In this document: positions 1 to 64,000 of the stretch, piece by piece | Layout of the letters: every line of letters begins with the position of its first letter | How positions within the stretch are numbered: position 1 is the first letter of the stretch | Assembly (NCBI GenBank): GCA_044892505.1 | Contig: CM097883.1 | Coordinates: 424,514,001-424,578,000, forward strand | Source: Schmidtea nova | Taxonomy: Eukaryota | Direction of reading: 5' to 3' | DNA length: 64,000 bases | Position numbers and translations under genes: made by a program | Notes under the pieces: model-generated | What the model saw: the letters and a program-made list of their open reading frames with translations, nothing else | The model's database searches: none | Told to the model about the DNA's origin: nothing

Positions 1-107
1 AAAATGACTATTTTAAGTTAAACCAAGCCCACGGGTACCCCATAAAAGGAGAGTACGATTTAAGAGTATGAGTTAAGAGTACGAGTTATTAAAATCGAGA
101 ATAAAAA

Positions 108-455
108 ATGATGGATTATTATTGTAAAAGTTGTAATAAATTAATTTCAAAATCTAACAAGGGAAAACATGAAAAAATTAAAAAACACCAGCAGAAATTA
201 ACAAAGGGTAGTAATTTACAAACACTTTCATCAAAATTACCTGAATTTCCTTGGGGAAAATATAAATCTGAAAAACACCTAATATCCGGAACAAATTTAG
301 ATATTAGACTTGATGAAAATGATGTATCTAAACCAGGAGGGAAACCAATTACCATATTTGATGAGGCTGCTCTAAAGCATGATATTGCTTATAAAAGCGA
401 AGATTTAAGAACTCGTCAAAAAGCTGATATTGATTTAATACAAGATATAAATTAA
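108..455 (+). pseudogene. Parvovirus-type phospholipase A2 (PLA2X-like) protein of Polinton
   Basis: DEAALKHDIAY matches the D-x-AA-x2-HD-x-AY catalytic motif of viral PLA2; the Ca-loop region appears degenerate. Confidence 0.7.
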
Positions 456-544
456 ATTAAAAATAAAACTTTTAAAGAAATATTAGCTGGTGTTATTGCT
501 ACAAATGTAATGAAAGTAAAAATTGTTCTTGGTGGAGAGAATAA

Positions 545-1395
545 AAGCGAAGCTCTGGTTAAACCAAAAACAAATGAAATTTTAGCACAAGAACTTCAAA
601 AAGAATATAGAAAATCTTCCAAGTTTTTAAAAGTGCAAGTATTTAATAAAGATGATATTTGAGGAGCAGATCTTGTTGAAATTCCCAACATGAAAGGGAA
701 TAATGATTTTAAATGTATCCTAAATATTATTGATTTGTATACAAAGTTTGCATGGGCAATACCGCTAAAAATCAAAACAAATCATTCAATAAAAAATGCA
801 TTTGAAAACTTGTTTGAAGAAAATCCAGATAGAATTCCAACCAAACTATATACTGATAATGGAAAAGAATTTTATAATAAAATATTTGATAAATTTCTAC
901 AAGAAAATGAAATACAAATTTATTCTACTTTTAATTAACCAGATGAAAGAAGTCAAGGTCATTCTCATAATCCTTCTCATAAGATTTAACAAAACTTTAA
1001 AAAATTTAATGTTTAAAAAATTTACAAAAAATGGAAATCGTATTTGGATAAATATATTACCAGAAATATTAAATTTTATAATAATAAAATACACAAAACA
1101 ATTAAAACAACACCTCAAGAAGCTTCAAATAATCCAGAATTAATTCAAGAAATTGTTAATGAAAATAATCAAGAAAATAAAAATTTGCAAGAAAAACAAA
1201 GGTTTAATATTAGTGACAGAGTTACGATTTTTAAATGGAAAAACAAATTTGAAAAATATAGATGGTCAAAATAAATATTTTTAATTTATAAAGTTCTAAA
1301 CACTAAACCAATAACTTGTAAAATAAAAGATTTAAATAGAGAAAAGATATTAGAAAAATTCTATCAAAACGAGCTTCAGAAAACTTATTTTTAAT
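545..1395 (+). pseudogene. Polinton retroviral-type integrase
   Basis: ADLVEIP...LNIIDLYTKFAWAIPLK...KLYTDNGKEFYN...RFNKTLK spread over ORFs 690-938, 796-1143, 1044-1274. Confidence 0.85.
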
Positions 1396-2531
1396 TTCCC
1401 ATATCTTAAGCTAGTGTTTTTAATGTCTCTAAAAACAATTGTGCATATGAAAGATACGCATTAGTACCAACATGGTGATTTAATCTAATTAGTGCTTTTG
1501 TTAATTTTTTTGAAATAATTTGAGATGTTTAGAGGGTATTTTTTCATAATTATCATTTTCATCATCACTAGTTTTGTTTTCATCATCACTAATTTGTTTT
1601 CGCTTTCGTTTTGTTTTATTTTTCACTATTTTCCTCGTTTTCATAATCATCATTACTAGAGGTAGAGCTTCGCCCATCATCAAAAATAATTTTAGATTTT
1701 GTCATTTTATTATTTTTATATTTAATCATTATATTTTTTAACTTTGACAAATCCGTCCCCTTTAGGTTGTGAAGCATTTCCTTTTTGATTTGTAACAGGA
1801 GCGTTGAGAGCCTCTAAAAATATTTCAGTAGTCAATTTTACCACCATTAGTTTCAAATTTAGAGTGTGGGTATATATTTGAATATATATATTTGAATATG
1901 GATTCAAAAATATTTCATTGCCTCTCTGACTAAATTTCTTCTTCTTTTTATTTTCAAATTCAAAATTAATAACCATTTTTATACAAGTTTTATAAATTTT
2001 TTATAGAATTCTTTAATTAAAAATAATAAAAGTGAATGAAGCTCTAGAAAAGAAACATCAAGAAATTGTCAAGAATAATAAAGACAAAACAATTACAATT
2101 GATGACGAAAAATACTACATTTCAAAAGATAAAATTGAAAAATGAAAAGAATTACAACAAGGAAAAGAGCAAAGATCTTGGTGACGTTATTACCACTAAT
2201 ATTTGCTGGTATAAGTGCTGCAAGTGCAACAACAGCTTATATTGTTAAGTCTATAAAAGATGGAAAACAAGTTGCTTTAGCAGATGCACAAAAATAAAAA
2301 ATCATCAAAGGAACCGGAATCAATAAAGTTGCGGCTTCAACGATTTATTTAGAGCCACACCAAGGAAAAGCTATTACAAAATATTTAAAATGTATTATTC
2401 CTAATAATCCTACTATTAAAAACTTGAACAAAAAAGATATTGAAATTGAAATAGATGGAGATGGAGATGGAGATGGTGTTTATTTACGACCCTTTGAAAA
2501 ATATTAAAAAAATATACTAAAAAATATATTA

Positions 2532-3260
2532 ATGAAAAACTCAGAATTCACTCCTGTTTGGAATAGAGATGTTTTTCAAATTAATCACAATCCAATAATT
2601 CCAGAAAGTTTTAGAATGTTATTAGTTGGACCATCTGGTAGTGGTAAAACAGTCATGTTAAATAAAGTATTACTTGTACCGGATGATTTATATTATGATA
2701 ATTTAATTATTTTTTCCACAACCAGAAATGCAAATAATATTTCATGGTTTTAATAGTGGATTAACAAAACAAGACGTAATTTATATTTTTAATAATCAAA
2801 ACACATTTGATAATGGTTTAACTATTAAAGTAATTTGTGAATCTCTTGCAGAAGTCAAGGGAAACCCAAAACTAATAATTAATGTTACAATGTCTAATCA
2901 ACACCATGACATACACCCATGTGATACAGTAAATATGAATAAAAAGAATTTGATAGTTTTTGACGACTGCATAAATGATAAAAACCAAGAGATAATGGAG
3001 TCATATTTTCCACGTGGTCGCCACAACAAGTGCAATTGTATATATTTATCACAAAATTATTATGATTTACCAAGTAGAAGTATCCCGGGTAATTCTAATA
3101 TTTTATATTTTTTCAATTAAGTAAAAGAAATAAAGATATTATTTATTTAGATTTGTTCTCAAATATAATTGAAAAAAATGATTATAATTTATTGAATGGA
3201 CACCTTTTAACAAAATATAATTATATAGTTTTGGATAAAAAAACAACAAATTTATAAAAA
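2532..3260 (+). pseudogene. Polinton packaging ATPase (A32/FtsK-like)
   Basis: Walker A RMLLVGPSGSGKT, Walker B LIVFDDC, RGRHNKCNCIYLSQNY; frameshift near 2750. Confidence 0.85.
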
Positions 3261-4181
3261 GATTATTTAAAATTGTATAAAATTATATAAAAAATTAATT
3301 GTCGGATTATTAAACAAGACCCAGAAACATTAAATCAACCAAATTATCTCAAGAATAGGCAAGATTTAATTCATTAAAACAAAACATGGAATAAAAATTC
3401 AATTGATAAATATATAGGAAATGAAAAATTTGTAGAAAAAAATAAAAAGGGTTGAAGAAATTATAAAATCTATAGAACTTTTGGAAAACTTGATCAAGAA
3501 TATGTGATAAATTTAAATAGAAATAGAAAAATTTGACAGGAAATTTTCAATACTGAAATAACAACTAAAAAAGGAATAAAAAAACGTGGATATTTTTTAC
3601 AATAAGGAAGTCAAAATTATTTTTTACAAAATCTAAAAATGAACCTATGTATATTTAAAGTAAAAATGGAAATTTAAAATATGAGTGGGATCCAGATATT
3701 CAATCATGTTTTGAAGGAAATGCATTTCAATCACCCATCGAAAGAGCTCCAATTCTCAAGTAAGTTAATTTTTATCAACTTCAAAAAAGCTCATAAAACA
3801 AGGTTTGAGTTCATTTAAAACAGATTCTTGTTTGGGTTCTTTAAAAATAGATTTTCCCGCAAGTTCTTCTTTTCAAGGACAAGGAATCGACAGTCGCAAC
3901 TACGTTAGTTAACAAAGTTGAGGCTATGCCTATTGCCGACAAAGTCGTGGCTATGCCAATATTACTTCCTGATAATACTGTAGAATTATTTTATCAATTA
4001 AGTAAATTTTTATCTGCAACAAAAGCTGGTCATTTAAATACTTTTAATCGTGGTAATGCAATTCTATCAAGACCTTTGCAAATAAAATTAATTAAACCTG
4101 AAAGATACAGTAATATTTTTAAAAAAATACTTCCCCACAAAAGGTTAAAAACTATTTTTTTAAAAAAGAATTTTAAAAATG

Positions 4182-5390
4182 AATGGTACAAGTTTGAATT
4201 TTGACAAAACTTTGTCATTCAATCACAAGATAAAAAACGAGATTTGTTGGAAGTAGTTTTACCAACAACTTCATTAGCAGAATCGTTAAAAAACATGTAA
4301 TCTTTTATTTCAAATTCATCAAACATCAAATCCTATTGATATTTGTAATTCATACATTTTTTACAAAATTAAATTAGAAAATATTGGAGATGCTACTGAT
4401 AATATAACCTTGGAACATAATTGGTTTTGTCATGTTTTTTCCCATATGTCAATAAAACTAGGTTCAACAGAAGTAGAAAATATTGAAAATCCAGGTGAAG
4501 CAAGTGAATAATTAAATTTTTTAATGACTGATGTTGATTATGAAAAACAATATTTAAATACTTGGATCCCTGATACTGGAACTGGTCTTATAATAAATAA
4601 AGGATTTTTAATTAGAAAAGAGTTGTATTCTATAAATTTCGAGAGTATATATGCTCTAAAAACTTTGTTTGGATTTTTTCCAAAATTATTATAGATTAAT
4701 ATATCTAATTCCATTTGAATTAAGACTAAGTAGAAATCAAAATGTTCAAACCATCTTTTTTGGAGTAAATGCTGGTGCAGAAAAAAAACTAGTTTTTGAA
4801 GAATCAAAATTAATAGTTCCTTCAATAACATGTAATCCAAAATTATATGTTGATATTTTGGATAGAATGAATTCTTCAAAACCTATTACTGTCAATTATT
4901 TTGAAAGAATTTCATCAAGTATTGATATTCCAGGGGAACACAATATTCATGGAAACCAACAGTTTTAAATTCAAGACCTAGATTTATTATTGTTGGTTTC
5001 AAAGACAACACCTTCATTTACAAAATATTATTCAAAATATTATTCAAAAAGTTGATACAAATGAAATTAAAAGTATACGAGGTCAATTAAATACAACATG
5101 GTATACTATTGACCCCGTAACTGTTTCTTTTAAAAATAATCATCAAGCTAAACCATTTCAAAACTATGTAGAGATGTTTAATGAATTTGGAGTAGATTCA
5201 CAATTTAAATATTATAGATTTTAAAGATTTGTATTCAATATTTTGTTTTGATACGAGTGCTCAAGATGAAAAACTAGCAATGAATGGAGTTAATATTACA
5301 ATTCATATTAATAAAGATACTGGTTTTAAAGCAAGATGTTTTGCTGTGATTTTAACGTAAAAAGAAATTAAAAAAGACTTGTTAAATGAA
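4182..5390 (+). pseudogene. Polinton major capsid protein (double jelly-roll) remnant
   Basis: Fragments such as HNWFCHVFSHMSIKLGSTEVENIENPGEASELL and YLIPFELRLSRNQNVQTIFFG; position after ATPase and before penton-like ORF. Confidence 0.6.
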
Positions 5391-5425
5391 AAAATGACAA
5401 CAATCATCAATTAATAAATAATAAA

Positions 5426-6235
5426 ATGGAAAACCAACAACTTTCATATCTAATAAACATTCTTAATTTAGAATATTCTACAACATTAAACTTTGATTCC
5501 AAGAAATCTGAATTCACCACAAAGTTTCCAATTCCTCTAACTTTAAAGAAATATTATAATTATGAAATCGGGTTGTTGTGGCTTACAACTTTTAATAATG
5601 TTTTTAACAAAGCTGGGGAAAATAATAATATTTCAACTACCACACCTAGTAAAGAAACACATGTTTTGACTATTTCTCCTGGTGCATATGATTTAGATGT
5701 TTTGTTCAAAACTATAGAAAAAAGAATAAAAGAAAAAGTTCAAACTAAGGAATCTCCAGTGAAATCTTAATTTGATACACCTTCATCAAAAGTAAAGGTG
5801 GTTATAATCGACATTTACTCGATTTTGTTTGGCCATTTCCAAAATAAAAAAAATTAAACTCGTTGTTTCAGAAACCCGACTTGGAGCTGTTTTTGGATTT
5901 GATGATTTTATATATATATATATATATATATATTATAAAGGAGAAGTTGTTATAAAAATCATGTAAATAATAGAAATATAACTTCAATGAATTTAACATG
6001 CGATGTAGTACAAGGTTCTTATTATAATGGACAAATAACTAATTGTTTATATAGTTTTCCTTATTGAACTGTTGGTCATGGTTATAGAATTGCTCAAATT
6101 AATTCAATCCCAACTTATATGCTAATTATTAACAAGACGATAAGTTCTATTAGTTTTAAAATTCAAAATCAAAACGCTGAAATAATAGATTTTAAGAATG
6201 GGATATTTCTTTTTCTTTACACCTTAAACAAGTAT
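5426..6235 (+). pseudogene. Polinton minor capsid (penton) remnant
   Basis: FPIPLTL...YEIGLLWLTTFNNVFN, ISPGAYD, and downstream CDVVQGSYYNG...LYSFP...GYRI fragments typical of Polinton mCP. Confidence 0.6.
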
Positions 6236-6240
6236 AAAAA

Positions 6241-6405
6241 ATGGAAAAGATTTTAAACAAATATGGAATAAATACTACCGAAAATTTTAATTTGAAACGA
6301 ATTAGTAAAGATTTAGGAATAAGTAAAGATTTTAGGAATAAGTTTAGGAATAAGTAAGTATTTAGGAAGGTTCATGTAATAATGTGTGATGAAATAAAAA
6401 ATTAT
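6241..6405 (+). pseudogene. N-terminal fragment of Polinton adenain-type cysteine protease
   Basis: MEKILNKYGINTTENFNLKRISKDLGI...VIMCDEI; truncated before the catalytic residues. Confidence 0.4.
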
Positions 6406-7218
6406 TTAATTTCTGAAATTTAGGAACGTCCTTAATAAATATTGGTTGCGGTATATCCCCCAGTTTAATTCATTCACAAATGGTTCATATCGTGATACTC
6501 GATATGAATGATCTTTTTGTGGATGTAGGGCACTCAGGACTGCCCATTGAAAACAATTATTAATAATATATTTACATTTTATACTTGGTGGAGTTGGAAT
6601 ATAAGATTTACCTTGGAAAGGAATTGCTTTCCAAATATTTAATTCTAGATATCCATAAGAAATTAGAATCATCTCACTATCTGAAATATATTTTGAAGTG
6701 GATTCTAGTTCTTGAGATAAACGTTTATAAATCTGTTTAATTGTAAAATCAGTTGGTTTATTAAATAAATGATAAAATTTGCAGTTGATATCAATAGAAA
6801 GATGGTTTTCATCAACATTTACTCTGCCATATTTAACTTTTTATTTTATCAAAAATTTAATACGACCAAGTTTTTTTGTAGCGGTATTTATAGCTCTAAT
6901 TATATTCTTGCTATAAAATAGAATATAATCATCAACAGTCATCTTTGCTCTCACTGAATCAAGGGTTTGTTCTACTTCTTACGCTCATTCAAGAATTATT
7001 TCCCTTTGATTCCTTCCTCGACATTTTTCATAATGGGTAATAAACCCAGAGAGTAAAAACTTTTGATCACATTTATCACATGTTTGAGAATTGAATTTAT
7101 TTAAACCACCTGTTTTTAGTGGGTGCCTCTTACTCTTGGAGTGAAATGATAGTGTTGGTTTTGTTTTCAATGATTGTTGACAATCTTGACAAAAGAAATT
7201 TTTCGGCATACTAGTCAT
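6406..7218 (-). pseudogene. N-terminal fragment of protein-primed DNA polymerase B; catalytic part deleted
   Basis: GKSYIPTPPSIKCK..INNCFQWAVLSALHP...RVSRY is characteristic of the Polinton pPolB N-terminal region; C2H2-like fingers at 6985-7218. Confidence 0.65.
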
Positions 7219-7265
7219 TTTTTAAAGATTTAATTTGGTTATATTTATTTTTAATTATTATTTCA

Positions 7266-7800
7266 GGTTGGGTTGGTATATAAAAAATACTTGAATATTT
7301 GATTATTTTGATTTATTTTATTATTGAAATAGATTTCGGGAATGTCTGGCCTATAAAAATACTAGAATATTTGATTACTTTAATTCATTTTATTATTGAA
7401 CTAGTTTTTGGGGTGGTCGAGCCTATAAAAATATTGGATTTTTTGTTGTTTATATAAATTATAGTAGTATAAATCACAGTAGTATATACACATTCCGATA
7501 TCCCGCAAAACTCTGCCCGCAAACACTCGGTGAGNNNNNNNNNNNNNNNNNNNNNNNNNNNNNNNNNNNNNNNNNNNNNNNNNNNNNNNNNNNNNNNNNN
7601 NNNNNNNNNNNNNNNNNNNNNNNNNNNNNNNNNNNNNNNNNNNNNNNNNNNNNNNNNNNNNNNNNNNNNNNNNNNNNNNNNNNNNNNNNNNNNNNNNNNN
7701 NNNNNNNNNNNNNNNNNNNNNNNNNNNNNNNNNNNNNNNNNNNNNNNNNNNNTTTGGGGTGGTCTGGCCTGTAAAAACACTAGAATATTTAATTATTTTT
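7266..7800. repeat. ~72-bp subterminal tandem repeats
   Basis: Repeated GGTCTGGCCTATAAAAATACTAGAATATTTGATT-like units on both sides of the N-gap. Confidence 0.6.
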
Positions 7801-8158
7801 TTAAAATTATATCTGTTAGTAGTGAAAGAAGTGAGAGATCCAGTCAAAAACCCTAACCAGGCCATCCCGCTCTTGTTAATTTTTATTTAATAAAACTTTT
7901 TTAAAGAGGGTGACTGTTTTCTTTATTGAAAAATTCGGGGTGCGTTGGCTTGGTTCAGGGTCTGGTCTGGATCCATTCTTCTTTCACTACTTTTGTAAAT
8001 TTTGATTGGCATTTTTATATTGAAAAACAATTTTTGAAACCAAAAGAGAAAAACTTTAAAATATTAAGTATTATATTGTCAAAAAAATTTGAAATACTTA
8101 TCCAAATTTTCCTAAAAAATTTTAAAATAATTTTATTTATTAAATTTATTATTATTAT

Positions 8159-8310
8159 CAATAATTCCCATAATGATGACTATAGATCAAAATTTTTTTA
8201 TAAACAATAACACAATATTTCGGCACATCCTTGATAAAGGCTGTGCCGAAATGTTGATTATTGTTTATAAAAAAATTTTGATCAATAGTCATCATTATGG
8301 GAATTATTGG
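8159..8310. repeat. Palindromic foldback/MITE (~150 bp)
   Basis: CAATAATTCCCATAATGATGACTA...TTTCGGCACA arm and its near-perfect reverse complement. Confidence 0.75.
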
Positions 8311-8637
8311 TAATAATAATAAAAAAAGATCAAAGGTGAAAAAAGATAATTATGATATTAAATTTATGTTTATTTATTTTAGCTTTATTTTTTATAAAAC
8401 TGTTTTTGAATTAAAGTTTTATTTGCTTTTAAAATAAAATTATAGCTAAAAATTTCGTTGTTATAAATTCCGATTTTATTTTTGTTGGTTAGTCAATGAA
8501 ATTATATACTAAATTATATACACTATCTATCAACCTGACTCTAGGCGTGTTTTTAAATAATAACAACAATAACAGATTCTATGTTATTAATATTTATTGA
8601 CTATCACAATTACAACTGATTTGATTTCACTTAAAAG

Positions 8638-9049
8638 CAAAGGTGTTTAACCTGTGGCACAGCACACCATATTTTGCGGCCCGCGCATGGTATAACAAAT
8701 ATAAATCATTCCTATGTTGATTCCTGTGTTTCACTATTTTTATTATTTTAATGCAATCAACATTATTTCAATAGTTATTTACGCAACTAGGGAGAAAATT
8801 TGTTAGACAAACATCAATATTTACGAAAGATTTTTGAAGAGCACATATTTAGAATCATTTTTTTTGTTATTCCATTTTTGTTTTAACAGATTAATTTTTT
8901 GCAAATAATTGTGCATTTATAGGCTGATAATATAAAAATATAATAAACTAAAAATAAATTTTTAAATGTAATTGATTTTTTATGTGGCCCGCTTGCCTTC
9001 AAAAAGTTTATCATGTGGCCCAGGTGCTGCAAAAGGTTAAACAACACTG
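8638..9049. mobile_element. Non-autonomous hAT (Charlie-like) element
   Basis: Degenerate TIRs GTGTTTAACCT / AGGTTAAACAACACTG with GCGGCCCGC and ATGTGGCCC subterminal motifs. Confidence 0.5.
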
Positions 9050-9441
9050 CTTTATTCAGATTTCAACACTTAAATCTTGGTGCTTATTGTATCAGACAGA
9101 GATCAAGTTCACGCTCAAAGAATCCTCAGCTGCTTTCTCGGTTTGAATAATCTCGATATATTTGAACGAGTTGGATTATTAATTTATTGATTATTCCTCC
9201 TTGAACCCAATAGATACTTTAGATTTTTAGTTTTCGTATTTTCTATGAATTTCATTTTTTATTATTTTGGTCCCGCAACTTTATTATGGTCTTCAAATTC
9301 TTGTTTCTGTTTTTTATTTGCTATCATTTGTTGGCACTTATCGATATTTATTGTGTCGGATTCCGTTTTTCGAATATTGTCTTCAAGCTCTTTTCAACTC
9401 TCGCTCATTTTCTCAGACAGCTGTCAAGATAATTAATTTAA

Positions 9442-9674
9442 CCCCTTTCTGCATTAGTGTTCATATATGAACATAATTAATTAAGACTCGGAAATATTCT
9501 TTTTTCATAAAAATATTATTTTGTTTCTGGTAACATTCTTAAGTTGCAACCCTGTTCATTCTAATTTAGTACCAAAAACTGTCAATTGGCGCTAATGACC
9601 CTACTTTTTTAAATGTAACGGTTACACCTTAAAAATATTTTTAAATATAAACAAAAAATTCATGCAGAAAGGGG
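9442..9674. mobile_element. piggyBac-type MITE
   Basis: TIR CCCCTTTCTGCAT / ATGCAGAAAGGGG, TTAA on both sides. Confidence 0.8.
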
Positions 9675-10436
9675 TTAATTTAAGGGGTTACTTTTTTATA
9701 TCTAACAGGCTATCGAGATATGTAACCCTATTTAATTTTTGCTTTTGTTTTTGGCATTTTTTTCTATCATGCACTTATTAATTAAGAACGATTTTCTCGT
9801 ATTCCATTGTTTGATTTTATTTTTTTGTCATTTTTTTGTCATTTTCTATTCATTTTTCAATTTCTTCTTTTCGCTCTACTTCTCAGAATTCTAAAAGAGA
9901 ACACCTTCAATTTCATATATTCCTCATCCAATCATTTTACTTATTTAATAATTATTTATATTTTGTTATGTTTTTATACTCAACTTTAGCAATATTTGTT
10001 TAAAATGTAATAAATCATATTATAAAGGCAAAAATCAAATTATTTGTGTAAATGTTTTAAACGCTGTTTCTATTAAAGTTTCTTCCCAAGAACGCTTTAA
10101 AAGCAGGTTGTACCAAGAATAAATTATTTTAGAATGATAATGGAATAAATTTTCTTAAAGAACTGTTTTAGAAATCAAATTAAAAGAAAGAAAAGAAAGA
10201 AAAAATAATGAACACACAGGAAAATTAGTAAAAGTAAAAAAAAATAACTCAAGATAATTTAAAAATTAATTGTAAATTTTCAAAATTATATTTACATTAA
10301 TAATTAATTCATTTTGTTTAATTATCCTTTTTTGTCACGATATCATTTTTTCAAATGCAATTCACAAATATTATACATTTATTTTAAAAGATTTTTTTTA
10401 AAAATAATAATAAACTTATAAATAAAAATGGAATTT

Positions 10437-13205
10437 AGTAGACAGATATGTACACTCAGGAACAAAGACATATGACGTCATTGTTGGCGTGCCTCCAGTC
10501 AAAATCAAGTAAACCCCTGGGGGCCTCCCTTTTTTGCGACCCCCCCATAATTTTTTTTGCACACACACATGATAAGTCATAAAAATTTATTTTTAATTTT
10601 TAAGGTCATTTTAAGGACAAATTATGAAGTCAACTTAAGGTCAAATTATGAGGTCAAGTTCACTTTAAGGTCAAACTTTTAAAAACTAAATATTTTTCAA
10701 AATTTTTCAAAAACTCAAGAGTTGATTATAACATTTATTAAAAATACATTAAAAATATATTAAGCGATTCTAGCAGTGTTAATTTTCCAAATCGGAGACA
10801 TTGCTTCTTTTGGATCTACTCTATAGCCTTGAATCGATATATAAATAAACCAATTTTTATTGTCCATAGATTCAACGGATTGAAATGAGTCATGGAAGTG
10901 AGTTTTCTTGTTGTTGATATATAGTGTTTTATTGCAAAATAATATGTACACTCAGGAACAAAGACATATGACGTCATTGTTGGCGTGCCTCCAATCAAAA
11001 TCAATTTAACCCCTGGGGGCCTCCCTTTTTTGCGACCCCCCATAATTTTTTTGCACACACACATGATGAGTCATAAAAATTTATTTTTAATTTTTAAGGT
11101 CATTTTAAGGACAAATTATGAAGTCAACTTAAGGTCAAATTATGAGGTCAAGGTTTTAAAAAACTATTTAAAAACTATTTAAAAAACTTTTAAAAACTAA
11201 ATATTTTTCAAAATTTTTCAAAAACTCAAGAGTTGATTATAACATTTATTAAAAATACATAAAAAATATGTTAGGCGATTCTAGCACTGTTAATGTTCCA
11301 AATCGGAGACATTGCTTCTTTTGGATCTACTCTATAGCCTTGAATCGATATATAAATAAACCAATTTTTATTGTCCATAGATTCAACGGATTGAAATGAG
11401 TCATGGAAGTGAGTTTTCTTGTTGTTGATATATAGTGTTTTATTGCAAAATAATTTCTTGTTGATTTTCAATAACACTTAATTGATTGTACTGATATCTT
11501 CTTTATAAAGCTGACCAATTAAGTTTGAATATTGCGAGGTTGTCAAATTAACGGGATATGAGCACTTGAATGGGATTTCATTTACCAAGAAAAACATTTG
11601 GTAATAGTGAATAATTTAAACCGGTCTGAAATCATTTTTGGTTTGAATTGATTTGCTTTCGTTCTTAACTGGTTTTATTTTAACTGAATCTTTAATTGGA
11701 CTCGATTTACTGAAAAAGTTTGCATTTTATGACTAAGACTAGTTTGGGTTGGTTATTTATACTAGTCATAACATGTGTGCATCCAATCAGAATCGTGCAT
11801 GTGTTCTGTACATGCCATGCATGTGTTCTGCAAATGTATTACTAATATTAATATGTATTACACATNNNNNNNNNNNNNNNNNNNNNNNNNNNNNNNNNNN
11901 NNNNNNNNNNNNNNNNNNNNNNNNNNNNNNNNNNNNNNNNNNNNNNNNNNNNNNNNNNNNNNNNNNNNNNNNNNNNNNNNNNNNNNNNNNNNNNNNNNNN
12001 NNNNNNNNNNNNNNNNNNNNNNNNAAATAATTTTCAGACAAAAAGTACATTTAAAATATATTTAACAAGTAATAAACAATTCATTTATCATGATTCATTG
12101 CAACTTGGTTGCCCATTCATTGAAACTTGGTTGTACATTGATTGCACATTTCTTGTTTGCACACTGCTTAATTGATTAAAAATTAAACTATAACCTACAA
12201 GTCACTTATTAATTATTGTACTACTAATACAAGTCTATAAAAAACCATTAAATAAAAATTAAGACACATCAGCAACGATTTTTTAGAAAATTTATTAAAA
12301 GAACATCTGTTTATATTCGTAACTCTTGTTCGTACTGATAAAAAAAATTAAACCTACAAGTCACTTATTAACTATCTAATAAAATTTATAAACAAGAATA
12401 CTACTAATAACAGACATACAGGTCTATAAAAACAATAAAATGAAGACGAATTAACAACGAAATTTTTATCTTTTTAACAAGATTTATTAAAATAACATCT
12501 TTTATATGGGAAACCAAATATTTTGTTCATACTCAAGAAAGTGAGGATGATCAAATTCATCATTCGGTGTATAAATATGATTAAAATCATCATTGCCAGG
12601 ATCATTAAAATCATCATTCTCAGGATCATTCAGAATATTGACTCCATCTGGATCATCTACAATCGCACCATTCCCCTTATAATGCCCATATGCCTAACTT
12701 TTATTTTTACCAACCCAATTTATTTTATCATCAGCGTTAGTTAAAGCTCGTTTATTATTTTTAATACTAAACAGCTGGTGATTTTTGCTGGTAATACGAA
12801 ATTGTATGTATTGTATGTATTTTTAATAAATGTTATAATCAATTCTTGAGTTTTTGAAAAATTTTGTATTTTTAAAAAATTTTGTATTTTTTGTATTTTT
12901 TGAAAATTTTGAAAATTTTGAAAATTTTTGAAAGATTTTTAGTTTTTAAAAGTTTCACCTTAAAATTTTTGAACTTGTCCTTAAATTGACCTTGACCGTT
13001 GACCTCGTAATTTGACTTTAACATGACTTAATAATTTGTCCTTAAAATGACCTTAAAAATTAAAAATAAATTTTTATGACTCATCATGTGTGTGTGCAAA
13101 AAAATTATGGGGTGGGGTTTCAAAAGAAAAAAGCCCCCCCCGGGGTCTACTTGATTTTTGATGACGTCATGTGTCTTTGTTCTGGAGTGCACATATCTGT
13201 CTACT
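10437..13205. mobile_element. Internally deleted Polinton-like element with long TIRs
   Basis: Starts AGTAGACAGATATGT, ends ATATCTGTCTACT; ~350-bp inverted arms; 6-bp flanks GAATTT / CAATTT (5/6 TSD). Confidence 0.65.
10447..11453. repeat. ~500-bp tandem duplication of left TIR plus adjacent sequence
   Basis: 10447-10942 repeated at 10943-11453; ORFs 10760-10951 and 11271-11477 nearly identical. Confidence 0.8.
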
Positions 13206-13337
13206 CAATTTATTCAAATAAATAAAAGAACACCATTTTTTAATATATTATTGCAATATATTTCAACAACTCAGCTGTCATCATCAGGCTTTACACAATT
13301 TCAATAAAATAAAAATTGATCTTATTTATACGCTTAA

Positions 13338-14130
13338 CACTAGAAGTACGGAAATTACAATGTACTTATAACTACGAATGTGTCAGTTTTGAAAGAATCT
13401 CTTTTTATTAAATATGGCTGCGTTTAAGAGCAATGTGTGTTTAGTCAAAGGTCATGTTAATTAAAATTTATGTAAAGTGAAAAACAGAGAGAGTTTTCAT
13501 CCCTTGTAGTTTTTTGTTACAAATGAAAACAATCATATATTTACGGCATAGGCAATACCCAGTATTGCAAAACAAGTAATAGTTACTTGTGGGACGATGA
13601 ACACAAAGCACATATAGTGTAAACATACTTTTGTCCATTGTTATTGCTTCCACAAACACTCTTATTACACTTCATACATAGCATAAGAGACAAGTTAGGA
13701 CATTGTAAAACAAAACAATGACATCGTTTTCGTACATTGGGAACAATAATATGGGTGTGCAGTTGCTATGAAGTTTTAAGCGACATTTGAAAATCACGCC
13801 TTGAAATTCGGCTCTTATTCACCGATTTATAGATGATCCAAGAATTGAGCAAACATATATCGATCATATTATAAAATATACACACAGACCATCGTCGAGT
13901 TTGACATCTCGTGGAATATTGGGGCATCGTTTGGTCAACACAATCCACTCCACATTTTGTGGAATTATAGAAATCAATAATGTTGGATTTCTTCTTGCTT
14001 GAGTCGTCTAATGACACTGTCTTATGCGTAGAACTGAGGAGGGACACCACTTTATTTTTCTTGCATCTATAGACTAGAATAGTTTTATTTTCAGAAATGA
14101 AGAAGTTGGAATACAACTATACTTACATAA
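13338..14130 (-). pseudogene. piggyBac transposase C-terminus with Cys-rich domain and terminal TIR
   Basis: LLSSTH...IIDFYNSTKCGVDCVDQ...RRW..CIFYNMIDICLLNSWIIYK; RKRC..C..C.KC..VCG; TTAA-CACTAGAAGTACG end at 13334-13350. Confidence 0.85.
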
Positions 14131-14608
14131 TCTCATGTTCACAATCCAATAAAACTTTTATTAACCATAGTAAAATTAATTAAAATCTCTCAAAATGCAT
14201 GTAGATATTGCATTTTGTATGTTTATTTTAGGATTAAATGATATTATCATCAAAGCCTCACAATTCACACGTTCATAATAATTTTTAAAACCCCTAGAAA
14301 TTTCCAATTTCAAAGTCACTGGTAAAAAATTATTAATTTTTATCATAAGTGAGACACAGATTTTAGAAGTATTTTTTAAAAAAAAAGAAAGGTTGATTGA
14401 TTACAATTTATTATTAGAGTTTATACTATGCTCTAATTATGCGCCAAAAATGCTCTAGTTATTCTCAATTTAAAATAGTATATAAAATAAAATATAATAT
14501 ATAAAAAACTTATCAATATCATTGAGTTCTCTAATTCAACAGATTGCAGTCTCGGATATTTTTTTCCAAATAAACCTATTTTCATTTCAATTATATAAAA
14601 TAATTCAA

Positions 14609-14666
<58 letters not shown>

Positions 14667-15059
14667 CAAATATAATTCGTTCAAAATATTTTGAAATATA
14701 TTATTTATTTTTTATCACCGAGAAACAGGATGTCATTTAAAACTGATGAATCCATTGCAAACCTATAATAATTAAATATTGCTACTGTTTTATTAAAAAA
14801 TTTGTTTAATTTATTTATCAACTTAGATGCATTTATTTTCACTTTGAGTTGTCCATGTAATTTGTTTACAATTTAAGTTAAAATGAATTAAATGTCTAAA
14901 TCATAATAATGAAAAAAATAATTAGTAATTAAACTTTATTTAAATTTGTTTAATTAAAGTCAAAAAACTCAAAAATATATATTTTAAATCATTAAAATTG
15001 AAAAAAATAAGTTACTATCATAATTATCTTTTTGGTTCACCCTTGATCTGTTTTTATTT

Positions 15060-15230
15060 ATATCAATGATTTCCATAATGAAAAGACTAGATCAAAGTTT
15101 TTTTTTAAAAGTACACAATATTTTGGCACAGCCTTTATCAAGTGTGTATAAATGCTGTACCGAAATATTGTGTACTTTTCTAAAAAAGTTTTGATCTATA
15201 GTCTTACCATTATGAAAATTATTGATATAA
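15060..15230. repeat. Second copy of the palindromic foldback family seen at 8159
   Basis: TTTCCATAATG...TAGATCAAA...CACAATATTT.GGCACAG arm with inverted partner. Confidence 0.6.
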
Positions 15231-16932
15231 ATTATAAGTTAGGTTTTTAATATTCATTCAATTTACATAATATTAATATAATTTAAATAATCTGCAAAAT
15301 GTTGTTTTTCAAGATTAATTAAAATTTCTAGAAATCAAGAATAAAATATTTTTTAATATCAAAATTATTTGGAATCATATTCAACAGTTAGATATTAATA
15401 CACTAGAACAAGAACAGCACCCCTTGTATAATTATATTTTAAAATTATTTCTCCTTTACAAGTAACATAGTGATAACTTCATGGTGAAAAGGTGTTGTGT
15501 AAGGCAGTAAACTCATCACATGGCTAAATTTCTATATTCTTGGTCTAGGTCTTGAAGTTTTATATACTTACAATATAGTAATTTTTGCTGAGGTGTTTAG
15601 GTCATGATTGGTTTTCAAATAAAGAAATTACTTAAATTGGAGCACGTTATTCCATACTAGTTTTGTAAAAAACTTTGTGCGTTTCAACCCTTTTAAACCT
15701 CATCCAGTATATTTTCAAACATTTAATAATTTCTCCGCCAGTATTTTTTATCCTGTTTGATATTGCTTCTTCTAGACATTTGGTTGAATCAAAATCTTCT
15801 TGGTTCATTTCATACAAAATGAAGCTATTTTTTTGGGTAAGTCTTTATTACATTATAATAGTCTTGAGGAATATAAAATTTATCCTTTATCTTTAATGCT
15901 GATCCACCAAACCATGCATTCATAAATTCAAAAGTTCCCAAATTATTGAGTTTCATTAATTTCAACTGTCGCAAAGGAGAGATAAATTTTCAAGTCATTT
16001 CATATGGGAAAATCATAGAATAAATCAACCGTGTCGAATTATAAATCAATGGACAAAGCCAGAACAGAATGTTTGTGAAAAGCCTGATGAATATCAATAT
16101 ACTCCCTCAACGTAGAGATCCGAGGAGTAGTGAATTTTAACACAAGCTGTTGCCAGTCCTGAGGAAAATACCACACATTAGGAAGCTCGGTTGACTAAAC
16201 GATGATTGGTTAAGGGAGGGATGAATGACGGGAATCGGATAAATGATGTTTGGAGAGTTACATTGTGGTTCTTAAACACTTCATTTTCTGAAGATCTAAT
16301 TATTGCCTTGCATAGTTTAGATCAAAAATATCATTGTGCTTCTAGAAGAAAGTCAGTATCAGAATAGTCACTATGGAGCCCAGAAAATCGATTTCATCGG
16401 TAGAAACCAACATCTTGGCTCGTAGACAATGTCACCCTTGAAATCCAAAGGCGTTTCCAAAAACCCGTAGAAGCAGGATAATTCTTTTGATTTTCAACGC
16501 ATATATTATAGCACTTCAGAAAATACTATAGTCCTAGTACGCAATACACGGGGACGTTACTTCATGATTTGTTGCACTGAATTACATTTTTTGTAGCGTA
16601 TATGAAATTGTCATCAAATGAAAAAATAAGAACATGATCATTAAAATACAATCCATTGGCATAAGTAATTAATTGAAATGAATTAAAAATTGAATTAAAG
16701 GTGTGGACACTAAAAGAATAACAGGGTACACAATGTGTAACTTATAGAAGATCCAAGAAGGATAATAAAGATATCAAACCATTGGTCAAAACATTGAAAT
16801 CCAGGTAAAAGTGAGTGTTATTTTATTGTGTAATGTTTCGGTACTCGGTTATAGTGAAAACAAAACTATTGGCCATTGCTGCTGTGCTTCAAATATTGCA
16901 ATTGTAAAAGTTAAATATCTAATATATGTTAA

Positions 16933-17163
16933 CCCTTTCTAAGGCAAAGGAAACTAAAAGTGATGTAAAACTCAAAGTTTATTAATAATAATTATATAGT
17001 TACAAATGATCATAAAAAAATAAAAACATAGAAAAAAACAAAAGAAGCTCAATATATGTCAGTAGTTGTACCAAAAGTAAAAATGATTACCGACAGCGTT
17101 ACACTTAGATATTTTTATTAGTTTAAAATGGTGTACAGTATATTGCCACCACCTTAGAAAGGG
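16933..17163. mobile_element. piggyBac-type MITE
   Basis: TIR CCCTTTCTAAGG / CCTTAGAAAGGG flanked by TTAA. Confidence 0.8.
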
Positions 17164-17647
17164 TTAAGGAGATTTTTGGTATTTATCTACGAACTTTAGG
17201 AGTAAGAGAGAAACCGACTCTACTTATTTGTCAATTAAAACACAGCATTATTATAATTTAAATTCTTTTGCATTTGATCACATCTTTCTGTCCATTGAAT
17301 TTACATGTAAATTAAATGCATAAAAATGATTTTTCAGTGAAACTATTTCCTTTCAGCATTTTAACTATGTCATATAAAAATCGTTCACGAGTAAATTAGT
17401 AATTCATTGTAACAGTTTAATATAAAAATTATTATTAAATTGTGGTTTTTTTGATACCAGCATTAATTAAATAATTAATAGATAACAAGATAAACCTTTG
17501 CTGCAGTTTTGCATTAAAATTTTCGATTATTAAATAAGGAATATATTTTATAATTGAAAGTTTTCACTCGATAAAACTTGTTATTTATCAATCTTTTAAT
17601 AATAAATTATTTTGTTTGTTATAATTTAATATTTTAATTTATTTTAA

Positions 17648-18679
17648 CATCTTAACACCGAACAATGCAAATTCGCGACATACTTTTTCTGTAATTATTT
17701 GCGCGGAAAAATTTTTTTTTCGAGCTGAGGCGTAACTAGGGTATGGCAGGCATGGCACGTGCCATGGGCGCCAACTGAAGGGGGCGCGAAAAAGCGCCTA
17801 ACGTATAATTACTCAAATGAAAATAAAAAAATTATTTTATAGATATAAATATGTGTATTAAAAAACTGCGTAGGAAAAAGCACGCATTCGTTTTTCGTTT
17901 GTTTACAGGAAATTGATGAAAAATTTGGATTTCTTCTTGATATGGAAGGGTTGTGTTTTAAAGCCGAAACAAGCTACTTGAAAGAGCGTTGTGAAAATTT
18001 TGGAGAAGCCTACAGTTGTGATGTGGATGGGCAAGAATTATATGAAGAAATTTTGGATTTTAGAACGCTGCTAACAAGCCGTACCGAAAAAATATCAAGC
18101 CCCGAACAATTACTTAATTTTATAGTTCAGTATGGAGATGAAAACGTTTTTCCCAATATGCGTATAGCATTGCAAATATTGCTGACAATCGCGGTTTCTA
18201 TTGCCAGTTGCGAAAGATCATTTAGCAAATTAAAATTGATACTTTCATATTTGAGAGCCTCGATGGGCCAAAGTCGATTATGTGATCTTGCTTTACTTAG
18301 CATAGAACGATAAATGACCGAAGAAATTGACTTTGATAATATAATTAAAATAATTTGCGTCAGCTAAAGCAAGAAAGATAAATTTGTAATGAAGTGTTAA
18401 TAGATTTACCTTGTGTGCTTTTTTTACCCAATTCTAAAGTAGTTTTTTAGAAAATAAAACGTAAGTAACCTATCATCGGGGAGGGGCGCAAGATCGGTGT
18501 TTGCCATAGGCGTCATTTACCCTAGGTACGCTACTGTTTTCGAGCCATGGTCGGATGTAGTATATTTAGTACAGTTATATCTTAAGAAATAACTATAATA
18601 TCTTTTTATATTGTTATGTTTTTATGAAAAAAATATTTTATTAATTAATAAAAAATTAATTAATTCAGGCGTTAAGAGG
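17648..18679. mobile_element. piggyBac-type MITE hosting a hAT insertion
   Basis: TTAA-CATCTTAACACC ... GGCGTTAAGAGG-TTAA. Confidence 0.55.
17725..18536 (+). mobile_element. Internally deleted hAT transposon retaining the C-terminal dimerisation domain
   Basis: 8-bp TSD TTTTCGAG (17717-17724, 18537-18544); TIR CTGAGGCGTAACTAGGG vs CAGTAGCGTACCTAGGG; ORF 17942-18313 with LLTIAVSIASCERSFSKLKLILSYLR. Confidence 0.9.
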
Positions 18680-19273
18680 TTAATTTATTTTTATTTACTA
18701 TAATTCATTGTAATTCAGATAAATTATTTAAATTTTAAAAAGAATTTAGATTTTTGATTCGTTTTTTGACAATTTTTATTCCTATTATTGAATTAGTTTA
18801 AATATATTTATTCTAATAATTTCATTTCATTGATAATTTAAATATAATAGTACTTATGTTAATAAATAGTATTAAGATATATTAAATTATTGGTTTCCTT
18901 TTAAAGATTTTCAAAAAATATCATAATTAACAAAGAAAAACGAAAAATTATGAATCGAAAAAATAATTAAATAGATAAATAACACGCACAATTATTTTCT
19001 AGTGTGAATAAATAAAAAATAAATATATCGCTTATATAGGCAATATGTCAAAAATCTTTTTCTATTTTAAACACTGAACAATAAAGGATAAATAACAACA
19101 CAAATTTATTGCATATAAAATAGATTGGTGCTGCGTTTTATTGTCTTGTTTGAACTACATCTTCCTTTGCATTTTTCTGCTTCTTTTATGAATATTATAA
19201 CAATTTATTTTATTTAAATTATAATTTTTTATATATAATGTATTATAAATATATATATTTTAATTTAGTATAT

Positions 19274-20660
19274 TCAGGATATTATAAATATGCAAAAAGC
19301 AGAGGCATTACAATAGCCCGCCGAAGTATGCGGAACGTATGGGGATTGAAAGAAACGGAAGAGGATCAATTTTCGACGGTAATGTTTAGCAGGTAATATG
19401 CGAGTTATTGTTGTGGGCGGCGGATGCGGATGGTTGTGTATGAGCTGGGTAAAGGGTCGTTGGGCGGAGTAGAAGCGAGGCATTCAGTACCGGGGGTGGA
19501 ACATAGCAAGGATCTTCCTCGAAATCTTCTTCGACTGGGAGGTGGAGGAGGTAGGTTGTGTTGATTATTTAGAACGAGAGTAGGTTTGAGGCGCTTCAAG
19601 CTGATAATGTGTGGTGCACCATCGATATCTAACTATGTAGTGATTTTGAAATGTGTTATCACTGGGAAACATCCTTTGTAGCGGGGTTTCATGTTTGAAA
19701 TATCGACACATTTTAACCAGGCGTGTGAAGCTGAGAGAAGTGACTCTGGGATGTATGGTTTGTACAGTTGACGTTTGTATATTGCAAATGGTCGAGCAAG
19801 ACTGTGTTGTGGTGTATAATGAACGGTTGTGATGAAATGAACGGATTCTTTGCTAGGGGTGTGTGTAATAGACTTGGGTAGGAGGTTCTTGAAATGTGTG
19901 ATAATGACGGAATCTACGTTGTCGACTGTTAACGGAATTATTGTTGATTGTTGCTGAATCCTGGAAACTGGTTCAGGGACTTGATTTATAAGCCTTTTTA
20001 CAGTCGATGTGTACTGCTTCGTTTGTTAGGAAGTTGAGGTCTAGTATAGGGAATGTGATATCGGCAATGTAAAAGGAGTGTGAAAAGAGTTTCGGAAAAT
20101 GTGGAAGGCGAAATGAGATTGTCTTTGTACGAGATAGCGATATGTGTGTACCGTTCGCGGCAAGCGCGGAGGAGGAGCAAGGTATGTCTGCTGTGAAGGT
20201 GGTAGGTAGGATAGAATAGGAAAAGCCTGTGTCTACGACTAGTGTTAGGGGGCGTTAGTTGAACTGTTCGGAGGTGTTGCATAGTTGAGCGTTGATAACG
20301 ACGTTTCCAGTGATTCCGTGTGAAGTGAGTGGAGTTTTGGCGATCGGTGTTGCGGTAAGTAGTGTGTTAAATGTGGTGCGTGGTGTTTGTGGTGGAGGCA
20401 GCGTGTTGCTTGTAAGAAAGTCGTCATCGGGCGGGATATGTGGTGCTGTAGTTGGTGCAATGGATGGTGTGGTGAGTGGTGCTGTGCGAGATGACTGTGA
20501 TGTGGAGAGAGAAGCGCTTGTTCCTGAAATGATGTTTGTTGGCGGGGTTGATATTGTGCGTTTTGGACTTGTTTTCACTGACTGGAAGTCATCGAGGCGT
20601 CCAGGGATATCCAATGACTTGATTAATTTTTTGACGAGGCAGGTGTGTGATGTAAAATAA
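19274..20660 (-). pseudogene. Degenerate ORF containing a retropepsin (Ty3/gypsy-type aspartic protease)
   Basis: After the stop of ORF 20255-20614 the same frame reads LTLVVDTGFSYSILP...ALAANGTHI...FSHSFYIADITFPILDLNFL. Confidence 0.6.
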
Positions 20661-21420
20661 AATTTTTAAACAAAAATTTCAAACAAATTATAAATATATA
20701 TATATATTTTCATGGTCATAATATTTTTACAACGACATAGTTAACATTGTAACGCAGATGCAAGTTAACAAAGACATTGCAATGCAAGTTAACAAAGACA
20801 TTAGTAATAATAAATACAAAGACTAAATAATTAAATTTATTTATAAATATAACGTTGGGTACGTGTACAAAGTTTCGAATCAAAATTATTCATATCAAAA
20901 TTATTCATAGGAATATTATTTACAGGAATATTATTTATAGGAATATTATTCTTAGGAATATTTGATATTTTCTCTGACCTTATCGAAGTTGATAATATCA
21001 AGATCACGATTAATCAATAAACTTATATAATGGAATACTAATACTGCTTTTTCGTTTTCAATTTCAACTCTTTGATTTCGACATCTGACTTGTTCATATT
21101 GTTTTTTAATAAATGATTGATTCGGACATTTGACTCTTTCATAGATTTTGATAATCATTTTTTTCCATTTCATTATTAATCAAATCATTTTTGAAGGACA
21201 CTGATCACATTGTAATCGTATTTAGCTGCATTCAATGTTTAAGTGAACANNNNNNNNNNNNNNNNNNNNNNNNNNNNNNNNNNNNNNNNNNNNNNNNNNN
21301 NNNNNNNNNNNNNNNNNNNNNNNNNNNNNNNNNNNNNNNNNNNNNNNNNNNNNNNNNNNNNNNNNNNNNNNNNNNNNNNNNNNNNNNNNNNNNNNNNNNN
21401 NNNNNNNNNNNNNNNNNNNN

Positions 21421-22110
21421 NTAATTAAACAAAGACATTTGAATACCAAAAACCTTAACAAAGATATTTCAATGATAAAATACCTTAACAAAGACAATTC
21501 AATGCCAAATTCTTTAACAAAGACAAGTCAATGCCAAAAAAACTTAACAAAGACATTCCAATGCCAAAGTAACTAAACGAAGACATTTCATTGGTTAAAT
21601 AACTAAAAAAAGACATTTCAATGACAAAATACCTTAACAAAGACAATTCAATGCCAAAATACCTTAAAAAGTCAATTCAATGCCAAAATAACTAAACAAA
21701 TACATTTTAATGCCAAAGACCTTAACAAAGACATTTCGATGCAAAAACAAAGACATTTCATTGGTTAAATAATTAAACAAAGAAAATACAATGCCAAAAA
21801 CATCTTAACAAAGACAATTCAATAGCAAAAAACTTAACAAAGACATTTCAATGCCAAAGTAACTAAACAAAGACATTTCATTGGTTAAATAATTAAACAA
21901 AGACATTTCATTGGTTAAATAACTAAACAAAGACATTTCAATGACAAAATACCTTAACAAAGACAATTCAATGCCAAAATACCTTAAAAAGTCAATTCAA
22001 TGCCAAAATAACTAAACAAATACATTTTAATGCCAAAATAATTAAACAAAAATATTTCGATGCCAAAATAACTATACAAAGACATTGTAATGCCAAAACA
22101 ACTAAACCAA
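21421..22110. repeat. ~30-bp minisatellite array (AACAAAGACATTTCAATGCCAAAA...)
   Basis: ~23 imperfect units; further units at 22860-23020, related copies at 20749-20800 and 23160-23450. Confidence 0.9.
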
Positions 22111-23061
22111 GACATTGTAGTTGGAGGTTTATATTGTGCTAATGGAATTTTATTGTGAATTGTTAAGGTTAATGGAGGGTTATGTTGTGATGAATGATGT
22201 GAATTGAAGTTGTCAATTAGTATTGTGTATAAATAATGTTTTTGGTTAATATAGTGTGTAGGATGTGTATTGAATGAGAGATTTGTAGAGCCCGAAAGAG
22301 TCTTCCGAAAACTGTGTGGAGACACTCGGGGTGCTTGTTATGTACATGCTTTTAGGTGTGTTTTGAGACAAAACAATAAAAGATTATAATAAAACAAAAA
22401 CAATATTTATAATTACAACTTGTATTTATTAAACAAATAAAAAATAACAAATACTCACAGTGGATACACAGTCTAAATAATTTTTCATATTTTCCATTCA
22501 ATTTTCTTTTGATATCAACTTTGAATTTTTTCTCAATCAATTCCTTTTAGAGATGATCTCATTGTCTTAGTTAAATTTTTATAATTTCTCCTTAGTAATA
22601 TTTTACTCAGTAATTTTTTTTAATGAATTCCCTATTTTTATGGGCTATTGATTTTTTCTAATTTAAATTATTATTCTTTTATTTAATTATTCTCTGTAAT
22701 TTTTGTTACAACGTAAATACAAAGGGAAGAAAAAATCATCCACAAGGATGCCCACGATAATGAAAGCGCTGACAACAATAATAATGATAATAAAAATAAA
22801 AATAACAATATTGGTATAACCTTTACAATAATAAAAATAACCCCAATGTTGATAAATCATTAACAAATTCAATGCCAAAATAACTAAACAAATACATTTT
22901 AATGCCAAAATAATTAAACAAAAACATTTCGATGCCAAAATAACTAAACACAAACATTGTAATGCCAAAACAACTAAACAAAGACATTGTAATGCCAAAA
23001 CACCTTAACAAAGTCATATCCTCAAAACTTCAAGAGATCAGAAAAAATTAAATACCCTAAC

Positions 23062-23110
<49 letters not shown>

Positions 23111-23666
23111 TTATTTATTTTCCTACCCATTTTGACACTACAATTCATGTTCAATATTAGTAGACATTAGAGTACAGATACAAGTTAACAAAGATATTGC
23201 AAGCCAGAATTACNNNNNNNNNNNNNNNNNNNNNNNNNNNNNNNNNNNNNNNNNNNNNNNNNNNNNNNNNNNNNNNNNNNNNNNNNNNNNNNNNNNNNNN
23301 NNNNNNNNNNNNNNNNNNNNNNNNNNNNNNNNNNNNNNNNNNNNNNNNNNNNNNNNNNNNNNNNNNNNNNNNNNNNNNNNNNNNNNNNNNNNNNNNNNNN
23401 NNNNNNCAATATTAACAAAGACATTGCACTACAGATGCAAGTTAACAAAGACAAGATGTAAAAAAATTTAATGACTAATAATTAATCAGAAAGTGCATTC
23501 TNNNNNNNNNNNNNNNNNNNNNNNNNNNNNNNNNNNNNNNNNNNNNNNNNNNNNNNNNNNNNNNNNNNNNNNNNNNNNNNNNNNNNNNNNNNNNNNNNNN
23601 NNNNNNNNNNNNNNNNNNNNNNNNNNNNNNNNNNNNNNNNNNNNNNNNNNNNNNNNNNNNNNNNNT

Positions 23667-23984
23667 ACCACAAGATTCACACTTATCCGAGTTTTTTAAA
23701 CATTTTGAACAAATAATGACATGTCTACAAGGTAAATATAAAATGCCAACTTTATTGATATTACATATTGAACATATGAGAAATCTTTGTTTGGTTTCTT
23801 CCAATTTATTGTTGACATTTACCTCTAAAATATCCACATTCAGCATGAAAGTTTGAATAAGAATACGATATTTTCCAAGTCGAAATCCCATGCATGACCA
23901 GAAAATGGTATTCAAATTGAATTCAGTAGAATCGATATCACTAGGAATCATAAAAAAATGGATTTCATCATAAATTTTTATCAT
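23667..23984 (-). CDS. Partial ORF with IAP/MDM2-type C3HC4 RING, cut by N-gap
   Basis: CSICNINKVGILYLPCRHVIICSKCLKNSDKCESC. Confidence 0.55.
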
Positions 23985-24165
23985 ATCCGAATGAGTCTGT
24001 TAAAACAATAATTAATTTATTATTGAAGGATTTAAATAATTTTGAAAGATGTCGATATCGCATTTCTCAATCGAAGTCAAAAGGCCATCAAGTATTAAAA
24101 ATGATTTGCTCAATTGTCCAAAGTAATGAAATTATCTGTAACCTAGTTTAAAATAATTAATTCAA

Positions 24166-24242
<77 letters not shown>

Positions 24243-27205
24243 AAACTAACATTTTTTGTTTCTTTATTCATTCACGTCAATCAATATTATTTACAAGTTG
24301 TATTTATATTGCACAAATCAACCATTTAAATAACCAGCCATTTTATTGACCAACCAATGATCGAAAGTTTTGCTAAACTGTTACATTGAAATGATAATAA
24401 GGGACATTGAAAATTAGGTAACAGTATATTTGTTATTAGAAATATAGTCATGTATGAAGCTTTTGCACATTAAAACCATCACAAAGTGATTTCTTCTACT
24501 AAGGTTCTGATAGCAAGGTTCTGCTAGCAAGGTTCGGTCACTATGATAAATACAAGAAACATTATCATATTATTGAGATAATCACACAAATTATTCTTAC
24601 ATTATAGTACAAATATATCAGAAATACATGAAATATACATTACATACATGAAATATCATTATACTATTGTGCACAATACATACAAAATGTCATCATACTA
24701 TAGTGCAATTACATAGAAAATCATTAAAAATACACACAAAATATCAAAAGTACATAAAAATTTGTCTCATTCAAAAACATCACGTATATGAAATACTATC
24801 AAAATTACACACAAAATACATAGAAATTCATAACACACGTACAAATTATCACCATAGTTTAGTAAATAAATTTACACACAAAATATCAGAAATACAAACA
24901 TACATACATAAAGTTTCATCTTACTATAGTTTGATAACATAGAAATTAGTTATTTTTACAATTTAAATTATTAAGTTTTATATCCTTTGCAATAAATTTT
25001 GCGTCTTTATTTATGAATTTTTGTGTAACTCCAACACTTTGTATAGAAAATTGAAAAATTAAGTGAATTTTTAAAATATTATATTAAAATAAAGAAATAC
25101 CCCTCTTCGATTTGATTAACTTATGGTTTTTATATTGGGGTTGTTAAAACATTCTTTTTTGATATAGTGTTTCCTTTATAAAATTGACCGGAATTAAATT
25201 TTTGTTGATCTGTCAGTAATACAATTATATTATGTCAATGCCTGATAATGTTAACAAATTTAAGAAGCGCGTGAAACTGATAATGGATGCATTGAGCTTA
25301 GCTCCATCTTGTTATCTATGAATCACGGAAGCTTATAAAATATTTTAAATTTTCTACTGTTCAAAAACAAGTTCTATCTGATGTTATAAAACCTGTTATA
25401 AAACAATGAAAAAGAGTTACATATACTGTTGAATTGCAAAACAACTCATTGGTTCATATTATTAAATGACTCCTTAAGTTAAAAATGCATAAAACAATTT
25501 TTGATTAACTTATTGGAAACGGAAGAAGGATATTACAGTGAACAGAACTTCGTAGTCTTAGAAAGTATGTTAAACATTATGAAATCAATTGAATTAGATG
25601 TAAAAGAGCTGAGTTACGAGCAAGCATTTCGTTTACCTGGCGAAGGTGTTCGTAGATTTATGTTTAAAAGTCTTAAGGATATTTACTCAGATTTGAGTAT
25701 TGAAATGTTAACCGCATTGAAAATTGTAATTTTAAAACGAAGAAGTAGTATCTCTGGTAAAAATTTCTATCAAACTCATCAATCTCCCGTGTTGATAACT
25801 TTAATGTTACTAACTAAGCTTCGAAACCAGCACTCATTACTTATCCAAAAGATAAAATGAGTTGACTGTTTGTAGCACCAAAAATGAAAAACGAGTGTCC
25901 TCGTCCAAATCTCCCAGCACAGAAAAGCTTTTGAATGCCAGTCACGCAATTGAAACAGCAGTAAGAGAGTTTTCTCAGTGGTTGGTACATTTTCAACACA
26001 ATTTCGAAGAAAGTTTTTATTTCTATTGTTAAGAAAATTTGGTATTCTTTAAATACTATTTTAATAATGAATTTAATATATAATATAACTATATTAATAT
26101 AATTATATACTTTCTTTTTACTAAATTAATATTGAATAAAATGAAGTTAAAAAATCTAAATATTATGATTTTATTCTTAATTTTAGAATCTCGCAAATAC
26201 TGGAATAATATCCGGATATCCGGATATTTCATGTTAAAACTTTTGGATATCCGGATACCAGAAAGTTCCGATAACTGGCATCTCTATTTTCAAGAGATTG
26301 GCTGGTTAATTACCTGCATTCATATCTGACGTATAGTCTCTCAAAAAATCCTCAGCAATAGAGCCTTTACAAGTAAAACAGTATGACATCACAGTGGAAA
26401 ACAAATAAAATTACAAATTTGTTGACGATCTTATCACAAACGTTGCAAGTCTTGAAAGTTCTTTTAATGTTTTTGCAGTACCATTGTTGAGCTCAAAACA
26501 CTTTCAAGATGAATATTGCTATTTCAGTATTTATAATAATATATACAAACACAATAAAAAAAGTGAAAATAAAAATAATATCAAAATAATTAATTGCAAA
26601 AAATAAATTAAAATTTATAAAAGATTAAACATTAATATTCATCGGGGAAAGGGGGTATGGTTAAACGCCAAATCGAATGACGAATCCAATAATAAAAATA
26701 CAAATAGAGTGAAGGGTCTCCAGAGAAAATTATTTAGAAAAAACAAATTAATTAAAATTAATTATTTGCCCAATGGGAAGCCCGAGACAATGGGAAACTC
26801 AAGCGATGAGGAAAACCCGGAGCGCAGTTGGTCGAAAAGAATAAAATTAAAATAATAAATTGCAGAATTCTGAGAAAGCTAAGAAAAGGAAGTAAGAAGC
26901 AATTTTAATAAACCTTATTCAAATAAAACGTACCAGAAAGGCGATTACCCCTTGGGTTATCTGCCTTAACGTTGAACCAAATCATATAACGAGAGAAAAT
27001 GCAAATTATTTGAAAATTGTAAATTGTATCAATTAAACAAATTTGTATCAAATACGAATGGTATTTAGTGGTGAATGTCAAATAAAATTGTTCTGTGTTG
27101 AGTTTTATTGATTTTTGATAAATAAAAGGACAAGAGGAGTCAGATTTAGCACCGATCTATTATTCAAATACGATAACTACACACATATATATATGTGTGT
27201 GTGTG

Positions 27206-28038
27206 TGTTAATGCTCTGTATTTTGATCATTATCATATTTATTATTGTTATTGTTGTTGTTGTTACCACTTAGACGATTGCGGACACCGGATAACCCCCT
27301 GTGTTCGGTGTTTGTCTGCAATCCAATTATTAAAGTCCCGGACGAGTGAGGCTATTAATATATTTTGTTATCAGTTTGTGAAAAGTAGGTTGTGGAGGGA
27401 TATGTGTTGTTTTATGGATGTTAAGAATATTGTATTTAAGTAAATGTTTGCTGTAGAGGAATTGTAGAGCCCGAGAGAGTCACCAATTTATGTTGGGACA
27501 CTCGGGGTGTTTGCTGTGTATCTGTGTGGTTTCGTGTGTAGGTGAATGCACTAACATATAACAAATAACAAATTTTCAACAAACAAATTTATTAACAATA
27601 TCACGATAAACTCAATAAAATTTAAAAACGGGTACTCACGTATTAACCGGATAATTTATAATATCAAAAAGGATCTGTATTTAGTTGAATCTTTCTTCAA
27701 CATAAAAGTCCATAAATTATAATTCTTTGTCATTTATTTATATCTTCTCAATTTCTTTAGATCAATTCCTTATTCTTTATTTAGTTGGGTTGCTTTAAAT
27801 ATACATATTTTATTTTTCTAATTAGTTTTTAATTTAATTCTTCTTAGTTATTTTTTAATCTTTTTAATCAATTTGTCTTTATTGATTTTTTTTGAACTCC
27901 GTTTTTTAATTTTAATTATTATTTCCTCGTCTAGAATTTTGCTCCAGTCTGCAGACAAACACCGAACACAGGGGGGGTTATCCGGTGTCCGCAATCGTCT
28001 AAGCGGTAACAACAACAAAAATCAAAATACACAGCATT

Positions 28039-28042
<4 letters not shown>
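27206..28042. mobile_element. Non-autonomous Ginger-like TIR element in a (TA/TG)n microsatellite
   Basis: ~100-bp TIRs starting TGTTA (CTTAGACGATTGCGGACACCGGATAACCCCC..GTGTTCGGTGTTTGTCTGCA); microsatellite flanks. Confidence 0.6.
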
Positions 28043-28069
<27 letters not shown>

Positions 28070-28504
28070 CGAAAAATTAAATATTTTTCGTATAGAATAA
28101 ATCGTTTTTTTCTCGTATTCAAAATCAACTAGATACTCCTTTTTGAAATTTATATAAATTTTATAAAGAAAAACAAAAAATTAAATAATAAATTTTCATT
28201 GTAAACAATATTAAGATCTACATGATCTTTACAAAACTTTTTTAACTAGAATCTAACACAAAAATACTTATAAATAGATGATAAATATTCTAACAAATCC
28301 GCAATATCACAACCTGTATTAAAACAATAAGTCTACAAACATCTAAAGCGTAAATATCATTAAAGTATCAGTAAAAATTATCATTTTAAACAAATTTAAA
28401 AATCACAACCGATGAAATTAAATTTTAAATTTTCACAACCATAAAACATCAAATTTCTTACTAAACTTTGTTTAATAATTAAAAATTTACTGTAAAAACT
28501 TTTT

Positions 28505-29188
28505 TTATTTATTTTTTTCTAGGGTTTCTTTTTTGGGACTTTCTTGAACGAAAGTAGATTTCTCTTCTTGTTCGGAAATCTCTTTAGCATTTGAAATCAA
28601 CTCCAATGCTGTTTGATTCAACTTTATACTATTTCTAAAATTAACACTGCTTTGACTATCCTGAGAAGTCTGAGGATATTTCTTAAAAGACATCCGTTTG
28701 GCGAGAATATGATTAATGACAGTTCCGTCTTCAATTTCATCATTCACTTGACTTTGAATTGGCTTCATGTTAATAACACATTCAAAGATATCTTGTTCTT
28801 TCGACCATTTTCCAGATTTGAACATATAGTCAGTTGCCAACGAAACAACTATGATGGAAATTAAAGAAACGATCATTGAAAAGGTTTTGTAGGGAAATAG
28901 TTGAATCTTTTGTTCTTTGTCATAGTATGGAAATTTGATCAAGGCTGGAAACCCAATGGAGCTTTCACCTGCTGATAGTCGAAACAAAAATCCGATAACA
29001 TAACCGGTTAATGAACCGTATGTATTTGATCGGTCCAGATATACAACACACACTAGCTGGGGGAAAATAATGACATATACCAAATCGGAACACAGATACC
29101 AAAGTTCATAAATTGATTTGATTTTAATTCCCATTAGGCATGCAAGAGCACCAATAAAAAATACACTTATTCTCATGATCCATATTAT
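28505..29188 (-). CDS. SLC5A7: High-affinity choline transporter (SLC5A7/CHT1-like), last coding exon
   Basis: IIWIMRISVFF...LWYLCSDLVYVIIFPQLVCV...SNTYGSLTGYVIGFLFRLSAGE...FPYKT; acceptor TTCAG at 29189-29193, phase 0. Confidence 0.9.
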   Translation of the reverse strand: MIWIMRISVFFIGALACLMGIKIKSIYELWYLCSDLVYVIIFPQLVCVVYLDRSNTYGSLTGYVIGFLFRLSAGESSIGFPALIKFPYYDKEQKIQLFPYKTFSMIVSLISIIVVSLATDYMFKSGKWSKEQDIFECVINMKPIQSQVNDEIEDGTVINHILAKRMSFKKYPQTSQDSQSSVNFRNSIKLNQTALELISNAKEISEQEEKSTFVQESPKKETLEKNK

Positions 29189-31036
29189 CTGAACATAAAA
29201 TATAAAATATAAAATATGCGTATCCAAATTAATTTGATAATAGATCTCAACAAAGTTTGCCATTATATCTTAAAACTTCTTGATTTTAAATTTGGATGTC
29301 CTCGTTGAAGTTAGAATTCTGTCCTACAGTATTTAATGGAATCCTCGTTAAAATTATATGACGGACTTTAATCGTTGTCGTGAAAAAAAGAAAGAACTGA
29401 TTTCTCTCTCATAGGATTAAACATTAAAAATAAATTCACTTGGAACATCCACTGGATACCTTTTTTCAATTTCAATATAATACGAATATCTGAAACAATT
29501 TAAAAGAGCAATAAATATTTTATTCAATTTTCAATGTCGTATTTATGCAAGTTAATACATTCAACTTGCACCAACAGAAAATAATAAATGATCAAGGTTG
29601 GGAAATAAAATTTATAGTTGGTCAGACTTCATGTAGGGGCAATAACAAAACATCCTCAATCACATATTTCGCATTATATATTGCGCTAATATCACTCTTC
29701 TCTTGATTTGTATTAAATATTTGTTTAATTATTAGTCTTGTGAAAATTATTTTTCGTTTTTGTTATTTTTTTTATTTTGAGAATATAATTATTTTATGTT
29801 TTAGGTATAAAAATTGTTTTAAATTCAAATCATTGACTGCCAAATTTTTATTTTTGATACATTTGCTGTATTATAAAATTATAAATTTATATGTCAAATA
29901 CTTTTACATATAGGGCAACATTGAAACAAAAAATGATTATGACATTTAAAAGGTATGTGTGTTATTTAATATATGTTATTTAAAATAATCCAATTGTAAG
30001 TAAAAAAAATAAAATATTCAAATCCACATTTTGGGATTGCGGTAGCAAATGCATTAATATTTCTAATAGGAAATATAATATTTATGTTTAATTTATCGAG
30101 TTCNNNNNNNNNNNNNNNNNNNNNNNNNNNNNNNNNNNNNNNNNNNNNNNNNNNNNNNNNNNNNNNNNNNNNNNNNNNNNNNNNNNNNNNNNNNNNNNNN
30201 NNNNNNNNNNNNNNNNNNNNNNNNNNNNNNNNNNNNNNNNNNNNAACATGACACTAAAATAATTAAAAACAAACACCAATCCAAAAATATATTTCGAGAA
30301 CTTCATTCTCATCATCAGGTCCTATTCATTCTACCATTCCAATAAAAATCAAATAAATTGATTTTCAAACAAATTAATTTTTTTTAAATGTATATTATAA
30401 TTTTATAAAATAGCCAAAACCTTTAAAACAATAAAATTATTTTTTAATTTAAATAAATTAATCTTAAAAAATAATATTCTCTTTTTTTAAATAAGTATTT
30501 TTTAAAGAATTTTTTATAAATATTCACATGACTGAAGACGAAGACGNNNNNNNNNNNNNNNNNNNNNNNNNNNNNNNNNNNNNNNNNNNNNNNNNNNNNN
30601 NNNNNNNNNNNNNNNNNNNNNNNNNNNNNNNNNNNNNNNNNNNNNNNNNNNNNNNNNNNNNNNNNNNNNNNNNNNNNNNATATTTTTAAAAATTTTAATT
30701 TTGTCCGGAAAAACGAAATTCCGGTTAATAAGATCCACCAGATTTAGAGATAGTTCTCTGTCTTCAATTATGGTGTATAATCGAATTATTATATTGCAAT
30801 CAAAAAATTGTTTTTTGATAGATTAGAATTGGAAAATATATATTTCACATTAAAAAAAATAGCGATTTGAATAAGACAGCGCTCTGGCACTTACCGAGAC
30901 TCATTTCTCTGTTCTCACTATTTATTTAGGTGTCCCGATTCATACTATATATTATTTTCATTCATTAATAGAAATAGAGAGTAAAATCAACAGAAAAAAG
31001 GAATTAAAATTAATTTTATAAGCAGAAATGAATTAC

Positions 31037-31275
31037 TAGTTTGTCGCTTGCTGTTTGCCAGAAAATAGATTTAACGACATTTCTAGCAAACATTGACGCT
31101 GCAGAAAGAATAGATGAATCAGCTGAGGACATGACTGCGGCTGAAACCGCTCCAAGTCCAATGAATGCTACCCATTGTGGACATAACCAATGCATGACCA
31201 GTGGCAGCACATTTTTGTATTGAGATACTTGTAGAGTGTTGTTAACGACCAAAGGGAATTTTGTCGCATTCCAAT
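31037..31275 (-). CDS. SLC5A7: SLC5A7-like penultimate coding exon
   Basis: (D)WNATK...VLPLVMHWLCPQWVAFIGLGAVSAAVMSSADSSILSAASMFARNV..SDKL; AG acceptor 31276-31277, GT donor 31035-31036, joins next exon in frame. Confidence 0.9.
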
Positions 31276-31572
31276 CTGAAATTAATTAATTACAAATTTT
31301 CTATTTTTTTATTCAGTGAAAATATTTAATTAATATAACAAGATTTATTGATTAATTAACATTTGTTGTAAGAAAATCAGTTTAATTTCATAAATTTAAA
31401 TATTATTTTAAACAAAATTTACTTGATACTATTTAAAATATTTAAAATAATATTTTATTAATATATCAATTGAAGGTTACAAAAGAGATTCCAACGGTGC
31501 TGTGCCCAATTTGGCGAGTTGATAGCGCTAGAGTTGTCTAAGATTCTAAATGTCTTAATAAATTTTTTACTA

Positions 31573-32132
31573 CCTCTGTTCAAAAATGATTGTCTCATTT
31601 GACATTTGTTACCAACTTAACAATATAAGATGACAATATGTCATTTGTGTATGAGCAATCGAATCCGTTTATAATAATCAGTTTATAACGTTCAGTTTAT
31701 AATATTTTCATAAATAACTAGCAATTTCTGAAATTTGTAATTTTTGGCTGTGTACCAAAATAACCTACTGCTATTTTCTTTGCAGTCCATATAACCTTAA
31801 ATTATGGAAATGCAACGTTTTGGAGTAAAGTTCAAAAATTTAAGTGACGAGGAGAGAAATGCCATCCTGCAAACACTTCTGGTGCGATCTAACAATAAGA
31901 AATTGCCAAAAGGAACAATTACAGATGTTCCTGTAGAATTTAAAAAGTCCCCGAATACAATTTATGAGTTATGTAAAATAATATAAGTAGTTTGTAATAA
32001 AATATTTATTTGATAAATAAAAAAAGTTGTCTAGAGCAAAAGCGAAGTTAATATATTGAATATAAAACTAACGAGACAATCATTTTTGAACAAAGATTTT
32101 CACCAAAACGGACAATCATTTTTGAGCGGAGG
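31573..32132 (+). mobile_element. Deleted Tc1/mariner element
   Basis: TA-CCTCTGTTCAAAAATGATTGTC / GACAATCATTTTTGAGCGGAGG-TA; ORF 31804-31986 resembles the N-terminal HTH (LSDEERNAILQTLLVRS..KLPKG). Confidence 0.7.
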
Positions 32133-33289
32133 TAATATTTAAAAAAAATATTTAATAGTATTTTGATAGCAATGTTTCAGTGATCTGTTTGGTGTTAACA
32201 ATTTGGTTGTTTAAAAATGAAATCGTGCAAATTAATTTTATTTGATTTACATTTAGCAAAGATCAAAATTTTTTTGAACTTTATGAAATGGTTAGAAAAG
32301 AAAAAAATGGAATGTTTAATTAATATATAGCATCAGTTCCCAAAGCAGTCCAAAACACAACTAAGTTAACTGACTAAATTTTCCTGCTTTTTCATAATAT
32401 GTCTGATGTGTCTACCCATACATCTACTATCACTGTTCTAATAATACGTCCATAAAATTCTCTTACACATTTATGAGTCATCGTCATAACAGTAGCAATC
32501 ACCGAGTATGATGGTCCTTAATGTATTATTTTTTTAATAACGAAATGGCAAAAACATAATTAAAGAATTAATTTTATTATGAAAATTATTAATTTAAATT
32601 AAATTAAGTTTTTTTAAAATGTTAAAATTTGAAAACACAAATATACAATAAAAATATTTATTTGTGTTACTAATTTAACTGTTTATACTTCAATTTGAAA
32701 TAAAAAACACATTTCAAGTCTAAGTTTTGAACAAAACTTTTAATAAATGTATTGTTTGTATTGTATCTTTTGTAGAAGTTTTACCTCACGTTCCTAGTGC
32801 CCTTCAAGTCTTTCCGCTCTTGGCAAATATCCCTTTATCAATGCTTTGGTCATTGGTATTTATTTTTGTAATGAGTTTTATAGTGTGTAATTAATGTACT
32901 TTGTTATTTATTGTTTAATTGGTATTAATTGTTCGAGTTATAATAAATTCTGTATGTATGTAGTTGTGGAGGATTAAAGAGTCCAATAAAAATAACTGTA
33001 TCGGGACTGTTGGTGTGATTATTATATAAGTGTCTGGATGTGTGTAATGTATGTAATTATACTGTAGCAACAAATAAATAAAGAACAATAAATAATTTTA
33101 CAAATTTTATTATCTACAGACAACAATAAAATATAAAAAAGAACCTGTACTCACGTAATCACAAATCTGTTTGTCATTCATAAATTTTCATCATTTGTTT
33201 TTTTTTAATTTTTTTCGATTTTTTTTAATTTCCAAATTTATATTTATCAGTGACAAATAAAAAATTGGAAATTAAAAGAAATCGAAAAA

Positions 33290-33934
33290 AAATTAAGAAA
33301 AACAAATGATGAAAATTTATGAATGACAAACTGATTTCAATATGTTTTTTTTGAGTTTGCGTGTTGAGTTAGAGCTTAAATGCCACCATACATGACAGTA
33401 AACGTTATATTACACAGTTTGCATCTTGCTTTGCTGTTGGATTTTTCATTTCCAACATAGCCTTCGCTGACCCAAGTATATTTTTTGTCAATCTGCATTG
33501 TAATTGCACTTCCTTCTCTTTGTTGTGGAACCACCTTCTACGTCACTCATTTCTTAGCTAGAATTACTTTAAATTACTTTAAAATTATTTGGCTGTTAAA
33601 GTTATACAGACCTAGTTGATTGATATAAAAAACAAATTTAATATTTAATTTTTCACTTAATAATTCAAAATTTAGATTAATTTATCACTTTACTACACCC
33701 GCAGAAAACTTTAAATAATACTTTAATATTTTGCATTTCCTATTAAACTACAATTTTTATAAAAATAAAATTTTCAATAGCCTACTGCGGTATAAAAAAT
33801 TTGAATTTCAAAATTTTCAAAGCGTTATGAGAAATACCGGACAAATGTACGTCCGGTCCTTCTAATTTTTTCCCACCGGACAAGTAGTTGAATTAACGGA
33901 CTGTCCGGTTCAAAACCGAATACCTGTCAACCGT
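33290..33934 (-). mobile_element. Truncated 5' end of a hAT-like transposon
   Basis: Broken frame KRRKCNY...KARCKLCNITFTVMYGG..ALTQHANSKKH (BED-like finger); ACCGG/CCGGA subterminal repeats near 33840-33934. Confidence 0.5.
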
Positions 33935-34772
33935 ATTTGTCACTTATAATTTCTTGTTATTTTCAAATCAATCAATTTTTTTTATTTCTCCTTAGCAATT
34001 TCTATAACTATTTTAGTTAACTAGAAATTGCCATTTTAATTGATTTTTTTATATATTTAAAAATTTTAATTGTGATTATCATAATCATAATTATTATAAT
34101 TATAATTGCAATTATTATAACACCACATTACAATTGTATTATAATAATTATAAAAAAAATAATAATTATAAACAAAAAATTAACTACACCACAAAGGGGA
34201 ATACTAAATGGGGGGGGGGTTTAAAATTAAAAATAACAATGACACAAACACCCAAAATTATCAAGATTAAAAATGAAATTTAAAAATAAAAAATTAGAGT
34301 GCGTACACTACACTTTTTATTAGGCTTTGGCAAGTAGTATTTATGATTGTCTTAATGCGTCGATAAAACATAAACATGTCAACGTATCAAGTTTCAATTA
34401 GAATACAAGCTAAAACATCAAGTAAACCAAAGCACAACAAGATGAGGTACAGTTAACATGAGCCATTAAAATAAAAAATGAAGAAGAATTATGAGAATAC
34501 AAATGTAGTGGTAAGACTAATATTTCGAAAGCAAAAAAAAAGGATCTAGAAAGAGAGTGCATAAATATTGGTCACATTAACATATAAAGGACTATGATCA
34601 CTTCTTTAAAAACACATTATAATATAAGGAAAATTTAACAAAAATCATAGAAAAAACTTCACATGAAAATAAGTTAAAGAAAAGAGATAAAATCAAATTT
34701 AAATAAGGATTGTTTTAAACAATCAATTAACAATGCGATAACACAAAATAAAACCGTATGATGGAAACACAC

Positions 34773-36888
34773 TAAAGATCATCTATCGGTAAAAACCTTT
34801 ACCGTTTACCGGTAAATTGCACATTTTTTACGTTACCGTTTACCGGTAAAAATATTTACCATTTTACCGGTAATGCGGTAATTGTACAAAATAGAAAAGA
34901 GCGTACAAAAAAATAAGAATTGAAAACCAAAAGACACGACAGAACAATTGAAAAAAGAATTTTTTCCGTCATAAAAAAACATAATAGAGAGAATAACGTT
35001 ACTTTTTTATTTTAAATAAAGAAGAGTAGGCTAGCAGCATTTTAAATTATTTTAAATAAAAGAGAGTAAGCTGTGCTGCTAGACTACTCTTTTTTATTTA
35101 AAATAAAAATGTAGCGTTAGTCTCTCTATTATGTTTTTTTTATGACGGAAAAATTTGTTTTGTCAATTGTTCTGTCTTGTCTTGTCTGATTTGTGGTGTG
35201 ATCGTGATTAAAAAAATTAATATTGGTTTTTAACATTAATAATATATCGTAATACATAGAATAAAAGCATACAATAGTTCGTAAGTAATATAATTTTTAT
35301 CTATGATTTATTATTAAAAGAAATTTATATTAAAAGAAAATAAATATTTTTTAATAAATAGAATATTGTTTAAACAGAATATGGGTTCTTCAAATGTTTG
35401 GGAGCATTTTGAAAAGCGAAAAGATAGTAATAAAGAAGCTATATGCAAATTATGTAAAAATCTATTAAATGTGATGGTGGTTCCACAAGTGGAATGATTT
35501 CGCACCTTAAACTTGTACATAAAATTCTAATAAAAAAAGCAGCTGATAATGATGCAGGTCCTAGTACTTCTGCCTCTACATTTAACACGTTGACGGACAG
35601 TATTAAAATTACAGCATTAAAATTACTTGAACTTGACGGCTATAGACGCAACTGTCCGTCAACGTGTTAAAAAGGAGAAATTATTAATATCCAGCTATTT
35701 ACAACGTGAAACTTTAGAAGAGATTGTGTCTAGACTAATTGCTTTAGATGGTTTCTCTCATTATGGCGTTACAAATTCGTCTTTTATTCGCCAAAGTATA
35801 AATAAACTAGGATACAAGCTGCCAAAAAATTCAACGGGCACGATGGAATTGGTAAAAAATGATTACGAAAAAATCAAAATAGAAATTGTAGAACGATTAC
35901 AGTACAAAATTTTGATTGGAAAACGATTTTCGCTGTCTGTAGATGAATGGACAAGCATCAAAAATAGAAGATATTGCAATATTATTTTATATGATAACAA
36001 TGAAAATTACAATCTTGGTTTAGCAAGAATAACTGGAAAATGCGATGCAAAAAATATCCAGGAAATAATAAGAAAACGATTAAATGAGTTCAAGGTAGAT
36101 TTTGATCATCATATTTTATGTTCAATCAACGATGGTGCAGCAGTAATGCAAAAATATAATAGAGAAAGTCTAGTTGAACCGGTATTATGCTTAAACCATG
36201 CATTACATTTATCAGTGACAGTTTTTATACCAAAAATATGTTGCTGTTGATGAAACTGATCAGAGTTCAATTGAAAATGAGGAAGACATTTTTTTAGAAG
36301 AGGAATATGACAGTGACGCTGATATTGATGATGGTGATTCGGTTGAACCAGATGACCAGATGGTAATTGAGAAGATAAACGAGGCAATTGGTAATGGTGT
36401 ATATAGTCATTCAATTTTTTTCATTCAATTGCAAGCCTTACGCAGCGTCATTAAATATTTTCGATTATCGTCATTAAAAAATGATTTTTTACAAGAGAAG
36501 ATAAAAACCCGACTTGGCAAAGAACTGGAATTAAAAATAGATATAAAGACACGTTGGAATTCCATAGATCCCATGATAGAAAGATATTTACAAGTAAAAG
36601 AAGAAGTAAAAGAAGCCTTAGAATATTTTAATTCTCTTCATTTATTAGCTCCAATAGACGAGAAATATTTGATAAACATCCAAAACATTTTAGAGCCAGT
36701 ACGAATAGCCGCAGAAGCCTTAGCAAGAAATGATGCTACACTATTTACCGCGGAAAGTGTAATTGAATTGTTATGTTCAACTTTGGAAAAAATAGCGATT
36801 CACCAATATCCTCTAACTTCTTAGTTTGTTTGAAAAGAGAAATTAATAAAAGACGTAATATTAAATTATTGTCTCTTGTACAGTATAT
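34773..36888 (+). mobile_element. hAT transposon (BED-finger transposase pseudogene 35381-36888) interrupted by the LTR element
   Basis: TTTACCGGTAA subterminal repeats; VWEHF...CKLC...STSGMISHLKLVH; FSLSVDEWTS; DGAAVM; CLNHALHL; KTRWNS; frame KRRNIKLLSLVQY ends abruptly at the LTR. Confidence 0.85.
34930..35185. repeat. Foldback/MITE with ~100-bp inverted arms
   Basis: TTCCGTCATAAAAAAACATAATAGAGAGA...GAGTAG.CTAGCAGCA and reverse complement. Confidence 0.65.
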
Positions 36889-37450
36889 TGCTGGGATTAT
36901 GGGTGGGTTTTAAGTAATTCAAATAAATAGTTAATCATTAATTGAACGACTATTGATGAGTACGTATACTAGGGATTCCACGCCCATAACCATACATAAC
37001 ATGACTACTACACGCGTATGCCCTTGACTATTCCCTACTAGCCAAGTTGGTACTGCATACGGTGGTGGAAAAATGATGGGCAGGTGAGCTTTGTTGCCAA
37101 AACTACTCCCCATTTATCTTCCCTCGGGTCCTTGCTGCCGATAGAAGGTCTTACGCATTTACATTCTATGGATGTTCGCTTCCTACTGAATTTTATACTA
37201 CACATCCTTATGATCTATCACACGCTTTTCCCCAATTTCACTATCCTTAACTGATCTACAAGGTAATTAATCAGCTCCTACGTAGAAACGGTCGGTTTGA
37301 GAAAAATGCGGCTGCGATTTTTTACTTCTAGGATTTAGCTATTGTTATTTTATTTTATTTAGTGAATTCACACGATGAGAGAAAAATTTTACACAGTAAT
37401 ACTTTTATTAAAATAATAAAGACAGGTTGTTATTTTACATTGAGGTTTTC

Positions 37451-38035
37451 CTATTCAAACTCCAGGCTAATCTCCTGGATTAACTCTGCTTCGGTTAAGG
37501 AGTTCAGGTGGTGGATTTGTTCGTCCAGGCGCTTTGCAAATTCTCGGCGACGACGGCGCTGTCGCGATCCCATTCGATGTTTTCGAAGCTGTTGGTTTAT
37601 GACCGGTGCTGACGCTATTATTCTCGGGGGATCACTGAGAAAAATAGGCAAATCTTCCGTTGTAAGAGTGGGTGCCATGATGATATCATCTTCTGTCCCG
37701 CAAGCGACATCTTGGTGAGTGCATTGTATCCAGCGCTGAGCCGTGATCGGCCGGATTAGCGCTCGCAATTCGGAGTCGATGTAACTTCTTGTTACTGCGT
37801 TCAGGCAATTTCGGAGTTCCCGCTGGACGGCATCTAGTTCCAATTTGGTTGCGGCCAGTGCTTCCTGCATCCGCTCAAGTTTTTTCGACTGGTCCTTCAT
37901 TTGTCCGGGCGAGAACCACTTCGCCCTTAATTCATCATTGGCGACCGTGAGTCGCTTGATCTGTCGCTGCTGGTCCCTCAACTTCCTTTCTTGGATTTGT
38001 CCCATGATTTTCTTGGAATTTTCTGTAGTCGGCAT
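37451..38035 (-). CDS. LTR-encoded 194-aa protein, N-terminal coiled coil, unknown function
   Basis: Open 194 codons, identical translation in both LTRs, AG acceptor 5 nt before ATG, AATAAA cluster ~100 nt downstream. Confidence 0.65.
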   Translation of the reverse strand: MPTTENSKKIMGQIQERKLRDQQRQIKRLTVANDELRAKWFSPGQMKDQSKKLERMQEALAATKLELDAVQRELRNCLNAVTRSYIDSELRALIRPITAQRWIQCTHQDVACGTEDDIIMAPTLTTEDLPIFLSDPPRIIASAPVINQQLRKHRMGSRQRRRRREFAKRLDEQIHHLNSLTEAELIQEISLEFE

Positions 38036-38353
38036 GTTGTCTGAATATTATAACGATAAATTCGCTGGAGGACCTATCAACAATGTTATTTTATTTAGTC
38101 TACTCTTTATTATTATTAAACGAGATGTATACTAATGTTTTTAATTATCGAGTTCTTTACAAAAATATTTAACTATCTAACCATTGAAGACTCAAAAGAT
38201 TTATTGAACTAATTTTGTATTAATAAATGAATTTCCTAATGACTATAACAACTACAATACTAAATCTACATGACAACACTATTAACAAAATGAGACACTT
38301 CAGACTTCTTTAAAACATTTATTAAATTCAAAAATAGGTGGCCATTTATTCAA

Positions 38354-38830
38354 TTATCCATCTCCGGTCGTTTTTCCCCGATACGAAAATATCGATTTAA
38401 TTTGCAAATTTGTGTGGATTCCCGTGCTATTGGACGAGGCTTGCTGGAAGCGGATTCTCTCAGCTTCTCGAAGGGGTCGTATGGCTGTATTGAACTTGAA
38501 CCCCAATTCCTTGAAGGTAGAGGCTGGAATGAACCCCCAATAAATGACACATTTCGGGAATCCTCCTTTGTCCAACATCAGGATGAACCAGGCGGCGTGC
38601 CATGATTCGAATTCCTCGTCTGGAATGATTGGCCAACTAGCGCATCCCCGGTACCATACGTGGTGCCGTGGATGGTCCCATACTGTAAATGGACAGGCGG
38701 TTTCGAGCTCTCGGCGCCATGCCCACATCTTTTGATGGATTTGCTGTAAAATCTCGAAAGGAGCCGGCTTTAATGGGCTAACTCGGGCTCGTTCTTGTCG
38801 TTTTTTGATAGTGTATCTATGCTTAGTCAT
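38354..38830 (-). CDS. LTR-encoded 158-aa Trp/Cys/His-rich protein, unknown function
   Basis: Open 158 codons in a GC-richer island flanked by AT-rich spacers, AATAAA after stop, identical in both LTRs. Confidence 0.6.
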   Translation of the reverse strand: MTKHRYTIKKRQERARVSPLKPAPFEILQQIHQKMWAWRRELETACPFTVWDHPRHHVWYRGCASWPIIPDEEFESWHAAWFILMLDKGGFPKCVIYWGFIPASTFKELGFKFNTAIRPLREAERIRFQQASSNSTGIHTNLQIKSIFSYRGKTTGDG

Positions 38831-40376
38831 GATTCCAAAACGATGCTGAATTTTATAATAGTTACAATTTACATCAATAATTAATCATAGTAAATGTTAT
38901 CTCTCATCGTGATATCTTTATTATTTGCCTACCCCTTAGCTGAAATCAAGAGAAACTGTCGTTCGTTACGGTATACATTACTCTCGTATCTACTTAGCTT
39001 TATCTGTTTACGATCAATATTATAGACGGAAAAAAATGGTGATTTGTCTGCTTGGATTTTCAAAATATTGATACCTCAAAACGGAAGCTCTCTCCCGTCA
39101 TGTATCCCTAGCTTATTCGAAAAAACGCTCTTTTGTATTAAATGCGGTCGACCTAATTTTTCTAAGGTTTATTAGACGTTTATCTAGCCATTGTGCTCTG
39201 GTGAGGGTGAACAATTTGTGCCTCCTCACGGTTAAAAAAAATTCTTTCATATCTTTAAGCGTTATCAAAAAATTTTCGTCCCCTCTGTAGCTAAAATGAT
39301 CGGAAAATAATTCCCCGGATTTGTTGGGTGTCCCATGTGCAAGTCTCAACCACTACTAATAAAATTATGCTTTACTATTTATTACTTTACCGTGTGTGGA
39401 GCCCTCGAGCACCACGCCACGGACGGACACCTTGGGAACCTAAAGCTCCCAACGGCGCAAGATTAATATGATAGTTTAAATAGTTTAAATATAACATAAA
39501 TCAAAATGAGATAACTAATAAATTATAATATGATAATGACATACGAATACAACGATATCATAAACGTAAATATACCAAAAATACCTCAATTGAATTCTGA
39601 AAATTTATTGATCAAAATCGGTCTAAACGGTGATCGTCGTCGGGGCAATGTGCAATCTAATGCGAATTTTTAGTTAAAGTCTAAATTTCAGTCTAACAAA
39701 GTCTACTAAAGTCTCACTCTAGTCAAACGTCTAGTCTATCAAAGTCTGATTTTATGAAAAATCTGATCAGTATTTATACTGATCAGTCGTGTCTAGACTG
39801 ACCAATCAGGTTTGGCCAGTTTCATGGTGGTTTTTAATTATTGTTTTTGATTCTAATTAATTTTTATTTTTTAGATTGTATTCTTCCTTGGAGGTCCGGG
39901 TTTCAAAAACAATTATTCAATAACAAGTACTTTTATTTGGTTTTAATTATTATTATTTGTATTTTATTTGTTTTTAGATGTCTCCTGGGCCCGTTAATAT
40001 CTATAAATTCATTTATTTTTATTTATAGCTTGTACTTAGTTATTCTATATTTTTACTATATTATTCCTTTCTTTTAATAAATAAATATTCCCCTTTTTAC
40101 CTTATTTTTCTCTTTTTTGTTTTAATTAATCTACTTTTATTTCACTGTTCCCTCTATTTGGCTGGCCCAACATCACTCGGGGACCCCTAAAATTGCGTCC
40201 CGCAATTAATTATACATTTACACCTATATCATCATACATAAAAATTAAGCAGATAAATGTCAATTTACATATACACAAAGAATCACGTAAGGTGATAGAT
40301 TTTATACGTAAGCACAAAGTCATATTATTGTTAAATGTAAGTGGATCATACATAAAGTGAATGTAATATATCAGTT

Positions 40377-40949
40377 TTACACAAGCTCTTTGATTTCATG
40401 ATTGGTATTGGATTGGATTGGGGTTCTTTCGCTGATTGTTCGTAGTTCGTAGTGGCTTTGGATTCGGTTTAGGTGTTTTCTCATTCGCTTTTGGGTTCTG
40501 ATGTCTTGTATTGTTGTTCGATTCAGGATGACATGTTTTTGTTTTAAGATCTTCACTCGGTATGATGTTATGAGGATTGTGATCGCGATAATGGTCACGC
40601 TGAGTGCAAGGATTATTATAATTGCGATGATCCATTTTTCTTGATATTCTATCTCTGCTTGGGCTAAGCTTTTTATGGGTTCTCGACCTTCTTTTAGGGT
40701 TTTTCTGATTGTTTTCAATTTGATTCGATGTTCATATAGGACCTGTTGAAATTTTTCATCGTTTGGGTTGTCTGATGTTATCTGTTGAAGTTGGGTGATT
40801 TCTTGTGTTGCTTCGCTGATTAGTTTATCTAGTTCTTGATAGGTTTTCTCGGGTAGGGCTCGTAGCTCCTTCTCTGTGAGTTGAAGATCTTCTCTTTGTA
40901 GGGTGATTGTTATTAGGTATAGGAATATCGGTATTCTGAGCTTTTTCAT
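40377..40949 (-). CDS. 190-aa cargo membrane protein (signal-like N-terminus, coiled coil, TM)
   Basis: MKKLRIPIFLYLITITL; WIIAIIIILALSVTIIAITILIT hydrophobic span. Confidence 0.7.
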   Translation of the reverse strand: MKKLRIPIFLYLITITLQREDLQLTEKELRALPEKTYQELDKLISEATQEITQLQQITSDNPNDEKFQQVLYEHRIKLKTIRKTLKEGREPIKSLAQAEIEYQEKWIIAIIIILALSVTIIAITILITSYRVKILKQKHVILNRTTIQDIRTQKRMRKHLNRIQSHYELRTISERTPIQSNTNHEIKELV

Positions 40950-41031
40950 ACTGTTTTCTTTACAGATAGATCAATACAATTTGACACTACATTTCATACA
41001 ATTATTTACAAAATTATATTTTCCGCTTTAT

Positions 41032-42093
41032 TTACACAATCGTCTCGTTTGGTTCGTAGAAACCTTCGTCCTGAGGCTCTACTTGGTTCGTGGGGAGTGG
41101 TATCCAAACAACCCTGCTCCTCCACATTTCGACTTCATCTCGATACATGTGAGATATCTGGATCTCCTCGTCTAGCAAATATTCTAGGTAATTTGCTTGT
41201 TCTGTTAATGTTTCTATTTGTTTCTCTAATTCGATTACTTTTGTCTTTTGTTCGTCTTCTTTTATCATTTTTGTTACGGCTGCCGTTATACTTGCTTCTT
41301 TGGGTATTACTGATACTGTTACTCGTTTCTGTTTCAATTCTTCGTTTTCTTTCATCAAATTCGTTAAATTTTCCTCGTAACTTTGTTTCTCTTCCTTTAA
41401 CCTTTCCCTGGTTCTTTTTAGCTCTATTTTCTTTTGAGTAATCACCCCTTGATAACCATTTATATCTCTCTTCATCTCTTCTTCTTTCTGATTCCATATT
41501 CCGGTGAGCATAGTTTTCAGTTGTTCTTGATTAGCTAGTTCTTCTCCCATTCTTTGAACTTGATAGGTTAGTCCTTTAATTTTCTTTGCTTGTTCCCGGA
41601 TAAATTGCTGTCTCTTTGTATTCCATCTTTTATTCAACACTTCTTGGTGTATTTTCTGTTCTAACTCGTCTTTTAATTCGTCGATCTCTTTATATAATTT
41701 CCAGTCATCGCTATAAGCTGTCCTTTCTATTATTTCTCTAGCTTTTTCGTAAGATTCTTTCGCTTCTTTCTTCCAATATCTTGCTTGTTCTGTAATCGAA
41801 TACATCTTGTGTTCAGCTTCCATCTGCTGTCTGTCTCTTTCCTCTCGTCGCTCTTTCATCATTCTCTGGTAATATTCCTTTTGTTGTTGTAGCATTTTGT
41901 ATACTTCTTCTATTTTTTCTCGACTTCTTTGACTTGATCTTTCCGCTTCTTTTAATAATTCGGCTTGTCTCTCTATCTCCTCTTGCTTTCCATAATATGC
42001 ATTGACCCATATTTCAATCTGTTCTAGATGATCGCTAATCGCTTCTGCTTGATGCATCGTAATTTCCTGTAAGCATACTTCGATATTTCCCAT
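41032..42093 (-). CDS. 353-aa cargo coiled-coil protein
   Basis: Long open frame, E/K/Q-rich heptads; strong polypyrimidine-AG acceptor immediately upstream of ATG. Confidence 0.75.
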   Translation of the reverse strand: MGNIEVCLQEITMHQAEAISDHLEQIEIWVNAYYGKQEEIERQAELLKEAERSSQRSREKIEEVYKMLQQQKEYYQRMMKERREERDRQQMEAEHKMYSITEQARYWKKEAKESYEKAREIIERTAYSDDWKLYKEIDELKDELEQKIHQEVLNKRWNTKRQQFIREQAKKIKGLTYQVQRMGEELANQEQLKTMLTGIWNQKEEEMKRDINGYQGVITQKKIELKRTRERLKEEKQSYEENLTNLMKENEELKQKRVTVSVIPKEASITAAVTKMIKEDEQKTKVIELEKQIETLTEQANYLEYLLDEEIQISHMYRDEVEMWRSRVVWIPLPTNQVEPQDEGFYEPNETIV

Positions 42094-42211
42094 TGCTATA
42101 ATTACAGAGAAAAAAAAAATTTTTAATCGGTTTATATATCAGTTATTTTTGTTTATATAATAATTTTTGGGTATTTAACTGTACATATTATTTACATGAT
42201 CACTTTTCTTG

Positions 42212-43594
42212 TTACGTCAACCATCCTTTTCTATCCGCTTTCTCATTCCTTTCCATTTCTATGTATAGGGTGTCTGCATATAATCGTTCCCATAAGCTTT
42301 CTTTCGTTATAAACATCGGTTCTCCCGCTGCTAATCCACATTCTGTGGTTGGTTTCTCGCTCGTACTCGCATGTTTCTCTGTCTCAAAGAATTTTTCCAC
42401 TGGTTTTGTTACACTTCTGATTCTTATAATGACTCCTACTTTCAAGGGCCATTCTACTAGGTCGTCGTATTCTCCTTTACATAGCGAGAAAAATATTGAC
42501 ACATGTGTTCCTCGTCCTCTTCCGTCTCCATTTGGGTATAGCTTCAATCTCACTTTAGCTCCGTTTCTCCATAAATAAAATGGTGGGCTTATTACTGCTG
42601 TTTTCGTCATATTTCTGGCCTCTGTTAATTTGTTTCTAAAATCTGTCACTTTCCACACATATGGTGCGATTGGTAACTTTTCCTCGGTATCTTGGGTGAG
42701 TTTGTTGTACTGGATTTTCATTCCTTTAGCCAGTTCTTCGATAGCTTTTATCTTTTCCTCCATCTTTTCTCGTGTTAGTTCGAATTGTTCTCTGGTTTCC
42801 AACAGTAGGTTTACCATTATCTTGTGTGACTCTATTTCTCTTTCTAATTTTTTGATTGTTTGTTCGGTTTCTTTTGTTGCTTCGTTTGTCATTTCCGCAT
42901 GCTTTAGCAATGCTTCCTCCAGATGTTGTTTCATGGTTTTTTGCGTTCTTTTCTCCATACATCCCTGTTTGTTATAAGGACATTCCCTTGGTTTCTCCGT
43001 GCACACTTTCCAATGTTCTTGTAATTTTACTTCTACCGTTATCTCGCATTCGTTTGAACATATTCCTATATATTGTCTACATACTTTCTCCTCTTTTACA
43101 TTCAGGTGTTCTTCTTCGATCTTTCTCCTCGTTTCTCGAGTTCCACAATATTCGCATAGACTTTCCTCTTCTTTACATTCATCTTTGTGCTGCTCTTTAT
43201 TCTTTATAGTTATTTTTTGTTGGCATTTGTTACATTCAGTTCTCTTCTCTTCGCAGTTCTCCAGATGGTTCTCGAGATCGCGTATTTGTCCTTGCCATAT
43301 ACATGGTTGATTTATACATTCGGTTTTCGTGTTCATGATTTCTCTCTGAGTTGCTCTATCTGGTCCGGTTTCTTCGAATTTTATTTGTCCTTCTTTGCAT
43401 TCTGGACATTCTGGTGGTCTTTTCATACTTAACTCGTGTATGCATTTGGTACATACTCTGCATCCGCATAGGGTTTGTCTTGGTTTCAATATTATGTTTT
43501 TACAATTTACACAAGTGAGTCTCTGACTCCATTTCCTGTTCTCGGCTCTCAAAATTTCGATTATCCGCTCTTCGGCTTTTCCTTCTGTATTCAT
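42212..43594 (-). CDS. TRAF: Intronless TRAF-family protein (RING - TRAF zinc fingers - coiled coil - MATH)
   Basis: CVNC..PRQTLCGCRVCTKC...CPEC; CINQPCIWQG...HLENC; YVWKVTDF...ISPPFY...LKLYPNGDGRGRGTHVSIFF...GEYDDLVEWP. Confidence 0.92.
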   Translation of the reverse strand: MNTEGKAEERIIEILRAENRKWSQRLTCVNCKNIILKPRQTLCGCRVCTKCIHELSMKRPPECPECKEGQIKFEETGPDRATQREIMNTKTECINQPCIWQGQIRDLENHLENCEEKRTECNKCQQKITIKNKEQHKDECKEEESLCEYCGTRETRRKIEEEHLNVKEEKVCRQYIGICSNECEITVEVKLQEHWKVCTEKPRECPYNKQGCMEKRTQKTMKQHLEEALLKHAEMTNEATKETEQTIKKLEREIESHKIMVNLLLETREQFELTREKMEEKIKAIEELAKGMKIQYNKLTQDTEEKLPIAPYVWKVTDFRNKLTEARNMTKTAVISPPFYLWRNGAKVRLKLYPNGDGRGRGTHVSIFFSLCKGEYDDLVEWPLKVGVIIRIRSVTKPVEKFFETEKHASTSEKPTTECGLAAGEPMFITKESLWERLYADTLYIEMERNEKADRKGWLT

Positions 43595-43685
43595 TCTACA
43601 ATGATATATACACTTGATTTGTTATCTATTTTTTGATTTTTCTTGTTTTTGTTTTTACATATTTACAATTTTTCGCTTTATTTAT

Positions 43686-44042
43686 CTACGGCTCGTTTGT
43701 TGAATCTGGTTCTGGGTCATTTTCTGATCTGTTTATTGCCCAATTTGTCCATCCATCCTCTGCTTCTTCTGTCTCTCCCATTGTTAAACGGTCTATCTCT
43801 ATTGCTTGTCTCTGATTTATGTCGCTCATCACTTGATTCTCTCTGGTAAGTTGCGTTATCAATCTCTGTTGCTCCTCGATTCTGTGGAGTTGTTCAAAAC
43901 TATTATTATAACTTTCGGATAACAAATTCTGTTTCTCAATTAACTGATTTTGTAGTGAGTTGATTGTTCGTATTAACATGTCACACTGGGCTTTCCATCG
44001 CATAGCCATAGTAGTTTCTGCTATTTCTTCCTGTTCGTTCAT
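43686..44042 (-). CDS. 118-aa cargo coiled-coil protein
   Basis: Open frame between polyprotein stop and TRAF; Q/E-rich heptads. Confidence 0.6.
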   Translation of the reverse strand: MNEQEEIAETTMAMRWKAQCDMLIRTINSLQNQLIEKQNLLSESYNNSFEQLHRIEEQQRLITQLTRENQVMSDINQRQAIEIDRLTMGETEEAEDGWTNWAINRSENDPEPDSTNEP

Positions 44043-44167
44043 TTTCTAAATTATATACATTAATCGTTTTCTCGATTTCTCTTTTTATATTTTTATAATA
44101 TCGATACCCATACTATTACGATAATGCATTGTTATTTACACTATTATTTACAGTCATATCCCGCCTC

Positions 44168-47100
44168 CTATATCACCATCACTGTCTTTCCTTCGTATCG
44201 CTCTTCATCTTCTATTTGTCTCCAAAATTCTTTACCTTTCGTCCTCCTTTGGAATTCTTTCTGTACTTCTTCCGGTAATTCTATACTGTAGTTCATAATC
44301 TTTATATCTGGCCAATGTGTTATTGGTTTCTTGTTGAATACATCATATATCCATATTATTAATAATACTGTTATTACTGGAATAGTTGCTGCTAGTATTC
44401 CCAGACCAATTAGTTCTCTAACTTGTTTGTTTACGTCCATCTTCGTAATTTCACTCTGGTTAATCATTGGTCCGTATTGTCCCTTTAGTTTATTTAGTAG
44501 TTGTTCTCGTTCTTGTTGTTTTCTTTTAACTTCTTTAATTACTTCTTCCGGCGTCCATCTTGCGTAAGGGTCTATTACTACTTGTTCCGCGTCCATTTGT
44601 TTCGTTGTCTGACTTAATTCTTTAAATTCGAGTTTTCTCACTTTCCCTTTGGACGTTGAGTTTACCGGTGTGTAGTACGTTTCGCATCTTTCCTGCTGAT
44701 TTCCTAATATGTCCGTCTTTTCTACCGCACATATCTCGTATTCGCTATTGAATTTCAGATTTCTGATACTTATTTCCTCTTTTCCTTTCACGTTTCCACA
44801 GTCTCGTGGCTGTCTTTCCCTTTGTTTCTGAACTATTACCCAACATATTTCTAACGTTTTATTGTCTATTCTCCATAGTATAAGAGTTGCTGTAGTATTC
44901 TTTTCGGTTCTTATTTGTATTTCTTGGTTTTTCTGTTGTCCATTAGGTTTAAAGGTAGTGGTATACCTCGCTTTTCCTTTGTTCCGTTGTCTTCTACTTT
45001 TTCGCGTTGTCTTTCCAACTCTTGTTCTGGTGGGTGTTTTATATAATTTGCATTCCAATTCATTTACTGTTATTTTGTCGCTTTTCCTAATCAGGCATAT
45101 TTCGTACGTTTGATTGCTTTCTAATCCTTCTATTTTTATTGTGGTTGTTCCTCTGTTTGTTCGACATTGCGGCGGTGTATTCTGGTTTGTTTTCTTTTCC
45201 TGCTTCTTCCAGCATACGCCTTTGACGTCCGGTTCTATTCCGGTTAACTCTAACATTATAGTTGTTCTCCGTTTGGTGCGTTTATTTCTTCTTCCTCGTC
45301 GTATGAACTTTATTGTTTCCCCAGGTTGAAATGTTTTACAAATTGTCGTTCCTTTCTTGTGTCTTTCTTTTTCTAGTAAACATAGTTCATACGTCCTGTC
45401 TGCTTTTACTTCTGATATCTTGGTTACTTTATTTGTTTTCCTTTTCCGACTCGTCTTTATTTCGCTTACGCCAATTTCTTCGTTGCTTCTGGCCCAACAC
45501 TTTGGGTTGGTGTTTTGGGTGTCGTTCATCTCTGTTACTGCCATTGTGTCAATGTCTATCCCTTCTTCTAACCGTTTTAACATTGTTAATATGAGTGCTA
45601 AACATAGTAATTCTGTTTGGTAGGTCACTCTTTCGGTCTCGTTTGTGGTTACTCTTGCTTCGGGCCTGTCTATGGTAATTTGTATAGTTGGCGTTGTTCG
45701 TCTGTCTATTGTCTGAGGTTTCTTGTTTTTTGTTCCTTGTGTCTCTGTTCCTCTACACTTTCCTACGACATAGTCTCCTTTGGATGGCTGCTGTATTGTT
45801 ATGGTTACTTTGGGTGTTAGGTAACTTGCACATGCAATTGTCTTATGTGATCTCGGATCCTTTGGTTTCCGAACGGTGCACATTCTGTACCAAGTATCTA
45901 GCTCTAGGTCATCGATCTCTATGATTTCTTGTTCGTATTCTGAGATCTTGCAATCCATTGGACTATTTTGTCCCGATATTTTGTCCTTTTTTGACCAACA
46001 TACTCGTTCGATTCCTTTTGCGTTTCCAATTTGTATTGTCGCTCTTTCTTCACATATCATTCCTTGAGTTGGACTAATTAAGGTCATGATTACCGTTAGT
46101 AATAATAGTTCTGGTTTAAAGAATGGGTTTATTGTTTGTTTGTAGCCTGTTCTTTTTATTTCGTTTTTATTTTTATAGTTGTTGTTTCTTTGTTTCCCAA
46201 ATTCATTGTTCTTATCATTTTTCTCTGTGTCCCTTCCTTTCTCTTCACTGTCCTCTTTATCTGATAACTCATGATCCTCTGGATTTTCTCGAGTACTATC
46301 GTCGTCGTTTCCTGTATTGTCACCTCCCTTTTGGTCGTTGAAAATGTCGTCCTCGACATTAATGGCTTCTATCATTTTTTCATACGTTATGGTTGTGAGT
46401 ATACTTGCTTCGTATTCTTGTGTTTCTGCCTGCTTAGGTATTTCCTTATCGGTTAATTTACAATCTAGAATCTCTTTCTTGGCTTTTATCCAATTATTAA
46501 GGTACGTTTTCATTAGTTCTTTCCATTTGTCCGTACGTTCTGTTTCCTTTGGGTTGTTTGTGAATCGTAAATCTTTTCTTCTCATGAAGATATCTATTAT
46601 CTTTGGCCATTTGTTTATTATTAATGCACACTTTATATACAAATTTTGGCCTTGTTCCATGCACTCGTTGATCCTGAATGCTGGTTCATTGGTGTTTGGG
46701 TTCATCCAATTGAGTATTGCTTCAGTTAGTTCAGCGTTATGCATCATGGAATGTACGCTAGCTTTTTTAACTGTCCTTGTAAGGTATTCTATTTCCTCCT
46801 GATTTGTGATTGTTTTTATGAAATTTATCACCTCCCAATTGTGCGCTAACAACGCTACGTCTAGTATTGAGCTGTCTTTGTTAGTTCTTCCCATGAGTCC
46901 TGCACCTGCTTCGTACAGTTCCTGTAACACTCGGGTTTTTGTGTTCGCTCTTGCTGCGAATATCATGAGGGTATCTCCCTTTTTATCTTTCATGTTCATG
47001 TCACTTCCGCAATCTTGCATCAACCGTGCAATTTCGACTACCCTCCTATTTTTTCCTGCTCGTAAGGCTCTATGTATTGGCAATACTCCATTCTTTGTTA

Positions 47101-50100
47101 ATAAGAAAGTCACTGGCATTTCTCTTTTTATGATCATCATATCGTTTTCATTGTAAGTTCCTTCCGCATATGCGTGTACCTTTTCCACAATTGATCCGAG
47201 TATCTCCAGTGTATGTTTAGAATTTTCGAATTCTGGTAATAGTTCTTTTGCTTTGTCCTGTATCGCATCTAACCTTTCTTGATATGGTACCTCTGCGCTG
47301 AAAAGTGGTGTAACTTTCCTTTTGCTTTCTCTTTCCTTTTGACATAGGAATTGTTTGCATTTTTCGGGGTGGTTTAATATGTCTATTAGTTTGTCATACT
47401 CTTCCTCCACCGTTTTGTATTTATCTTGAAAATTGGATATATCTTTGTAAGTTATCGTCTTGGTTAGCGATTTTGCACACCATTCCCTAATTTTCCTGAA
47501 TAATGCTTCTTTTTCACTTTCGAATTTACACTCCTCTTTGTTTTTGGAAATTATGATATTTCTTCTGTCTAATAACGTTAACAGTGCTTTCTGGTCACAA
47601 ACGAATTTTAATAGGAATTGTAATAACGTGTTTTGCCCTTCACTGTATACCTCGTTTATATTTAACACCCATGTATCATTTTCGGATCTTTTCCATTTTA
47701 TTAGCTTGCGTATTGTTTTGCAGTTACCGATTTTTATTGCCTCCTTGATTATATCACCTTTGATCAGTTCGTCTATTTCCCAAGTGGCCTTCTCGATTAT
47801 TTGTTTGAGCATTATCTGATTTGAGCTCCATATTGCGTGATTCAAGACTGTTTTGTTTTCTCTATCGCGTTCCGTCCAGTTGAAATCGGCATTTATCAAA
47901 AGGTCTATTATTGCTTTATCCGATTTGTAGATGGCTGCTATCATTAATGGTGTTTCTTGTTCGCTATTCCCAAAACCAAGGTGTTGGTTTGTTTCCTTAG
48001 CGATTTTTAGAAATTCTTTTACTCTCTCTACTTCTCCCCATTTTATGGCGTTATGTAATGCTGGTTGTCCTCCTATGTCTTGTAGTGAAAGTATTTCTGG
48101 AATTTTCTCCAGTAGTTCTGAAATGACTGGTTTTGTTGGTAGTCCCCTTGCGTAATCACTAATTATCGACTGAATATCTCTTAATATATCGTCTCTGACA
48201 TGCCATTTTCCCATTATTTCTCTGGCTTTTAGTACCATTTCCTTGTTTCTTTTTTCTTGTTGATTGTTTTCTGCTTCGGTACTTTCATTGGTTGCTCTGA
48301 GCATATTCATTCTGGCTGTCTGGGATCTGGTTATTATTCGTTCTTCTGGCGCTGTGGTTATTGTTTTTGGTACTTTCTTACATCTGCATGTATTAACGTA
48401 TATTGGTCGTATCAATGGTCGATTAACAAGTTTTACCTTCACATTGTTTTCCTTTTTGTATATAACTTCGTAAGGGCCTTTTCCTGGTCGTTGTAGTTTT
48501 TTAACGGTTCCTGGTATTATTTCTGGGGTTTCTATCATTACCCAATCTCCGGGTTTAAGATCATTTGTTTTAACATTTTTCTTTTGATCGTGTAGGTCCT
48601 TGTAACTTTCTTGATAAAACTTTATGTTTAGTTCTGCTGTCTTCCATATCTCTTGCATTCGTTCTTTGAATTTGGTGACGTAATCATCTTCCTCCATATA
48701 TTGAGACAAGGGTGGTTGATATTCAAGATCTATTGGCATATTGCATTCCCTTCCATACATTAATTGAAATGGACTCAATTTTGTTGCTGCGTGTATCGAC
48801 ATTCGGTATGCCATTAGACATAGCTTTACGTATTCATCCCAATCTGTTTGGTGTTTGCTTACATAATTGGATAACATTCGAATCAATGTGCCGTTAAATC
48901 TTTCCGTTTGTCCATTGGTTTGCGGATGATATGGTGACGTTCGTAATTTAGCTATTCTGAAGTAATTTGTTACTTCATCTAGTATTTCGCTCATAAAATT
49001 TGTTCCTTGATCTGTTAGTATTTGTTTCGGGGTTCCGTATCGACAACATATTTCTTCTACTAAAATTCTTGCTACGGTCTTTGCTTTTTGATCCGGCATC
49101 GCAAATGCCTCAGGGAATTTAGTCAAATAATCCGTTATTACCAATATATATTGATTCCCGTTTAAACTTTCTGGCAATGGTCCTATTACATCCATCGCAA
49201 TGGTAGTCATTGGTTCCGCTGGTATTGGCATGGGTTTTAAGGGATTTTTCCATTTCTTCCCACTATCCTTTCTTGTGGCACATGTTAAACAGTTCTTTAT
49301 CCATTCCTTTACGTCTTCGTCCATTGTGGGCCAATAATATTTTTGTCTCATGCGATCTAATGTTTTCTTATCGGACATATGTCCTCCTAGCTTTCCGTCA
49401 TGGTATTGAGTTATTATCTCTTTTCGTCTATTACCTGGCAGACACATTAATCGTTTTTCTCCATTTTGTATTAATAACCATCCTTTTTCTATTGTGTATC
49501 GATGTTGGTATTTCCTCATGTGTTCTTTTAACTCCGCATTGTCTTTGAATACATCCATATTCCGTGAGCTTAGGAATTCTATGATGGGTCTTAGTTCTTT
49601 ATCCTCTTGCTGATCTTTCTTTAACTCGCTGAAATCCAAATCCTCTGCTATCACTATGCATATTCTTTGCACTTCTGGGTCTGTTAGTTCTGGAAACGTT
49701 AATCTTGACATGCAATCTGCGTTGGCATTCGCTTTCCCTGATTTGAATTTTATATCTGGTGAATATTCTTGTAATTGCATCGCCCATCTCATTAATCTGC
49801 TGGATGTTTCCTTATGTTGTCCTAGCCATACAAGTGGTTGATGATCCGTGGTTATGCATATAACGTGTCCCCATAATAGATATTTAAAGTGTTTTATTGC
49901 TAATATTATTGCCAATGCTTCTCTTTCCGTTACCGAATAATTCTTCTCGTGTTTCTTGAATGTTCTGCTATAATATCCGATTACCCGCTCTTTTCCCTCG
50001 TCATCATATTGTCCTAACACTGCTCCTGCTGCATATCCACTTGCGTCGGTTGCGAGTAAAAATGGCTTCTTGAAATCCGGGTGAACCAATATTGGTGCAG

Positions 50101-53100
50101 TTATTAACTTATCTCGTAATGTTTCGAAGGCTGTTTGTTGTTCGCTTCCCCATATGAACGATACGTCTTTCTTTACTAGCTCCTGGATTGGTTTTGCAAT
50201 TCCTGCGTAATCCTTTATGAATTTTCTATAGTAACCGCATAATCCGAGAAATTCTTGGATCTGCGTTATCGTCTTTGGTACTGGACATTCTTTTACTTTA
50301 TCAATGTTTCTGGGATCTGGTTCCTTTCCTTTTGCGGACACAATATGTCCTAAGAATGTCACTTTCTCCTTTGCCCAATCGCATTTCGATGGTTTGAGCT
50401 TGAGTTTCCATTGTCTCAATCTAACAAATACATCTCTGATATCTTGGATGTGTTGTTCAAATGTGCTTGAGTAGATCAGTAGGTCGTCAATGTAAACCAT
50501 GCATTGTTTTATGCCGTGGGTAACGAAATTCATACATCTTTGAAATGATGCTGGCGCATTGGTTAGTCCAAATGGCATTTTCCTAAACTGGTACAAGTCT
50601 CTTCCGATAGTGAAAGCAGTTTTCTCTTTGTCTTCCTCTTTCATTTTAATTTGCCAGTATCCGCTTTTCAAATCCAATGATGTAAAATATGCCGCTCCTT
50701 GTAATGTCAATAACATCTCGTTGATGTCCGGTAATGGGTATGTATCCCTTTTTGTAACTGCATTTAATCTCCGATAATCAATACAAAATCGTTGTGTTCC
50801 GTCTTTCTTTTTCACCATTACAACTGGGAACTGCCACGGTGAGCAGCTTGGTTCAATTACTTCTGCGTCTAGCATTTTCTGTACTTCTGCTTCTGCTACT
50901 GATTTTTGCGCTTCAGCTAACTTGTATGGTCTTAACGCAATAGGCGTTTCGTCTGTTAGTGGAATCGTATGTAGTGTGACGTCGCATGTCCCTAGATCTA
51001 AATCGGATGCTGCGAATATGTCTTTATATTCTATCAGTAATCTTTCTAGCTGTTTCTTTTGGTCCTCATTTAATAGTTGGCTATCAATGTTCCAAGTGGG
51101 TTCCTCCTCTTTTACTCCTTCTTTTATTGGTATTTCGATATCCATCATTGGAGTTAGTTTACCTAATCTTTCATTTTCATAAATTATTTTATCCTCTTCA
51201 TCGAAATTTACTACATTTATTGGGATTTCTCCGTTGTCATTCGCACTCACTAATCCCCTTGCCATTGGCAACGACTTTCTCTTTTCAAATCTTTTACTGG
51301 GTTCAAAGATCATGTCGCCTTCTATTGTAGGATCTATTTTTACGAAACATATTTTCTCTCTCCGTGCTGGTACGATTATTTGTTTCGAACTTGTTACTTT
51401 TGCTTCTATTGCGCATATCTGTCCTGTCCTATCCTTTAGTCTCATTGTTCCGAGATCAATAACTATTTCTTTAAATAATGCTGGCATCAGATCCGTGCCT
51501 ATAATGCATGGTACGCTCAGTGCTGGTATTACTGCTACGTACGTTTCGATTTCCGTGTTTTGATGTTTTATCTTTACCCACCATCTTCCGGCAACTTCTA
51601 CTACTTCTTTACTGCATGCTATTACGTGAACGTTGGTTCTCTCGATATCCCGTCTTTGTTCTTGTGGTATCCATTTTATATCTATTGCTGAGATATTTGC
51701 TCCTGTATCAATCATCGCTTCTATTTCCCTTCCGTTAATTTCGATTGTTGTAGTTAATACTGGACCGGTGTTTGATGACATTACTGCAATTGTATGTGAG
51801 TCTCCTTGCGGATCTACGCTTCTGCACCGTCTCGTTCTATAGTCTTCTGGTATCATAGGATATATGTTTGTCATCGGCATCATTTGCATTGTATTTTGTC
51901 TCATCCCTGGTGTTGGTTCTTGGTACATGGTTGGTGGGGGTGCGTAACATTTCCACATTTCCGCTGGATTCTTTTCGACATACTGTGGTACTTGATTTTT
52001 AAATACTTGACCTCCTTCGTTATCATCATCATCGTCGTCACTGGAATCGTCTTGGGTTCTGTACCCTTTCATTCTTTCCCATAGTCCTTTTCTCTCTTTC
52101 TTGAGTCGTTGTCTTGCTTGCTCGTTATTCATTATCTTTTTAAATTTTCGTCCCACCTCTTCATCGGTTCCTTTCATTTTTGCCAGTATTTTTAGGAGTC
52201 TCTTTATTCCGTGAATATCTTTTGAATGACCGTGTAATACCATTGTTTTAGCCAAAAATGGTAAGAATCCTACCACCAATTTCCAATTTACTTTCTTTTC
52301 TCTTTTATAGATGTCAAAACAGGCTAACATTTGAGTTATTATTACCCGTATTATTTGTATAATTAGTATAACACCAAGTATTCCTGCCATCATTTGTCCA
52401 AATATTAAAAATCTTCCCCACATCGCTTTCATCATGTTTTCCGTTGCCTTCTTAAAGTGGGCTGGTGACAATAATAATTCGTAATTTGGTCCACCTTGGT
52501 AATTTGTTCCTCCTGTTATTGTTACAATACTGGATAACACCGCTTCTCGTCTTGCCGGAAATAGTATGTTTTGTCTTGCTGCTTCTAAATCCTTTGCACT
52601 ATAGAATCCCATATTGCTTACATCTACGTCTTTAAATTTTCTTCCTTTTGATAGTTGCATCAATTCAAATTCCCTTGGTGCTGGTACCTCTGTTCTTGAC
52701 GGAAACATAACCCAATTCCCGTCTGGATTTTGGTATAGTGGTCCATATGCGTTGCTGCAATTGAAAGGGTTTGGTTCGAAACTTACTGGATTTATGATTC
52801 TTGTCACTGGTTGTACATATCTTACTTTCCCTTTATATTCGATTTCTAGTTCGTTAGTACACTGACCTGGTTGTAGTTTTGTCATTGTTGCCACCTTTGT
52901 GTTCGTCTTTTTACATATGTATACGTACATGACCTCTCCGACTACCCTTCCAAAATGACCTTCTCTTAATGGTAATAATGGCATTGCACTATCCGGGTTT
53001 GTGATTGCTACCGCTAGTTTTGTCTTTAATATTTCCCTATTTAATATGCAATCGTTGTTAATTAAATCGTAATACACTTTTTGTAGTGACGCTTGTCCTC

Positions 53101-56100
53101 TATGGAACAGAAAATCCATTTTATTGTTCATGTAAAGGTGTAATTTAACATCGTTCGTGTGCACTTTGCGTTTCGCACTAGGTACTTCTTGTTTTGATAC
53201 AAAAATGCCGGGGTAGTTGGTTTCCAACATAGCTACTCCGCATTTCAAGGCTGTTTTTCCTTTTACAAACCTCATTCCGATATCTGCATCTGAGGTAATT
53301 AGTACCGTTGGTGTATTTCTCATTTTAATTTGTTTTTCTTGTGTTCGGGTTTCAATCTTTTTCTCTCCCCGTACTGTGTCTTGAAGTATTTTTCCTCTTG
53401 CTGCCTCGTCTTCTTCTTCCTCTTGGAAGGTTTTCCCTTGTATCTCATCGAATTCTGCTTCCTTTAACAGTTGTAGTTGACATTCCTTTCCTCGTATCTG
53501 GTAGGTTAAGGTTGACATACCGGTTTGGCAAGTGTTTGACTCGATTTTGCACATTGGTAGGGTTTTCATTTCTCCCGTTGTTGGATCGAAGAATGCCTCG
53601 TACGTTTTTAATTCCACTGTATAAGTATCTATTACTACTAGGTTGGTTGCTGCTACTCCGAATATTGGATATGTTGCTCCTTGGCAATACCCTTCTCCTC
53701 CCGTAATAGCTCCTGCTACATAATATGTTTGTTGCAATATCACTCCCGTTTTTCCTCTTATCTTTACTCTATCTCTAGTCTCTACTTCTCCATGTTTAAA
53801 TAATTTTTCACAGTCTTCTCCTTGCAGCATTACCGATTCTCTTTCCGTTCCTGGCATCACGATTGCTGAATAATGGCGGTGTCCACAATAAAAAGCAAAT
53901 CTGGTTTTATAAACTTTGCATTCCCTGACCATTGTTCTTATCAGTTCAGCTTCCTGATATACGTGGTATAATTGTCTCTTTTTTAATGTTTTTAACTCCG
54001 TTGGGGTTGCGTCCTTACATTGTTCTGTCCCTCGTAGTGAATATTTCTCACCTAATGCCATTTGATCACAATCGAATACTTCAAATGCTGTTGCTCCGTC
54101 AGTACTAATCATCCATATTAACATCATCATAATGATAGAACTCAGGTTTAGTGATGATTTCCCGTTTCCTGTTCCCGACTTTTCCTTTTCCAATTCTCCC
54201 AATATCTCTTCGAATTTCTTTTTCAAATTTTTGGCTTGGTTTTTCTTTTGGTTCGTTTTTGTGAATGTTTCCCATCCTCCTTTACTGATGATGTACGGTT
54301 CTATTTCTTTCTCTATAATTTTGGCTGTATTCTTTATATGTCTTTCGAGTGCTGTAGGTTTCAGTCGACCTCTACTCAGTGTCAACAGATTGTAAATTGT
54401 GTATGCCATAGCTATTAAATATTTGTTATCCGTCTCTGCTCCTTCCGTTAACTTCTTTATCAACATCGTGGTTCCTTGCCAATCTAGGTGGTTTGACCTT
54501 GTCTTCTCTTTTATTAGTTCTGGTAGGATTGGTGCGATGGCGCTATGCAGTGATTTCGCCCTTTCGCTTATTTCGTTTATTCTCCACCATTTCTTTAATT
54601 CTGGATCGATTATTGCCAGTATTTCCATTAACATCTTTGATATCCATTCCTCGCCTTGGTATGTTTGTGTTGTTTCTTTTTCTTTCGTTTCGGCTATTTT
54701 ATTTAGTTTCTTTAAACACAAATCCCATTGATCCCGTCTTTTTTCCTCTCTTGATTTTATAACTACATTTGCTGGATCCATCTTGGGTCTACCTCTAGGT
54801 CGTTTATCCATTGTCGTGCCCGTTTCTACCAATCTTGTTTCTCGTCCAGTTTCTTCTGTGACGTCTCTTGGTTCATTGGCTCTTTCTTCTAACCATCTTT
54901 CCATTTCTTGTGTGAATTGTACATTTTCTACATTTGCCCTCCTTGCTTCCTCTTCTGCTATTTCATTTACTTCTTCGATGATTATTTCTTGTTCAACTTC
55001 ATCTTCGGTGTTGGTTACCGGTATTGCTGTTGGTAATTCTTGAATTCTTTCGAAAATATTATCATCCTTCTCTTTTGTTAGCTCTATTAACTCCTCTAAC
55101 ATATCATCGCTATCTGTAAAAATTTCGTCTACATCGTATGGTTCTGGTGGTGTTCTTTCTCTTGTCTCTCTTGGTGTTGTTTTAGCTTGTTCTGAGCTTG
55201 TTCCTGGAGTCATTACCGATTTCATTGGGCTCGGCGTACTCATACTTCCTTTTGGTTTCTTTTCCTCTTTCAATTTCAATGGTTGGCCTGCTATTGCTGC
55301 CACTGTCAATGTATTTGCGATATCTAATTGCGCTGGCGTTATTCCAATTTCCAAGCTGTTATCTAATGATCGTCCTTGGTGTTGTAAATGGAATGGTGGT
55401 TCATATCTCAATTTCTTTTTAATGTCTCGAACTTTCTCCGCTATCCCTACCCAAAACTCTTCCTTTTCTTGGTTCGGATATACTATTCTTAGGTGTACTT
55501 TCTGTGGCGATTCCTGCGAGAATTCTTGGTTTCTCCATTTTTTAATTACGTGATCCAATTGTTCTGGACACCACTCGTTAACTCTTTTGTATTCGGCGAT
55601 TGCTTTTGCTACTTTACGCAAGCATGTTATGTCTTCTCCATTAACTACGAAAAAATCTGCGAGACCTTTTACTACTTTTCTCTTGCCGTGCGCATTGGTT
55701 TTTAATATTTCGACAAATTCTTCCGTTTTTTGTTTCTCTCTTTCCAACCACATGGTTGCCGTTTCTGGTCCGTCTAAATCCGCTGGCATGGCTTTTCTTG
55801 TTACCATACAGACTCTTCCGGTTTCCGGTTTGTGATCGTCTTCTATGCCTATTTCATATTCTTCTTCGTACTCGCCTGCTTTTGGTTCCCAACATTTTCC
55901 TCGTTCGTTCCATTTCTTTTCTACGGGTGTTAGTAATCGTCTGTTGAGATTGAGTTCTTCTAATACATCTTCCCATTCTGGCCAAATCCGCCAATTTCGA
56001 TAAATGTCTACTATTTGTTGTAATTTATGCACAACTTCTTTTTGTCGTTCCCGTTCTCTTTTCTCATCCTTAGCAGTTTCTCTTGGTGTATCGTCCATTC

Positions 56101-59100
56101 TGATAACGTGGATGGTTTGATGATTATCCCATATACCAATTTTATATAGCCGTCTTTCATCGTGATCCCATAATACATGTTCGTTGTATTTCATGATTAT
56201 GTCATCTTCCCATTCTTCTTCTGGTTCTCTTTGTAATAGTGTCTCGTTGATGACATTTACTAATTCTTTTATGGTACAATCTGCTACCACTTCAATTTCT
56301 TTGGTATCCTCATTAGGTAACTCTACTGCAATTTTCAGATCTGTTATTTTCCCTTGTCTGAACATTGCTTTTCCCATTTTGGCAATTACTTTTCCGTATG
56401 AGATCTGTGACCATCTCGTGTGACTTGTGTCACGTATGCACTCGATACATCGTTTCAACTTTTCGTATTCGCTTCTCATTAACTCCTTTCTATGTTTTTT
56501 GATTTGTGGGATGATTTGTTCTATCATGGAATTTAGATTTCCTCGTAAGATTCGTCCTTTTTCGTATTCTAACCGTGGTTTTATCTTCCTCTCGAAACAC
56601 ATATTTGCTTCCTTTGCTACTTCTTGTAGGTTCTCTTCTCTCTTATCATCGCATATCGATAATGTTGTCACCTCTCCTGGCCATATGCCTGTTTCTATCA
56701 AATGCGTCCTTTTCTTCACTAGTCCATTCTGTGAATAGAGGAATTTGTTTTTATATGAACTCCCTAATCTATCTTCTACCCATTGATAAATATCTTCCGT
56801 GAGTGGAGTTTTGATCCAAATCCTTGGCAAACATGTTTTTATCTCTATTAGGATTATATATTCATGGAGTGGTTCTTTTAATAATTTTCCTACGTATTGG
56901 CTTAGTGTTTCTACTTCCCGGCCTGGTAACCACTCTTTATAGTTCATTTGTAATATCGCTCTCATGAATTTCCGATAGTGTTTCTTGTCGATGAACTCCT
57001 CATTATATATTACTTCTAGCGCGTTATCTAATAATTTCTGGATCTCGTCCTCTTTTACTTGAATAGTTTCTGGTGTCTTTACTACTTCTATCTTTTTGTC
57101 TTCAATTTCCGGTTCGTTTAGCATATCTCCGGCTAGACTACTGACGTCACTATCCTCTTCGTCATCTGAAAAATTCTTTGCCTGGCCTCTCAACATGTTA
57201 ATGTGTTTTATCTGGTTGATTTCACTTGGTGTATTTTCCGTTGGTCTTGTTTCACTTTTAATAGCTTTTTGTGTTGATTCACTCTTGTCGTCTACTACTT
57301 CGACCTTTCTCAATTTTCGTTCTAACTCGTCTATTTCTCCCAACCGTCTTCGTATCATTTTCCCTTTAAATATTCGACTGATTCGTGTTTCGTGACGCAC
57401 TGGCGATGGAATTCCTTCTGGTTCTATTTCCTTGATTACCATCACATTTCTTTTTGTCTCTACTACTCCCATGTTTTCCCATGTATCCGTTAGTTTCAAT
57501 TTTACTTCTGGTGCATCTTCTATTTTTAGGAATGCTTCTCTGGGCAGTTTCGTTACTCCTGGAGCCATTTCATTCACTTTGTTGAACAATGTTCCTACTT
57601 CTTCCTTTATGTTATATTGGAATCGAAACATATGACCGTTTGGCAGGATTACCATCATTCCCTTTTTCCAAATCATTCTTTTCTCTTCCTGGTTTGCCTC
57701 TGTTTCCACTTCCTTTTCTATTTCTGTTTCTTCGCTTCCTGGTACTATTTCTTTTCGATTTTCGTTATTGGTTGGATTCAGGTTTGTTGGATTTATTTCT
57801 GGCACAGTCTCTTTCTCGTGGGTATTTGCTTGATTGGTTGCTCTCATCATATTAATTCTTAGAGGTTGTCGTTCTCTTTCTTGCTGTTTTTGTTCCTCTT
57901 CTCTTTGTACTCTTGCCCATTCCTGAGCATGTCGTGCTTGACTTTCCCGATTCAATCGTTCGTTTTCGCTTTCTATTTTTCTCATCATATTGATTTGTTG
58001 TTGACCTGTTTGCGGATTTCCTCTGGTTGTATTGTTTATCAGCTCCGTCAATCTTTGAACCTCTTGCATTAAATGTATCTCTTTAGTGGTATTTTTATTT
58101 TGGTTATTATTATTACTATTTGGTTGGTTTCCGTATTCCGGTTGGTTTCCATTATTTGGCTGATTTCCATAATTCTGTCGGTTTCCACCAGTTGGTTGGT
58201 TTCCATAGTTTTGTCGGTTTCCGGTATTCTGCCAGTTTCCTCGTTGATTGCTTCTTTGTCCGCAATTTCTTGATAGGTGTCCAGGTCGTCCACAATTAAA
58301 ACAGGTTATTGTGTAACATCTGCTCTCTGAATGCCCTTTTACTCCACATTTTCCACAATTCAAGTTCTGATAACATTCTTGTTGCCAATGTCCCAATTTC
58401 CCACATGTTTTGCATTGTTTCGTTGGTCCTTGGGGGTTGTAATTGTTTTGATTTCCGTAATTTGATACTTTATTCCCTTCATTCCTTCGTTGCGGTGGTG
58501 GTCGGTTTAATTGTTGTGAATTTGGAATGTGGTTATTCAGGTTCACTTCTTGTTCGTTTTGTGCTGTATCCATAGCTAAATAGATTCTACCATCATTTCC
58601 TATCATGTGTAGTTCAAATCTATTAGCTGTTTCTAATGCTTGGTCGATGGTTTTACAACCTTGACATCCAACTTGCGCTCTTATGTCGGGTCTTCTTAAT
58701 CCTCCCACAAAGATAGCTGCCATTAATTCCTCATTTATTGGACTGTCTTGATTGAAAATCAACTTTGCTAACTTTTTCAATTCGCTTGCATATACCGCAT
58801 TCGATTCATTTATCTTTTGTTTCCTCATTGAGAATTCCGTAAATGCCTCATTCAATACTTTATTTATTCCGAAGGTTTGTTGGAAAAAGTCCTTTATCGC
58901 TGACCAACTTGTAGGTGGATTAATTCCATTTTTTGCTTCCAAATATAGATCTAATGCGCTATCTTTTAAATATAGCTGAATTCTGCTTACAGTTGTTTCT
59001 GGTTTCCACTTGCATACTTCCACGAATATGCCAAATTCCTTTAAGAAAGTTTCTAATTTACTCGCATCTCCATTAAACGGTTCTCCGGAAAATTTGTCTT

Positions 59101-59125
59101 TTATCTCTTCTCTGGGTTCGCTCAT
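44168..59125 (-). CDS. 4985-aa Gag-Env-Pol-cargo polyprotein in one uninterrupted ORF
   Basis: Single frame in ORF track; domains listed separately. Confidence 0.95.
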   Translation of the reverse strand: MSEPREEIKDKFSGEPFNGDASKLETFLKEFGIFVEVCKWKPETTVSRIQLYLKDSALDLYLEAKNGINPPTSWSAIKDFFQQTFGINKVLNEAFTEFSMRKQKINESNAVYASELKKLAKLIFNQDSPINEELMAAIFVGGLRRPDIRAQVGCQGCKTIDQALETANRFELHMIGNDGRIYLAMDTAQNEQEVNLNNHIPNSQQLNRPPPQRRNEGNKVSNYGNQNNYNPQGPTKQCKTCGKLGHWQQECYQNLNCGKCGVKGHSESRCYTITCFNCGRPGHLSRNCGQRSNQRGNWQNTGNRQNYGNQPTGGNRQNYGNQPNNGNQPEYGNQPNSNNNNQNKNTTKEIHLMQEVQRLTELINNTTRGNPQTGQQQINMMRKIESENERLNRESQARHAQEWARVQREEEQKQQERERQPLRINMMRATNQANTHEKETVPEINPTNLNPTNNENRKEIVPGSEETEIEKEVETEANQEEKRMIWKKGMMVILPNGHMFRFQYNIKEEVGTLFNKVNEMAPGVTKLPREAFLKIEDAPEVKLKLTDTWENMGVVETKRNVMVIKEIEPEGIPSPVRHETRISRIFKGKMIRRRLGEIDELERKLRKVEVVDDKSESTQKAIKSETRPTENTPSEINQIKHINMLRGQAKNFSDDEEDSDVSSLAGDMLNEPEIEDKKIEVVKTPETIQVKEDEIQKLLDNALEVIYNEEFIDKKHYRKFMRAILQMNYKEWLPGREVETLSQYVGKLLKEPLHEYIILIEIKTCLPRIWIKTPLTEDIYQWVEDRLGSSYKNKFLYSQNGLVKKRTHLIETGIWPGEVTTLSICDDKREENLQEVAKEANMCFERKIKPRLEYEKGRILRGNLNSMIEQIIPQIKKHRKELMRSEYEKLKRCIECIRDTSHTRWSQISYGKVIAKMGKAMFRQGKITDLKIAVELPNEDTKEIEVVADCTIKELVNVINETLLQREPEEEWEDDIIMKYNEHVLWDHDERRLYKIGIWDNHQTIHVIRMDDTPRETAKDEKRERERQKEVVHKLQQIVDIYRNWRIWPEWEDVLEELNLNRRLLTPVEKKWNERGKCWEPKAGEYEEEYEIGIEDDHKPETGRVCMVTRKAMPADLDGPETATMWLEREKQKTEEFVEILKTNAHGKRKVVKGLADFFVVNGEDITCLRKVAKAIAEYKRVNEWCPEQLDHVIKKWRNQEFSQESPQKVHLRIVYPNQEKEEFWVGIAEKVRDIKKKLRYEPPFHLQHQGRSLDNSLEIGITPAQLDIANTLTVAAIAGQPLKLKEEKKPKGSMSTPSPMKSVMTPGTSSEQAKTTPRETRERTPPEPYDVDEIFTDSDDMLEELIELTKEKDDNIFERIQELPTAIPVTNTEDEVEQEIIIEEVNEIAEEEARRANVENVQFTQEMERWLEERANEPRDVTEETGRETRLVETGTTMDKRPRGRPKMDPANVVIKSREEKRRDQWDLCLKKLNKIAETKEKETTQTYQGEEWISKMLMEILAIIDPELKKWWRINEISERAKSLHSAIAPILPELIKEKTRSNHLDWQGTTMLIKKLTEGAETDNKYLIAMAYTIYNLLTLSRGRLKPTALERHIKNTAKIIEKEIEPYIISKGGWETFTKTNQKKNQAKNLKKKFEEILGELEKEKSGTGNGKSSLNLSSIIMMMLIWMISTDGATAFEVFDCDQMALGEKYSLRGTEQCKDATPTELKTLKKRQLYHVYQEAELIRTMVRECKVYKTRFAFYCGHRHYSAIVMPGTERESVMLQGEDCEKLFKHGEVETRDRVKIRGKTGVILQQTYYVAGAITGGEGYCQGATYPIFGVAATNLVVIDTYTVELKTYEAFFDPTTGEMKTLPMCKIESNTCQTGMSTLTYQIRGKECQLQLLKEAEFDEIQGKTFQEEEEDEAARGKILQDTVRGEKKIETRTQEKQIKMRNTPTVLITSDADIGMRFVKGKTALKCGVAMLETNYPGIFVSKQEVPSAKRKVHTNDVKLHLYMNNKMDFLFHRGQASLQKVYYDLINNDCILNREILKTKLAVAITNPDSAMPLLPLREGHFGRVVGEVMYVYICKKTNTKVATMTKLQPGQCTNELEIEYKGKVRYVQPVTRIINPVSFEPNPFNCSNAYGPLYQNPDGNWVMFPSRTEVPAPREFELMQLSKGRKFKDVDVSNMGFYSAKDLEAARQNILFPARREAVLSSIVTITGGTNYQGGPNYELLLSPAHFKKATENMMKAMWGRFLIFGQMMAGILGVILIIQIIRVIITQMLACFDIYKREKKVNWKLVVGFLPFLAKTMVLHGHSKDIHGIKRLLKILAKMKGTDEEVGRKFKKIMNNEQARQRLKKERKGLWERMKGYRTQDDSSDDDDDDNEGGQVFKNQVPQYVEKNPAEMWKCYAPPPTMYQEPTPGMRQNTMQMMPMTNIYPMIPEDYRTRRCRSVDPQGDSHTIAVMSSNTGPVLTTTIEINGREIEAMIDTGANISAIDIKWIPQEQRRDIERTNVHVIACSKEVVEVAGRWWVKIKHQNTEIETYVAVIPALSVPCIIGTDLMPALFKEIVIDLGTMRLKDRTGQICAIEAKVTSSKQIIVPARREKICFVKIDPTIEGDMIFEPSKRFEKRKSLPMARGLVSANDNGEIPINVVNFDEEDKIIYENERLGKLTPMMDIEIPIKEGVKEEEPTWNIDSQLLNEDQKKQLERLLIEYKDIFAASDLDLGTCDVTLHTIPLTDETPIALRPYKLAEAQKSVAEAEVQKMLDAEVIEPSCSPWQFPVVMVKKKDGTQRFCIDYRRLNAVTKRDTYPLPDINEMLLTLQGAAYFTSLDLKSGYWQIKMKEEDKEKTAFTIGRDLYQFRKMPFGLTNAPASFQRCMNFVTHGIKQCMVYIDDLLIYSSTFEQHIQDIRDVFVRLRQWKLKLKPSKCDWAKEKVTFLGHIVSAKGKEPDPRNIDKVKECPVPKTITQIQEFLGLCGYYRKFIKDYAGIAKPIQELVKKDVSFIWGSEQQTAFETLRDKLITAPILVHPDFKKPFLLATDASGYAAGAVLGQYDDEGKERVIGYYSRTFKKHEKNYSVTEREALAIILAIKHFKYLLWGHVICITTDHQPLVWLGQHKETSSRLMRWAMQLQEYSPDIKFKSGKANANADCMSRLTFPELTDPEVQRICIVIAEDLDFSELKKDQQEDKELRPIIEFLSSRNMDVFKDNAELKEHMRKYQHRYTIEKGWLLIQNGEKRLMCLPGNRRKEIITQYHDGKLGGHMSDKKTLDRMRQKYYWPTMDEDVKEWIKNCLTCATRKDSGKKWKNPLKPMPIPAEPMTTIAMDVIGPLPESLNGNQYILVITDYLTKFPEAFAMPDQKAKTVARILVEEICCRYGTPKQILTDQGTNFMSEILDEVTNYFRIAKLRTSPYHPQTNGQTERFNGTLIRMLSNYVSKHQTDWDEYVKLCLMAYRMSIHAATKLSPFQLMYGRECNMPIDLEYQPPLSQYMEEDDYVTKFKERMQEIWKTAELNIKFYQESYKDLHDQKKNVKTNDLKPGDWVMIETPEIIPGTVKKLQRPGKGPYEVIYKKENNVKVKLVNRPLIRPIYVNTCRCKKVPKTITTAPEERIITRSQTARMNMLRATNESTEAENNQQEKRNKEMVLKAREIMGKWHVRDDILRDIQSIISDYARGLPTKPVISELLEKIPEILSLQDIGGQPALHNAIKWGEVERVKEFLKIAKETNQHLGFGNSEQETPLMIAAIYKSDKAIIDLLINADFNWTERDRENKTVLNHAIWSSNQIMLKQIIEKATWEIDELIKGDIIKEAIKIGNCKTIRKLIKWKRSENDTWVLNINEVYSEGQNTLLQFLLKFVCDQKALLTLLDRRNIIISKNKEECKFESEKEALFRKIREWCAKSLTKTITYKDISNFQDKYKTVEEEYDKLIDILNHPEKCKQFLCQKERESKRKVTPLFSAEVPYQERLDAIQDKAKELLPEFENSKHTLEILGSIVEKVHAYAEGTYNENDMMIIKREMPVTFLLTKNGVLPIHRALRAGKNRRVVEIARLMQDCGSDMNMKDKKGDTLMIFAARANTKTRVLQELYEAGAGLMGRTNKDSSILDVALLAHNWEVINFIKTITNQEEIEYLTRTVKKASVHSMMHNAELTEAILNWMNPNTNEPAFRINECMEQGQNLYIKCALIINKWPKIIDIFMRRKDLRFTNNPKETERTDKWKELMKTYLNNWIKAKKEILDCKLTDKEIPKQAETQEYEASILTTITYEKMIEAINVEDDIFNDQKGGDNTGNDDDSTRENPEDHELSDKEDSEEKGRDTEKNDKNNEFGKQRNNNYKNKNEIKRTGYKQTINPFFKPELLLLTVIMTLISPTQGMICEERATIQIGNAKGIERVCWSKKDKISGQNSPMDCKISEYEQEIIEIDDLELDTWYRMCTVRKPKDPRSHKTIACASYLTPKVTITIQQPSKGDYVVGKCRGTETQGTKNKKPQTIDRRTTPTIQITIDRPEARVTTNETERVTYQTELLCLALILTMLKRLEEGIDIDTMAVTEMNDTQNTNPKCWARSNEEIGVSEIKTSRKRKTNKVTKISEVKADRTYELCLLEKERHKKGTTICKTFQPGETIKFIRRGRRNKRTKRRTTIMLELTGIEPDVKGVCWKKQEKKTNQNTPPQCRTNRGTTTIKIEGLESNQTYEICLIRKSDKITVNELECKLYKTPTRTRVGKTTRKSRRQRNKGKARYTTTFKPNGQQKNQEIQIRTEKNTTATLILWRIDNKTLEICWVIVQKQRERQPRDCGNVKGKEEISIRNLKFNSEYEICAVEKTDILGNQQERCETYYTPVNSTSKGKVRKLEFKELSQTTKQMDAEQVVIDPYARWTPEEVIKEVKRKQQEREQLLNKLKGQYGPMINQSEITKMDVNKQVRELIGLGILAATIPVITVLLIIWIYDVFNKKPITHWPDIKIMNYSIELPEEVQKEFQRRTKGKEFWRQIEDEERYEGKTVMVI
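44346..46115 (-). other. C-terminal type I membrane module: internal signal peptide, four Cys-containing FN3-like repeats, TM
   Basis: PELLLLTVIMTLISPTQG signal; repeats CW...I.(G/D/N)L...(T/S).YE(I/L)C...C..Y.T at ~45810-46060, 45320-45510, 45030-45265, 44665-44895; TM LIGLGILAATIPVITVLLIIWIY 44346-44413. Confidence 0.6.
46815..48085 (-). other. Ankyrin-repeat region (two clusters)
   Basis: GQPALHNAIKWG, QETPLMIAA, NKTVLNHAI (47790-48085); GVLPIHRAL, GDTLMIFAAR, DSSILDVAL (46815-47097). Confidence 0.8.
48380..49420 (-). other. Integrase (HHCC, D,D(35)E, GPY/F)
   Basis: HDGKLGGH...CLTC; MDVIGPL (D 49190), TDQGTNF (D 49010), GQTERFN (E 48902); GKGPYEV. Confidence 0.95.
49700..50070 (-). other. 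RNase H
   Basis: LATDASGYAAGAVLGQ; NYSVTEREALAI; TDHQPLVWL. Confidence 0.95.
50330..50970 (-). other. Reverse transcriptase (Ty3/gypsy type)
   Basis: FCIDYRRLN, YPLPDINEML, LDLKSGYWQI, MPFGLTNAPASFQR, VYIDD (50483-50494). Confidence 0.97.
51430..51760 (-). other. Aspartic protease
   Basis: EAMIDTGANISAI (DTG 51701-51709), CIIGTDL. Confidence 0.95.
52230..54147 (-). other. Envelope glycoprotein, chuvirus-G / herpes gB-like (class III) type, with signal peptide and TM
   Basis: Signal LSSIIMMMLIWMISTDGATA; FDC..SL..C; ECKV..R..FYCG; CG..L.ETNYP.IFV; Y.NNK; LYD/YYD...C.L; GE..Y..C; C.NEL...PVTRI; GFYS..DL...I.FP; WGRFLIFGQMMAG TM. Confidence 0.85.
54263..54650 (-). other. Bcl-2-like helical domain
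   Basis: BH2-like IEPYIISKGGWETF at 54263-54301, preceded by ~120 aa of predicted amphipathic helices; BH1 NWGR not conserved. Confidence 0.6.
55290..57665 (-). other. Up to four ubiquitin-like (beta-grasp) domains
   Basis: Best: LKIAVELPNEDTKEIEVVADCTIKELV...IMKYNEHVL...RLYKIGIWDNHQTIHVI (56095-56340); weaker at 57430-57665, 56655-56855, 55290-55500. Confidence 0.5.
58262..59125 (-). other. Gag: capsid domain plus three CCHC zinc knuckles
   Basis: PFNGD...W..IKDFF...RKQKINES..YA.EL..LA...FVGGL; CKTCGKLGHWQQEC, CGKCGVKGHSESRC, CFNCGRPGHLSRNC (58262-58414). Confidence 0.92.
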
Positions 59126-60105
59126 TTCAATTCCGCTGTCTGTAGTTATTTTACTTTCGTTTCCTCTTGTTTCTAGTTCACTGTTAGGTTCGTCACTCGA
59201 ATTTCGGTCGATCTCAGTTTCTTTTGCTGATTCGTTATCTGATGCTTTACTATCGTTATCGGTATCGTCACTTTCTGTTTCTTGTTCTACTTCGTCTTCT
59301 ATTTCTTCTATATAATCGTTGTTGGTTTTGTCGACTTCTATTTCACTTATTGGGTTTCTCTCGGGTTCTGCTTAATTTTCTTTGTTGCTTGAACTGTTGC
59401 TTGTTACTGATAGTTTATCGTTTTCGATAATCGACTTTTGTATTATTATCTGCCTTGCTTTACTTCCTTTTAGGCCTTTCTGATTATTATTCTTGGTAGC
59501 TTTATTCTTTTCTGCTGGTTTTATTATGACACTCTTTTCTCCTTTTCTCAACGGGATTACTTTTGTATACTCAATTTTCCTGTCTTATCGTGTTCCGATT
59601 CTTTTCTTCCTTGGTTGCTTGGTTTGGTTTGATTGATTTATCTAAAATACAAATGTCACTTCAACGATACTCTATTGTTATCGTTGCGCTTTTATTCCCT
59701 TTTTACGGGACTTCTCATTACTGGGTTTCTATTATTTTTCCCCATTCCCAGATTCCCCTTTATTTAAGTCTATTTAAATTATCTATATACTAGTCACAAT
59801 TATCTATTTAGTCATAACAATTATCTATCGGTTACTAAAATACATCAATTATTTTTCCCGCGGTCTCCCAATTTATTTGTCGTTCGAACGCTCTAATTCC
59901 CTGAGTCATTTGACTCGATTATTATTTTATCATCTCTTTATCTTTCTCTCTGCTAGCCTCTAATTATTAATTCTGCCGGTCTTTCCGGTCAGCTCCTATT
60001 TCTCAATTCTACTTGCATGCATTATTTTAGGTCGCATAATCAGCTTTACTCGCATTTCTCAATTCCTGGTGCGCACTATTCTCATTATCGTCGACGATCA
60101 CAACT

Positions 60106-60741
60106 CTGGGCCTATATTCCCTCTGTTGTTATTTCTTATCACTTGCAACCCTGGGCCTATATTCCCTCCGTTGCTACTCAAACGATTGTAACCCTGGGCT
60201 TATATTCCCTCCGTTACTATCTTCCTTTAATTTTAAATAATTGCAACCCTGGGCCTATATTCCCTCCGTTGCTACTCAACAATTGTAACCCTGGGCCTAT
60301 ATTCCCTCCGTTACTATATATCCGGATATCCCTATTGGCTCCTTTGGCCTCTAATTAATATCAATTATCTCAAATGGCTCTTATGGCCTCAAATTCATAT
60401 CTCAATTATCTCAAATGGCTCTATTGGCCTTAAATTCATATCTCAATTATCTCAAATGGCTCTATTGGCCTTAAATCGTATCTCTCAATAACGCCTAGCT
60501 AGGTCATTCAATATGGCTCTTTGGCCTCAACCCTTTGTTTCAAGGGACAAACCGCTGATAACCCTTTGTTTCAAGGGACAAATTCTAATAACCCTTTGTT
60601 TCAAGGGACAAACCGCTGATAACCCTTTGTTTCAAGGGACAAATTCTAATAAACCTTTGTTTCAAGGGACAAACCGCTGATAACCCTTTGTTTCAAGGGA
60701 CAAATTCTAATAACCCTTTGTTTCAAGGGACAAATTCTAAT
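60106..60741. repeat. Three adjacent tandem arrays in the 5' leader
   Basis: 5x CTGGGCCTATATTCCCTCCGTT core (60106-60312); ~41-bp TGGCTCTATTGGCC units (60336-60528); 7x 30/31-bp AACCCTTTGTTTCAAGGGACAAA units (60529-60741). Confidence 0.9.
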
Positions 60742-61218
60742 AAATTTTCCTTAACCGGTTAATCGTAATTCTTAACTTCGCTAGCGACTACAATTTCTCA
60801 GCTGAGTTCTCTCAATTTCATGCGAGCTGATTATGCACCTCTTATTTTTCTCTATAATTCCTCGATTCTTTGTTTTATTACTAATTCTTTCGCTGATCAG
60901 TCATAATTCAATTTTTATTATTTTCTCTGCGCGCATCTTACCTCATCAGGGTTTTCCCTATTTCTCTCCCCAACCAAAATATACAAAAAGATCGCGTTGG
61001 TCTACTAATGCGGGATGTGGTGATCAATCACATCACAAAAGCTTCCCAACATTTGCGATTGGCCCCTTTCTATATACCCCGAGTGGGTTGATCAACTGGT
61101 ACCTCCCAATGGGTGCTTAACGGACTACTTGACAGTAGCTCAAAAATTAATTAACATTGTTGATTGCTCCCCTGACTTTGTCATTCGATACAATATATTA
61201 ACACACTCTAAATATTTA

Positions 61219-61680
61219 TTATAAATAAACTACAATTCTATCAGCTACAGAGAAATTGCACATGGGGCACTTATCACACTTATTCGCACAGTTTTTACAA
61301 AATCGAAAATGTCCGCATGGTAGAAACATTATTTGGATTTCACTGTCTTCGCATATGTAACATCGTTTATATTGTTTTGTTGCCTCGACCCCTTGCGACA
61401 TCCATCGGTTATAAGTTAGGTTTAACTGCTGTTCTATATGTCGGCATCTGATATTCAACTCGGCATCCTCTAATCGTGCTTTGTACCATTTATATCGCGT
61501 ATTTATATCGAGTTTATTTACTTTCTCTATGATTTTTATTAACTCAGTTGTTTCCTCCGTTTGTGTCGTAGGTTCCTCATATTCGGATGCTCTTATTCGG
61601 GTTATTTTTTCGCAGACTGTCTCAAATGTATCGTTCTCGGTGTTGAAAAATTCCTCGATTTCTTTCAGTTTTTCCTCCAT
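61219..61680 (-). CDS. 153-aa protein with C-terminal IAP-type RING, no BIR domain
   Basis: CYICEDSEIQIMFLPCGHFRFCKNCANKCDKCPMCNFSVADRIVVYL-stop. Confidence 0.85.
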   Translation of the reverse strand: MEEKLKEIEEFFNTENDTFETVCEKITRIRASEYEEPTTQTEETTELIKIIEKVNKLDINTRYKWYKARLEDAELNIRCRHIEQQLNLTYNRWMSQGVEATKQYKRCYICEDSEIQIMFLPCGHFRFCKNCANKCDKCPMCNFSVADRIVVYL

Positions 61681-61933
61681 TTCCTAGATAATTTATTTAA
61701 TTACTGTGTTAATATTATTCGAAAAGTAGTACTGTGTTTCGTTTCTGACAGTTTTATAGCCTCCCCCCGTGTTTCGGTAAATTGTCGTCCCGACCTGTTA
61801 TTTATGAATGCATTTGTTCAATTTATCTACTAATTTGTTTTAATTTGTTTTAATACTATTTCTACTCACAAAATTCTGACTTTAAATTTCTCTGTTGTCA
61901 TTGGGTTCACCTTTTCCGCATAAAACAAAGTTG

Positions 61934-61951
61934 ATCCCGGCTGAGCCCCCA
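61934..61951 (-). promoter_or_regulatory. Primer-binding site, tRNA-Pro type
   Basis: TGGGGGCTCAGCCGGGAT, 16/18 to the vertebrate tRNA-Pro PBS TGGGGGCTCGTCCGGGAT; 6 nt inside the LTR end. Confidence 0.85.
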
Positions 61952-62519
61952 AATTTATGCTGGGATTATGGGTGGGTTTTAAGTAATTCAAATAAATAGT
62001 TAATCATTAATTGAACGACTATTGATGAGTACGTATACTAGGGATTCCACGCCCATAACCATACATAACATGACTACTACACGCGTATGCCCTTGACTAT
62101 TCCCTACTAGCCAAGTTGGTACTGCATACGGTGGTGGAAAAATGATGGGCAGGTGAGCTTTGTTGCCAAAACTACTCCCCATTTATCTTCCCTCGGGTCC
62201 TTGCTGCCGATAGAAGGTCTTACGCATTTACATTCTATGGATGTTCGCTTCCTACTGAATTTTATACTACACATCCTTATGATCTATCACACGCTTTTCC
62301 CCAATTTCACTATCCTTAACTGATCTACAAGGTAATTAATCAGCTCCTACGTAGAAACGGTCGGTTTGAGAAAAATGCGGCTGCGATTTTTTACTTCTAG
62401 GATTTAGCTATTGTTATTTTATTTTATTTAGTGAATTCACACGATGAGAGAAAAATTTTACACAGTAATACTTTTATTAAAATAATAAAGACAGGTTGTT
62501 ATTTTACATTGAGGTTTTC

Positions 62520-63104
62520 CTATTCAAACTCCAGGCTAATCTCCTGGATTAACTCTGCTTCGGTTAAGGAGTTCAGGTGGTGGATTTGTTCGTCCAGGCG
62601 CTTTGCAAATTCTCGGCGACGACGGCGCTGTCGCGATCCCATTCGATGTTTTCGAAGCTGTTGGTTTATGACCGGTGCTGACGCTATTATTCTCGGGGGA
62701 TCACTGAGAAAAATAGGCAAATCTTCCGTTGTAAGAGTGGGTGCCATGATGATATCATCTTCTGTCCCGCAAGCGACATCTTGGTGAGTGCATTGTATCC
62801 AGCGCTGAGCCGTGATCGGCCGGATTAGCGCTCGCAATTCGGAGTCGATGTAACTTCTTGTTACTGCGTTCAGGCAATTTCGGAGTTCCCGCTGGACGGC
62901 ATCTAGTTCCAATTTGGTTGCGGCCAGTGCTTCCTGCATCCGCTCAAGTTTTTTCGACTGGTCCTTCATTTGTCCGGGCGAGAACCACTTCGCCCTTAAT
63001 TCATCATTGGCGACCGTGAGTCGCTTGATCTGTCGCTGCTGGTCCCTCAACTTCCTTTCTTGGATTTGTCCCATGATTTTCTTGGAATTTTCTGTAGTCG
63101 GCAT
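62520..63104 (-). CDS. 5' LTR copy of 194-aa ORF
   Basis: Identical translation to 37451-38035. Confidence 0.55.
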   Translation of the reverse strand: MPTTENSKKIMGQIQERKLRDQQRQIKRLTVANDELRAKWFSPGQMKDQSKKLERMQEALAATKLELDAVQRELRNCLNAVTRSYIDSELRALIRPITAQRWIQCTHQDVACGTEDDIIMAPTLTTEDLPIFLSDPPRIIASAPVINQQLRKHRMGSRQRRRRREFAKRLDEQIHHLNSLTEAELIQEISLEFE

Positions 63105-63422
63105 GTTGTCTGAATATTATAACGATAAATTCGCTGGAGGACCTATCAACAATGTTATTTTATTTAGTCTACTCTTTATTATTATTAAACGAGATGTATA
63201 CTAATGTTTTTAATTATCGAGTTCTTTACAAAAATATTTAACTATCTAACCATTGAAGACTCAAAAGATTTATTGAACTAATTTTGTATTAATAAATGAA
63301 TTTCCTAATGACTATAACAACTACAATACTAAATCTACATGACAACACTATTAACAAAATGAGACACTTCAGACTTCTTTAAAACATTTATTAAATTCAA
63401 AAATAGGTGGCCATTTATTCAA

Positions 63423-63899
63423 TTATCCATCTCCGGTCGTTTTTCCCCGATACGAAAATATCGATTTAATTTGCAAATTTGTGTGGATTCCCGTGCTATT
63501 GGACGAGGCTTGCTGGAAGCGGATTCTCTCAGCTTCTCGAAGGGGTCGTATGGCTGTATTGAACTTGAACCCCAATTCCTTGAAGGTAGAGGCTGGAATG
63601 AACCCCCAATAAATGACACATTTCGGGAATCCTCCTTTGTCCAACATCAGGATGAACCAGGCGGCGTGCCATGATTCGAATTCCTCGTCTGGAATGATTG
63701 GCCAACTAGCGCATCCCCGGTACCATACGTGGTGCCGTGGATGGTCCCATACTGTAAATGGACAGGCGGTTTCGAGCTCTCGGCGCCATGCCCACATCTT
63801 TTGATGGATTTGCTGTAAAATCTCGAAAGGAGCCGGCTTTAATGGGCTAACTCGGGCTCGTTCTTGTCGTTTTTTGATAGTGTATCTATGCTTAGTCAT
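63423..63899 (-). CDS. 5' LTR copy of 158-aa ORF
   Basis: Identical translation to 38354-38830. Confidence 0.55.
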   Translation of the reverse strand: MTKHRYTIKKRQERARVSPLKPAPFEILQQIHQKMWAWRRELETACPFTVWDHPRHHVWYRGCASWPIIPDEEFESWHAAWFILMLDKGGFPKCVIYWGFIPASTFKELGFKFNTAIRPLREAERIRFQQASSNSTGIHTNLQIKSIFSYRGKTTGDG

Positions 63900-64000
63900 G
63901 ATTCCAAAACGATGCTGAATTTTATAATAGTTACAATTTACATCAATAATTAATCATAGTAAATGTTATCTCTCATCGTGATATCTTTATTATTTGCCTA

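Follow-up and report, generated by a model that had tools for sequence, protein, structure and literature searches.

The window analysed here, a 64-kb stretch (64,000 nucleotides) of Schmidtea nova contig CM097883.1, carries on its minus strand a giant retroelement between two direct repeats. The 3' LTR lies at 36889..40172 (probably 3284 bp, with 36889-38931 proven as repeat and 38932-40172 inferred), and the 5' LTR at 61958..64000, where it is cut by the window end; the offset of 25069 between the copies puts its predicted start at 65241. All element ORFs between the repeats are likewise on the minus strand. Along that strand, a leader ORF of 153 aa (61219..61680) with a C-terminal RING finger (E 9e-12) is followed by a polyprotein of 4985 aa (44168..59125), in which gag, a CCHC knuckle, a weak Bcl-2-like segment, a fusion glycoprotein, protease (PR), reverse transcriptase (RT), RNase H (RH), integrase (IN), and ankyrin were recognized. 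Downstream of this come an accessory ORF of 118 aa (43686..44042), a TRAF-like ORF of 460 aa (42212..43594) with zf-TRAF and MATH (E 2e-21), a coiled-coil-like accessory ORF of 353 aa (41032..42093), and a helical one of 190 aa with one hydrophobic segment (40377..40949).

The element and its relatives

In the polyprotein, gag lies ahead of PR (aa 2459), RT (aa 2771), RH (aa 2992), and IN (aa 3230). A Monjiviricetes-type (mononegavirus-like) fusion glycoprotein (PF24664, E 3e-68) sits at aa 1933-2274, between gag and the protease, and the Bcl-2-like segment ahead of this envelope reached an E value of only 0.13. SUMO-like, dUTPase-like, and BIR motifs were not found in nine polyprotein segments (the published review used HHpred), nor did Rfam give a match in 36000-64000. 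Moreover, 6 nt after the end of the 5' LTR there is a primer-binding-site-like 18-mer (61934..61951, minus strand), which may resemble a tRNA-Pro primer-binding site; no tRNA gene was found in the 64-kb window. The gag then PR-RT-RH-IN order, the direct terminal repeats ending in CA, and the primer-binding-site-like motif after the 5' copy are features of Ty3/gypsy elements, and the single ORF of ~5000 aa with a fusion protein between gag and protease, together with TRAF/MATH, RING, and ankyrin cargo, are those of Burro.

Our search for relatives, restricted to proteins of 2741-8724 aa, returned 20 matches, nine of which share the envelope-before-protease layout. In a tree built on RT-RNase H from the element and 19 of the 20 matches (one short match was left out), the element and these nine relatives form one group (98/98). 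Since no named Burro sequence is among the 20 matches, the Burro-like membership rests on architecture, which marks the element as a Ty3/gypsy retrotransposon of the Burro-like kind rather than a retrovirus. An envelope query found no relatives in viral contigs, and by envelope query we also obtained one relative, L001, with 44% identity in pol.

As described in section 7 of PMC6431247, the planarian Burro/GYPSM1 elements have an internal region of up to 25 kb and a total length above 30 kb, which implies multi-kb LTRs, and they carry env in frame between gag and pol along with TRAF, ankyrin, RING, and Bcl-2-like cargo. The present element resembles that description in its ~30 kb, its one ~5000-aa polyprotein, the position of env between gag and protease, the CCHC gag, a weakly scoring Bcl-2-like segment, the ankyrin/TRAF/RING cargo, and its multi-kb LTRs. 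Compared by description, the two differ in that TRAF is here a separate ORF downstream of the polyprotein, whereas it is found within the polyprotein in S. mediterranea and upstream in D. tigrina (PMC6431247).

Two reading frames inside the terminal repeat

Over 2043 bp, positions 36889-38931 and 61958-64000 of the 64-kb window are identical, with 0 mismatches, and the sequence left of 36889 differs from that left of 61958; on the minus strand, both repeat copies end in CCCAGCA. Within the repeat and on the same strand are two ATG ORFs, one of 194 aa (37451..38035; second copy at 62520-63104) and one of 158 aa (38354..38830; second copy at 63423-63899). The duplication of at least 2043 bp holding both ORFs, as put forward in the initial annotation, is thus an exact one, and because the ORFs are present in both copies, they are within the terminal repeat wherever the LTR starts. 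We read the repeat itself as an LTR belonging to a young Burro-like giant Ty3/gypsy copy of probably ~28.4 kb.

With each of three block sizes, none of 3000 LTR shuffles yielded two ATG ORFs of at least 158 aa, and an ATG ORF of 194 aa came up in at most 0.13% of shuffles. The in-frame amino-acid composition gave z scores of 4.4 (194 aa) and 3.1 (158 aa), the best of six frames, with the internal accessory ORFs (n=5) at 4.0-7.8. None of the 12 indels listed (of 60) falls within either ORF, and eight are in the LTR outside them. Here, we also used contigs of four runs from one study (at most three samples, run kind unrecorded), aligned at 85% likeness, with relative depths that are not to be read as copy number. 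Contig cover is deeper over the LTR ORFs and tracks GC (rho 0.76), and because of this it is no evidence of selection. Judged from sequence, the 194-aa and 158-aa ORFs are very likely real genes, and the accessory genes in the LTR that had been proposed are supported by the position of the ORFs inside the repeat, the coding statistics, and the splice-acceptor-like starts described below. By comparison, a 78-codon frame that had been pointed to further in (39113..39349, minus strand) did not survive as a gene: this stop-free stretch lacks an ATG, is equalled in length in 39% of shuffles, has a composition z of 0.85, holds two of the 12 indels listed for other copies, and is attributed to chance.

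Neither product gave a significant Pfam match. For the 158-aa protein no homologue was found in searches that included phmmer on 1.84 billion representatives, and for the 194-aa protein none either, the best score of 0.89 being below a useful level and two matches having E values above 0.2. A 141-aa ORF of L001 was considered as a homologue of the 194-aa ORF and rejected (E 1.6). The single-sequence structure models are weak, with pLDDT values of 46.7 (158 aa) and 63.2 (194 aa), and the fold search, run with the 158-aa model only, gave a best Z of 4.9 and a best E of 0.16, which is no evidence on the fold. The 158-aa protein is rich in Trp, His, and Cys, and its model would allow, at low confidence, a possible alpha/beta fold. 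In the model of the 194-aa protein, long N-terminal helices, a disordered middle, and C-terminal helices are predicted. This protein has an Arg-rich patch at aa 158-169 (8 K/R in 12 residues) and matched none of six export-signal patterns.

The LTR genes had been labelled regulatory, for which the sole basis in the sequence would be this Arg-rich patch. As a guess, and a rather doubtful one, the helical Arg-rich 194-aa protein could bind RNA or DNA in the nucleus and regulate the RNA of the element itself, a Rev/CERV-like job. CERV of the Cer1 element of C. elegans is a Ty3/gypsy accessory protein made from a spliced mRNA that exports the unspliced genomic RNA, as described in PMC10309623, and the 194-aa protein may be likened to it in possible job only. 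Likewise a guess, and one we would make only tentatively, is that the 158-aa protein works on the host cell in the way of the TRAF, RING, ankyrin, and Bcl-2-like cargo.

Splice-acceptor-like starts and transcription

In six of the seven accessory ORFs, a YAG ends 1-5 nt before the ATG. Among control ATGs, a YAG at most 5 nt upstream occurs at 9.7% of 587 in the flanks (P 5e-6) and at 85 of 541 in the element (P 9e-5). The pattern was noticed in the accessory ORFs before it was tested there, and L001 serves as the independent check; here, YAG stands directly before both accessory ATGs (2/2), against 8 of the 271 ATGs of that relative. The single exception in the window is the 158-aa ORF, whose YAG is 15 nt before the ATG, and 23% of control ATGs do as well.

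Moreover, the motif TATAAWATTCAG is common to the starts of both LTR ORFs and is present three times per LTR, with 0.1 expected per window. The copy at 38041..38052 (minus strand) has the end of its acceptor-like AG 5 nt upstream of the 194-aa start codon, and for that at 38846..38857 (minus strand) the distance from the end of the AG to the 158-aa start codon is 15 nt. As a TATA box plus initiator for each ORF, the motif is disfavoured, there being no spacing and only 5-15 nt to the ATG. AATAAA follows the two LTR ORFs at 3 and 41 nt. The spacers of the cassette are AT-rich and 82-125 nt long, and that between the LTR ORFs measures 318 nt, compared with 334 nt for a spacer in L001. TGTA[ACT]ATA is found in four of the five cassette spacers and in 3/3 of L001, and is missing from the LTR. 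A candidate major splice donor, GTGAGT, is at 61863..61869 (minus strand), 89 nt past the 5' LTR; the leader has another donor-like site at 60941, and the LTR has donor-like sites at 39717, 39544, 39229, and 37154.

These features suggest a 3' accessory cassette of six genes that probably closes with the two LTR ORFs, these being copied into both LTRs by reverse transcription. One long transcript would be resolved into spliced, separately polyadenylated mRNAs, with the LTR genes as the last two units; each unit would be reached by splicing to the AG acceptor just before its ATG and would end at the poly(A) signal after its stop. For the splicing itself, a cis route from a leader donor such as that at 61869 would be the first choice over spliced-leader (SL) trans-splicing.

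Complex retroviruses have genes that overlap the LTR (MMTV sag, lentiviral nef, foamy bel), and such genes are in or over U3 and are reached by splicing or internal transcription. On this precedent we favour U3 over R for the LTR ORFs, as the initial annotation did, with transcription from the RNA's 3' LTR end; this placement is reasonably probable. The candidate TATA box would then be the third copy of TATAAWATTCAG (37186..37197, minus strand), in the highly multi-copy LTR end. In fact, the most widely shared part of the LTR, which holds this TATA-like 37197 and the donor-like 37154, stands at 26-33 times the internal depth.

It is possible, if less probable, that the ORFs lie instead in a 2.4-kb R, with a transcript running from ~39750 to ~37340 after a palindrome-flanked TATA and with its own donor at 39717. 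The TATA candidate, TATAAATA at 39778 inside the CTGATCAG palindrome (39763..39786, minus strand), belongs to a block with high depth among other copies (4.3 in relative terms, at GC 0.29), and a donor-like site is indeed found at 39717. Moreover, the last AATAAA signals of the LTR (37349..37409, minus strand) start at 37409, 37359, and 37354, and no AATAAA or ATTAAA is found in the LTR downstream of 37354, so there is none after the TATA-like 37197. An R of 2.4 kb would, however, far exceed the usual R lengths of LTR elements, AATAAA is frequent in AT-rich DNA, and a TATA-like motif and a donor are found at 37197 and 37154 too, in the most widely shared LTR part. Between the two candidate TATA boxes, there is a GC-rich hairpin pair (39371..39490, minus strand; MFE z -4.3 versus 25 shuffles), which is deep in other copies.

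A further, rather unlikely, alternative concerns the route of splicing and not the place of the genes. Here, host SL trans-splicing would use these AG acceptors to cut the cassette, including the LTR genes, into single mRNAs in the manner of an operon. Spacing in flatworm operons has its peak near 100 nt, and S. mediterranea is reported to use SL trans-splicing, according to the accounts in PMC8629364 and PMC12582326. The AT-rich cassette spacers of 82-125 nt show a 3'-end-like motif behind the stop codon and an acceptor where the next ORF starts. Set against this are the good cis donors upstream, at 61869 and 60941, and the wider spacers of 318 nt between the LTR ORFs and of 334 nt in L001. 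As the same acceptors serve either route, the sequence cannot decide between cis-splicing and SL trans-splicing; a description of SL-spliced retrotransposon cassettes was not found in those parts of the literature that the search covered. As a whole, the explanation we prefer, that of a young Burro-like copy with two real LTR genes that lie in U3 and close a spliced cassette, has a somewhat better than even chance of being right.

Length of the repeat and origin of its probable genes

Since the upstream (5') repeat copy ends at the window limit, 64000, the LTR length beyond 2043 bp is inferred. A candidate start, TGTTGGG, is at 40172-40166, and among the 69 TG positions in 38932-40376, 40172 is the best inverted match to the LTR end (6/7), with 40204 one of four positions mirroring it at 5/7. 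Of the pairing of TGTTGGG with CCCAGCA in the initial annotation, both motifs are present and 40172 is the best of the 69, though the 7-mer is common by itself, with 8 in the window and 5.3 expected. It had also been stated that the tract beside the proposed start is no canonical polypurine tract, and we confirm that none is found next to 40172 (at 40173). Around this start, a block is kept in diverged family members (40152..40208, minus strand), and it may represent the att end plus a non-canonical plus-strand priming region. With the start at 40172, 36 conserved nt of the block fall internal to the LTR.

The contig depth weakly supports the 1.2-kb extension of the LTR to 40172. The bin with 40172 reaches a relative depth of 3.7, and the one after it 0.9; across the six bins of 38983-40128 the median is 1.7, versus 1.0 for ten internal bins (p 0.06), and the AT-rich bins of the proven repeat, for comparison, have 1.3. 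Flank depth was dropped as a single-copy yardstick, diverged single contigs being near depth 10. Loose contig ends at 40172 are absent among the 24 listed of 1355, which is uninformative because the proven end at 36889 is absent from them as well. As a separate observation, the joints 37156-40006 and 37156-39852 would correspond to ORF-less LTR forms; they have short sides and low depth and are not relied on.

We consider an LTR start at 40172 likely, and with it a length of 3284 bp, which would give an element of 28,353 bp (~28.4 kb). That the LTR is shorter or longer, or that the identity of the copies reflects assembly collapse, is rather improbable. Another length would be allowed by the 5' copy being cut off at the window end, and 40204, for one, matches at 5/7 and is also within the conserved block. 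Nevertheless, 40172 is the best of the 69 candidates and leaves the 36 conserved nt internal, where a priming site is expected; the ORFs, moreover, are within the repeat whichever start holds. Collapse would fit the 0 mismatches over 2043 bp; no N is found within the element, and seven N runs lie elsewhere in the window.

As to where the probable LTR genes came from, GC3 is 0.51-0.54 in the LTR ORFs versus 0.33-0.39 in the cassette ORFs, and their A-bias is weaker. This base composition hints, as far as sequence goes, at an origin apart from the cassette, which is possible because the composition differs and TGTA[ACT]ATA is missing. Among the substitutions listed (40 of 595, mostly changes private to this copy), 3 of 9 in the two LTR ORFs are synonymous, versus 6 of 9 in the 353-aa ORF. 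It is nonetheless quite unlikely that the LTR ORFs are captured passenger genes, once-coding frames that now drift and persist only through the copying of the entire LTR: the distinct composition, the 6 of 9 listed substitutions that change a residue, the lack of detectable relatives, and the absence of the ORFs from the sequenced part of L001 would agree with this, but both frames are intact, share a 12-nt acceptor-like motif and have poly(A) signals, and the listed indels spare them while eight fall in the rest of the LTR.

With the ORFs taken as genes of the element, the likeness to complex retroviruses lies in accessory genes within the terminal repeat, and the differences in another lineage and envelope type and in two complete ORFs being wholly within the repeat; no sequence similarity was found. 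Ogre, a plant Ty3/gypsy element, has long LTRs, at 1.9-6.5 kb, together with additional ORFs whose function is not known (PMC6431247), and resembles the present element in these traits; its extra ORFs are, however, internal, and an env within the polyprotein is not described for it in that account. Burro elements are already known to be giant, to have their envelope at this position, and to carry such cargo and multi-kb LTRs, and both the long LTR and the giant size are expected in this group. New here are the two ORFs, with no relatives found, wholly within the LTR of a Burro-like element, as well as the splice-acceptor-like YAG at accessory ATGs (6/7, and 2/2 in L001) and the TATAAWATTCAG common to both LTR ORFs. 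LTR-borne ORFs and a splice-acceptor cassette go unmentioned in section 7 of PMC6431247, and ORFs inside Burro LTRs were not found in the literature covered by our search.

Planarian genomes hold Burro-like elements in abundance, and their expression is seen upon loss of PIWI silencing, as reported in PMC8532177; the present copy gives exact candidate splice sites for the expression of Burro-like cargo. Whole genes in an LTR are known best from complex retroviruses. Should the LTR genes prove real, solo LTRs would scatter protein-coding units through the genome, and were the ORFs to lie in a long R, each LTR, even a solo one, would be a self-contained two-gene unit. With SL trans-splicing, a retroelement would have taken over the operon machinery of its host. 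The furthest-reaching possibility, which we hold to be improbable, is that of a giant env-bearing retroelement with an SL-resolved, host-style operon whose last two genes have moved into the LTR, such that solo LTRs would be dispersed two-gene units.

LTR segments and leader repeats of the element

Depth at the LTR end of this Burro-like giant retrotransposon (window 36882-37263), taken as cover by contigs and not as a copy number, was 26-33 times that of the internal region, so that this end is common to many more related LTRs. The LTR segment at 39452-39745 (~290 nt), with its low depth and its absence (by skipping) from some other copies, is therefore particular to the subfamily of the window element. 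Additionally, a 27-nt stretch of the LTR spacer (38070-38096, plus strand) is 85% alike (E 0.05) to an oppositely oriented copy positioned after the RING ORF of the leader (61144-61170, minus strand). The leader itself includes three tandem arrays (60084-60743), with units of ~43-55, 41, and 30/61 nt; tandem repeats are marked for Burro as well (PMC6431247).

Polyprotein ends

Since 82 acidic codons without a stop precede the polyprotein ATG in the same frame (59126-59371, minus strand), translation may in fact begin farther upstream, or an exon joined by splicing may be located there. At the C-terminus (44171-45928, minus strand), hydrophobic stretches occur together with Cys-containing units in several repeats, a make-up reminiscent of an extracellular protein; a Pfam search of this region returned no matches.

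Insertion site and host-side sequence

The element interrupts broken ORFs at 35843-36888 (plus strand), whose contig depth suggests a multi-copy family. By their motifs, these ORFs resemble a hAT-type transposase remnant, an identity left unsupported by Pfam. On the host side, the direct repeats spaced ~500 nt apart, with an inverted copy ~2 kb off (10446-11454 and 12805-13116), are possibly a DNA transposon.

Accessory cargo and TRAF genes

Judging from L001, a relative of the element (L001 56-12666), cargo is variable from member to member of the clade: several protease-like domains are present in the L001 polyprotein, and one of its accessory genes encodes an exonuclease of the RNase T family, the other being a coiled-coil-like ORF of 141 aa. 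A second RING-finger ORF, spanning an N run (23475-23984, minus strand), shares 39% identity over 46 aa with the leader RING and is adjoined by a 30-nt tandem array (21422-23012). The window element carries a full TRAF gene (42212-43594, minus strand). One published account reports a TRAF expansion in planarians (PMC6109357), some of which might be retrotransposon cargo.

What the first reader, a model, noticed from the sequence alone, without database searches (positions are those of the whole stretch)
36889..64000. Giant (~28 kb) intact gypsy retroelement with a 4985-aa polyprotein and multiple cargo genes
Seen: LTR pair, PBS, one 14.96-kb open frame and at least seven further same-strand ORFs. 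Known: Ty3/gypsy elements are usually about 5-15 kb with gag, pol and an optional 3' env. Inference: this is an unusually large, recently active, enveloped retrovirus-like element whose coding complexity approaches that of a DNA virus; I do not recognise this architecture as described.
Basis: partly seen in the sequence, partly recalled or inferred. Interest (0 to 1): 0.95.

Follow-up and report, generated by a model that had tools for sequence, protein, structure and literature searches.

The report
Giant Burro-type gypsy endogenous retrovirus
This is a real, apparently intact, very recently inserted 27-29 kb gypsy-type retrovirus-like element with one 4985-residue polyprotein and several captured host-like genes, but this odd design is already described in planarian flatworms as the 'Burro' (GYPSM1) elements.

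Summary
On the minus strand there is a 100% identical direct repeat (36889-38931 = 61958-64000, cut by the window end). There is a tRNA-type primer site just inside the right copy, one 14,958-nt ORF (44168-59125) and seven further same-strand ORFs.

The polyprotein reads: Gag with three CCHC knuckles, a 1,350-residue acidic spacer, and a complete Monjiviricetes-type fusion glycoprotein with its own signal-like segment and membrane anchor. Then come protease, RT, RNase H, integrase, ankyrin repeats and a C-terminal membrane protein with four Cys-containing repeats. Accessory ORFs encode an IAP-type RING protein, a full-length TRAF homologue, coiled-coil proteins and a small membrane protein.

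Pol is closest to yeast Ty3. Two metagenomic relatives independently show the unusual env-protease and integrase-ankyrin junctions, so a chimeric assembly is unlikely.

Planarian Burro/GYPSM1 elements match it: over 30 kb, a 4,873-5,140-residue ORF1, env in frame between gag and pol, and TRAF-MATH, RING and ankyrin cargo.

Details differ from both published descriptions: TRAF sits in a downstream ORF, and no BIR, BCL2 or dUTPase was detected. I could identify neither the host nor the exact family. The C-terminal membrane module is the one possibly new feature.

The parts
61958..64000 (-). 5' LTR, inner 2043 bp only; the outer part lies beyond the window end
   Evidence: 100% identical to 36889-38931. 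On the element strand it ends in ...CA.
61933..61951 (-). Primer binding site, 19 nt starting with TGG, 6 nt after the LTR end
   Evidence: Read directly. Its complement ends in CCA and looks like the acceptor and T arm of a tRNA. No tRNA gene was on hand to name it.
61219..61680 (-). Upstream accessory ORF, 153 aa, with an IAP-type C-terminal RING and no BIR domain
   Evidence: PF13920 at 9e-12. The best solved-structure hits are the XIAP and cIAP RING domains at 2e-11. Codon usage resembles the polyprotein.
60100..60764 (-). Three tandem-repeat arrays in the 2.8-kb leader
   Evidence: Units of 30/61 bp at 60529-60743 and 41 bp at 60336-60484. A third array at about 60100-60330 was seen by eye. 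The predicted RNA fold is no better than shuffles, z = -0.12.
44168..59125 (-). Single polyprotein ORF, 4985 aa
   Evidence: No stop codon. No similar giant protein was found in the protein collection except one that matches pol only.
58226..59125 (-). Gag part (residues 1-300): retrotransposon gag-like region and three CCHC knuckles
   Evidence: PF03732 at 0.0014 and zf-CCHC at 7e-09. The three CCHC patterns lie at residues 238-292.
54152..58225 (-). Acidic, E/K-rich spacer (residues 301-1658) with no family above threshold and two weak ubiquitin-like stretches
   Evidence: There is weak collinear similarity to the ORF upstream of env in relative L002. Sub-threshold ubiquitin-family hits occur in both, at 0.094 and 0.015.
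52226..54151 (-). Envelope module (residues 1659-2300): signal-like segment, ectodomain with 14 Cys, membrane anchor at 2245-2263, short tail
   Evidence: PF24664 Monjiviricetes_fusion at 3e-68, covering profile positions 20-579 of 653. It is 36-40% identical to P0002/L002, with all 14 Cys and the A-x-A site invariant.
51479..51751 (-). Aspartic protease (residues 2459-2549)
   Evidence: PF00077 at 6e-08. The D-T-G-A motif is present.
49763..50815 (-). Reverse transcriptase and RNase H (residues 2771-3121)
   Evidence: RVT_1 at 5e-37 and RT_RNaseH at 3e-38. The Y-I-D-D motif is present. The solved Ty3 RT matches at 7e-90.
48866..49438 (-). Integrase (residues 3230-3420)
   Evidence: Integrase_H2C2 at 6e-22 and rve at 3e-10. 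The HHCC and D,D-35-E patterns are present.
46826..48058 (-). Ankyrin-repeat region (residues 3690-4100) in frame after integrase
   Evidence: Ank_2 at 8e-13, with a second weaker block. Relative L003 has the same integrase-ankyrin continuity.
44168..46120 (-). C-terminal membrane module (residues 4336-4985): signal-like segment, four Cys-containing repeats of about 100 aa, anchor at 4906-4927, 60-aa tail
   Evidence: No homologue among 1.84 billion representative proteins and none in the PDB. L003 has the same layout of hydrophobic segments near the end of its ORF.
43686..44042 (-). ORF of 118 aa, coiled-coil-like
   Evidence: No family found.
42212..43594 (-). Full-length TRAF homologue, 460 aa (RING, TRAF zinc fingers, coiled coil, MATH)
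   Evidence: MATH_2 at 2e-21 and zf-TRAF. The MATH domains of TRAF2/3/5 match at 1e-22 and the RING-zinc-finger part of TRAF6 at 4e-11.
41032..42093 (-). ORF of 353 aa, coiled-coil-like, no family
40377..40949 (-). ORF of 190 aa, small membrane protein (N-terminal signal-like segment, anchor at 107-123)
40064..40118 (-). Purine-rich tracts on the element strand, candidate polypurine tract
   Evidence: The true LTR start cannot be fixed in this window.
36889..38931 (-). 3' LTR, the part proven by identity; the inner end lies somewhere up to 40376
   Evidence: It holds ORFs of 158 aa (38354-38830) and 194 aa (37451-38035), which recur at 63423-63899 and 62520-63104.

Best explanation
This is a full-length, recently integrated member of the giant Burro-type group of Ty3/gypsy endogenous retroviruses, so far described in planarian flatworms. 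Shown: LTRs, a primer site, and one 4985-aa frame that holds Gag, a complete class III type fusion glycoprotein of the Monjiviricetes family, protease, RT-RNase H, integrase, ankyrin repeats and a terminal membrane protein. Accessory genes for an IAP-type RING protein, a TRAF homologue and small coiled-coil and membrane proteins are also shown. Inferred: the element is transcribed from the 5' LTR into a genomic RNA of about 25 kb that is reverse-transcribed from a tRNA primer. Inferred: the polyprotein is cut by its own protease on the cytosolic side. Inferred: host signal peptidase cuts it after the two internal signal-like segments, so the two ectodomains end up in the ER lumen while Gag and Pol stay cytosolic. 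Inferred: the RING, TRAF and ankyrin cargo acts on host ubiquitin, cell-death or innate signalling pathways.
For: The LTR pair is identical over 2043 bp and a TGG-type PBS follows it. Domain order and scores are, and the catalytic motifs are intact. The best solved relative of pol is Ty3 Gag-Pol at 1.8e-118. Env has a signal-like segment, an A-x-A site, 14 Cys and an anchor, and all of these are conserved in a 36-40% identical relative. The env-protease junction recurs in L002 and the integrase-ankyrin junction and terminal hydrophobic layout recur in L003. Codon usage of the internal accessory ORFs matches the polyprotein. The published Burro/GYPSM1 description matches feature by feature in size, ORF1 length, three CCHC, in-frame env with mononegavirus hits, MATH-TRAF, RING, ankyrin, accessory ORFs and tandem repeats (PMC6431247). 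BURRO1 is transcribed and piRNA-controlled in S. mediterranea (PMC8532177).
Against: No Burro sequence was available, so membership rests on architecture and not on alignment. The host is not identified, and the flank holds only transposon fragments. BIR, BCL2-like and dUTPase-like motifs reported for Burro were not detected by Pfam or by a zinc-pattern search. TRAF-MATH sits in a separate downstream ORF here, whereas it is inside ORF1 in Burro1 and in an upstream ORF in the second published species. No exact copy of any of its proteins is on record. The 5' LTR is incomplete and the target-site duplication is unseen. Processing, membrane topology and cargo function are inference only. Both structure predictions failed, with pLDDT 34 and 36.
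Confidence: 0.85

Rival explanations
1. It is a giant gag-env-pol gypsy element of a separate lineage or host that resembles Burro by convergence or distant common descent, and is not a member of the planarian Burro families.
For: No direct sequence comparison with Burro was possible. BIR, BCL2 and dUTPase motifs are missing. The TRAF position differs from both published elements. Relatives with the same junctions occur in environmental metagenomes of unknown host. The gag-env-pol order arose in several clades (PMC13524379).
Against: The number of shared unusual features is high: ORF1 of about 4.9-5.1 thousand residues, three CCHC as in S. mediterranea, in-frame env of mononegavirus type, TRAF, RING, ankyrin and leader tandem repeats. 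The flank is strongly A+T-rich, as in planarian genomes (PMC11410931).
Confidence: 0.1
2. The locus is a chimera: a normal gypsy element with nested insertions, an adjacent endogenous RNA-virus glycoprotein gene, or a misassembly that created a false single frame.
For: The env family is otherwise typical of negative-strand RNA viruses. The right LTR is cut by the window, so the element's integrity cannot be fully checked. Identical LTRs could also arise from assembly collapse.
Against: One stop-free frame of 14,958 nt cannot arise from random joins. G+C and strand skew are uniform through 40-61 kb. There is no second RT, integrase or transposase, no internal LTR-like repeat and no copy in the flank. 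The env-protease and integrase-ankyrin junctions are each seen again in independent relatives that are 40-45% identical. No other RNA-virus gene is present.
Confidence: 0.03
3. The element is an old, domesticated or dead locus whose small ORFs are chance frames.
For: The LTR ORFs fit the polyprotein's codon table poorly. Five small ORFs have no family.
Against: There are 0 differences between the LTR copies. All enzyme motifs are intact. Internal ORFs share codon usage with the polyprotein, and the LTR ORFs exceed nearly all shuffles in length.
Confidence: 0.02

Closest known systems
[quoted passage not shown] 2018; Arkhipova & Yushenova 2019, PMC6431247)
   Same: Giant gypsy element with long LTRs. 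One ORF1 of almost 5,000 residues. Gag with three CCHC. Env in frame between gag and protease with mononegavirus-type hits. Ankyrin, RING and MATH-TRAF motifs. Accessory ORFs. Tandem repeats. A+T-rich host genome.
   Different: ORF1 is 4985 aa here against 4873 aa. TRAF-MATH is a separate ORF downstream of the polyprotein. BIR, BCL2-like, Smc and dUTPase-like motifs were not detected here with Pfam; the published ones came partly from HHpred, which is more sensitive. Sequence identity was not testable.
Burro-like element of Dugesia (Girardia) tigrina (PMC6431247)
   Same: TRAF-MATH is encoded by an accessory ORF and not inside ORF1. The giant ORF1 has gag, env and pol.
   Different: There ORF1 is 5140 aa with two CCHC, the accessory ORF is upstream and a midasin-like region is present. 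Here there are three CCHC, the TRAF ORF is downstream and no midasin-like hit was found.
Gag-env-pol 'errantiviruses' with gB-type (class III) envelopes in Platyhelminthes, Nematoda and Bryozoa (PMC13524379; Sacco et al. 2022)
   Same: Env lies between gag and pol. The envelope is of the class III kind and has conserved disulfide patterns.
   Different: Those were sought as elements of at most about 10 kb with separate ORFs. Here env is in frame within a 15-kb ORF and the element carries much extra cargo.
Chuvirus-like glycoprotein captured by BEL/Pao and gypsy elements of arthropods (Dezordi et al. 2020, cited in PMC13524379)
   Same: A glycoprotein family of negative-strand RNA viruses sits inside an LTR retroelement.
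   Different: There it is a separate 3' ORF in insects and crustaceans. The backbone differs (BEL/Pao) or the elements are much smaller.
Ogre (plants) and giant foamy-like fish endogenous retroviruses
   Same: Oversized LTR elements with extra ORFs.
   Different: In Ogre much of the size comes from the LTRs. The fish elements reach 17 kb with a conventional gene order. Neither has an in-frame env or a 5,000-residue polyprotein.

Membership tests
Ty3/gypsy (Metaviridae) LTR retroelement | Two long terminal repeats in direct orientation | tested here: met
   2043 bp are identical at an offset of 25069. The right copy is cut by the window.
Ty3/gypsy (Metaviridae) LTR retroelement | tRNA primer binding site next to the 5' LTR and polypurine tract before the 3' LTR | tested here: inconclusive
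   A 19-nt TGG-type site lies 6 nt after the LTR, but there was no tRNA to pair it with. Purine tracts lie at 40064-40118, but the LTR start is not fixed.
Ty3/gypsy (Metaviridae) LTR retroelement | Pol order protease-RT-RNase H-integrase, with RT and integrase closest to Ty3/gypsy | tested here: met
   The order is shown. The best solved relatives are Ty3 Gag-Pol at 1.8e-118 and Ty3 RT at 7e-90, ahead of caulimovirus, foamy virus and other retroviral RTs.
Ty3/gypsy (Metaviridae) LTR retroelement | Gag with capsid-like region and CCHC nucleocapsid knuckles | tested here: met
   Retrotrans_gag is weak at 0.0014. Three CCHC knuckles are present.
Ty3/gypsy (Metaviridae) LTR retroelement | Target-site duplication flanking the element | not testable with these tools
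   The outer end of the 5' LTR lies beyond base 64000.
Burro / GYPSM1 group of planarian giant gypsy elements | Total length above about 25-30 kb with an internal region above 20 kb | tested here: met
   27.1-28.6 kb in total and 21.6-23.0 kb internal.
Burro / GYPSM1 group of planarian giant gypsy elements | Single ORF1 of about 4,900-5,100 residues that fuses gag, env and pol | tested here: met
   4985 aa. Env (PF24664) lies between the CCHC knuckles and protease in one frame.
Burro / GYPSM1 group of planarian giant gypsy elements | Cargo motifs: MATH-TRAF, RING, ankyrin | tested here: met
   TRAF and RING are in separate ORFs.
Burro / GYPSM1 group of planarian giant gypsy elements | Cargo motifs: BIR, BCL2-like, Ubl/SUMO-like, dUTPase-like | tested here: not met
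   No Pfam hit even at lenient thresholds and no BIR zinc pattern. Only sub-threshold ubiquitin-like hits were seen. These motifs vary between the published members, and HHpred was not available.
Burro / GYPSM1 group of planarian giant gypsy elements | Sequence similarity to catalogued Burro consensus entries | not testable with these tools
   No Repbase/Dfam or planarian genome is among the collections. Exact-protein look-ups returned nothing.
Burro / GYPSM1 group of planarian giant gypsy elements | Host is a dugesiid planarian | tested here: inconclusive
   The flank is about 25% G+C, which is compatible with planarian genomes of more than 70% A+T. It holds only piggyBac and hAT fragments and no host gene that names the species.
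Class III viral fusion glycoproteins (rhabdovirus G / gB / chuvirus type) | Sequence membership in a fusion-glycoprotein family, with signal peptide, Cys-rich ectodomain and C-terminal anchor | tested here: met
   PF24664 at 3e-68 over profile positions 20-579 of 653. A signal-like segment, 14 conserved Cys and an anchor are present.
Class III viral fusion glycoproteins (rhabdovirus G / gB / chuvirus type) | Class III fold (fusion loops on a beta-sheet domain, central helix) | tested here: inconclusive
   The AlphaFold model from a two-sequence alignment had pLDDT 34. There was no PDB sequence hit. The class assignment rests on the literature for this family.

The most novel reading that the evidence does not exclude
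The last 650 residues of the polyprotein form a second virion or cell-surface protein that has not been described for Burro elements. This stretch has a signal-like segment, four Cys-containing repeats of about 100 residues, a membrane anchor and a 60-residue tail. On this reading the single polyprotein crosses the ER membrane in two separate stretches, as flavivirus polyproteins do. That would deliver a class III fusogen and a separate attachment-type protein to the lumen while Gag and Pol stay cytosolic. The same layout of hydrophobic segments in relative L003, despite no detectable sequence similarity, would mean the module is an old, fast-evolving part of this lineage.
Probability: 0.25. 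Interest if true: 0.6.

Novelty: new member of a known kind. Interest (0 to 1): 0.35.

Why it matters
Burro-type elements are the largest known LTR retroelements. They show that a reverse-transcribing element can carry about 25 kb of RNA with virus-like coding complexity: its own fusogen plus homologues of host TRAF and IAP-RING signalling proteins.

This copy is a clean example. It has no stops, identical LTRs and all motifs intact. Its gene layout differs from the two published ones, which documents that cargo moves between the polyprotein and separate ORFs.

The one point that may add to the literature is the terminal repeat-containing membrane module and the implied two-ectodomain topology. 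For the scan as a whole the lesson is that the finding is real but not new.

Tried and rejected
- **Whole-polyprotein homologue search:** it gave one hit, which matches pol only.
- **Env searches:** the env domain alone and a two-sequence profile gave one relative, P0002. The word-based search probably misses most viral members.
- **C-terminal module:** the full HMMER search against 1.84 billion representatives gave nothing.
- **PDB sequence searches:** env, the spacer and the C-terminal module gave nothing. A profile of the internal repeats gave only a non-significant tenascin FN3 hit at E = 1.5, so the FN3-like idea is not established.
- **Structure prediction:** both AlphaFold jobs were unusable, with pLDDT 34 and 36. 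No fold search was run.
- **Exact-protein look-ups:** five of the element's proteins are not on record.
- **Collection scans:** scans of viral contigs and the first metagenome scan with env found no relatives.
- **RNA and copies:** Rfam and tRNA scans of the window were empty. No other copy or fragment of the element lies in the left flank.
- **Leader repeats:** their RNA fold is no better than shuffles.
- **Inner LTR end:** a search for an inverted terminal repeat found nothing, so the end is given as an interval.
- **Grohme et al. 2018:** the paper is not held in the library.
- **Rejected readings:** the nested-insertion or misassembly reading and the adjacent RNA-virus-insert reading, for the reasons given under rivals.

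Full report
**Observation**

The element lies on the minus strand. A direct repeat starts at 36889 and at 61958 (offset 25069). It is identical at every one of the 2043 positions that can be compared before the window ends at 64000. The right copy is therefore the 5' LTR, seen only in its inner part.

The inner end of the 3' LTR cannot be fixed. It lies between 38932 and the end of the last internal ORF at 40377. That gives an LTR of 2043-3488 bp and an element of 27.1-28.6 kb. Purine-rich tracts that could serve as the polypurine tract lie at 40064-40118.

On the element strand the LTR ends in CA. Six bases further there is a 19-nt site that starts with TGG, at 61933-61951. Its complement ends in CCA and has the look of a tRNA acceptor and T arm. 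I could not name the tRNA, because neither the window nor the fetched loci hold a tRNA gene.

The long ORF runs from 59125 down to 44168, which is 4985 codons. Seven further ORFs lie on the same strand. Five are internal (153, 118, 460, 353 and 190 aa) and two are inside the LTR (158 and 194 aa, each present in both copies).

The element is 34-41% G+C with a constant strand skew, whereas the flank is about 25% G+C. The internal small ORFs fit the polyprotein's codon table best in their own frame, by 0.25-0.65 nats per codon. The LTR ORFs fit less well, but they are longer than the longest ORF in 499 and 500 of 500 dinucleotide shuffles.

**Anatomy of the polyprotein**

Pfam and motif searches give this order:

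- **Gag.** A gag-like region (weak) and three CCHC knuckles at residues 238-292.
- **Spacer.** About 1,350 residues, rich in E and K, with no family above threshold.
- **Envelope module, residues 1659-2300.**
- **Protease**, with D-T-G-A.
- **Reverse transcriptase**, with Y-I-D-D.
- **RNase H.**
- **Integrase**, with HHCC and D,D-35-E.
- **Two blocks of ankyrin repeats.**
- **A final 650-residue membrane module.**

The envelope module matches PF24664 (Monjiviricetes fusion glycoprotein) at 3e-68 over profile positions 20-579 of 653. It begins with a hydrophobic signal-like segment followed by an A-x-A site. It has 14 cysteines in the ectodomain, a strong membrane anchor at 2245-2263 and a short tail.

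The pol part is closest to yeast Ty3 among solved structures (Gag-Pol 1.8e-118, RT 7e-90). Caulimovirus, foamy virus and other retroviral enzymes score lower. This places the element in Ty3/gypsy.

**Accessory genes**

- The ORF upstream of gag (61219-61680) ends in a RING of the IAP type. XIAP and cIAP RING domains are the best solved matches, at 2e-11. It has no BIR domain.
- The 460-aa ORF after the polyprotein is a complete TRAF homologue with RING, TRAF zinc fingers, coiled coil and MATH domain.
- The 353-aa and 118-aa ORFs look like coiled coils.
- The 190-aa ORF is a small membrane protein.
- The 194-aa LTR ORF has an arginine-rich stretch.
- None of these last four ORFs, nor the 158-aa LTR ORF, has a family.
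- The 2.8-kb leader between the primer site and gag holds the RING ORF and three arrays of tandem repeats.

**The C-terminal module**

Residues 4336-4985 have a signal-like segment and 18 cysteines. The cysteines fall into four repeats of about 100 residues, each with a conserved C-W...C...Y-x-x-C...C pattern; three repeats are clear and one is degenerate. A membrane anchor follows at 4906-4927, then a 60-residue tail.

The module has no homologue among 1.84 billion representative proteins and none in the PDB. A profile of the repeats gave only a non-significant tenascin FN3 hit, and the structure model was unusable.

The published accounts of Burro that I could read do not mention such a module.

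**Relatives**

- **L002 (8.2 kb, metagenome).** Found through P0002. It has an env that is 40% identical and a protease-RT that is 45% identical, side by side in the same order as here. All 14 env cysteines and the A-x-A site are invariant between the two. The ORF upstream of its env shows weak, collinear similarity to the spacer here, with sub-threshold ubiquitin-family hits in both. In L002 the env-pol stretch is split over two called genes, and the stretch I first tried to translate held two in-frame stops. I give no places.
- **L003 (11.5 kb, metagenome).** It has protease-RT-RNase H-integrase at 44% identity over 1198 residues in one 2356-aa ORF. That ORF continues into ankyrin repeats and ends with the same layout as here: a hydrophobic segment, about 400 residues, a membrane anchor and a short tail. 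It carries its own cargo, a second aspartic protease domain and an RNase T-type exonuclease ORF.

Both unusual junctions of the window's polyprotein therefore recur in independent, divergent relatives. Uniform composition, the absence of a second set of enzymes and the absence of internal LTR-like repeats point the same way. Together these speak against a chimera.

**Comparison with what is known**

The review by Arkhipova and Yushenova (PMC6431247) describes the Burro elements of Schmidtea mediterranea (Grohme et al. 2018) and their earlier Repbase entry GYPSM1 (Jurka 2007). The published features are:

- an internal region of up to 25 kb and more than 30 kb in total;
- thousands of copies;
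- a 4,873-aa ORF1 with a typical Gag and three CCHC knuckles;
- env in frame between gag and pol, with hits to fusion glycoproteins of arthropod and fish mononegaviruses;
- RING, Smc, MATH-TRAF, BIR, BCL2-like, ubiquitin-like, dUTPase-like and ankyrin motifs;
- accessory ORFs that may alternatively be subdomains of the polyprotein;
- tandem repeats.

A second species has a 5,140-aa ORF1 with two CCHC knuckles and the MATH-TRAF domain in an upstream accessory ORF. BURRO1 is called highly abundant and active, is expressed in tissue, and BURRO4 is piRNA-targeted (PMC8532177). The gag-env-pol order with class III type envelopes in Platyhelminthes, Nematoda and Bryozoa is also reported (PMC13524379).

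The element in the window matches this description in nearly every respect. It differs in four ways. ORF1 is 4985 aa. TRAF is a full-length separate ORF downstream of the polyprotein. The IAP-type RING is a separate upstream ORF. BIR, BCL2-like and dUTPase-like motifs were not found by the tools I had.

I could not align it with any Burro sequence and could not identify the host. The flank holds only piggyBac and hAT fragments, and none of the element's proteins is on record in the collection. If the contig is from S. mediterranea, the element may simply be one of Burro-2 to -4.

**How it most likely works**

Shown:

- the parts needed by an LTR retroelement are present and unbroken;
- a complete type I fusion glycoprotein is built into the polyprotein;
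- a second type I membrane module ends the polyprotein;
- cargo genes are homologous to TRAF and to the IAP RING.

Inferred from general knowledge of retroelements and of polyprotein viruses:

- transcription starts in the 5' LTR and reverse transcription starts from a tRNA primer;
- the element's own protease cuts the polyprotein on the cytosolic side;
- host signal peptidase cuts after the two internal signal-like segments, so the ectodomains face the ER lumen and Gag and Pol stay in the cytosol;
- the RING, TRAF and ankyrin proteins interfere with host ubiquitin, cell-death or innate signalling.

An alternative for env is translation from a spliced RNA. I saw no way to test this here.

**Verdict**

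I file the element as a new or possibly already catalogued member of the Burro-type group, with confidence 0.85. Interest is moderate to low for a specialist. The terminal membrane module and the two-ectodomain layout are the only features that may go beyond the literature.

- No repaired, consensus or joined sequence was made.
- The alignment tools printed consensus lines by themselves and I used none of them.
- Short generic motif patterns (D-S/T-G, Y-x-D-D, CCHC, HHCC, D,D-35-E and a BIR zinc pattern) were written from general knowledge as search expressions.
- While correcting the translation error, I worked out in my reasoning roughly where one stop of relative L002 lies relative to the end of a called gene. 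No place is given in the notes or in this report.
- Nothing in the window looked human.

Noticed in passing
window 13766-14116 (-) and 17942-18313 (+): Fragments of a piggyBac-type transposase (DDE_Tnp_1_7, 7e-11) and of a hAT transposase dimerisation domain (8e-11) lie in the A+T-rich flank. The stretch 16-22 kb is richer in G+C (0.30-0.32), with GC skew up to +0.26.
   Followed up: partly
window 23475-23984 (-): A 169-aa ORF has an IAP-type RING (PF13920, 1e-06) that is 39% identical over 46 residues to the RING of the element's upstream ORF. A run of N lies inside this ORF and was left as it is. It may be a host IAP-like exon or a remnant of another element.
   Followed up: partly
window 108-455 (+) and 2728-3120 (+): There are weak, sub-threshold hits to a parvovirus-type phospholipase A2 domain (0.0037) and to the poxvirus A32 packaging ATPase family (0.0014). 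They may be remnants of a Maverick/Polinton-like or other DNA element, or noise.
   Followed up: no
window 21984-22325 (-): Weak hit to a viral RNA-dependent RNA polymerase family (RdRP_4, 0.0085), below the curated cut-off.
   Followed up: no
window 35627-36250 (+) and 36360-36824 (+): Two ORFs of 207 and 154 aa lie directly outside the 3' LTR on the opposite strand. They have no family hit. Their relation to the insertion site is unknown.
   Followed up: no
window 37451-38035 and 38354-38830 (-), repeated at 62520-63104 and 63423-63899: Two ORFs lie inside the LTR. They are longer than in nearly all shuffles but have codon usage unlike the polyprotein. The 194-aa one is coiled-coil-like and has a run of arginines.
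   Followed up: partly
window 60100-60764 (-): Three different tandem-repeat arrays lie in the leader between the RING ORF and gag. The 30-nt unit holds a 5-bp hairpin, but the array does not fold better than shuffles.
   Followed up: partly
L001 4318-16398: A metagenome contig of 60% G+C encodes a 4026-aa gypsy-type polyprotein with a 3'-5' exonuclease domain (PF01612) between RNase H and integrase, and a chromodomain. This is another oversized pol, unrelated in its extras to the window's element.
   Followed up: no
L003 39-7109 and 9043-10374: The closest pol relative has a second aspartic protease domain (DDI-like) after integrase and an accessory ORF with an RNase T-type exonuclease domain. 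Cargo in this lineage therefore varies from element to element.
   Followed up: partly
window 7535-7752, 11866-12024, 21250-21421, 23214-23406, 23502-23665, 30104-30244, 30547-30679: Seven runs of N (133-218 bases each), all in the flank and none in the element. They were left untouched.
   Followed up: no

Follow-up and report, generated by a model that had tools for sequence, protein, structure and literature searches.

A giant Burro-like Ty3/gypsy element of Schmidtea nova with TRAF, RING, ubiquitin-like, Bcl-2-fold and ankyrin cargo

The minus strand of the window, i.e. the whole 64,000-nucleotide stretch of Schmidtea nova DNA analysed here (GenBank assembly GCA_044892505.1, contig CM097883.1, positions 424,514,001 to 424,578,000), holds a giant Burro-like, env-bearing Ty3/gypsy element that is intact and was inserted recently; its host-derived cargo may serve as viral accessory proteins in cell survival and ubiquitin-dependent stress signalling, a reading to which we give a probability of roughly 0.68. 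The five modules reported in an initial annotation, namely an IAP-type RING, ubiquitin-like (Ubl) domains, a Bcl-2-like domain, ankyrin repeats and a full TRAF, are all present on this strand within 42212-61680, and domain tests uphold that one retroelement carries them. Because they recur in the same order across sister families and bear the mark of purifying selection, these modules are not due to chance. The novelty implied at the time was mistaken, as the review of planarian Burro elements, in the part available (PMC6431247), already lists TRAF/MATH, BIR, ankyrin, BCL2-like and Ubl modules with an in-frame env and already proposes meddling with apoptosis and ubiquitination. Since Burro elements are re-discovered here, the toolkit adds little as a discovery; what goes beyond that part of the review is a confidently predicted Bcl-2 fold without the BH1 motif, a ubiquitin fold and purifying selection module by module. 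These results show that the cargo is kept functional, in the manner of the accessory genes of large DNA viruses.

Architecture and relation to Burro elements

The element measures 28,353 bp and is flanked on both sides by the target duplication ATAT. Its LTRs, with TG...CA ends, are 100% identical over 3,284 bp; the 5' LTR (61958..64000; all features given are on the minus strand) extends past the window to the window-equivalent position 65241, and the 3' LTR (36889..40172), delimited by LTR pairing, has two ORFs (194 and 158 aa) inside it. Just after the 5' LTR comes an 18-mer (61934..61951) in the position of a primer-binding site, which we take to resemble that for tRNA-Pro. Paired LTRs, target duplication, env and the order protease (PR)-RT-RNase H (RH)-integrase (IN) mark it as a gypsy element.

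A single polyprotein of 4,985 aa (44168..59125), delimited by its ORF and Pfam domains, is arranged as Gag - Ubl repeats - Bcl-2-like - Env - PR - RT/RH - IN - ankyrins - FN3-like ectodomain - TM. Its open frame counts 5,067 instead of the usual 5,140 codons but the first methionine is the same as in other copies of subfamilies A and B, so a 5'-truncated copy was rejected; the copy number is high, and 33 of 81 subfamily-A matches lie within an open frame of at least 5,000 codons. Gag (58226..59125) is recognised by three CCHC knuckles, the homologous region of family F matching Retrotrans_gag. Ahead of the Bcl-2-like domain, an RGRP motif (54791..54817), presumably AT-hook-like, is kept in A, B and C. 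Between that domain and Env, a hydrophobic stretch (54086..54148), seen in the sequence and below the hydropathy cut-off used, may act as Env signal peptide and membrane anchor. Env itself (52337..54085), in frame between gag and pol, is a mononegavirus-type fusion glycoprotein (PF24664, E 3e-68) with a TM segment at aa 2245-2263. Protease, spacer, RT, RNase H and integrase follow (48326..51781; Pfam), the spacer between PR and RT, at a dUTPase-like position, being conserved yet without Pfam match. At the C-terminal end, a signal-like stretch, cysteine-containing FN3-like repeats and a TM helix (44354..46114; hydropathy and fn3 matches) would make a type I membrane protein; fn3 is weak in Pfam, reaches E 3e-4 in the family F homologue and gives an Atlas lead of 0.90, and the FN3-like profile had no match in the PDB. 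Where modules meet, A, B, C, D, E and F all show a recurring hydrophobic motif that resembles a cleavage site. Regions of the polyprotein, used as queries, brought up no homologue and no named Burro sequence.

Besides the RING and TRAF genes and the two ORFs of the LTR, three small ORFs stand outside the polyprotein: a coiled-coil-like one of 118 aa (43686..44042), conserved in B, D and E; a coiled-coil one of 353 aa (41032..42093), without Pfam match and with a dN/dS of 0.08, which probably corresponds to the published 'Smc'-like motif; and one of 190 aa (40377..40949) with signal-like and TM-like segments and a dN/dS of 0.27-0.30.

Judged by architecture, as far as the available part of the description goes (PMC6431247), the element is Burro-like. 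It shares with Burro / GYPSM1 the giant size (about 25-30 kb), one polyprotein of ~5,000 aa, an in-frame env placed between gag and pol, with the BCL2-like domain ahead of it and the protease behind, an upstream Ubl, ankyrins and MATH/TRAF. It differs in that its TRAF is a separate full-length ORF downstream of the polyprotein, whereas the MATH of Burro1 lies in ORF1 and that of a D. tigrina element in an upstream ORF; moreover, unlike Burro1, compared here by description only, it has no BIR, and neither the FN3-like C-terminal membrane module nor multiple Ubls are mentioned in that part of the description. Burro1 proper has its MATH inside the polyprotein, ahead of Ubl and BCL2, a layout that the window element does not share; family F of the same genome has it.

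The Bcl-2-fold and ubiquitin-like domains of the polyprotein

The Bcl-2-fold domain (aa ~1466-1630; 54236..54730) was delimited with an element profile and a predicted model. As a single sequence it gave no match in the PDB, the representatives library or the Atlas, and E 0.11 in Pfam; a profile built from elements only matches Bcl-xL with an E of 2e-5. In the model (pLDDT 83.7), Bcl-2-fold proteins fill ranks 1-34 among the 50 matches listed, the best with Z 13.2 and an rmsd of 2.8 over 136 aligned residues, and Foldseek E-values are 6e-3 or worse. With the BH2 GGW retained, the predicted fold places the domain in the Bcl-2 family, and the earlier claim of a Bcl-2-like domain is confirmed on structural grounds. 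The BH1 motif NWGR, as in Bcl-xL, is absent, hence a probably non-canonical mode of action; canonical sequestration of BH3, as a specific claim, is unsupported. The same fold is found in KSHV Bcl-2, BHRF1, A179L and the poxviral N1, A52 and B14, whose sequence identity to the window domain is very low; the latter, unlike them, is embedded in a Gag-Env-Pol polyprotein.

Regarding the Ubls, four segments were aligned with seven from sister families, and the resulting profile matches ubiquitin-like chains in 34 of 34 cases (best E 2e-5). Ubl3 (55265..55510), whose homologues match Rad60-SLD, is predicted to adopt a beta-grasp fold (Z 8.5, rmsd 1.8, 70 aligned) in a model taken from a 535-aa prediction with a mean pLDDT of 44, usable for Ubl3 only. 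Ubl2 (56090..56356), an integral ubiquitin-like domain, reaches E 0.038 with Pfam Ubiquitin_4. The ubiquitin-like assignment therefore stands for Ubl3 and weakly for Ubl2; Ubl1 (57410..57676) and Ubl1b (56660..56878), members of the alignment, have no Pfam match alone and remain putative. A profile of the helical region with Ubl1b and Ubl2 gave no significant match, and a death fold for the helical parts stays a conjecture. The C-terminal di-Gly of conjugatable modifiers was found in none of the four segments, and ubiquitin as a pestivirus-like processing signal was rejected for that reason.

The modules could instead have been repurposed for the life cycle of the element, i.e. polyprotein folding, ER anchoring of Env, handling by p97 and the proteasome or chromatin tethering, and not for host signalling. 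The UBX/ASPL p97 adaptors among the Ubl3 fold matches, together with the lack of di-Gly and of NWGR, speak for such a use, as does the position of the Bcl-2-like domain, immediately ahead of the Env signal in all autonomous families examined; an RT-less family has neither this domain nor env. Such a use explains neither the stand-alone full TRAF and RING nor why selection maintains TRAF, BIR-IAP and ankyrins in a family devoid of pol and env, and we regard it as unlikely.

TRAF, RING and ankyrin modules

The intronless TRAF of 460 aa (42212..43594; Pfam zf-TRAF and MATH) is complete, as first claimed, with RING, zinc fingers, coiled coil and a TRAF-type MATH (MATH_2, E 2e-21). These parts are also those of animal TRAF2/3/5, from which it differs by the lack of introns and by a cysteine where the RING usually has a histidine. 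The N-terminus resembles RING-zinc structures of TRAF2/5/6 and the C-terminus the MATH of TRAF5/3/2 (E 1e-22); the full 460 aa are present in 7 of 9 other copies. A homologue search returned three proteins at 23-25% identity, which do not indicate a donor. In a phylogeny of MATH domains, those of five element families fall on one side of a branch and 14 other MATH loci on the other (90/93, not starred), forming a single old element clade. Over MATH, the identity of the window TRAF to non-element loci of the same genome is 28-40%. The receptor groove departs from TRAF5 at several positions, which we take to be important; this counts against a survival role. In a planarian, more cells die when host TRAFs are lost (PMC7586133), which is counted in its favour.

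The 153-aa ORF at 61219..61680 combines a helical N-terminus with a C-terminal C3HC4 RING of IAP/MDM2-like type (PF13920, E 9e-12) and is intact at 153 aa in subfamily B (dN/dS ~0.1). No BIR was found in this ORF or in the whole window, so that the product is an IAP-like RING and not an IAP: of the IAP-type RING first proposed, the RING holds and the IAP does not, and the caspase-binding function of a BIR does not appear to be encoded in the window element. B-IAP of Burro1, in the part of the source available (PMC13465017), is likewise a RING module borne by a retroelement of Burro type, for which a role in cell survival is proposed; it differs in having RING and BIR, and is cited there as shielding stem cells from caspase-mediated apoptosis. 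In that same part, B-IAP is the only module of Burro for which an anti-apoptotic function is reported; here the module is incomplete, which counts against the survival reading.

Two ankyrin-repeat blocks follow the integrase (46751..48088; Ank_2, E 8e-13); they resemble one another (dN/dS 0.06-0.09). Ankyrin-1/2 and DARPins lead their PDB matches, and no IkB is found among the 60 of 108 matches listed. The initial annotation had set the repeats beside IkB-like ankyrins; the repeats are there, and they look generic. This bears on the idea of a cargo aimed specifically at damping an NF-kB immune pathway, in which the ankyrins would mimic IkB and the Bcl-2 fold without NWGR would act like the poxviral NF-kB inhibitors of that fold. 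The closeness of the TRAF to TRAF2/3/5 structures, the poxviral N1, A52, B14 and A46 among the Bcl-2-like fold matches (Z 8.1, 7.7, 6.9 and 5.5) and the fact that S. mediterranea host TRAFs are TBK1-induced immune genes (PMC13563047) lend it some colour; however, cellular Bcl-2 proteins score far above the poxviral ones (Z 11-13), the ankyrin matches listed include no IkB, and in S. mediterranea the NF-kB homologues, which are RHD factors, are described as divergent and difficult to recognise, the best candidate having played no part in the TBK1-dependent transgene response (PMC13563047). A search for the RHD family gave 0 candidates, its controls being blank as well, and carries no weight. 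Targeting of NF-kB is unsupported, on account also of the missing NWGR, and seems improbable.

Selection on the cargo and proposed role

Against two subfamily-B copies, all cargo modules have a dN/dS of 0.06-0.30 (0.07 for the Bcl-2-like domain, 0.14-0.15 for TRAF), compared with at most 0.01 for RT and 0.05-0.06 for env; against family E the cargo gives 0.08-0.15 where dS could be computed. Values among A copies (0.01-0.03 for Bcl-2, Ubl3 and env) were left out of the argument because these loci were ranked by protein similarity. The cargo is under purifying selection and not decaying, which is proof of use, not of which use. That it consists of neutral hitch-hiking host fragments or pseudogenes is very hard to believe, even though 48 of the 81 subfamily-A matches lie outside any uninterrupted full-length frame, as in dead copies, since the dN/dS between subfamilies, which stays far under 1 in each module, already contradicts it, and the small ORFs are all intact in A and B.

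In the favoured reading, cell survival and stress signalling, the host-derived cargo would keep the element-expressing cell alive and tune ubiquitin-dependent stress signalling. Cuts made in the polyprotein by the element's own protease, at the hydrophobic motif seen at module borders, may release the ankyrin block and the pieces that carry Ubls; the stretch doubling as Env signal peptide would hold the Bcl-2-fold domain at the ER, on its cytosolic side, and a second signal would export the FN3-like membrane protein. TRAF and RING, from their separate ORFs, could serve TRAF-dependent survival and stress pathways as adaptor and E3 ligase. The original suggestion that the element keeps host cells alive is plausible in this general form, with Burro1 as a precedent in the part of the source available (PMC13465017), once the IAP, IkB/NF-kB and BH3 specifics are set aside. 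RNAi of BURRO1 did not rescue the smedwi-2 phenotype (PMC8532177), which weighs weakly against survival.

An RT-less sister family with a BIR-IAP

A BIR-IAP, i.e. a BIR-RING ORF, is carried in the same genome by a high-copy sister family outside the window, in which RT and env are absent from 16 of 16 copies examined and the cargo is under purifying selection despite these losses. This family is the freshest point of the analysis; Grohme 2018 or Lee 2026 may already describe BIR-less or non-autonomous Burro families. We tentatively consider, as a possibility with somewhat less than even odds, a helper-satellite system, in which the autonomous families, A (that of the window element), B, E and F, would provide Gag-Env-Pol together with cargo of the Bcl-2-like and TRAF/MATH kinds, without BIR. 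The more abundant LTR satellite, devoid of RT, integrase and env and retaining only protease, Ubl, ankyrin, TRAF and BIR-IAP under selection, would be a mobile anti-apoptosis cassette protecting cells in which helpers replicate. If it is a true satellite, survival cargo would be selected independently of replication genes, and host-transposon mutualism would become testable family by family. The 18-mer found after the 5' LTR of the window element also follows, in identical form, the LTR of this RT-less family.

Architecture of the element

All the reported modules are enclosed within a minus-strand LTR element of 28,353 bp, running from 36889 to window-equivalent 65241. Its two LTRs, of 3,284 bp each, are identical, start with TG, end with CA and are bordered by ATAT on both flanks, so that the insertion is recent, and a PBS-like 18-mer directly follows the 5' LTR. 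In gene order, the 153-aa RING ORF comes first and the 4,985-aa polyprotein second, followed by an ORF of 118 aa, TRAF (460 aa), and ORFs of 353 and 190 aa. In the polyprotein, Pfam recognises zinc knuckles, then a fusion glycoprotein of mononegavirus type (E 3e-68), followed by protease, RT, RNase H, integrase and, further on, ankyrins; this glycoprotein is Env, which thus sits between gag and pol and shares their reading frame. In planarian Burro/GYPSM1 elements, env is in frame and the cargo comprises MATH_TRAF_C, BIR, ankyrin, BCL2-like, Ubi2/SUMO-like and dUTPase-like domains (PMC6431247). The window element has a Burro-like architecture, which suggests a planarian host, and is filed as a Burro-like subfamily, but it lacks the BIR of Burro1 and does not have MATH within the polyprotein as Burro1 does.

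The LTRs also hold ORFs of 194 and 158 aa (37451-38830 and 62520-63899); their relatives in LTRs of the sister subfamily B are 37% and 30% identical, and Pfam gives no clear family. Between the RING ORF and gag, the leader contains several tandem repeat arrays (60084-60743) with units of 30/61, 41 and ~45 nt. An acidic open frame (59126-59371) precedes the polyprotein's first Met and is possibly translated, since it is longer in other copies and open too in subfamily B and the sister families E and F.

Domains of the cargo

Domain, profile and fold tests confirm that the TRAF, RING, Ubl, Bcl-2-like and ankyrin modules of the initial annotation are real and sit on one element. In a structure-database search, TRAF matched TRAF2/3/5 MATH structures (about E 1e-22) and, at its N-terminus, TRAF RING-zinc structures. 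The RING ORF matched PF13920 in Pfam; the RING therefore stands, but its IAP label does not, since BIR was found neither in Pfam scans of the window ORFs nor when the entire window was searched by tblastn with the BIR of a sister family.

As a single sequence, the Bcl-2-like region matched nothing in the PDB, the representatives library or Atlas, and its Pfam match reached only E 0.11. It aligns by position with a sister-family domain matching Pfam Bcl-2 at E 1.8e-5, under the curated cut-off, and two profiles of element sequences only matched Bcl-xL (E 7e-7 and 2e-5). For an AlphaFold model from 10 element sequences (pLDDT 83.7), Bcl-2-fold proteins occupy ranks 1-34 of the best 50 structural matches, the best having Z 13.2 and rmsd 2.8 over 136 aligned residues; the Foldseek ranking agrees, but with E no better than 6e-3. 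BH2 is retained, and the BH1 NWGR motif is missing in the window's subfamily A as well as in B, E and F.

A joint profile of the four window Ubl segments and seven sister-family segments returned ubiquitin-like chains in 34/34 matches. Taken individually, Ubl3 is predicted to adopt a beta-grasp fold (Z 8.5, rmsd 1.8, 70 aligned), Ubl2 is weakly supported, and Ubl1 and Ubl1b gained no individual support from Pfam alone or from a separate profile search including Ubl1b; a C-terminal di-Gly occurs in none of the four.

Possible roles and selection

Beyond the folds, selection and layout of the cargo, which are demonstrated, the favoured reading, at a probability of about 0.68, is that these modules are accessory proteins favouring survival of the expressing cell. 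The interpretation first proposed, cell survival with dampened innate immunity, is supported in part and was already published for Burro elements, whose cargo was proposed to meddle with apoptosis and ubiquitination (PMC6431247). Burro1 B-IAP (RING plus BIR) shields stem cells from caspase-mediated apoptosis (Lee et al., 2026, as cited in excerpts of PMC13465017), and host TRAF loss in S. mediterranea brings more cell death (excerpts of PMC7586133). A hydrophobic motif recurring at module borders in six families may represent protease sites, and the hydrophobic stretch after the Bcl-2-like domain could anchor that domain and double as the signal of Env. The TM of Env would bring pol and ankyrins back to the cytosol, a second signal and a C-terminal TM would yield an FN3-like membrane protein (the FN3 assignment being weak), and TRAF and RING would be putative adaptor and E3, respectively.

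That the cargo has roles internal to the element's own life cycle is unlikely. Specific NF-kB inhibition, for which the annotation's IkB-like ankyrins would have spoken, is about as unlikely: the repeats are indeed ankyrins, matching ankyrin-1/2 and DARPins, but the IkB label is not upheld, with no IkB in the best 60 of 108 matches. Besides, the RHD factors of S. mediterranea are divergent, and a role for NF-kB downstream of TBK1 is not evident there (excerpts of PMC13563047). A neutral cargo is hardly credible, as pairwise Nei-Gojobori dN/dS between the window and two B copies, rough and partly saturated since dS varies from 0.29 to 2.6 across the internal region, is 0.09-0.24 for Ubl1-3 (Ubl1b not separately computed), 0.07 for Bcl-2-like, 0.06-0.09 for ankyrins, 0.09-0.10 for RING, 0.14-0.15 for TRAF and 0.15-0.27 for FN3-like, next to 0.05-0.06 for env and at most 0.01 for RT. 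The uneven dS suggests recombination.

Copies and possible capture

The TRAF DNA search of the genome gave 587 candidates, all 40 scored being 99-100% identical. With the Bcl-2-like protein, 150 of 1,012 candidates were scored: 81 belong to subfamily A (94-100% identity) and 69 mostly to B (83-92%). In 33 of the 81, the match sits in an open frame of 5,000 codons or more, and the TRAF ORF is full-length in 7/9 other A copies. Both B copies examined keep the gene order of the window plus an extra FN3-like unit, every small ORF being intact in the first. Another A copy (L046, L047) is 97-98% identical to the window internally and only ~92% in the LTR, pointing to possible LTR subtypes or recombination.

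In an unrooted MATH tree, from which 16/30 loci were removed (duplicates, short or stopped), one branch parts five element families from 14 non-element loci (support 90/93), which is compatible with, though no proof of, a single old capture. Many non-element TRAF/MATH loci cluster close to the end of contig C2 (L133-L162).

Sister families and an RT-less family

The polyprotein of family C is shorter and contains Ubl, Bcl-2 and env, without ankyrin, and family E shows about 40-95% similarity to A, varying by module. Family F (422 candidates) carries MATH inside the polyprotein, the layout described for Burro1; BIR is absent from one F copy along its whole length and from four more within a 5.5 kb stretch that starts where the polyprotein ends and reaches into the LTR. 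The BIR search of the genome gave 1,295 candidates, most of the 150 scored lying in a ~399-codon frame, the DNA of which gave 1,293. Env, RT, RNase H and integrase are absent from their usual place in 16/16 BIR-bearing copies examined; Ubl, protease and ankyrin directly adjoin in 15, and in 11 of those they share a single open frame of about 1,030-1,070 codons. One copy has a larger deletion and one retains gag remnants. This high-copy family retains RING, Ubl, protease, ankyrin, TRAF, BIR-RING IAP and coiled-coil ORFs (L096-L098, L101-L112, L175-L186). Its dN/dS, pooled from copies against one reference (non-independent pairs, IAP loci ranked by BIR score), is 0.09-0.25 for protease, ankyrin, a 215-aa ORF, TRAF and IAP, and 0.45 for Ubl.

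One BIR-bearing copy has TG...CA LTRs of ~4.3 kb, an ACAG duplication and a PBS-like motif common to the window element; its LTR is 82-88% identical to that of family F, and none of the LTR stretches tested from A or B matched it. Judged by this LTR similarity, F may mobilise the RT-less family, which could, tentatively, be a satellite of autonomous Burro-like helpers; an unsampled autonomous BIR-bearing family may also exist. No description of such a family was found in the literature covered, Lee et al. 2026 and Grohme 2018 lying outside it.

Other mobile elements

In a second high-copy element (L113-L123), canonical ubiquitin with its terminal di-Gly is fused in frame before a DUF1759 gag, presumably of BEL/Pao type, and an Hsp70 fragment precedes ubiquitin-gag in some copies. 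Polinton/adintovirus-like genes (A32-type ATPase, pX, integrase-chromodomain) occur at L095 and L098-L100, the latter as tandem near-identical units of about 8.3 kb; weak PLA2-like and Pox_A32 matches at 105-455 and 2707-3120 of the window are possibly decayed Polinton-like fragments. A decayed transposase-like sequence at 35621-36824, without Pfam match and which we take to be hAT-like by its motifs, is interrupted by the element; a hAT dimerisation domain is found apart from it at 17849-18313.

Follow-up and report, generated by a model that had tools for sequence, protein, structure and literature searches.

An intact, intronless TRAF-family gene carried by a giant env-bearing LTR retroelement in Schmidtea nova

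The element and its gene cassette

The window analyzed here, a 64,000-nucleotide stretch of Schmidtea nova DNA, carries on its minus strand a single ATG-to-stop open reading frame (42212..43594) that encodes, uninterrupted by introns, a 460-residue TRAF (P0001) with a RING, five zinc fingers, a coiled coil, and a MATH domain in that order, as read from ORF calling, Pfam, PDB matches, and an AlphaFold2 model. Computed at the element’s base composition, 460 open codons would occur by chance with a probability of ~7e-16, and plus-strand frame 1 across the same interval (42212-43594) contains many stops. The gene lies between the two copies of a repeat (36889-38931 and 61958-64000) that are identical at 2043 of 2043 nucleotides; this long terminal repeat (LTR) pair upholds the view of the initial annotation that the TRAF is retroelement cargo and, by enclosing it, excludes a host gene lying outside the element. 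The 3′ LTR (36889..40172, minus strand; ~3284 nt, TGTTGGG...CCCAGCA) has one end fixed at 36889 by the repeat and the other placed at 40172 from its terminal inverted repeat and an adjoining, putative polypurine-tract-like sequence (40173..40192, minus), and it holds two ORFs of 158 and 194 residues. Of the 5′ LTR (61958..64000, minus), identical to its partner, 2043 nt fall inside the window and ~1.2 kb would lie further outside if the estimated length holds. On the minus strand the repeat ends in CA, and 6 nt beyond this boundary, on the inner side of the 5′ LTR, sits a primer-binding-site-like 18-mer (61934..61951, minus), which we take to resemble the complement of a tRNA-Pro 3′ end. These boundaries would give an element of ~28.4 kb with LTRs of ~3.3 kb, a 5′ end outside the window, and, given the placed LTR boundary, an internal region of 21.8 kb (40173-61957). 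The identity of the LTRs marks either a very recent insertion or a repeat collapsed in assembly, and there is no N within the element. The flanking sequence, at 26% GC, is animal DNA that includes a choline-transporter exon and hAT remnants; tRNA genes were absent from the window and Rfam families from 36000-64000.

The gene order on the minus strand is an IAP-type RING ORF, the polyprotein, and then ORFs of 118 residues, the TRAF, 353 residues, and 190 residues, which puts the TRAF gene between pol and the polypurine-tract-like sequence. The first ORF (61219..61680, minus; 153 residues) ends in a RING matching those of XIAP and cIAP at E ~2e-11, and Pfam found no BIR in the polyprotein or in seven further ORFs of the element, the 3′ LTR copy being complete in the window. 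The polyprotein (44168..59125, minus; 4985 residues), parsed by Pfam and fold searches, runs from gag with three CCHC knuckles through a Bcl-2-like segment, a fusion glycoprotein, protease, a dUTPase-like segment, reverse transcriptase, RNase H, and integrase to ankyrin repeats (Ank_2, E 8e-13), followed by a membrane-anchored C-terminal part. The glycoprotein is of the Monjiviricetes type (PF24664, E 3e-68, residues 1933-2274, Pfam stretch 52304-53329), with the protease at 2459. The segment preceding env (54206-54715) is probably a Bcl-2-like domain: Pfam Bcl-2 scores E 0.11, and the top six VIA rows in a fold search are all of the Bcl-2 family at Z 7.5-8.2, a common range, from a model with a pLDDT of 46; PDB sequence and Atlas searches returned no match to it. 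In the gap between protease and reverse transcriptase (51056-51505), five of six weak matches are to dUTPase or dCTP deaminase (E 0.05-0.14), and Ubiquitin_4 appears at E 0.09 in one of four polyprotein segments tried, a match not supported by a second test. The remaining accessory ORFs comprise one of 118 residues (43686..44042, minus) with no family above cut-off, one of 353 residues (41032..42093, minus) with no Pfam family but coiled-coil-like by composition, and one of 190 residues (40377..40949, minus) with no family and one predicted membrane helix (103-132). Of 1788 six-frame segments, none held a further TRAF or MATH piece, whether elsewhere in the window or within the polyprotein.

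Set against Burro by its published description, this is recognizably a Burro-type giant Ty3/gypsy element with env. Burro elements, which are known from planarians, have an internal region of up to 25 kb and multi-kb LTRs, and the 4873-residue ORF of Burro/GYPSM1 includes MATH_TRAF_C, BIR, ankyrin, BCL2-like, Ubi/SUMO-like, and dUTPase-like domains, with env placed between BCL2 and PR (PMC6431247). The element described here shares an internal region of ~22 kb, multi-kb LTRs, a single ORF of ~5000 residues, three CCHC knuckles, a mononegavirus-like env in frame before PR, ankyrin repeats, and TRAF-family cargo; weak matches would add to this likeness a BCL2-like segment before env and a dUTPase-like one between PR and RT. 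In contrast, the MATH_TRAF_C of Burro1 is inside the polyprotein, whereas here the TRAF is a separate RING-5ZF-CC-MATH gene; the Dugesia tigrina Burro has MATH_TRAF_C in an upstream accessory ORF (PMC6431247), whereas here the TRAF lies downstream of pol in a four-ORF cassette; and Burro features a BIR, whereas none was found here and the IAP-like ORF is RING only. PMC13465017 relays, second-hand, the occurrence of the Burro family in Geoplanidea and Dugesiidae.

The accessory ORFs are bordered by signals of the kind used in RNA processing. A splice-acceptor-like TAG (43596..43598, minus; a sequence pattern) ends 1 nt before the TRAF ATG, and a YAG ending 1-3 nt before the ATG is found at five of five internal accessory ORFs as against 69 of 581 ATGs on the strand (p ~2e-5, an optimistic value since the test was devised once the pattern had been seen); for the polyprotein and the two LTR ORFs the distance is 10, 15, and 5 nt. 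A Pumilio-type motif match, TGTAAATA (42189..42196, minus), is located 16 nt past the TRAF stop, and the same motif recurs 16-22 nt past the stop in all four spacers (82-125 nt) of the 3′ cassette. Those spacers contain seven TGTAHATA sites, where shuffling yields a mean of 0.32 and 0 of 2000 shuffles attain seven (likewise optimistic), and eight of the nine TGTAHATA sites on the element’s coding strand fall in or at them. The Pumilio response element has the consensus UGUAHAUA, to which TGTAAATA presumably corresponds, and UGUA is a 3′-end-processing signal too; two of the four spacers also have AATAAA close to the stop. Three donor-like matches occur in 59126-64000, and one of them (GAG/GTAAGA, 60936..60941, minus), lying before gag in the 5′ leader, is a candidate splice donor. 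Together, the acceptor-like sites and Pumilio-type motifs suggest processed mRNAs for the accessory ORFs, and two models would fit, retrovirus-like alternative cis-splicing or operon-like spliced-leader (SL) trans-splicing. SL trans-splicing occurs in Schmidtea (PMC10899757), and in Macrostomum the repeat-adjusted spacing of trans-spliced genes peaks near 100 bp (PMC8629364).

Domain architecture, RING, and ligand groove

Pfam recognizes the MATH/TRAF-C domain (42239..42667, minus) as MATH_2 (E 2e-21) and TRAF-mep_MATH (E 1e-18), both above cut-off, and the C terminus aligns with the solved TRAF5, TRAF3, and TRAF2 domains at E 1e-22 to 5e-21, with PDB matches in fold as well as in sequence. 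The coiled coil (TRAF-N; 42695..42910, minus; residues 229-300) is one unbroken helix in the model, and the five TRAF-type zinc fingers ZF1-ZF5 (42899..43318, minus) retain 20 of 20 ligands, with Pfam zf-TRAF at E 1.5e-4 and under its cut-off; with the eight of the RING, 28 of 28 zinc ligands are present. The AlphaFold2 model, built from an 18-row alignment, has a mean pLDDT of 87.3 and features the 229-300 helix (pLDDT 88-97 in most blocks) and a beta-sandwich at 312-450, its pTM of 0.41 being expected with an elongated multi-domain chain. A PDB fold search with this model returned TRAF entries only, among the matches listed, and an Atlas search returned generic eukaryotic TRAF clusters. By its MATH domain, TRAF-N coiled coil, and eight-ligand RING, with zinc binding predicted, P0001 is a member of the TRAF family, and the initial annotation of an intact, intronless 460-residue TRAF is borne out by ligands, Pfam, PDB alignments, and model alike. 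TRAF2/3/5 have five TRAF zinc fingers, and by finger number the protein fits this type. It further resembles TRAF2/3/5 structures (1ca4, 1kzz, 4gjh, 3knv, 7l3l) in domain order, in MATH fold (TM-score 0.70-0.81 over the target), in a non-TRAF6 E2 face, and in the linker and ZF1 arginines. Unlike them, it has a C4C4 rather than a C3HC4 RING, 25-30% structural identity, a short coiled coil, a groove with S412 and E425, a glycine at position 77, no introns, and a location in a mobile element.

The RING (43397..43513, minus) was placed by alignment to solved TRAF RING-ZF chains, of which those of TRAF2, TRAF5, TRAF6, and TRAF3 align to residues 22-121 at E 5e-10 to 9e-5; the Pfam scan of P0001 did not call a RING. 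All eight ligands are cysteines (C28, C31, C43, C45, C48, C51, C63, C66), with CGC at 43-45 and C45 aligned to the His of CGH in TRAF2/5/6, just as the initial annotation had read it, and the fourth ligand is accordingly not the His of a canonical C3HC4 RING. The same CGC occurs in 15 of the 19 rows of P0001’s clade, with one CGF and three rows without that stretch, and in the sister rows P0115, P0135, and P0150. Judged from these alignments CGC is a subfamily trait, and its presence clade-wide and in sister rows makes it older than the capture and no mark of inactivation. A RING rendered dead by CGC is ruled out, the trait being clade-wide and the zinc ligand retained, and for the same reasons CGC does not point to a decoy. 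The choice between adaptor and decoy turns instead on residues of the MATH groove, of the E2 face, and at the position of RING dimerization.

On the E2-binding face, N30 and K32 occupy the positions of TRAF6 I72 and L74, such that a TRAF6-type face is absent, and R84 and R105 align with TRAF6 R125 and R146. According to PMC5702613, TRAF6 I72/L74 bind Ubc13 and their mutation abolishes binding, while R125/R146 make trans contacts with ubiquitin and enable TRAF5 to complement TRAF6. The combination of N30/K32 with R84/R105 would represent a TRAF2/3/5-like partner pattern, unlike that of an autonomous ligase. A self-sufficient active E3 or signaling activator, possibly pro-apoptotic or pro-inflammatory and aiding particle release or spread, could nonetheless be read from the intact RING with its two arginines, from the fusion glycoprotein that the element encodes, and from a viral parallel, ISKNV ORF111L, a 296-residue protein with RING, coiled coil, and MATH that binds TRADD and induces caspase-8 apoptosis (PMC3352826). 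The E2 face unlike that of TRAF6 and the likeness of the remaining cargo to survival-type families speak against such an activator, and we consider it unlikely. ORF111L is, as here, a RING/coiled coil/MATH TRAF encoded by a mobile element, but it belongs to a large fish DNA virus, is nearest to fish TRAFs, is ~160 residues shorter, and is pro-apoptotic; it is an independent capture. Iridovirus TRAFs stood at ranks 2 and 7 in a viral fold search with the TRAF.

The MATH domain keeps K351, Y353, D357, F368, and F403, which we take to match the receptor-binding residues of TRAF2. Its ligand groove is altered in sequence at two positions, S412, where 26 of the 28 rows with the column filled carry F/Y, and E425, where TRAF3/5 have C and which no other full-length MATH row shares. 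In the RING, G77 stands where 22 of 31 rows carry a large hydrophobic residue, in a column that adjoins a gap and is therefore of uncertain match; we presume this column to be that of TRAF6 F118, the dimer-interface Phe. These substitutions, along with the missing TRAF6-type I72/L74, could mark a pure dominant-negative decoy that enters host TRAF trimers via the coiled coil and passes no signal, and G77 and S412/E425 fit such a decoy and a scaffold of changed specificity equally well. A decoy needs just the coiled coil and MATH, as seen with TRAF2 RING deletions, yet here the full set of 28 zinc ligands persists, as do the two arginines at ubiquitin-contact positions, though a decoy has no need of them; TRAF2/3/5 also lack I72/L74 yet signal; and the G77 comparison carries the alignment uncertainty just given. 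We hold the decoy to be possible but doubtful. A search of the tails of the element’s membrane proteins for the TRAF-binding motifs PxQx[TS]/PxQxxD found none, and the one match in the env ectodomain is irrelevant.

Relatives and probable age of the TRAF gene

A search of 1.84 billion representatives gave P0015 (36%, E 3e-79) as the best match to run full length in a single stretch, the nearest relatives overall being 35-44% identical to P0001, and word-index searches (12 + 18 matches; single-TRAF forms) returned no close copy, with the best match a short piece at 48%. In a 65-row tree, hand-picked from 163 proteins with multi-MATH and most fragmentary rows left out, P0001 groups with P0031 and P0042 (support 100/91), these with P0015 (96/90), and all of them in a 19-row clade (95/91) that also comprises P0023, P0025, P0026, P0028, P0030, P0032, P0033, P0036, P0038, P0040, P0044, P0067, P0081, P0083, and P0117. 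A second tree of 42 rows, computed under a mixture model with the coiled coil removed, recovers P0001 with P0015 (97/94) and the CGC clade (99/94), with the proviso for both trees that composition bias can draw rows together. In each, P0001 nests among cellular-type TRAFs. The compact CGC-RING clade shares with P0001 the CGC RING, an insert in zinc finger 3, and the compact length, whereas its members are 26-44% identical to it, and in most of them composition is ordinary and the groove position is occupied by Y/F. This clade probably represents the expanded planarian TRAFs, an expansion of 121-282 MATH transcripts that is reported without explanation in PMC6109357, PMC7586133, and PMC8807557.

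Being intronless and nested among cellular-type TRAFs, the gene is most simply derived from a spliced host mRNA, and in this respect the retro-capture originally proposed stands, with the addition that codon use and the 35-44% distance of its relatives make the capture ancient. At fourfold sites A accounts for 59% in the TRAF, 61% in the polyprotein, and 37% in the host exon; relative synonymous codon usage in the TRAF correlates with that of the polyprotein at r 0.91 and of the host exon at 0.46; and both codon use and strand bias equal the element’s. Such assimilation indicates long residence and rules out a recent capture, and we infer an old capture with the gene kept by selection. It also bears on whether the ORF might be a functionless passenger, a host gene, or an assembly artefact fusing a host TRAF transcript into the element. 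The 100% identical LTRs could be a collapsed repeat and broken relatives exist, but codon use and strand bias equal to the element’s, the same spacer motifs flanking all cassette ORFs, the lack of any N within the element, and ligands conserved despite deep divergence make any of these very improbable.

Composition further suggests a lineage of element-borne TRAFs comprising P0031, P0042, and P0015, whose A-rich amino-acid index over residues 20-258 is 1.58-1.99, where 27 further rows of the 31 compared range from -0.05 to 0.96; the index is weak in MATH (P0001 0.03, P0015 0.49, P0023 0.12). P0031 and P0042 are broken, each with an N-terminal deletion and with TRAF sequence lost past the start of the coiled coil, leaving no MATH, which implies that some copies or lineages have let the gene decay. 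These two give no evidence of synteny, their tails being unlike the neighboring element ORFs. A single clade of A-rich TRAFs (P0001, P0015, P0067) was rejected (p-AU 0.003, for a group named after seeing the tree). In four polyproteins of like gag-env-pol arrangement, identity in pol is 43-46%, and no MATH was found in five related env-containing polyproteins (P0176, P0177, P0179, P0180, and P0191).

Proposed role and implications

In light of these results, we propose, with a probability of roughly one half, that the element’s TRAF is a TRAF2/3/5-type scaffold or heteromer partner of changed specificity that favors survival of the element-expressing cell. An ancestral element would have acquired, by way of a spliced mRNA, a host TRAF whose RING was already of the CGC form, and from then on this gene would have evolved within the element under purifying selection. 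The protein would be translated from a processed RNA, produced either by cis-splicing of the leader donor near 60941 to the acceptor or by trans-splicing of a spliced leader, with a Pumilio-type element in its 3′ UTR. As modeled, it would fold as a TRAF2/3/5-type adaptor. It would form trimers through its coiled coil and MATH domain and could enter mixed assemblies with host TRAFs. The RING would bind zinc but probably be a poor stand-alone Ubc13 ligase, and the protein would act as a scaffold or heteromer partner whose ligand groove has changed. In concert with the IAP-type RING and the putative Bcl-2-like domain of the element it may re-tune host death or innate-immune signaling such that the transcribing cell survives. 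Knock-down of host TRAF kills planarians with more cell death (PMC7586133). Companion cargo of IAP-RING-like and Bcl-2-like kind fits the scaffold reading; on the other side, the one viral TRAF studied is pro-apoptotic.

Selection could also act at the level of the host, with the element giving stem cells extra TRAF activity in a form of mutualism or partial domestication. The RING-and-BIR (IAP) gene of Burro1 protects stem cells from apoptosis in an account of Lee et al. 2026 relayed second-hand by PMC13465017, and control in stem cells would be in keeping with the Pumilio-type motifs. With its LTRs identical and its polyprotein intact, the element has nevertheless been mobile recently and still carries the gene along, and we give this arrangement a low probability; it is compatible with, and not exclusive of, the scaffold explanation.

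What is known already is the presence of TRAF-family MATH and apoptosis-regulator cargo in Burro elements, and with virus-encoded TRAFs published as well the surprise is limited; the complete gene, its position in the 3′ cassette, and the surrounding RNA-processing signals may be new. A limited literature search turned up no account of an LTR element with a full-length TRAF, though papers on Burro may contain one. The capture of host signaling genes is routine in large DNA viruses and rare in LTR retroelements. Tentatively, a lineage of env-bearing giant retroelements may long have carried a complete TRAF within a kit for cell-death control that also comprises the IAP-type RING and the Bcl-2-like domain, with the accessory genes expressed from a host-style, SL-resolved operon under Pumilio control in stem cells, and a share of the planarian TRAF expansion may be element-borne or element-derived.

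The presence of a complete TRAF kept by selection, next to cargo of IAP-RING and Bcl-2-like kind, would support the manipulation of host cell death by such elements, an idea raised in PMC6431247 and reportedly demonstrated for the Burro1 IAP. The TRAF ORF would offer a second single-gene knock-down handle after the Burro1 IAP, and the acceptor and Pumilio-type pattern predicts specific RNA junctions. Part of the planarian TRAF expansion would, moreover, find a testable explanation in element-borne TRAFs.

Spacers of the 3' cassette and ORFs within the LTR

The four minus-strand spacers of the 3' cassette, which carries the TRAF gene among its accessory ORFs (40950-41031, 42094-42211, 43595-43685 and 44043-44167), share a common layout: each contains TGTAAATA 16-22 nt past the stop codon, and each places a YAG 1-3 nt upstream of the next ATG. 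This arrangement points to regulated processed transcripts, generated via cis- or SL trans-splicing and subject to Pumilio-type control. The LTR itself harbors two intact ORFs, of 194 aa (37451-38035; copy at 62520-63104) and 158 aa (38354-38830; copy at 63423-63899), both with GC3 above 0.5 and codon use that differs from the polyprotein's; neither could be assigned to a family above the cut-off.

Both ends of the polyprotein and the 5' leader

A 153-aa minus-strand ORF (61219-61680), located after the PBS-like site and ahead of gag, has a C-terminal, XIAP/cIAP-like RING and no BIR; it may be a reduced counterpart of the Burro1 'B-IAP'. The part of the 5' leader that separates this ORF from gag carries three distinct short tandem arrays with units of about 43, 41 and 30 nt (60084-60764). 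Ahead of the first ATG, 82 acidic codons are open in the polyprotein frame (59126-59371, minus strand), and a non-ATG or spliced translation start is possible. At the opposite end (44168-46200, minus strand), about 650 aa are bounded by hydrophobic segments at residues 4340-4358 and 4904-4931 and carry repeated Cys/Trp units that by eye resemble fibronectin type III; Pfam returned no match for this tail, which would constitute a second membrane protein placed after the integrase and ankyrins.

Flanking DNA

The insertion target of the element seems to be a frameshifted, plus-strand hAT-like transposase remnant recognized by eye (35621-36888), the two pieces of which received no Pfam call; a further hAT piece at 17849-18310 was confirmed by Pfam. 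A second IAP-type RING fragment (23660-23999, minus strand; zf-C3HC4_3, E 3e-7), adjoining an N gap and tandem arrays at 21418-23459, is possibly what remains of a decayed related element. Also in the flank are the last exon (28505-29263, minus strand; E 2e-35) of a host gene for an SLC5A7-like, high-affinity choline transporter and a plus-strand fragment (2707-3117) whose match to the Pox_A32 packaging ATPase (E 0.0016) suggests a Polinton/Maverick-like remnant.

Related TRAFs and polyproteins

Among the homologues retrieved, P0067 is another compact A-rich TRAF in a subclade other than the query's (p-AU 0.003 against their joining), and it may represent an independent TRAF capture by a different element. 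Four ENA proteins encoded on 12-17 kb contigs (P0176, P0177, P0179 and P0180) are polyproteins of 2871-3771 aa that share the gag-env-PR-RT-IN order of the element's polyprotein, have a membrane-type tail and are 43-46% identical to it in pol; they are additional members of the env-in-polyprotein lineage.

Follow-up and report, generated by a model that had tools for sequence, protein, structure and literature searches.

Can the polyprotein of an LTR element carry a Bcl-2 domain, and can the signal peptide of the envelope protein encoded behind it double as the membrane anchor of that domain? Bcl-2 mimics are well known in large DNA viruses but not in reverse-transcribing elements. The question is raised by a stretch of Schmidtea nova DNA (the window, 64,000 nucleotides), in which the original prediction placed a Bcl-2-like domain directly before the signal peptide of an Env protein. 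The span it gave, 54263-54650, coincides almost exactly with the folded core that we delimit here (Table 1).

The element, its open frame and its copies

The domain belongs to an LTR element of 28,353 bp. Its LTRs (3,284 bp each) are identical and its target duplication is 4 bp long (ATAT), which together mark the insertion as recent. In the same genome, a search finds two close families with at least 150 copies between them (150 were scored among 1,145 candidates, and all matched). The 150 scored copies show 83-100% identity, and many lie in frames of 5,140 or approximately 5,660 codons. Among the closest copies, a stop-free frame runs from the Bcl-2-like domain into Env in all 30 that were fetched.

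Table 1. Position of the features of the element, in coordinates of the window.
Feature	Position	Strand	Remarks
5' LTR	61958..64000	-	extends 1,241 bp beyond the end of the window; identical to the 3' LTR
Accessory gene upstream of the frame, C-terminal C3HC4 RING	61219..61683	-	PF13920, E 9.5e-12
One open frame, Gag-Env-Pol	59371-44168	-	5,067 codons
Gag, capsid-like part and two zinc knuckles	58212..59125	-	PF03732 (below cut-off), PF00098
Extra N-terminal helix, L-x-x-I-A, loosely BH3-like	54674..54733	-	outside the Bcl-2 match
Predicted Bcl-2-fold core, eight predicted helical segments	54248..54667	-	model residues 24-163
BH1 NWGR position, here T-D-N-K (degenerate)	54422..54433	-	counted back from the near-invariant helix 5 Tyr
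BH2-like motif ending in GGW	54263..54304	-	frame residues 1690-1703
Linker, charged, partly helical	54158..54247	-	poorly conserved between families
Internal Env signal: basic n-side, short hydrophobic core, A-T-A before the predicted cut	54086..54157	-	
Env, Monjiviricetes-type fusion glycoprotein, C-terminal membrane helix	52337..54085	-	PF24664, E 6.5e-72
Protease, reverse transcriptase, RNase H, integrase	48866..51751	-	Pfam; order PR-RT-RH-IN
Two ankyrin-repeat blocks	46400..48100	-	Pfam
Accessory gene downstream of the frame, TRAF-like (zf-TRAF and MATH)	42212..43621	-	Pfam
3' LTR	36889..40172	-	3,284 bp

Pol (from 51751, minus strand) lies in frame behind the Env membrane helix (52337; frame residues 2327-2345), so the start of Pol would also be tethered to the membrane, on its cytosolic side, and Gag, Env and Pol would be produced in equal amounts. 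At the end of the frame, after the ankyrin blocks (44168-46110, minus strand), another segment resembles a signal (residues 4422-4440); it is accompanied by beta-rich Cys/Trp repeats, which match fibronectin type-III faintly (E 0.08), and by a final membrane helix. From these features we predict that Pol ends in a second surface protein.

Each LTR contains an open frame of 198 codons and one of 176 (37451-38884 and 62520-63953, minus strand), neither with a significant Pfam match. Three more accessory frames lie within 40377-44045 (minus strand): two are coiled-coil-like (368 and 119 codons), the third (197 codons) has a signal-like start and a membrane helix, and Pfam gives no significant match for any of them. 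The 5' leader (60084-60764) carries three tandem-repeat arrays with units of approximately 43-45, 41 and 30-31 bp. Adjoining the insertion site, two overlapping frames on the plus strand (35621-36824) resemble, by eye, a broken hAT-type transposase; Pfam has no match for them at E 0.05. The RING of the upstream accessory gene (61219-61683, minus strand) is of the kind that occurs in IAPs. This gene is possibly a reduced counterpart of the B-IAP of Burro1; Pfam gives no BIR match in the frames scanned, which include part of the short ones. Finally, two segments (56404-56042 and 55534-55232, minus strand) look ubiquitin-like by eye, and the likeness is clearer in families D and E (L079; the families are described below). 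They agree with the Ubi/SUMO-like motif named in the available text of PMC6431247; for the ubiquitin-like and dUTPase-like parts named there, neither Pfam nor a PDB sequence search gives a match in the element.

Motif and predicted fold of the domain

The starting point was a BH2 pattern before the Env signal. The motif is in place; the strict pattern as first written has no match, the window's copy differing by two conservative changes (I for L, and Y for W at the aromatic position). A relaxed pattern has a single match in the window (all six frames) and none in 5,000 polyprotein shuffles, and a still looser one turns up in 9 of 5,000, both patterns having been picked after the motif had been seen. 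Compared with the Pfam Bcl-2 model (PF00452), the window's domain on its own gives E 0.09 and 13.8 bits, below the curated cut-off of 31.4. A PDB sequence search with this single domain gives no match, a protein atlas search gives no usable match, and word-index protein searches, a method insensitive at such divergence, give none either (a profile search did find relatives, as described below). The single domain is thus barely recognizable, and homology rests on the sister families and the fold. Just upstream of the domain (54750-54770, minus strand) we note a short basic R-G-R-P motif, which we take to be AT-hook-like; it is kept in families A, A2 and B and in the outside proteins P0002 and P0003.

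We built two AlphaFold2 models, from alignments without recognized cellular Bcl-2 rows and without templates. The first (15 rows, including the linker and the signal) is weak, with a pLDDT of 54. When it is compared with 48,161 chains, ranks 1-34 all have the Bcl-2 fold, the best with Z 14.0, and the first unrelated chain has Z 5.8. The second model (alignment A4, with 26 rows, three of which are fragments assumed to be element-derived) reaches a pLDDT of 79 and a pTM of 0.72. In its comparison with 48,161 chains, ranks 1-35 have the Bcl-2 fold and the first unrelated chain has Z 6.0. Here Hydra Bcl-2-4 (by VIA, Z 13.1, rmsd 3.0, 136 aligned) and Bfl-1 (Z 13.0) are matched at a level, Z near 13, at which the comparison tool warns about helical bundles. 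Foldseek lists Bcl-2 proteins first, none of them at E 0.001 (best 5.2e-3 and 2.4e-3 for the two models), and in a viral structure library vBcl-2 proteins come out on top, again none at E 0.001. The structural comparison that the original prediction had proposed thus turned out in its favor, and on these models the domain has a predicted Bcl-2 fold.

Sister families and selection

A Pfam Bcl-2 search of the genome recovers host genes and also element frames of approximately 3,000 codons (families B and C). The domain in these two families matches the Pfam model at E 2e-8 to 8e-7, and three of the four tested are above the cut-off, at E 2e-8 to 6e-8. Families D and E were recovered by an Env-family search that is blind to Bcl-2. 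Together with the window's own family (A) and its sister A2, the six families examined form three deep lineages that are approximately 20% identical to one another. The original prediction had tied its case to conservation of GGW among relatives of the element; GGW is kept in all six families and is invariant in alignments A2 and A3. At the fetched loci, the domain, GGW, the hydrophobic segment and the start of Env share one frame in 10 of 11 cases, the eleventh being frame-broken upstream. Profiles of the element families match Bcl-xL at E of approximately 1e-7, mainly over helices 4-8, and the helix 2-3 region varies in length between families.

Could the domain be a helical bundle that carries GGW by chance? 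The faint Pfam score of the window's domain on its own and its lack of a PDB sequence match would fit such a bundle. The idea is refuted by the Pfam matches of the sister families and by the coherent fold list, and the profile matches to Bcl-xL and the absence of the relaxed BH2 pattern from 5,000 shuffles also speak against it, so that we give it next to no weight.

A profile search against 1.84 billion representatives finds 19 proteins. Six share the domain-signal-Env layout (five of these match PF24664), a further one combines Gag with the domain, three fragments have no Env, and nine proteins are apparently cellular. One of the outside relatives (P0005) apparently has more than one protease-like stretch after Env.

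Two pairwise comparisons between the window's family and sister family A2 give dN/dS values of 0.054 and 0.043 over the core, versus approximately 0.10 in the flanks (upstream and in Env), with dS of approximately 1.1-1.3, near saturation. To judge from these ratios, the Bcl-2-like domain is under strong purifying selection.

In the host itself, small divergent Bcl-2 genes (L036, L038, L042, L050, L056 and L059), related to P0013, form an expanded set. There are also two Bak-like host loci (L035 and L037), and a probable BH3 exon (L096:795-977) lies approximately 10.8 kb upstream of the BH1-BH2 exon of one of them. We considered the subfamily of L036 and P0013 as the donor, as a shared helix 5 Tyr suggested, and rejected it, the element rows not being grouped there in the tree. 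In this tree (77 columns, long branches, no viral rows; three element rows are fragments without Env), the element rows form a single clade with support 97/92, a result that is partly circular because the rows were picked by the element profile.

The Env signal as a possible anchor

The original prediction located a hydrophobic Env signal approximately 40 amino acids after the motif. In the window's copy an uncharged hydrophobic segment does start 38-40 residues past GGW, and the match to PF24664 (E 2.5e-20) sets in within it, at model position 6. In all four families tested, the segment lines up with the beginning of the Env family model. For this reason it most likely arrived with Env, and because it corresponds to the signal of the Env family, its conservation can be explained without a second role. 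We also considered it as Bcl-2's own tail and rejected this on the same alignment.

From GGW to the start of Env there is at most one hydrophobic segment in all 12 element rows (above threshold in 11). These rows usually have basic residues before the segment, and the mature N-terminus usually follows directly on small residues; the cleavage site is predicted from this small-residue pattern. There is no Met between BH2 and the segment in this copy, in families B and E, and in the outside proteins P0002 and P0005, which favors use of the segment as an internal signal. A Met in the linker or where the segment begins does occur in many sister copies and in families A2, C and D; Env may have a start of its own in those rows.

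Signal peptidase cuts past the signal, and the signal remains on the upstream chain; signal-peptide peptidase could remove such a segment. From the order of the parts in the frame, the segment would stay on the upstream product as an anchor, which would start in the ER rather than in mitochondria, with clipping possible. Unless the domain is released by the element's protease, the entire Gag precursor would be anchored. What the original prediction overlooked is that the domain is not a free protein: it closes, at the C-terminal side, a Gag-containing precursor of approximately 1,680 residues. The proposal that the cleaved signal provides a C-terminal anchor fits the topology: there is one hydrophobic segment, and it would stay upstream. 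Against it, the segment in the window's family is short (10 strongly hydrophobic residues; best 19-residue mean 1.47). It is also far from BH2, lying 26-56 residues after GGW in element rows versus 13-23 in five cellular matches, and the window's family has no basic residues behind it, unlike a mitochondrial tail anchor.

A remodelled groove and the possible role of the domain

BH1 is degenerate, as originally proposed. At this position glycine and tryptophan are each found in only one of the 26 rows (near-copies included), arginine in five and lysine in 16. A basic residue thus occupies the arginine position in 21 of 26 rows; families D and E have valine there. In the same 26 rows core residues are retained while groove residues degenerate. 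Two published cases help to read this pattern, as given in the available portions of the two texts. In Bcl-xL, G138A impairs Bax binding, and BAD binding survives (bioRxiv 10.64898/2026.06.23.733989); in vaccinia N1, acidic residues replace the GR of NWGR, and the protein is still described as anti-apoptotic (PMC2885619). Taken with the loss of BH1, these cases make a canonical groove unlikely in the element's domain, which may bind BH3 motifs all the same. A predicted complex of the core and a BH3-like stretch of 32 residues from a host Bak-like gene scored 0.00; with the alignment unused and the fold of the partner uncertain, this score speaks neither for nor against binding.

What might such a domain do? 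We tentatively prefer the following reading, while giving it somewhat less than an even chance: an ER-tethered, remodelled Bcl-2 domain closes the Gag part and likely damps host cell death via a non-standard surface. A host Bcl-2 gene would have been captured once, early in the history of the element. The nascent chain would be inserted co-translationally into the ER, signal peptidase would cut after A-T-A, and the Env signal would be retained as the tail anchor of the domain, for which the rubella capsid offers a precedent. The element's protease may then free the domain from Gag, and a pro-survival function would operate alongside the RING, TRAF and ankyrin products of the element. A bolder form of this proposal seems doubtful to us. 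In it, a captured Bcl-2 domain and the signal peptide of a negative-strand-virus glycoprotein, also captured, would make up a working, membrane-anchored viral Bcl-2; a single hydrophobic helix would export Env, tether Gag and anchor an anti-death protein, which with IAP and TRAF products would keep host stem cells alive.

The absence of NWGR could also point elsewhere. Poxvirus A46, A52 and B14 are grooveless, and the element's domain may be an adaptor of their kind, blocking innate immune or NF-kB signaling together with the TRAF and ankyrin products; a TRAF-like gene and ankyrin repeats are indeed encoded here, and all three poxvirus proteins are present in the fold list. Their scores (Z 6.5-8.0) are below those of cellular and BH3-binding proteins (Z 10-13), however, and BH2, which is retained in the element, is to our knowledge not typical of them, so that we judge such an adaptor unlikely, if a serious contender.

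A role in promoting death is less likely again. The domain, or the extra helix before it, might act late, promoting membrane permeabilization or cell death and so aiding particle exit. BAK, BAX and BOK match the second model at Z 10.7-10.9, level with several pro-survival proteins, and the L-x-x-I-A helix upstream of the core, loosely BH3-like, is kept in families A, A2, B and C and less so in D and E. Yet the helix is without the conserved BH3 aspartate in B and C, its form is not kept in D and E, and the genome tolerates the two close families in at least 150 copies. We regard this possibility as improbable.

The domain may instead have a structural job, with no role in cell death, as a membrane-facing, matrix-like adaptor by which the Gag precursor is held at the ER beside Env and Pol for assembly. 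In each of the families examined it occupies the place between Gag and the Env signal, whereas TRAF is found now in ORF1, now in an accessory gene (this element, and the text available from PMC6431247). The decay of groove residues around a preserved core would suit such a job, and reference titles in PMC3040668 state that the rubella E2 signal is required for capsid localization and assembly. On the other hand, the signal by itself would tether Gag, the element has several other death- and ubiquitin-signaling modules, and a basic residue persists at the arginine position in most rows (21 of 26). On balance we think this alternative unlikely, though still in contention.

If the domain is pro-survival, as in the reading that we tentatively prefer, these elements would influence cell death both at the membrane and at the caspase level; should it be structural, a Bcl-2 fold would have been reused for particle assembly. 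The present work provides the limits of the domain, strong constraint, a remodelled groove and a testable topology.

Comparison with known systems

For planarian Burro elements, PMC6431247 describes, in its passages on them, a BCL2-like motif (credited to Grohme 2018) and an env in frame between BCL2 and protease, and it asks for experiments on host apoptosis. In an excerpt of PMC8532177, BURRO1 is called abundant and active. An excerpt of PMC13465017 reports second-hand from Lee 2026 that the RING-BIR (IAP) region of Burro1 protects stem cells and is anti-apoptotic; the IAP part of Burro reportedly aids regeneration, and its Bcl-2 part is noted in this partial literature. The combination of a BCL2-like motif and an in-frame env is thus already published, and by its layout the window's element is a further member.

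Like Burro (GYPSM1) in these passages, it is a giant gypsy-like LTR element of approximately 28 kb with a frame of approximately 5,000 residues, a likeness by description rather than by sequence. It likewise has Gag, a BCL2-like domain, an in-frame Env, PR-RT-RH-IN and ankyrin repeats. Its internal region is above 20 kb, its Env lies between the BCL2-like domain and the protease, and TRAF/MATH and ankyrin parts are present. TRAF/MATH is in an accessory gene in both, downstream here and upstream in the element described in that part of PMC6431247. Many sister copies have open frames of 5,140 codons, as does one Burro-like ORF1 according to that text, which may be a coincidence. Unlike Burro1, the upstream accessory gene here has a RING and no BIR match. 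Section 7 of PMC6431247, on Burro, contains no fold test, BH1 analysis or anchor proposal. What is new here, resting in part on models, is fold-level support, a BH1 position that has lost its glycine in 25 of 26 rows, and a conserved topology compatible with the idea of the signal as an anchor. In a literature search we found no study of the function or anchor of the Burro Bcl-2 domain; Grohme 2018 and Lee 2026, including their supplements, may cover it.

With cellular Bcl-2 family proteins (Bcl-xL, Bfl-1, Hydra Bcl-2-4, BAK), the domain shares the predicted fold, BH2, a central hydrophobic helix and a hydrophobic segment after BH2. It differs from them in being without NWGR, in its identity of 11-15% in structural alignments, in a longer linker, in a shorter hydrophobic segment that is the Env signal, and in being embedded in a polyprotein. 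With viral Bcl-2 mimics (BHRF1, KsBcl-2 and A179L; the divergent N1, F1L and M11L) it has in common a captured, diverged Bcl-2 fold in a mobile genome, and with N1 in particular a degenerate BH1. Those mimics, however, are free-standing genes of large DNA viruses, whereas the element's domain is part of a Gag-Env precursor.

For the proposed anchor, the rubella capsid is an instructive comparison. According to the available portion of PMC3040668, this capsid retains the E2 signal, which takes it to mitochondria, and the product blocks Bax. It is without a Bcl-2 fold, unlike the element's domain, and its signal is needed for mitochondrial targeting, not for protection. What the two would share, on the topology proposed here, is the use of a downstream glycoprotein's signal on the upstream protein as a membrane anchor.

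Follow-up and report, generated by a model that had tools for sequence, protein, structure and literature searches.

Burro1-4 and GYPSM1 are giant Ty3/gypsy elements of planarians, and the account of Burro in PMC6431247 names one ubiquitin-like (UBL) motif, a Ubi2/SUMO-like match (PF11976) lying between MATH and BCL-2. The GAG-ENV-POL errantiviruses of Platyhelminthes, Nematoda and Bryozoa (PMC13524379, whose main text does not contain the word ubiquitin) are described with a gene order and a class III-type Env that recur in the element considered here. This element, a giant Ty3/gypsy LTR retrotransposon of 28,353 bp, was found in a 64,000-nucleotide stretch of Schmidtea nova DNA (the window), its 5' end being read with adjoining sequence. 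Its LTRs, of 3,284 bp each, have TG...CA termini, are 100% identical and are flanked by ATAT as a 4-bp target duplication; the insertion is recent. Its main features are as follows.

36889..40172, minus strand: 3' LTR, 3,284 bp, TG...CA, matching the 5' LTR at 100%, with the ATAT duplication
42212..43621, minus strand: accessory TRAF-like ORF with zinc fingers and MATH (Pfam MATH_2, E 2.3e-21)
44168..59371, minus strand: polyprotein frame, Gag-(accessory)-Env-PR-RT-RH-IN-ankyrin-FN3-like-TM, 5,067 codons, first Met at aa 83
52304..54079, minus strand: Env, a mononegavirus-type fusion glycoprotein (Pfam PF24664, Monjiviricetes_fusion, E 1.5e-71)
54242..54739, minus strand: Bcl-2-like domain, between segment D (below) and Env (Pfam Bcl-2, E 0.088; counterpart in family 3, E 0.00034)
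61219..61683, minus strand: accessory RING ORF (Pfam zf-C3HC4_3, E 9.5e-12)
61958..64000, minus strand: 5' LTR, extending 1,241 bp beyond the window end

Pfam matches along the polyprotein follow the order Retrotrans_gag, zf-CCHC, Env fusion protein, aspartic protease, RT, RNase H, integrase and ankyrins. By its architecture, as PMC6431247 describes it for Burro, the element is of Burro/GYPSM1 type: it shares the giant size with multi-kb LTRs (28,353 bp being slightly below the 30 kb quoted for Burro1), the single ORF of about 5,000 aa with Gag, an in-frame Env between gag and pol and PR-RT-RH-IN, and the cargo of Bcl-2-like, MATH/TRAF, ankyrin and IAP-type RING domains. No BIR domain was found in the RING ORF of this copy. 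One Burro variant in the same account has a 5,140-aa ORF1 and MATH in an accessory ORF; the family to which the window's element belongs is alike, with many copies having 5,140-codon frames. The TRAF ORF, however, lies downstream of ORF1 here and upstream according to that account. The original prediction for this DNA had recognised neither the Burro identity of the element nor the UBL motif already in print.

What had been predicted was an array of four divergent UBL domains between Gag and Env, of which that at 56095-56340 seemed the most convincing. The segments, termed A to D in order of the protein, and the helical regions that accompany them are located as follows.

57422..57664, minus strand: segment A, probable UBL, aa 570-650
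56867..57061, minus strand: helical segment before B, three helices in a low-confidence model, kept in family 2 and P0001
56648..56866, minus strand: segment B, probable UBL, aa 836-908
56357..56629, minus strand: helical segment before C, helices at pLDDT 51-77, which hhalign places in register with its counterpart before D (E 0.005)
56093..56344, minus strand: segment C, predicted UBL, aa 1010-1093 (Pfam Ubiquitin_4, Atlas, OTU1_UBXL match in family 2, dN/dS)
55517..55759, minus strand: five-helix bundle before D
55289..55504, minus strand: segment D, predicted UBL, aa 1290-1361, corresponding by position to the Ubi2/SUMO-like motif in print (PMC6431247, Burro section)

All four stand where they were expected, each 72-84 aa long, on the minus strand and in frame within the ORF at 44168-59371, and Pfam places them between Gag (Retrotrans_gag, zf-CCHC) and Env (Monjiviricetes_fusion), with the Bcl-2-like domain intervening between D and Env. 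They do not form a tandem array, because gaps of about 185, 100 and 195 aa separate A from B, B from C and C from D, and a helical segment precedes each of B, C and D. The proposed motif pattern holds in part: LPN is seen in A and C, YPN in D, and GIW or GIT in B, C and D, but B is without an LPN/YPN turn and A has MGV in place of GI. As predicted, no segment ends in di-Gly, the C-terminal feature of the conjugatable UBLs ubiquitin, SUMO, NEDD8 and ISG15. Gly-Gly is absent from aa 500-1697, and the sole instance in aa 500-1760, at position 1698, is inside the Bcl-2-like domain.

Related copies in the same genome are abundant. Segments A and C each have at least 150 matches at 92-100% identity (150 scored of 559 and 815 candidates, respectively). 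Family 2, with frames of about 5,000 codons (150 scored of 801, four copies read), carries B, C, an in-frame MATH and D, without A. Family 3, at about 3,400 codons (four copies read), has two UBL-like segments, both preceded by a helical part, and then Bcl-2 (E 0.00034) and Env; the first of the two segments matches Rad60-SLD (E 0.0098). Thus the number of UBLs is four, three or two according to family, and segment A is restricted to the window's own. The sole outside homologue in a full HMMER search, P0001, has B, C and MATH; word-index searches retrieved no homologue. In family 2 and P0001 the MATH domain is joined to the polyprotein after C; in the window's family it is encoded separately, in the TRAF-like ORF. 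The family-2 and window domains are 35% identical.

The UBL assignment was assessed by sequence in several ways. Segment C is indeed among the best supported: it matches Ubiquitin_4 in Pfam (E 0.039, below significance) and reaches 0.90 to the ubiquitin and Rad60-SLD clusters of the Atlas, its best UBL in the PDB with a single-class profile is 2mlb (E 0.36), and its family-2 orthologue matches OTU1_UBXL (E 0.018). For A, B and D no UBL family was found in Pfam, nor any UBL in the PDB with single-class profiles, and the best Atlas match of A (0.82) is without a named family. Pattern conservation is visible in B, where L-x-Y-x-G/N and GIW are kept across three lineages. Weak matches to topoisomerase, XerA, RBL4, DUF816 and RAMP were taken as chance.

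A pooled profile of 13 Burro sequences, with ubiquitin left out, retrieved 364 PDB sequences with E ≤ 10, and 59 of the 60 matches listed of these 364 are ubiquitin, ubiquitin variants or UBLs by name. The best single-domain match is 2mlb (E 1.3e-7), and the ubiquilin-2 UBL is found at E 3.2e-5. Affilin, Hub1 and elongin B, among those 60, we take to be of ubiquitin or UBL type, and 5n9v was left unjudged. The signal comes largely from family 3; with that family removed, six of seven PDB matches are still UBLs, the best at E 0.018. The two family-3 segments alone give a ubiquitin score that exceeds every one of the shuffles reported (490 out of 500), and that of segments A-D pooled is equalled by nine of 500. 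Within the polyprotein, A-D do not rise above a shuffled null with a profile built from ubiquitin and the family-3 UBLs, and with a ubiquitin probe they rank only 14th to 52nd among 61 sub-windows. D ranks first of the 61 for two of three family-3 UBL probes. Pairwise z-scores are 3.5-5.8 between ubiquitin and f3a, 7-8 between f3a and f3b (the two family-3 segments), 4.6-6.1 in three of four comparisons of D with family 3, about 3 for B with f3a and 4.6 for C with family-2 D. Segment A has no pairwise link to other segments (maximum z 2.9). The segments had been picked by eye for UBL likeness and the pooled tests are therefore inflated in its favour; with that proviso, their collective likeness appears to be more than chance.

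AlphaFold models of A-B and C-D, a check that the original prediction had proposed, are of low confidence (mean pLDDT 39.7 and 53.0, respectively, with 30-55 in the UBL parts). Both nevertheless show the beta-grasp order of elements, together with weak UBL matches; in D the order is E-E-H-E-E at pLDDT 30-50. Foldseek rows are of UBL kind in 23 of 42 cases for A-B and 14 of 40 for C-D, seven of the latter being ATG5, with all E-values 0.29 or worse. Unbiased wide VIA searches gave lists filled by the helical parts, with no UBL in the top 50, and a second VIA search on the C-D model likewise listed none. All 23 VIA rows confined to segment A are beta-grasp proteins; B has one row. We regard the UBL fold as very probable for both C and D, probable for B and a shade less so, if still likely, for A. 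The prediction of divergent non-conjugatable UBL modules is supported by the pooled profiles and the missing di-Gly, but by no single segment at a significant level.

Mutual alignment, the other proposed check, is weakly positive for one pair. With hhalign the units of C and D match in register across 88 columns (E 0.005), but the other five of the six module pairs are negative; these tests are weakened since the family-3 UBL is misplaced in alignment A4 and A13 aligns poorly. The two UBL segments of family 3 are clearly duplicates of each other (z 7-8), and the unit of helical segment plus UBL in B, C and D is predicted to have arisen, probably, by internal duplication. In a tree of 14 segments, B, C, D and f3b each cluster by position. 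Its deep branches are unsupported and A and ubiquitin lie on long branches, A's being the longest, so that we claim neither an order of duplication nor a donor.

All four segments are under purifying selection (dN/dS < 0.3). Against three related copies, which give non-independent pairs, dN/dS is 0.16-0.28 for A, 0.12-0.13 for B, 0.05-0.10 for C and 0.08-0.10 for D, compared with 0.14-0.81 for linkers and 0.23-0.25 for the linker following A. By this comparison the constraint on C and D is clear, and that on A is indistinguishable from that on its downstream linker.

The motif R/Q/H-I-N-M-M/L, a pattern fitted after the fact on these data, occurs four times in the window polyprotein against a shuffle mean of 0.1, four times in family 2, once in P0001 and never in family 3. 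Looser versions lie near the PR and RH/IN borders. The candidate protease sites are these.

57185..57205, minus strand: candidate site between A and B; family 2 and P0001 keep the motif in register, family 3 lacks it
57839-57859, 57977-57997 and 55796-55816, minus strand: further candidate sites with the same motif

If these motifs are protease sites, the element's own aspartic protease would cut near aa 507, 725 and 1188 and would release three separate products: A; B with C (and MATH in family 2); and D with the Bcl-2-like domain.

This raises the question of what such products might do. We tentatively favour, at a little short of an even chance, integral non-conjugated UBL domains serving as protein-docking modules in protease-released accessory proteins. 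Their partners would be host proteins of ubiquitin signalling or cell death, or else the TRAF and RING products of the element itself, and such binding might help to keep the host cell alive and tolerant during element expression. Docking in survival signalling seems the most likely role given the company of TRAF/MATH, RING, Bcl-2-like and ankyrin domains, and given that a passage of PMC13465017 reports, with reference to Lee et al. 2026, protection of planarian stem cells against apoptosis by a Burro1 BIR-RING. An improbable elaboration is that the duplicated helical-plus-UBL module mimics SHARPIN/HOIL-1L-like ligase scaffolds of the host and, in planarian stem cells, brings the element's TRAF, IAP-RING and Bcl-2-like products together in a survival-signalling complex encoded by the transposon. 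Here the bundle before D may also be of TFIIS-N/IBD type, in which case the element would encode its own counterpart of the LEDGF integrase tether; no FxGF (TND-binding) motif was found before Env in the window protein.

The UBLs could alternatively act in cis for replication, scaffolding the element's own Gag/NC or integrase or aiding the folding of a 5,000-aa polyprotein. The chance of this is modest but not small. In coronavirus nsp3, Ubl1 and Ubl2 serve the nucleocapsid and PLpro in this manner. On this reading the helix bundle preceding D could be of TFIIS-N type. It is rather unlikely that C and D are the only UBLs, with A, B or both being other small alpha/beta domains similar by eye. 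Model pLDDT below 55 would allow this, as would, for A, its unnamed Atlas match, longest branch and lack of a PDB UBL or pairwise link and, for B, its single VIA row and lack of any single-class match; but the 23 beta-grasp rows confined to A argue otherwise, as do the patterns kept in three lineages by B and its z of about 3 to f3a.

Processing by host proteases and recruitment of the proteasome had also been suggested. Cellular ubiquitin insertions act as host-DUB cleavage signals in some pestiviruses, the pooled profiles retrieve ubiquilin and RAD23 UBLs, and D ends in an IAG conserved in families 1 and 2, so that the segments might be such signals or degrons like the Rad23 and ubiquilin UBLs. 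This we judge improbable. In family 3 the Gly of IAG is not at the matching end, and host-DUB cleavage finds no support because di-Gly is missing and the polyprotein includes an aspartic protease, for which recurring candidate sites flank the modules. Ubiquitin-style proteasome binding is weakly disfavoured because, in an alignment at 10-21% identity, the hydrophobic patch known from the proteasome-shuttle UBLs RAD23 and ubiquilin (Leu8/Ile44/Val70) is mostly replaced, the equivalents of Leu8 being P, K, P and P in A-D and those of Ile44 K, Y, K and Q.

The Burro element type and one Ubi2/SUMO-like motif are already in print (PMC6431247, Burro section). What is added here is mainly that an element can have several predicted UBLs, up to four in the present case, where B and C precede the place of MATH, and that families differ in how many they carry; neither the helical-plus-UBL repeat nor the variation between two, three and four is mentioned in that section. 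Multiple Burro UBLs are not treated in the portions of PMC11410931 and PMC8532177 covered by our literature search, and no mention was found elsewhere in it; Lee et al. 2026 and Grohme et al. 2018, outside that search, may show more than one. Mapping two to four UBL modules, their helical partners and candidate cut sites divides some 800 previously unannotated residues into defined pieces, suitable for expression and partner tests. Since element type and one motif were described before, the advance stays incremental until a host partner is identified.

Among known systems, coronavirus nsp3 offers an analogy only, from an unrelated virus class: like Burro, it has several divergent non-conjugated UBLs, Ubl1 and Ubl2, in a polyprotein cut by a viral protease. 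The structural matches to SHARPIN/HOIL-1L, ATG5, ubiquilin and RAD23 are non-significant, at 8-12% identity, and demonstrate homology to no single family. Even so, the LTM-UBL of SHARPIN/HOIL-1L (top Foldseek row for the A-B model, E 0.29 over 124 columns) and ATG5 (E 0.41 with the C-D model) pair a helical segment with a UBL as Burro is predicted to do, and all four are integral (type II) UBLs which, like the Burro segments, lack di-Gly and are embedded in larger proteins.

The main frame in the window copy of the giant retrotransposon starts 73 codons later than in the common 5,140-codon class (59125–59371), and this shortening falls 5′ of the first Met. Other features of the element and its surroundings are as follows.

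62520–63116 and 63423–63953 (−), LTR-internal ORFs of 198 and 176 codons
37451–38047 and 38354–38884, the same two ORFs in the second LTR
60084–60764, short tandem repeats of three families, in the leader that separates the RING ORF from gag
55517–55759 (−), five-helix bundle preceding D, the fourth predicted ubiquitin-like segment
44171–46100 (−), C-terminal part of the polyprotein, downstream of the ankyrins
41032–42138 (−), accessory ORF, 368 aa, coiled-coil-like
40377–40970 (−), accessory ORF, 197 aa, with a hydrophobic stretch
35621–36824 (+), 17849–18313 (+), 21418–23051 and 28505–29269 (−), fragments resembling hAT transposase that adjoin the insertion site, a transporter-like exon and a tandem repeat of 30 nt, all labelled by eye

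Neither the two LTR ORFs nor these two accessory ORFs gave a clear family in the Pfam search. Units of the leader repeats measure around 41–55 nt and 30–31 nt. Whole-domain matches of the helix bundle fall on TFIIS-N-type domains, among them the integrase-binding domain of HRP2; they are weak and lie below threshold. Near aa 4422 the post-ankyrin part has a hydrophobic stretch, and near aa 4988 a transmembrane segment; it also carries several FN3-like repeats (Pfam E 0.066) and looks like a receptor-like membrane protein.

Two high-copy ORFs lie at other loci.

L058:3157–8253, long ORF of a separate ubiquitin-bearing element, found also at L039 and L040
L033:751–1947, BIR-RING ORF, 399 codons

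The former joins HECT-like and Hsp70-like fragments and ubiquitin to a Gag/protease-like region, in an element that, going by its motifs, may be BEL/Pao-like. Its ubiquitin is near-perfect and ends in LRLRGG; it is possibly a DUB-cleavable leader on Gag. Rad60-SLD candidates numbered 2,223, and the majority of the 150 scored sit in frames of 500–1,800 codons. The BIR-RING ORF, for which the copy search returned 1,295 candidates (150 scored), adjoins a TRAF-like ORF and is probably the IAP of another Burro family.
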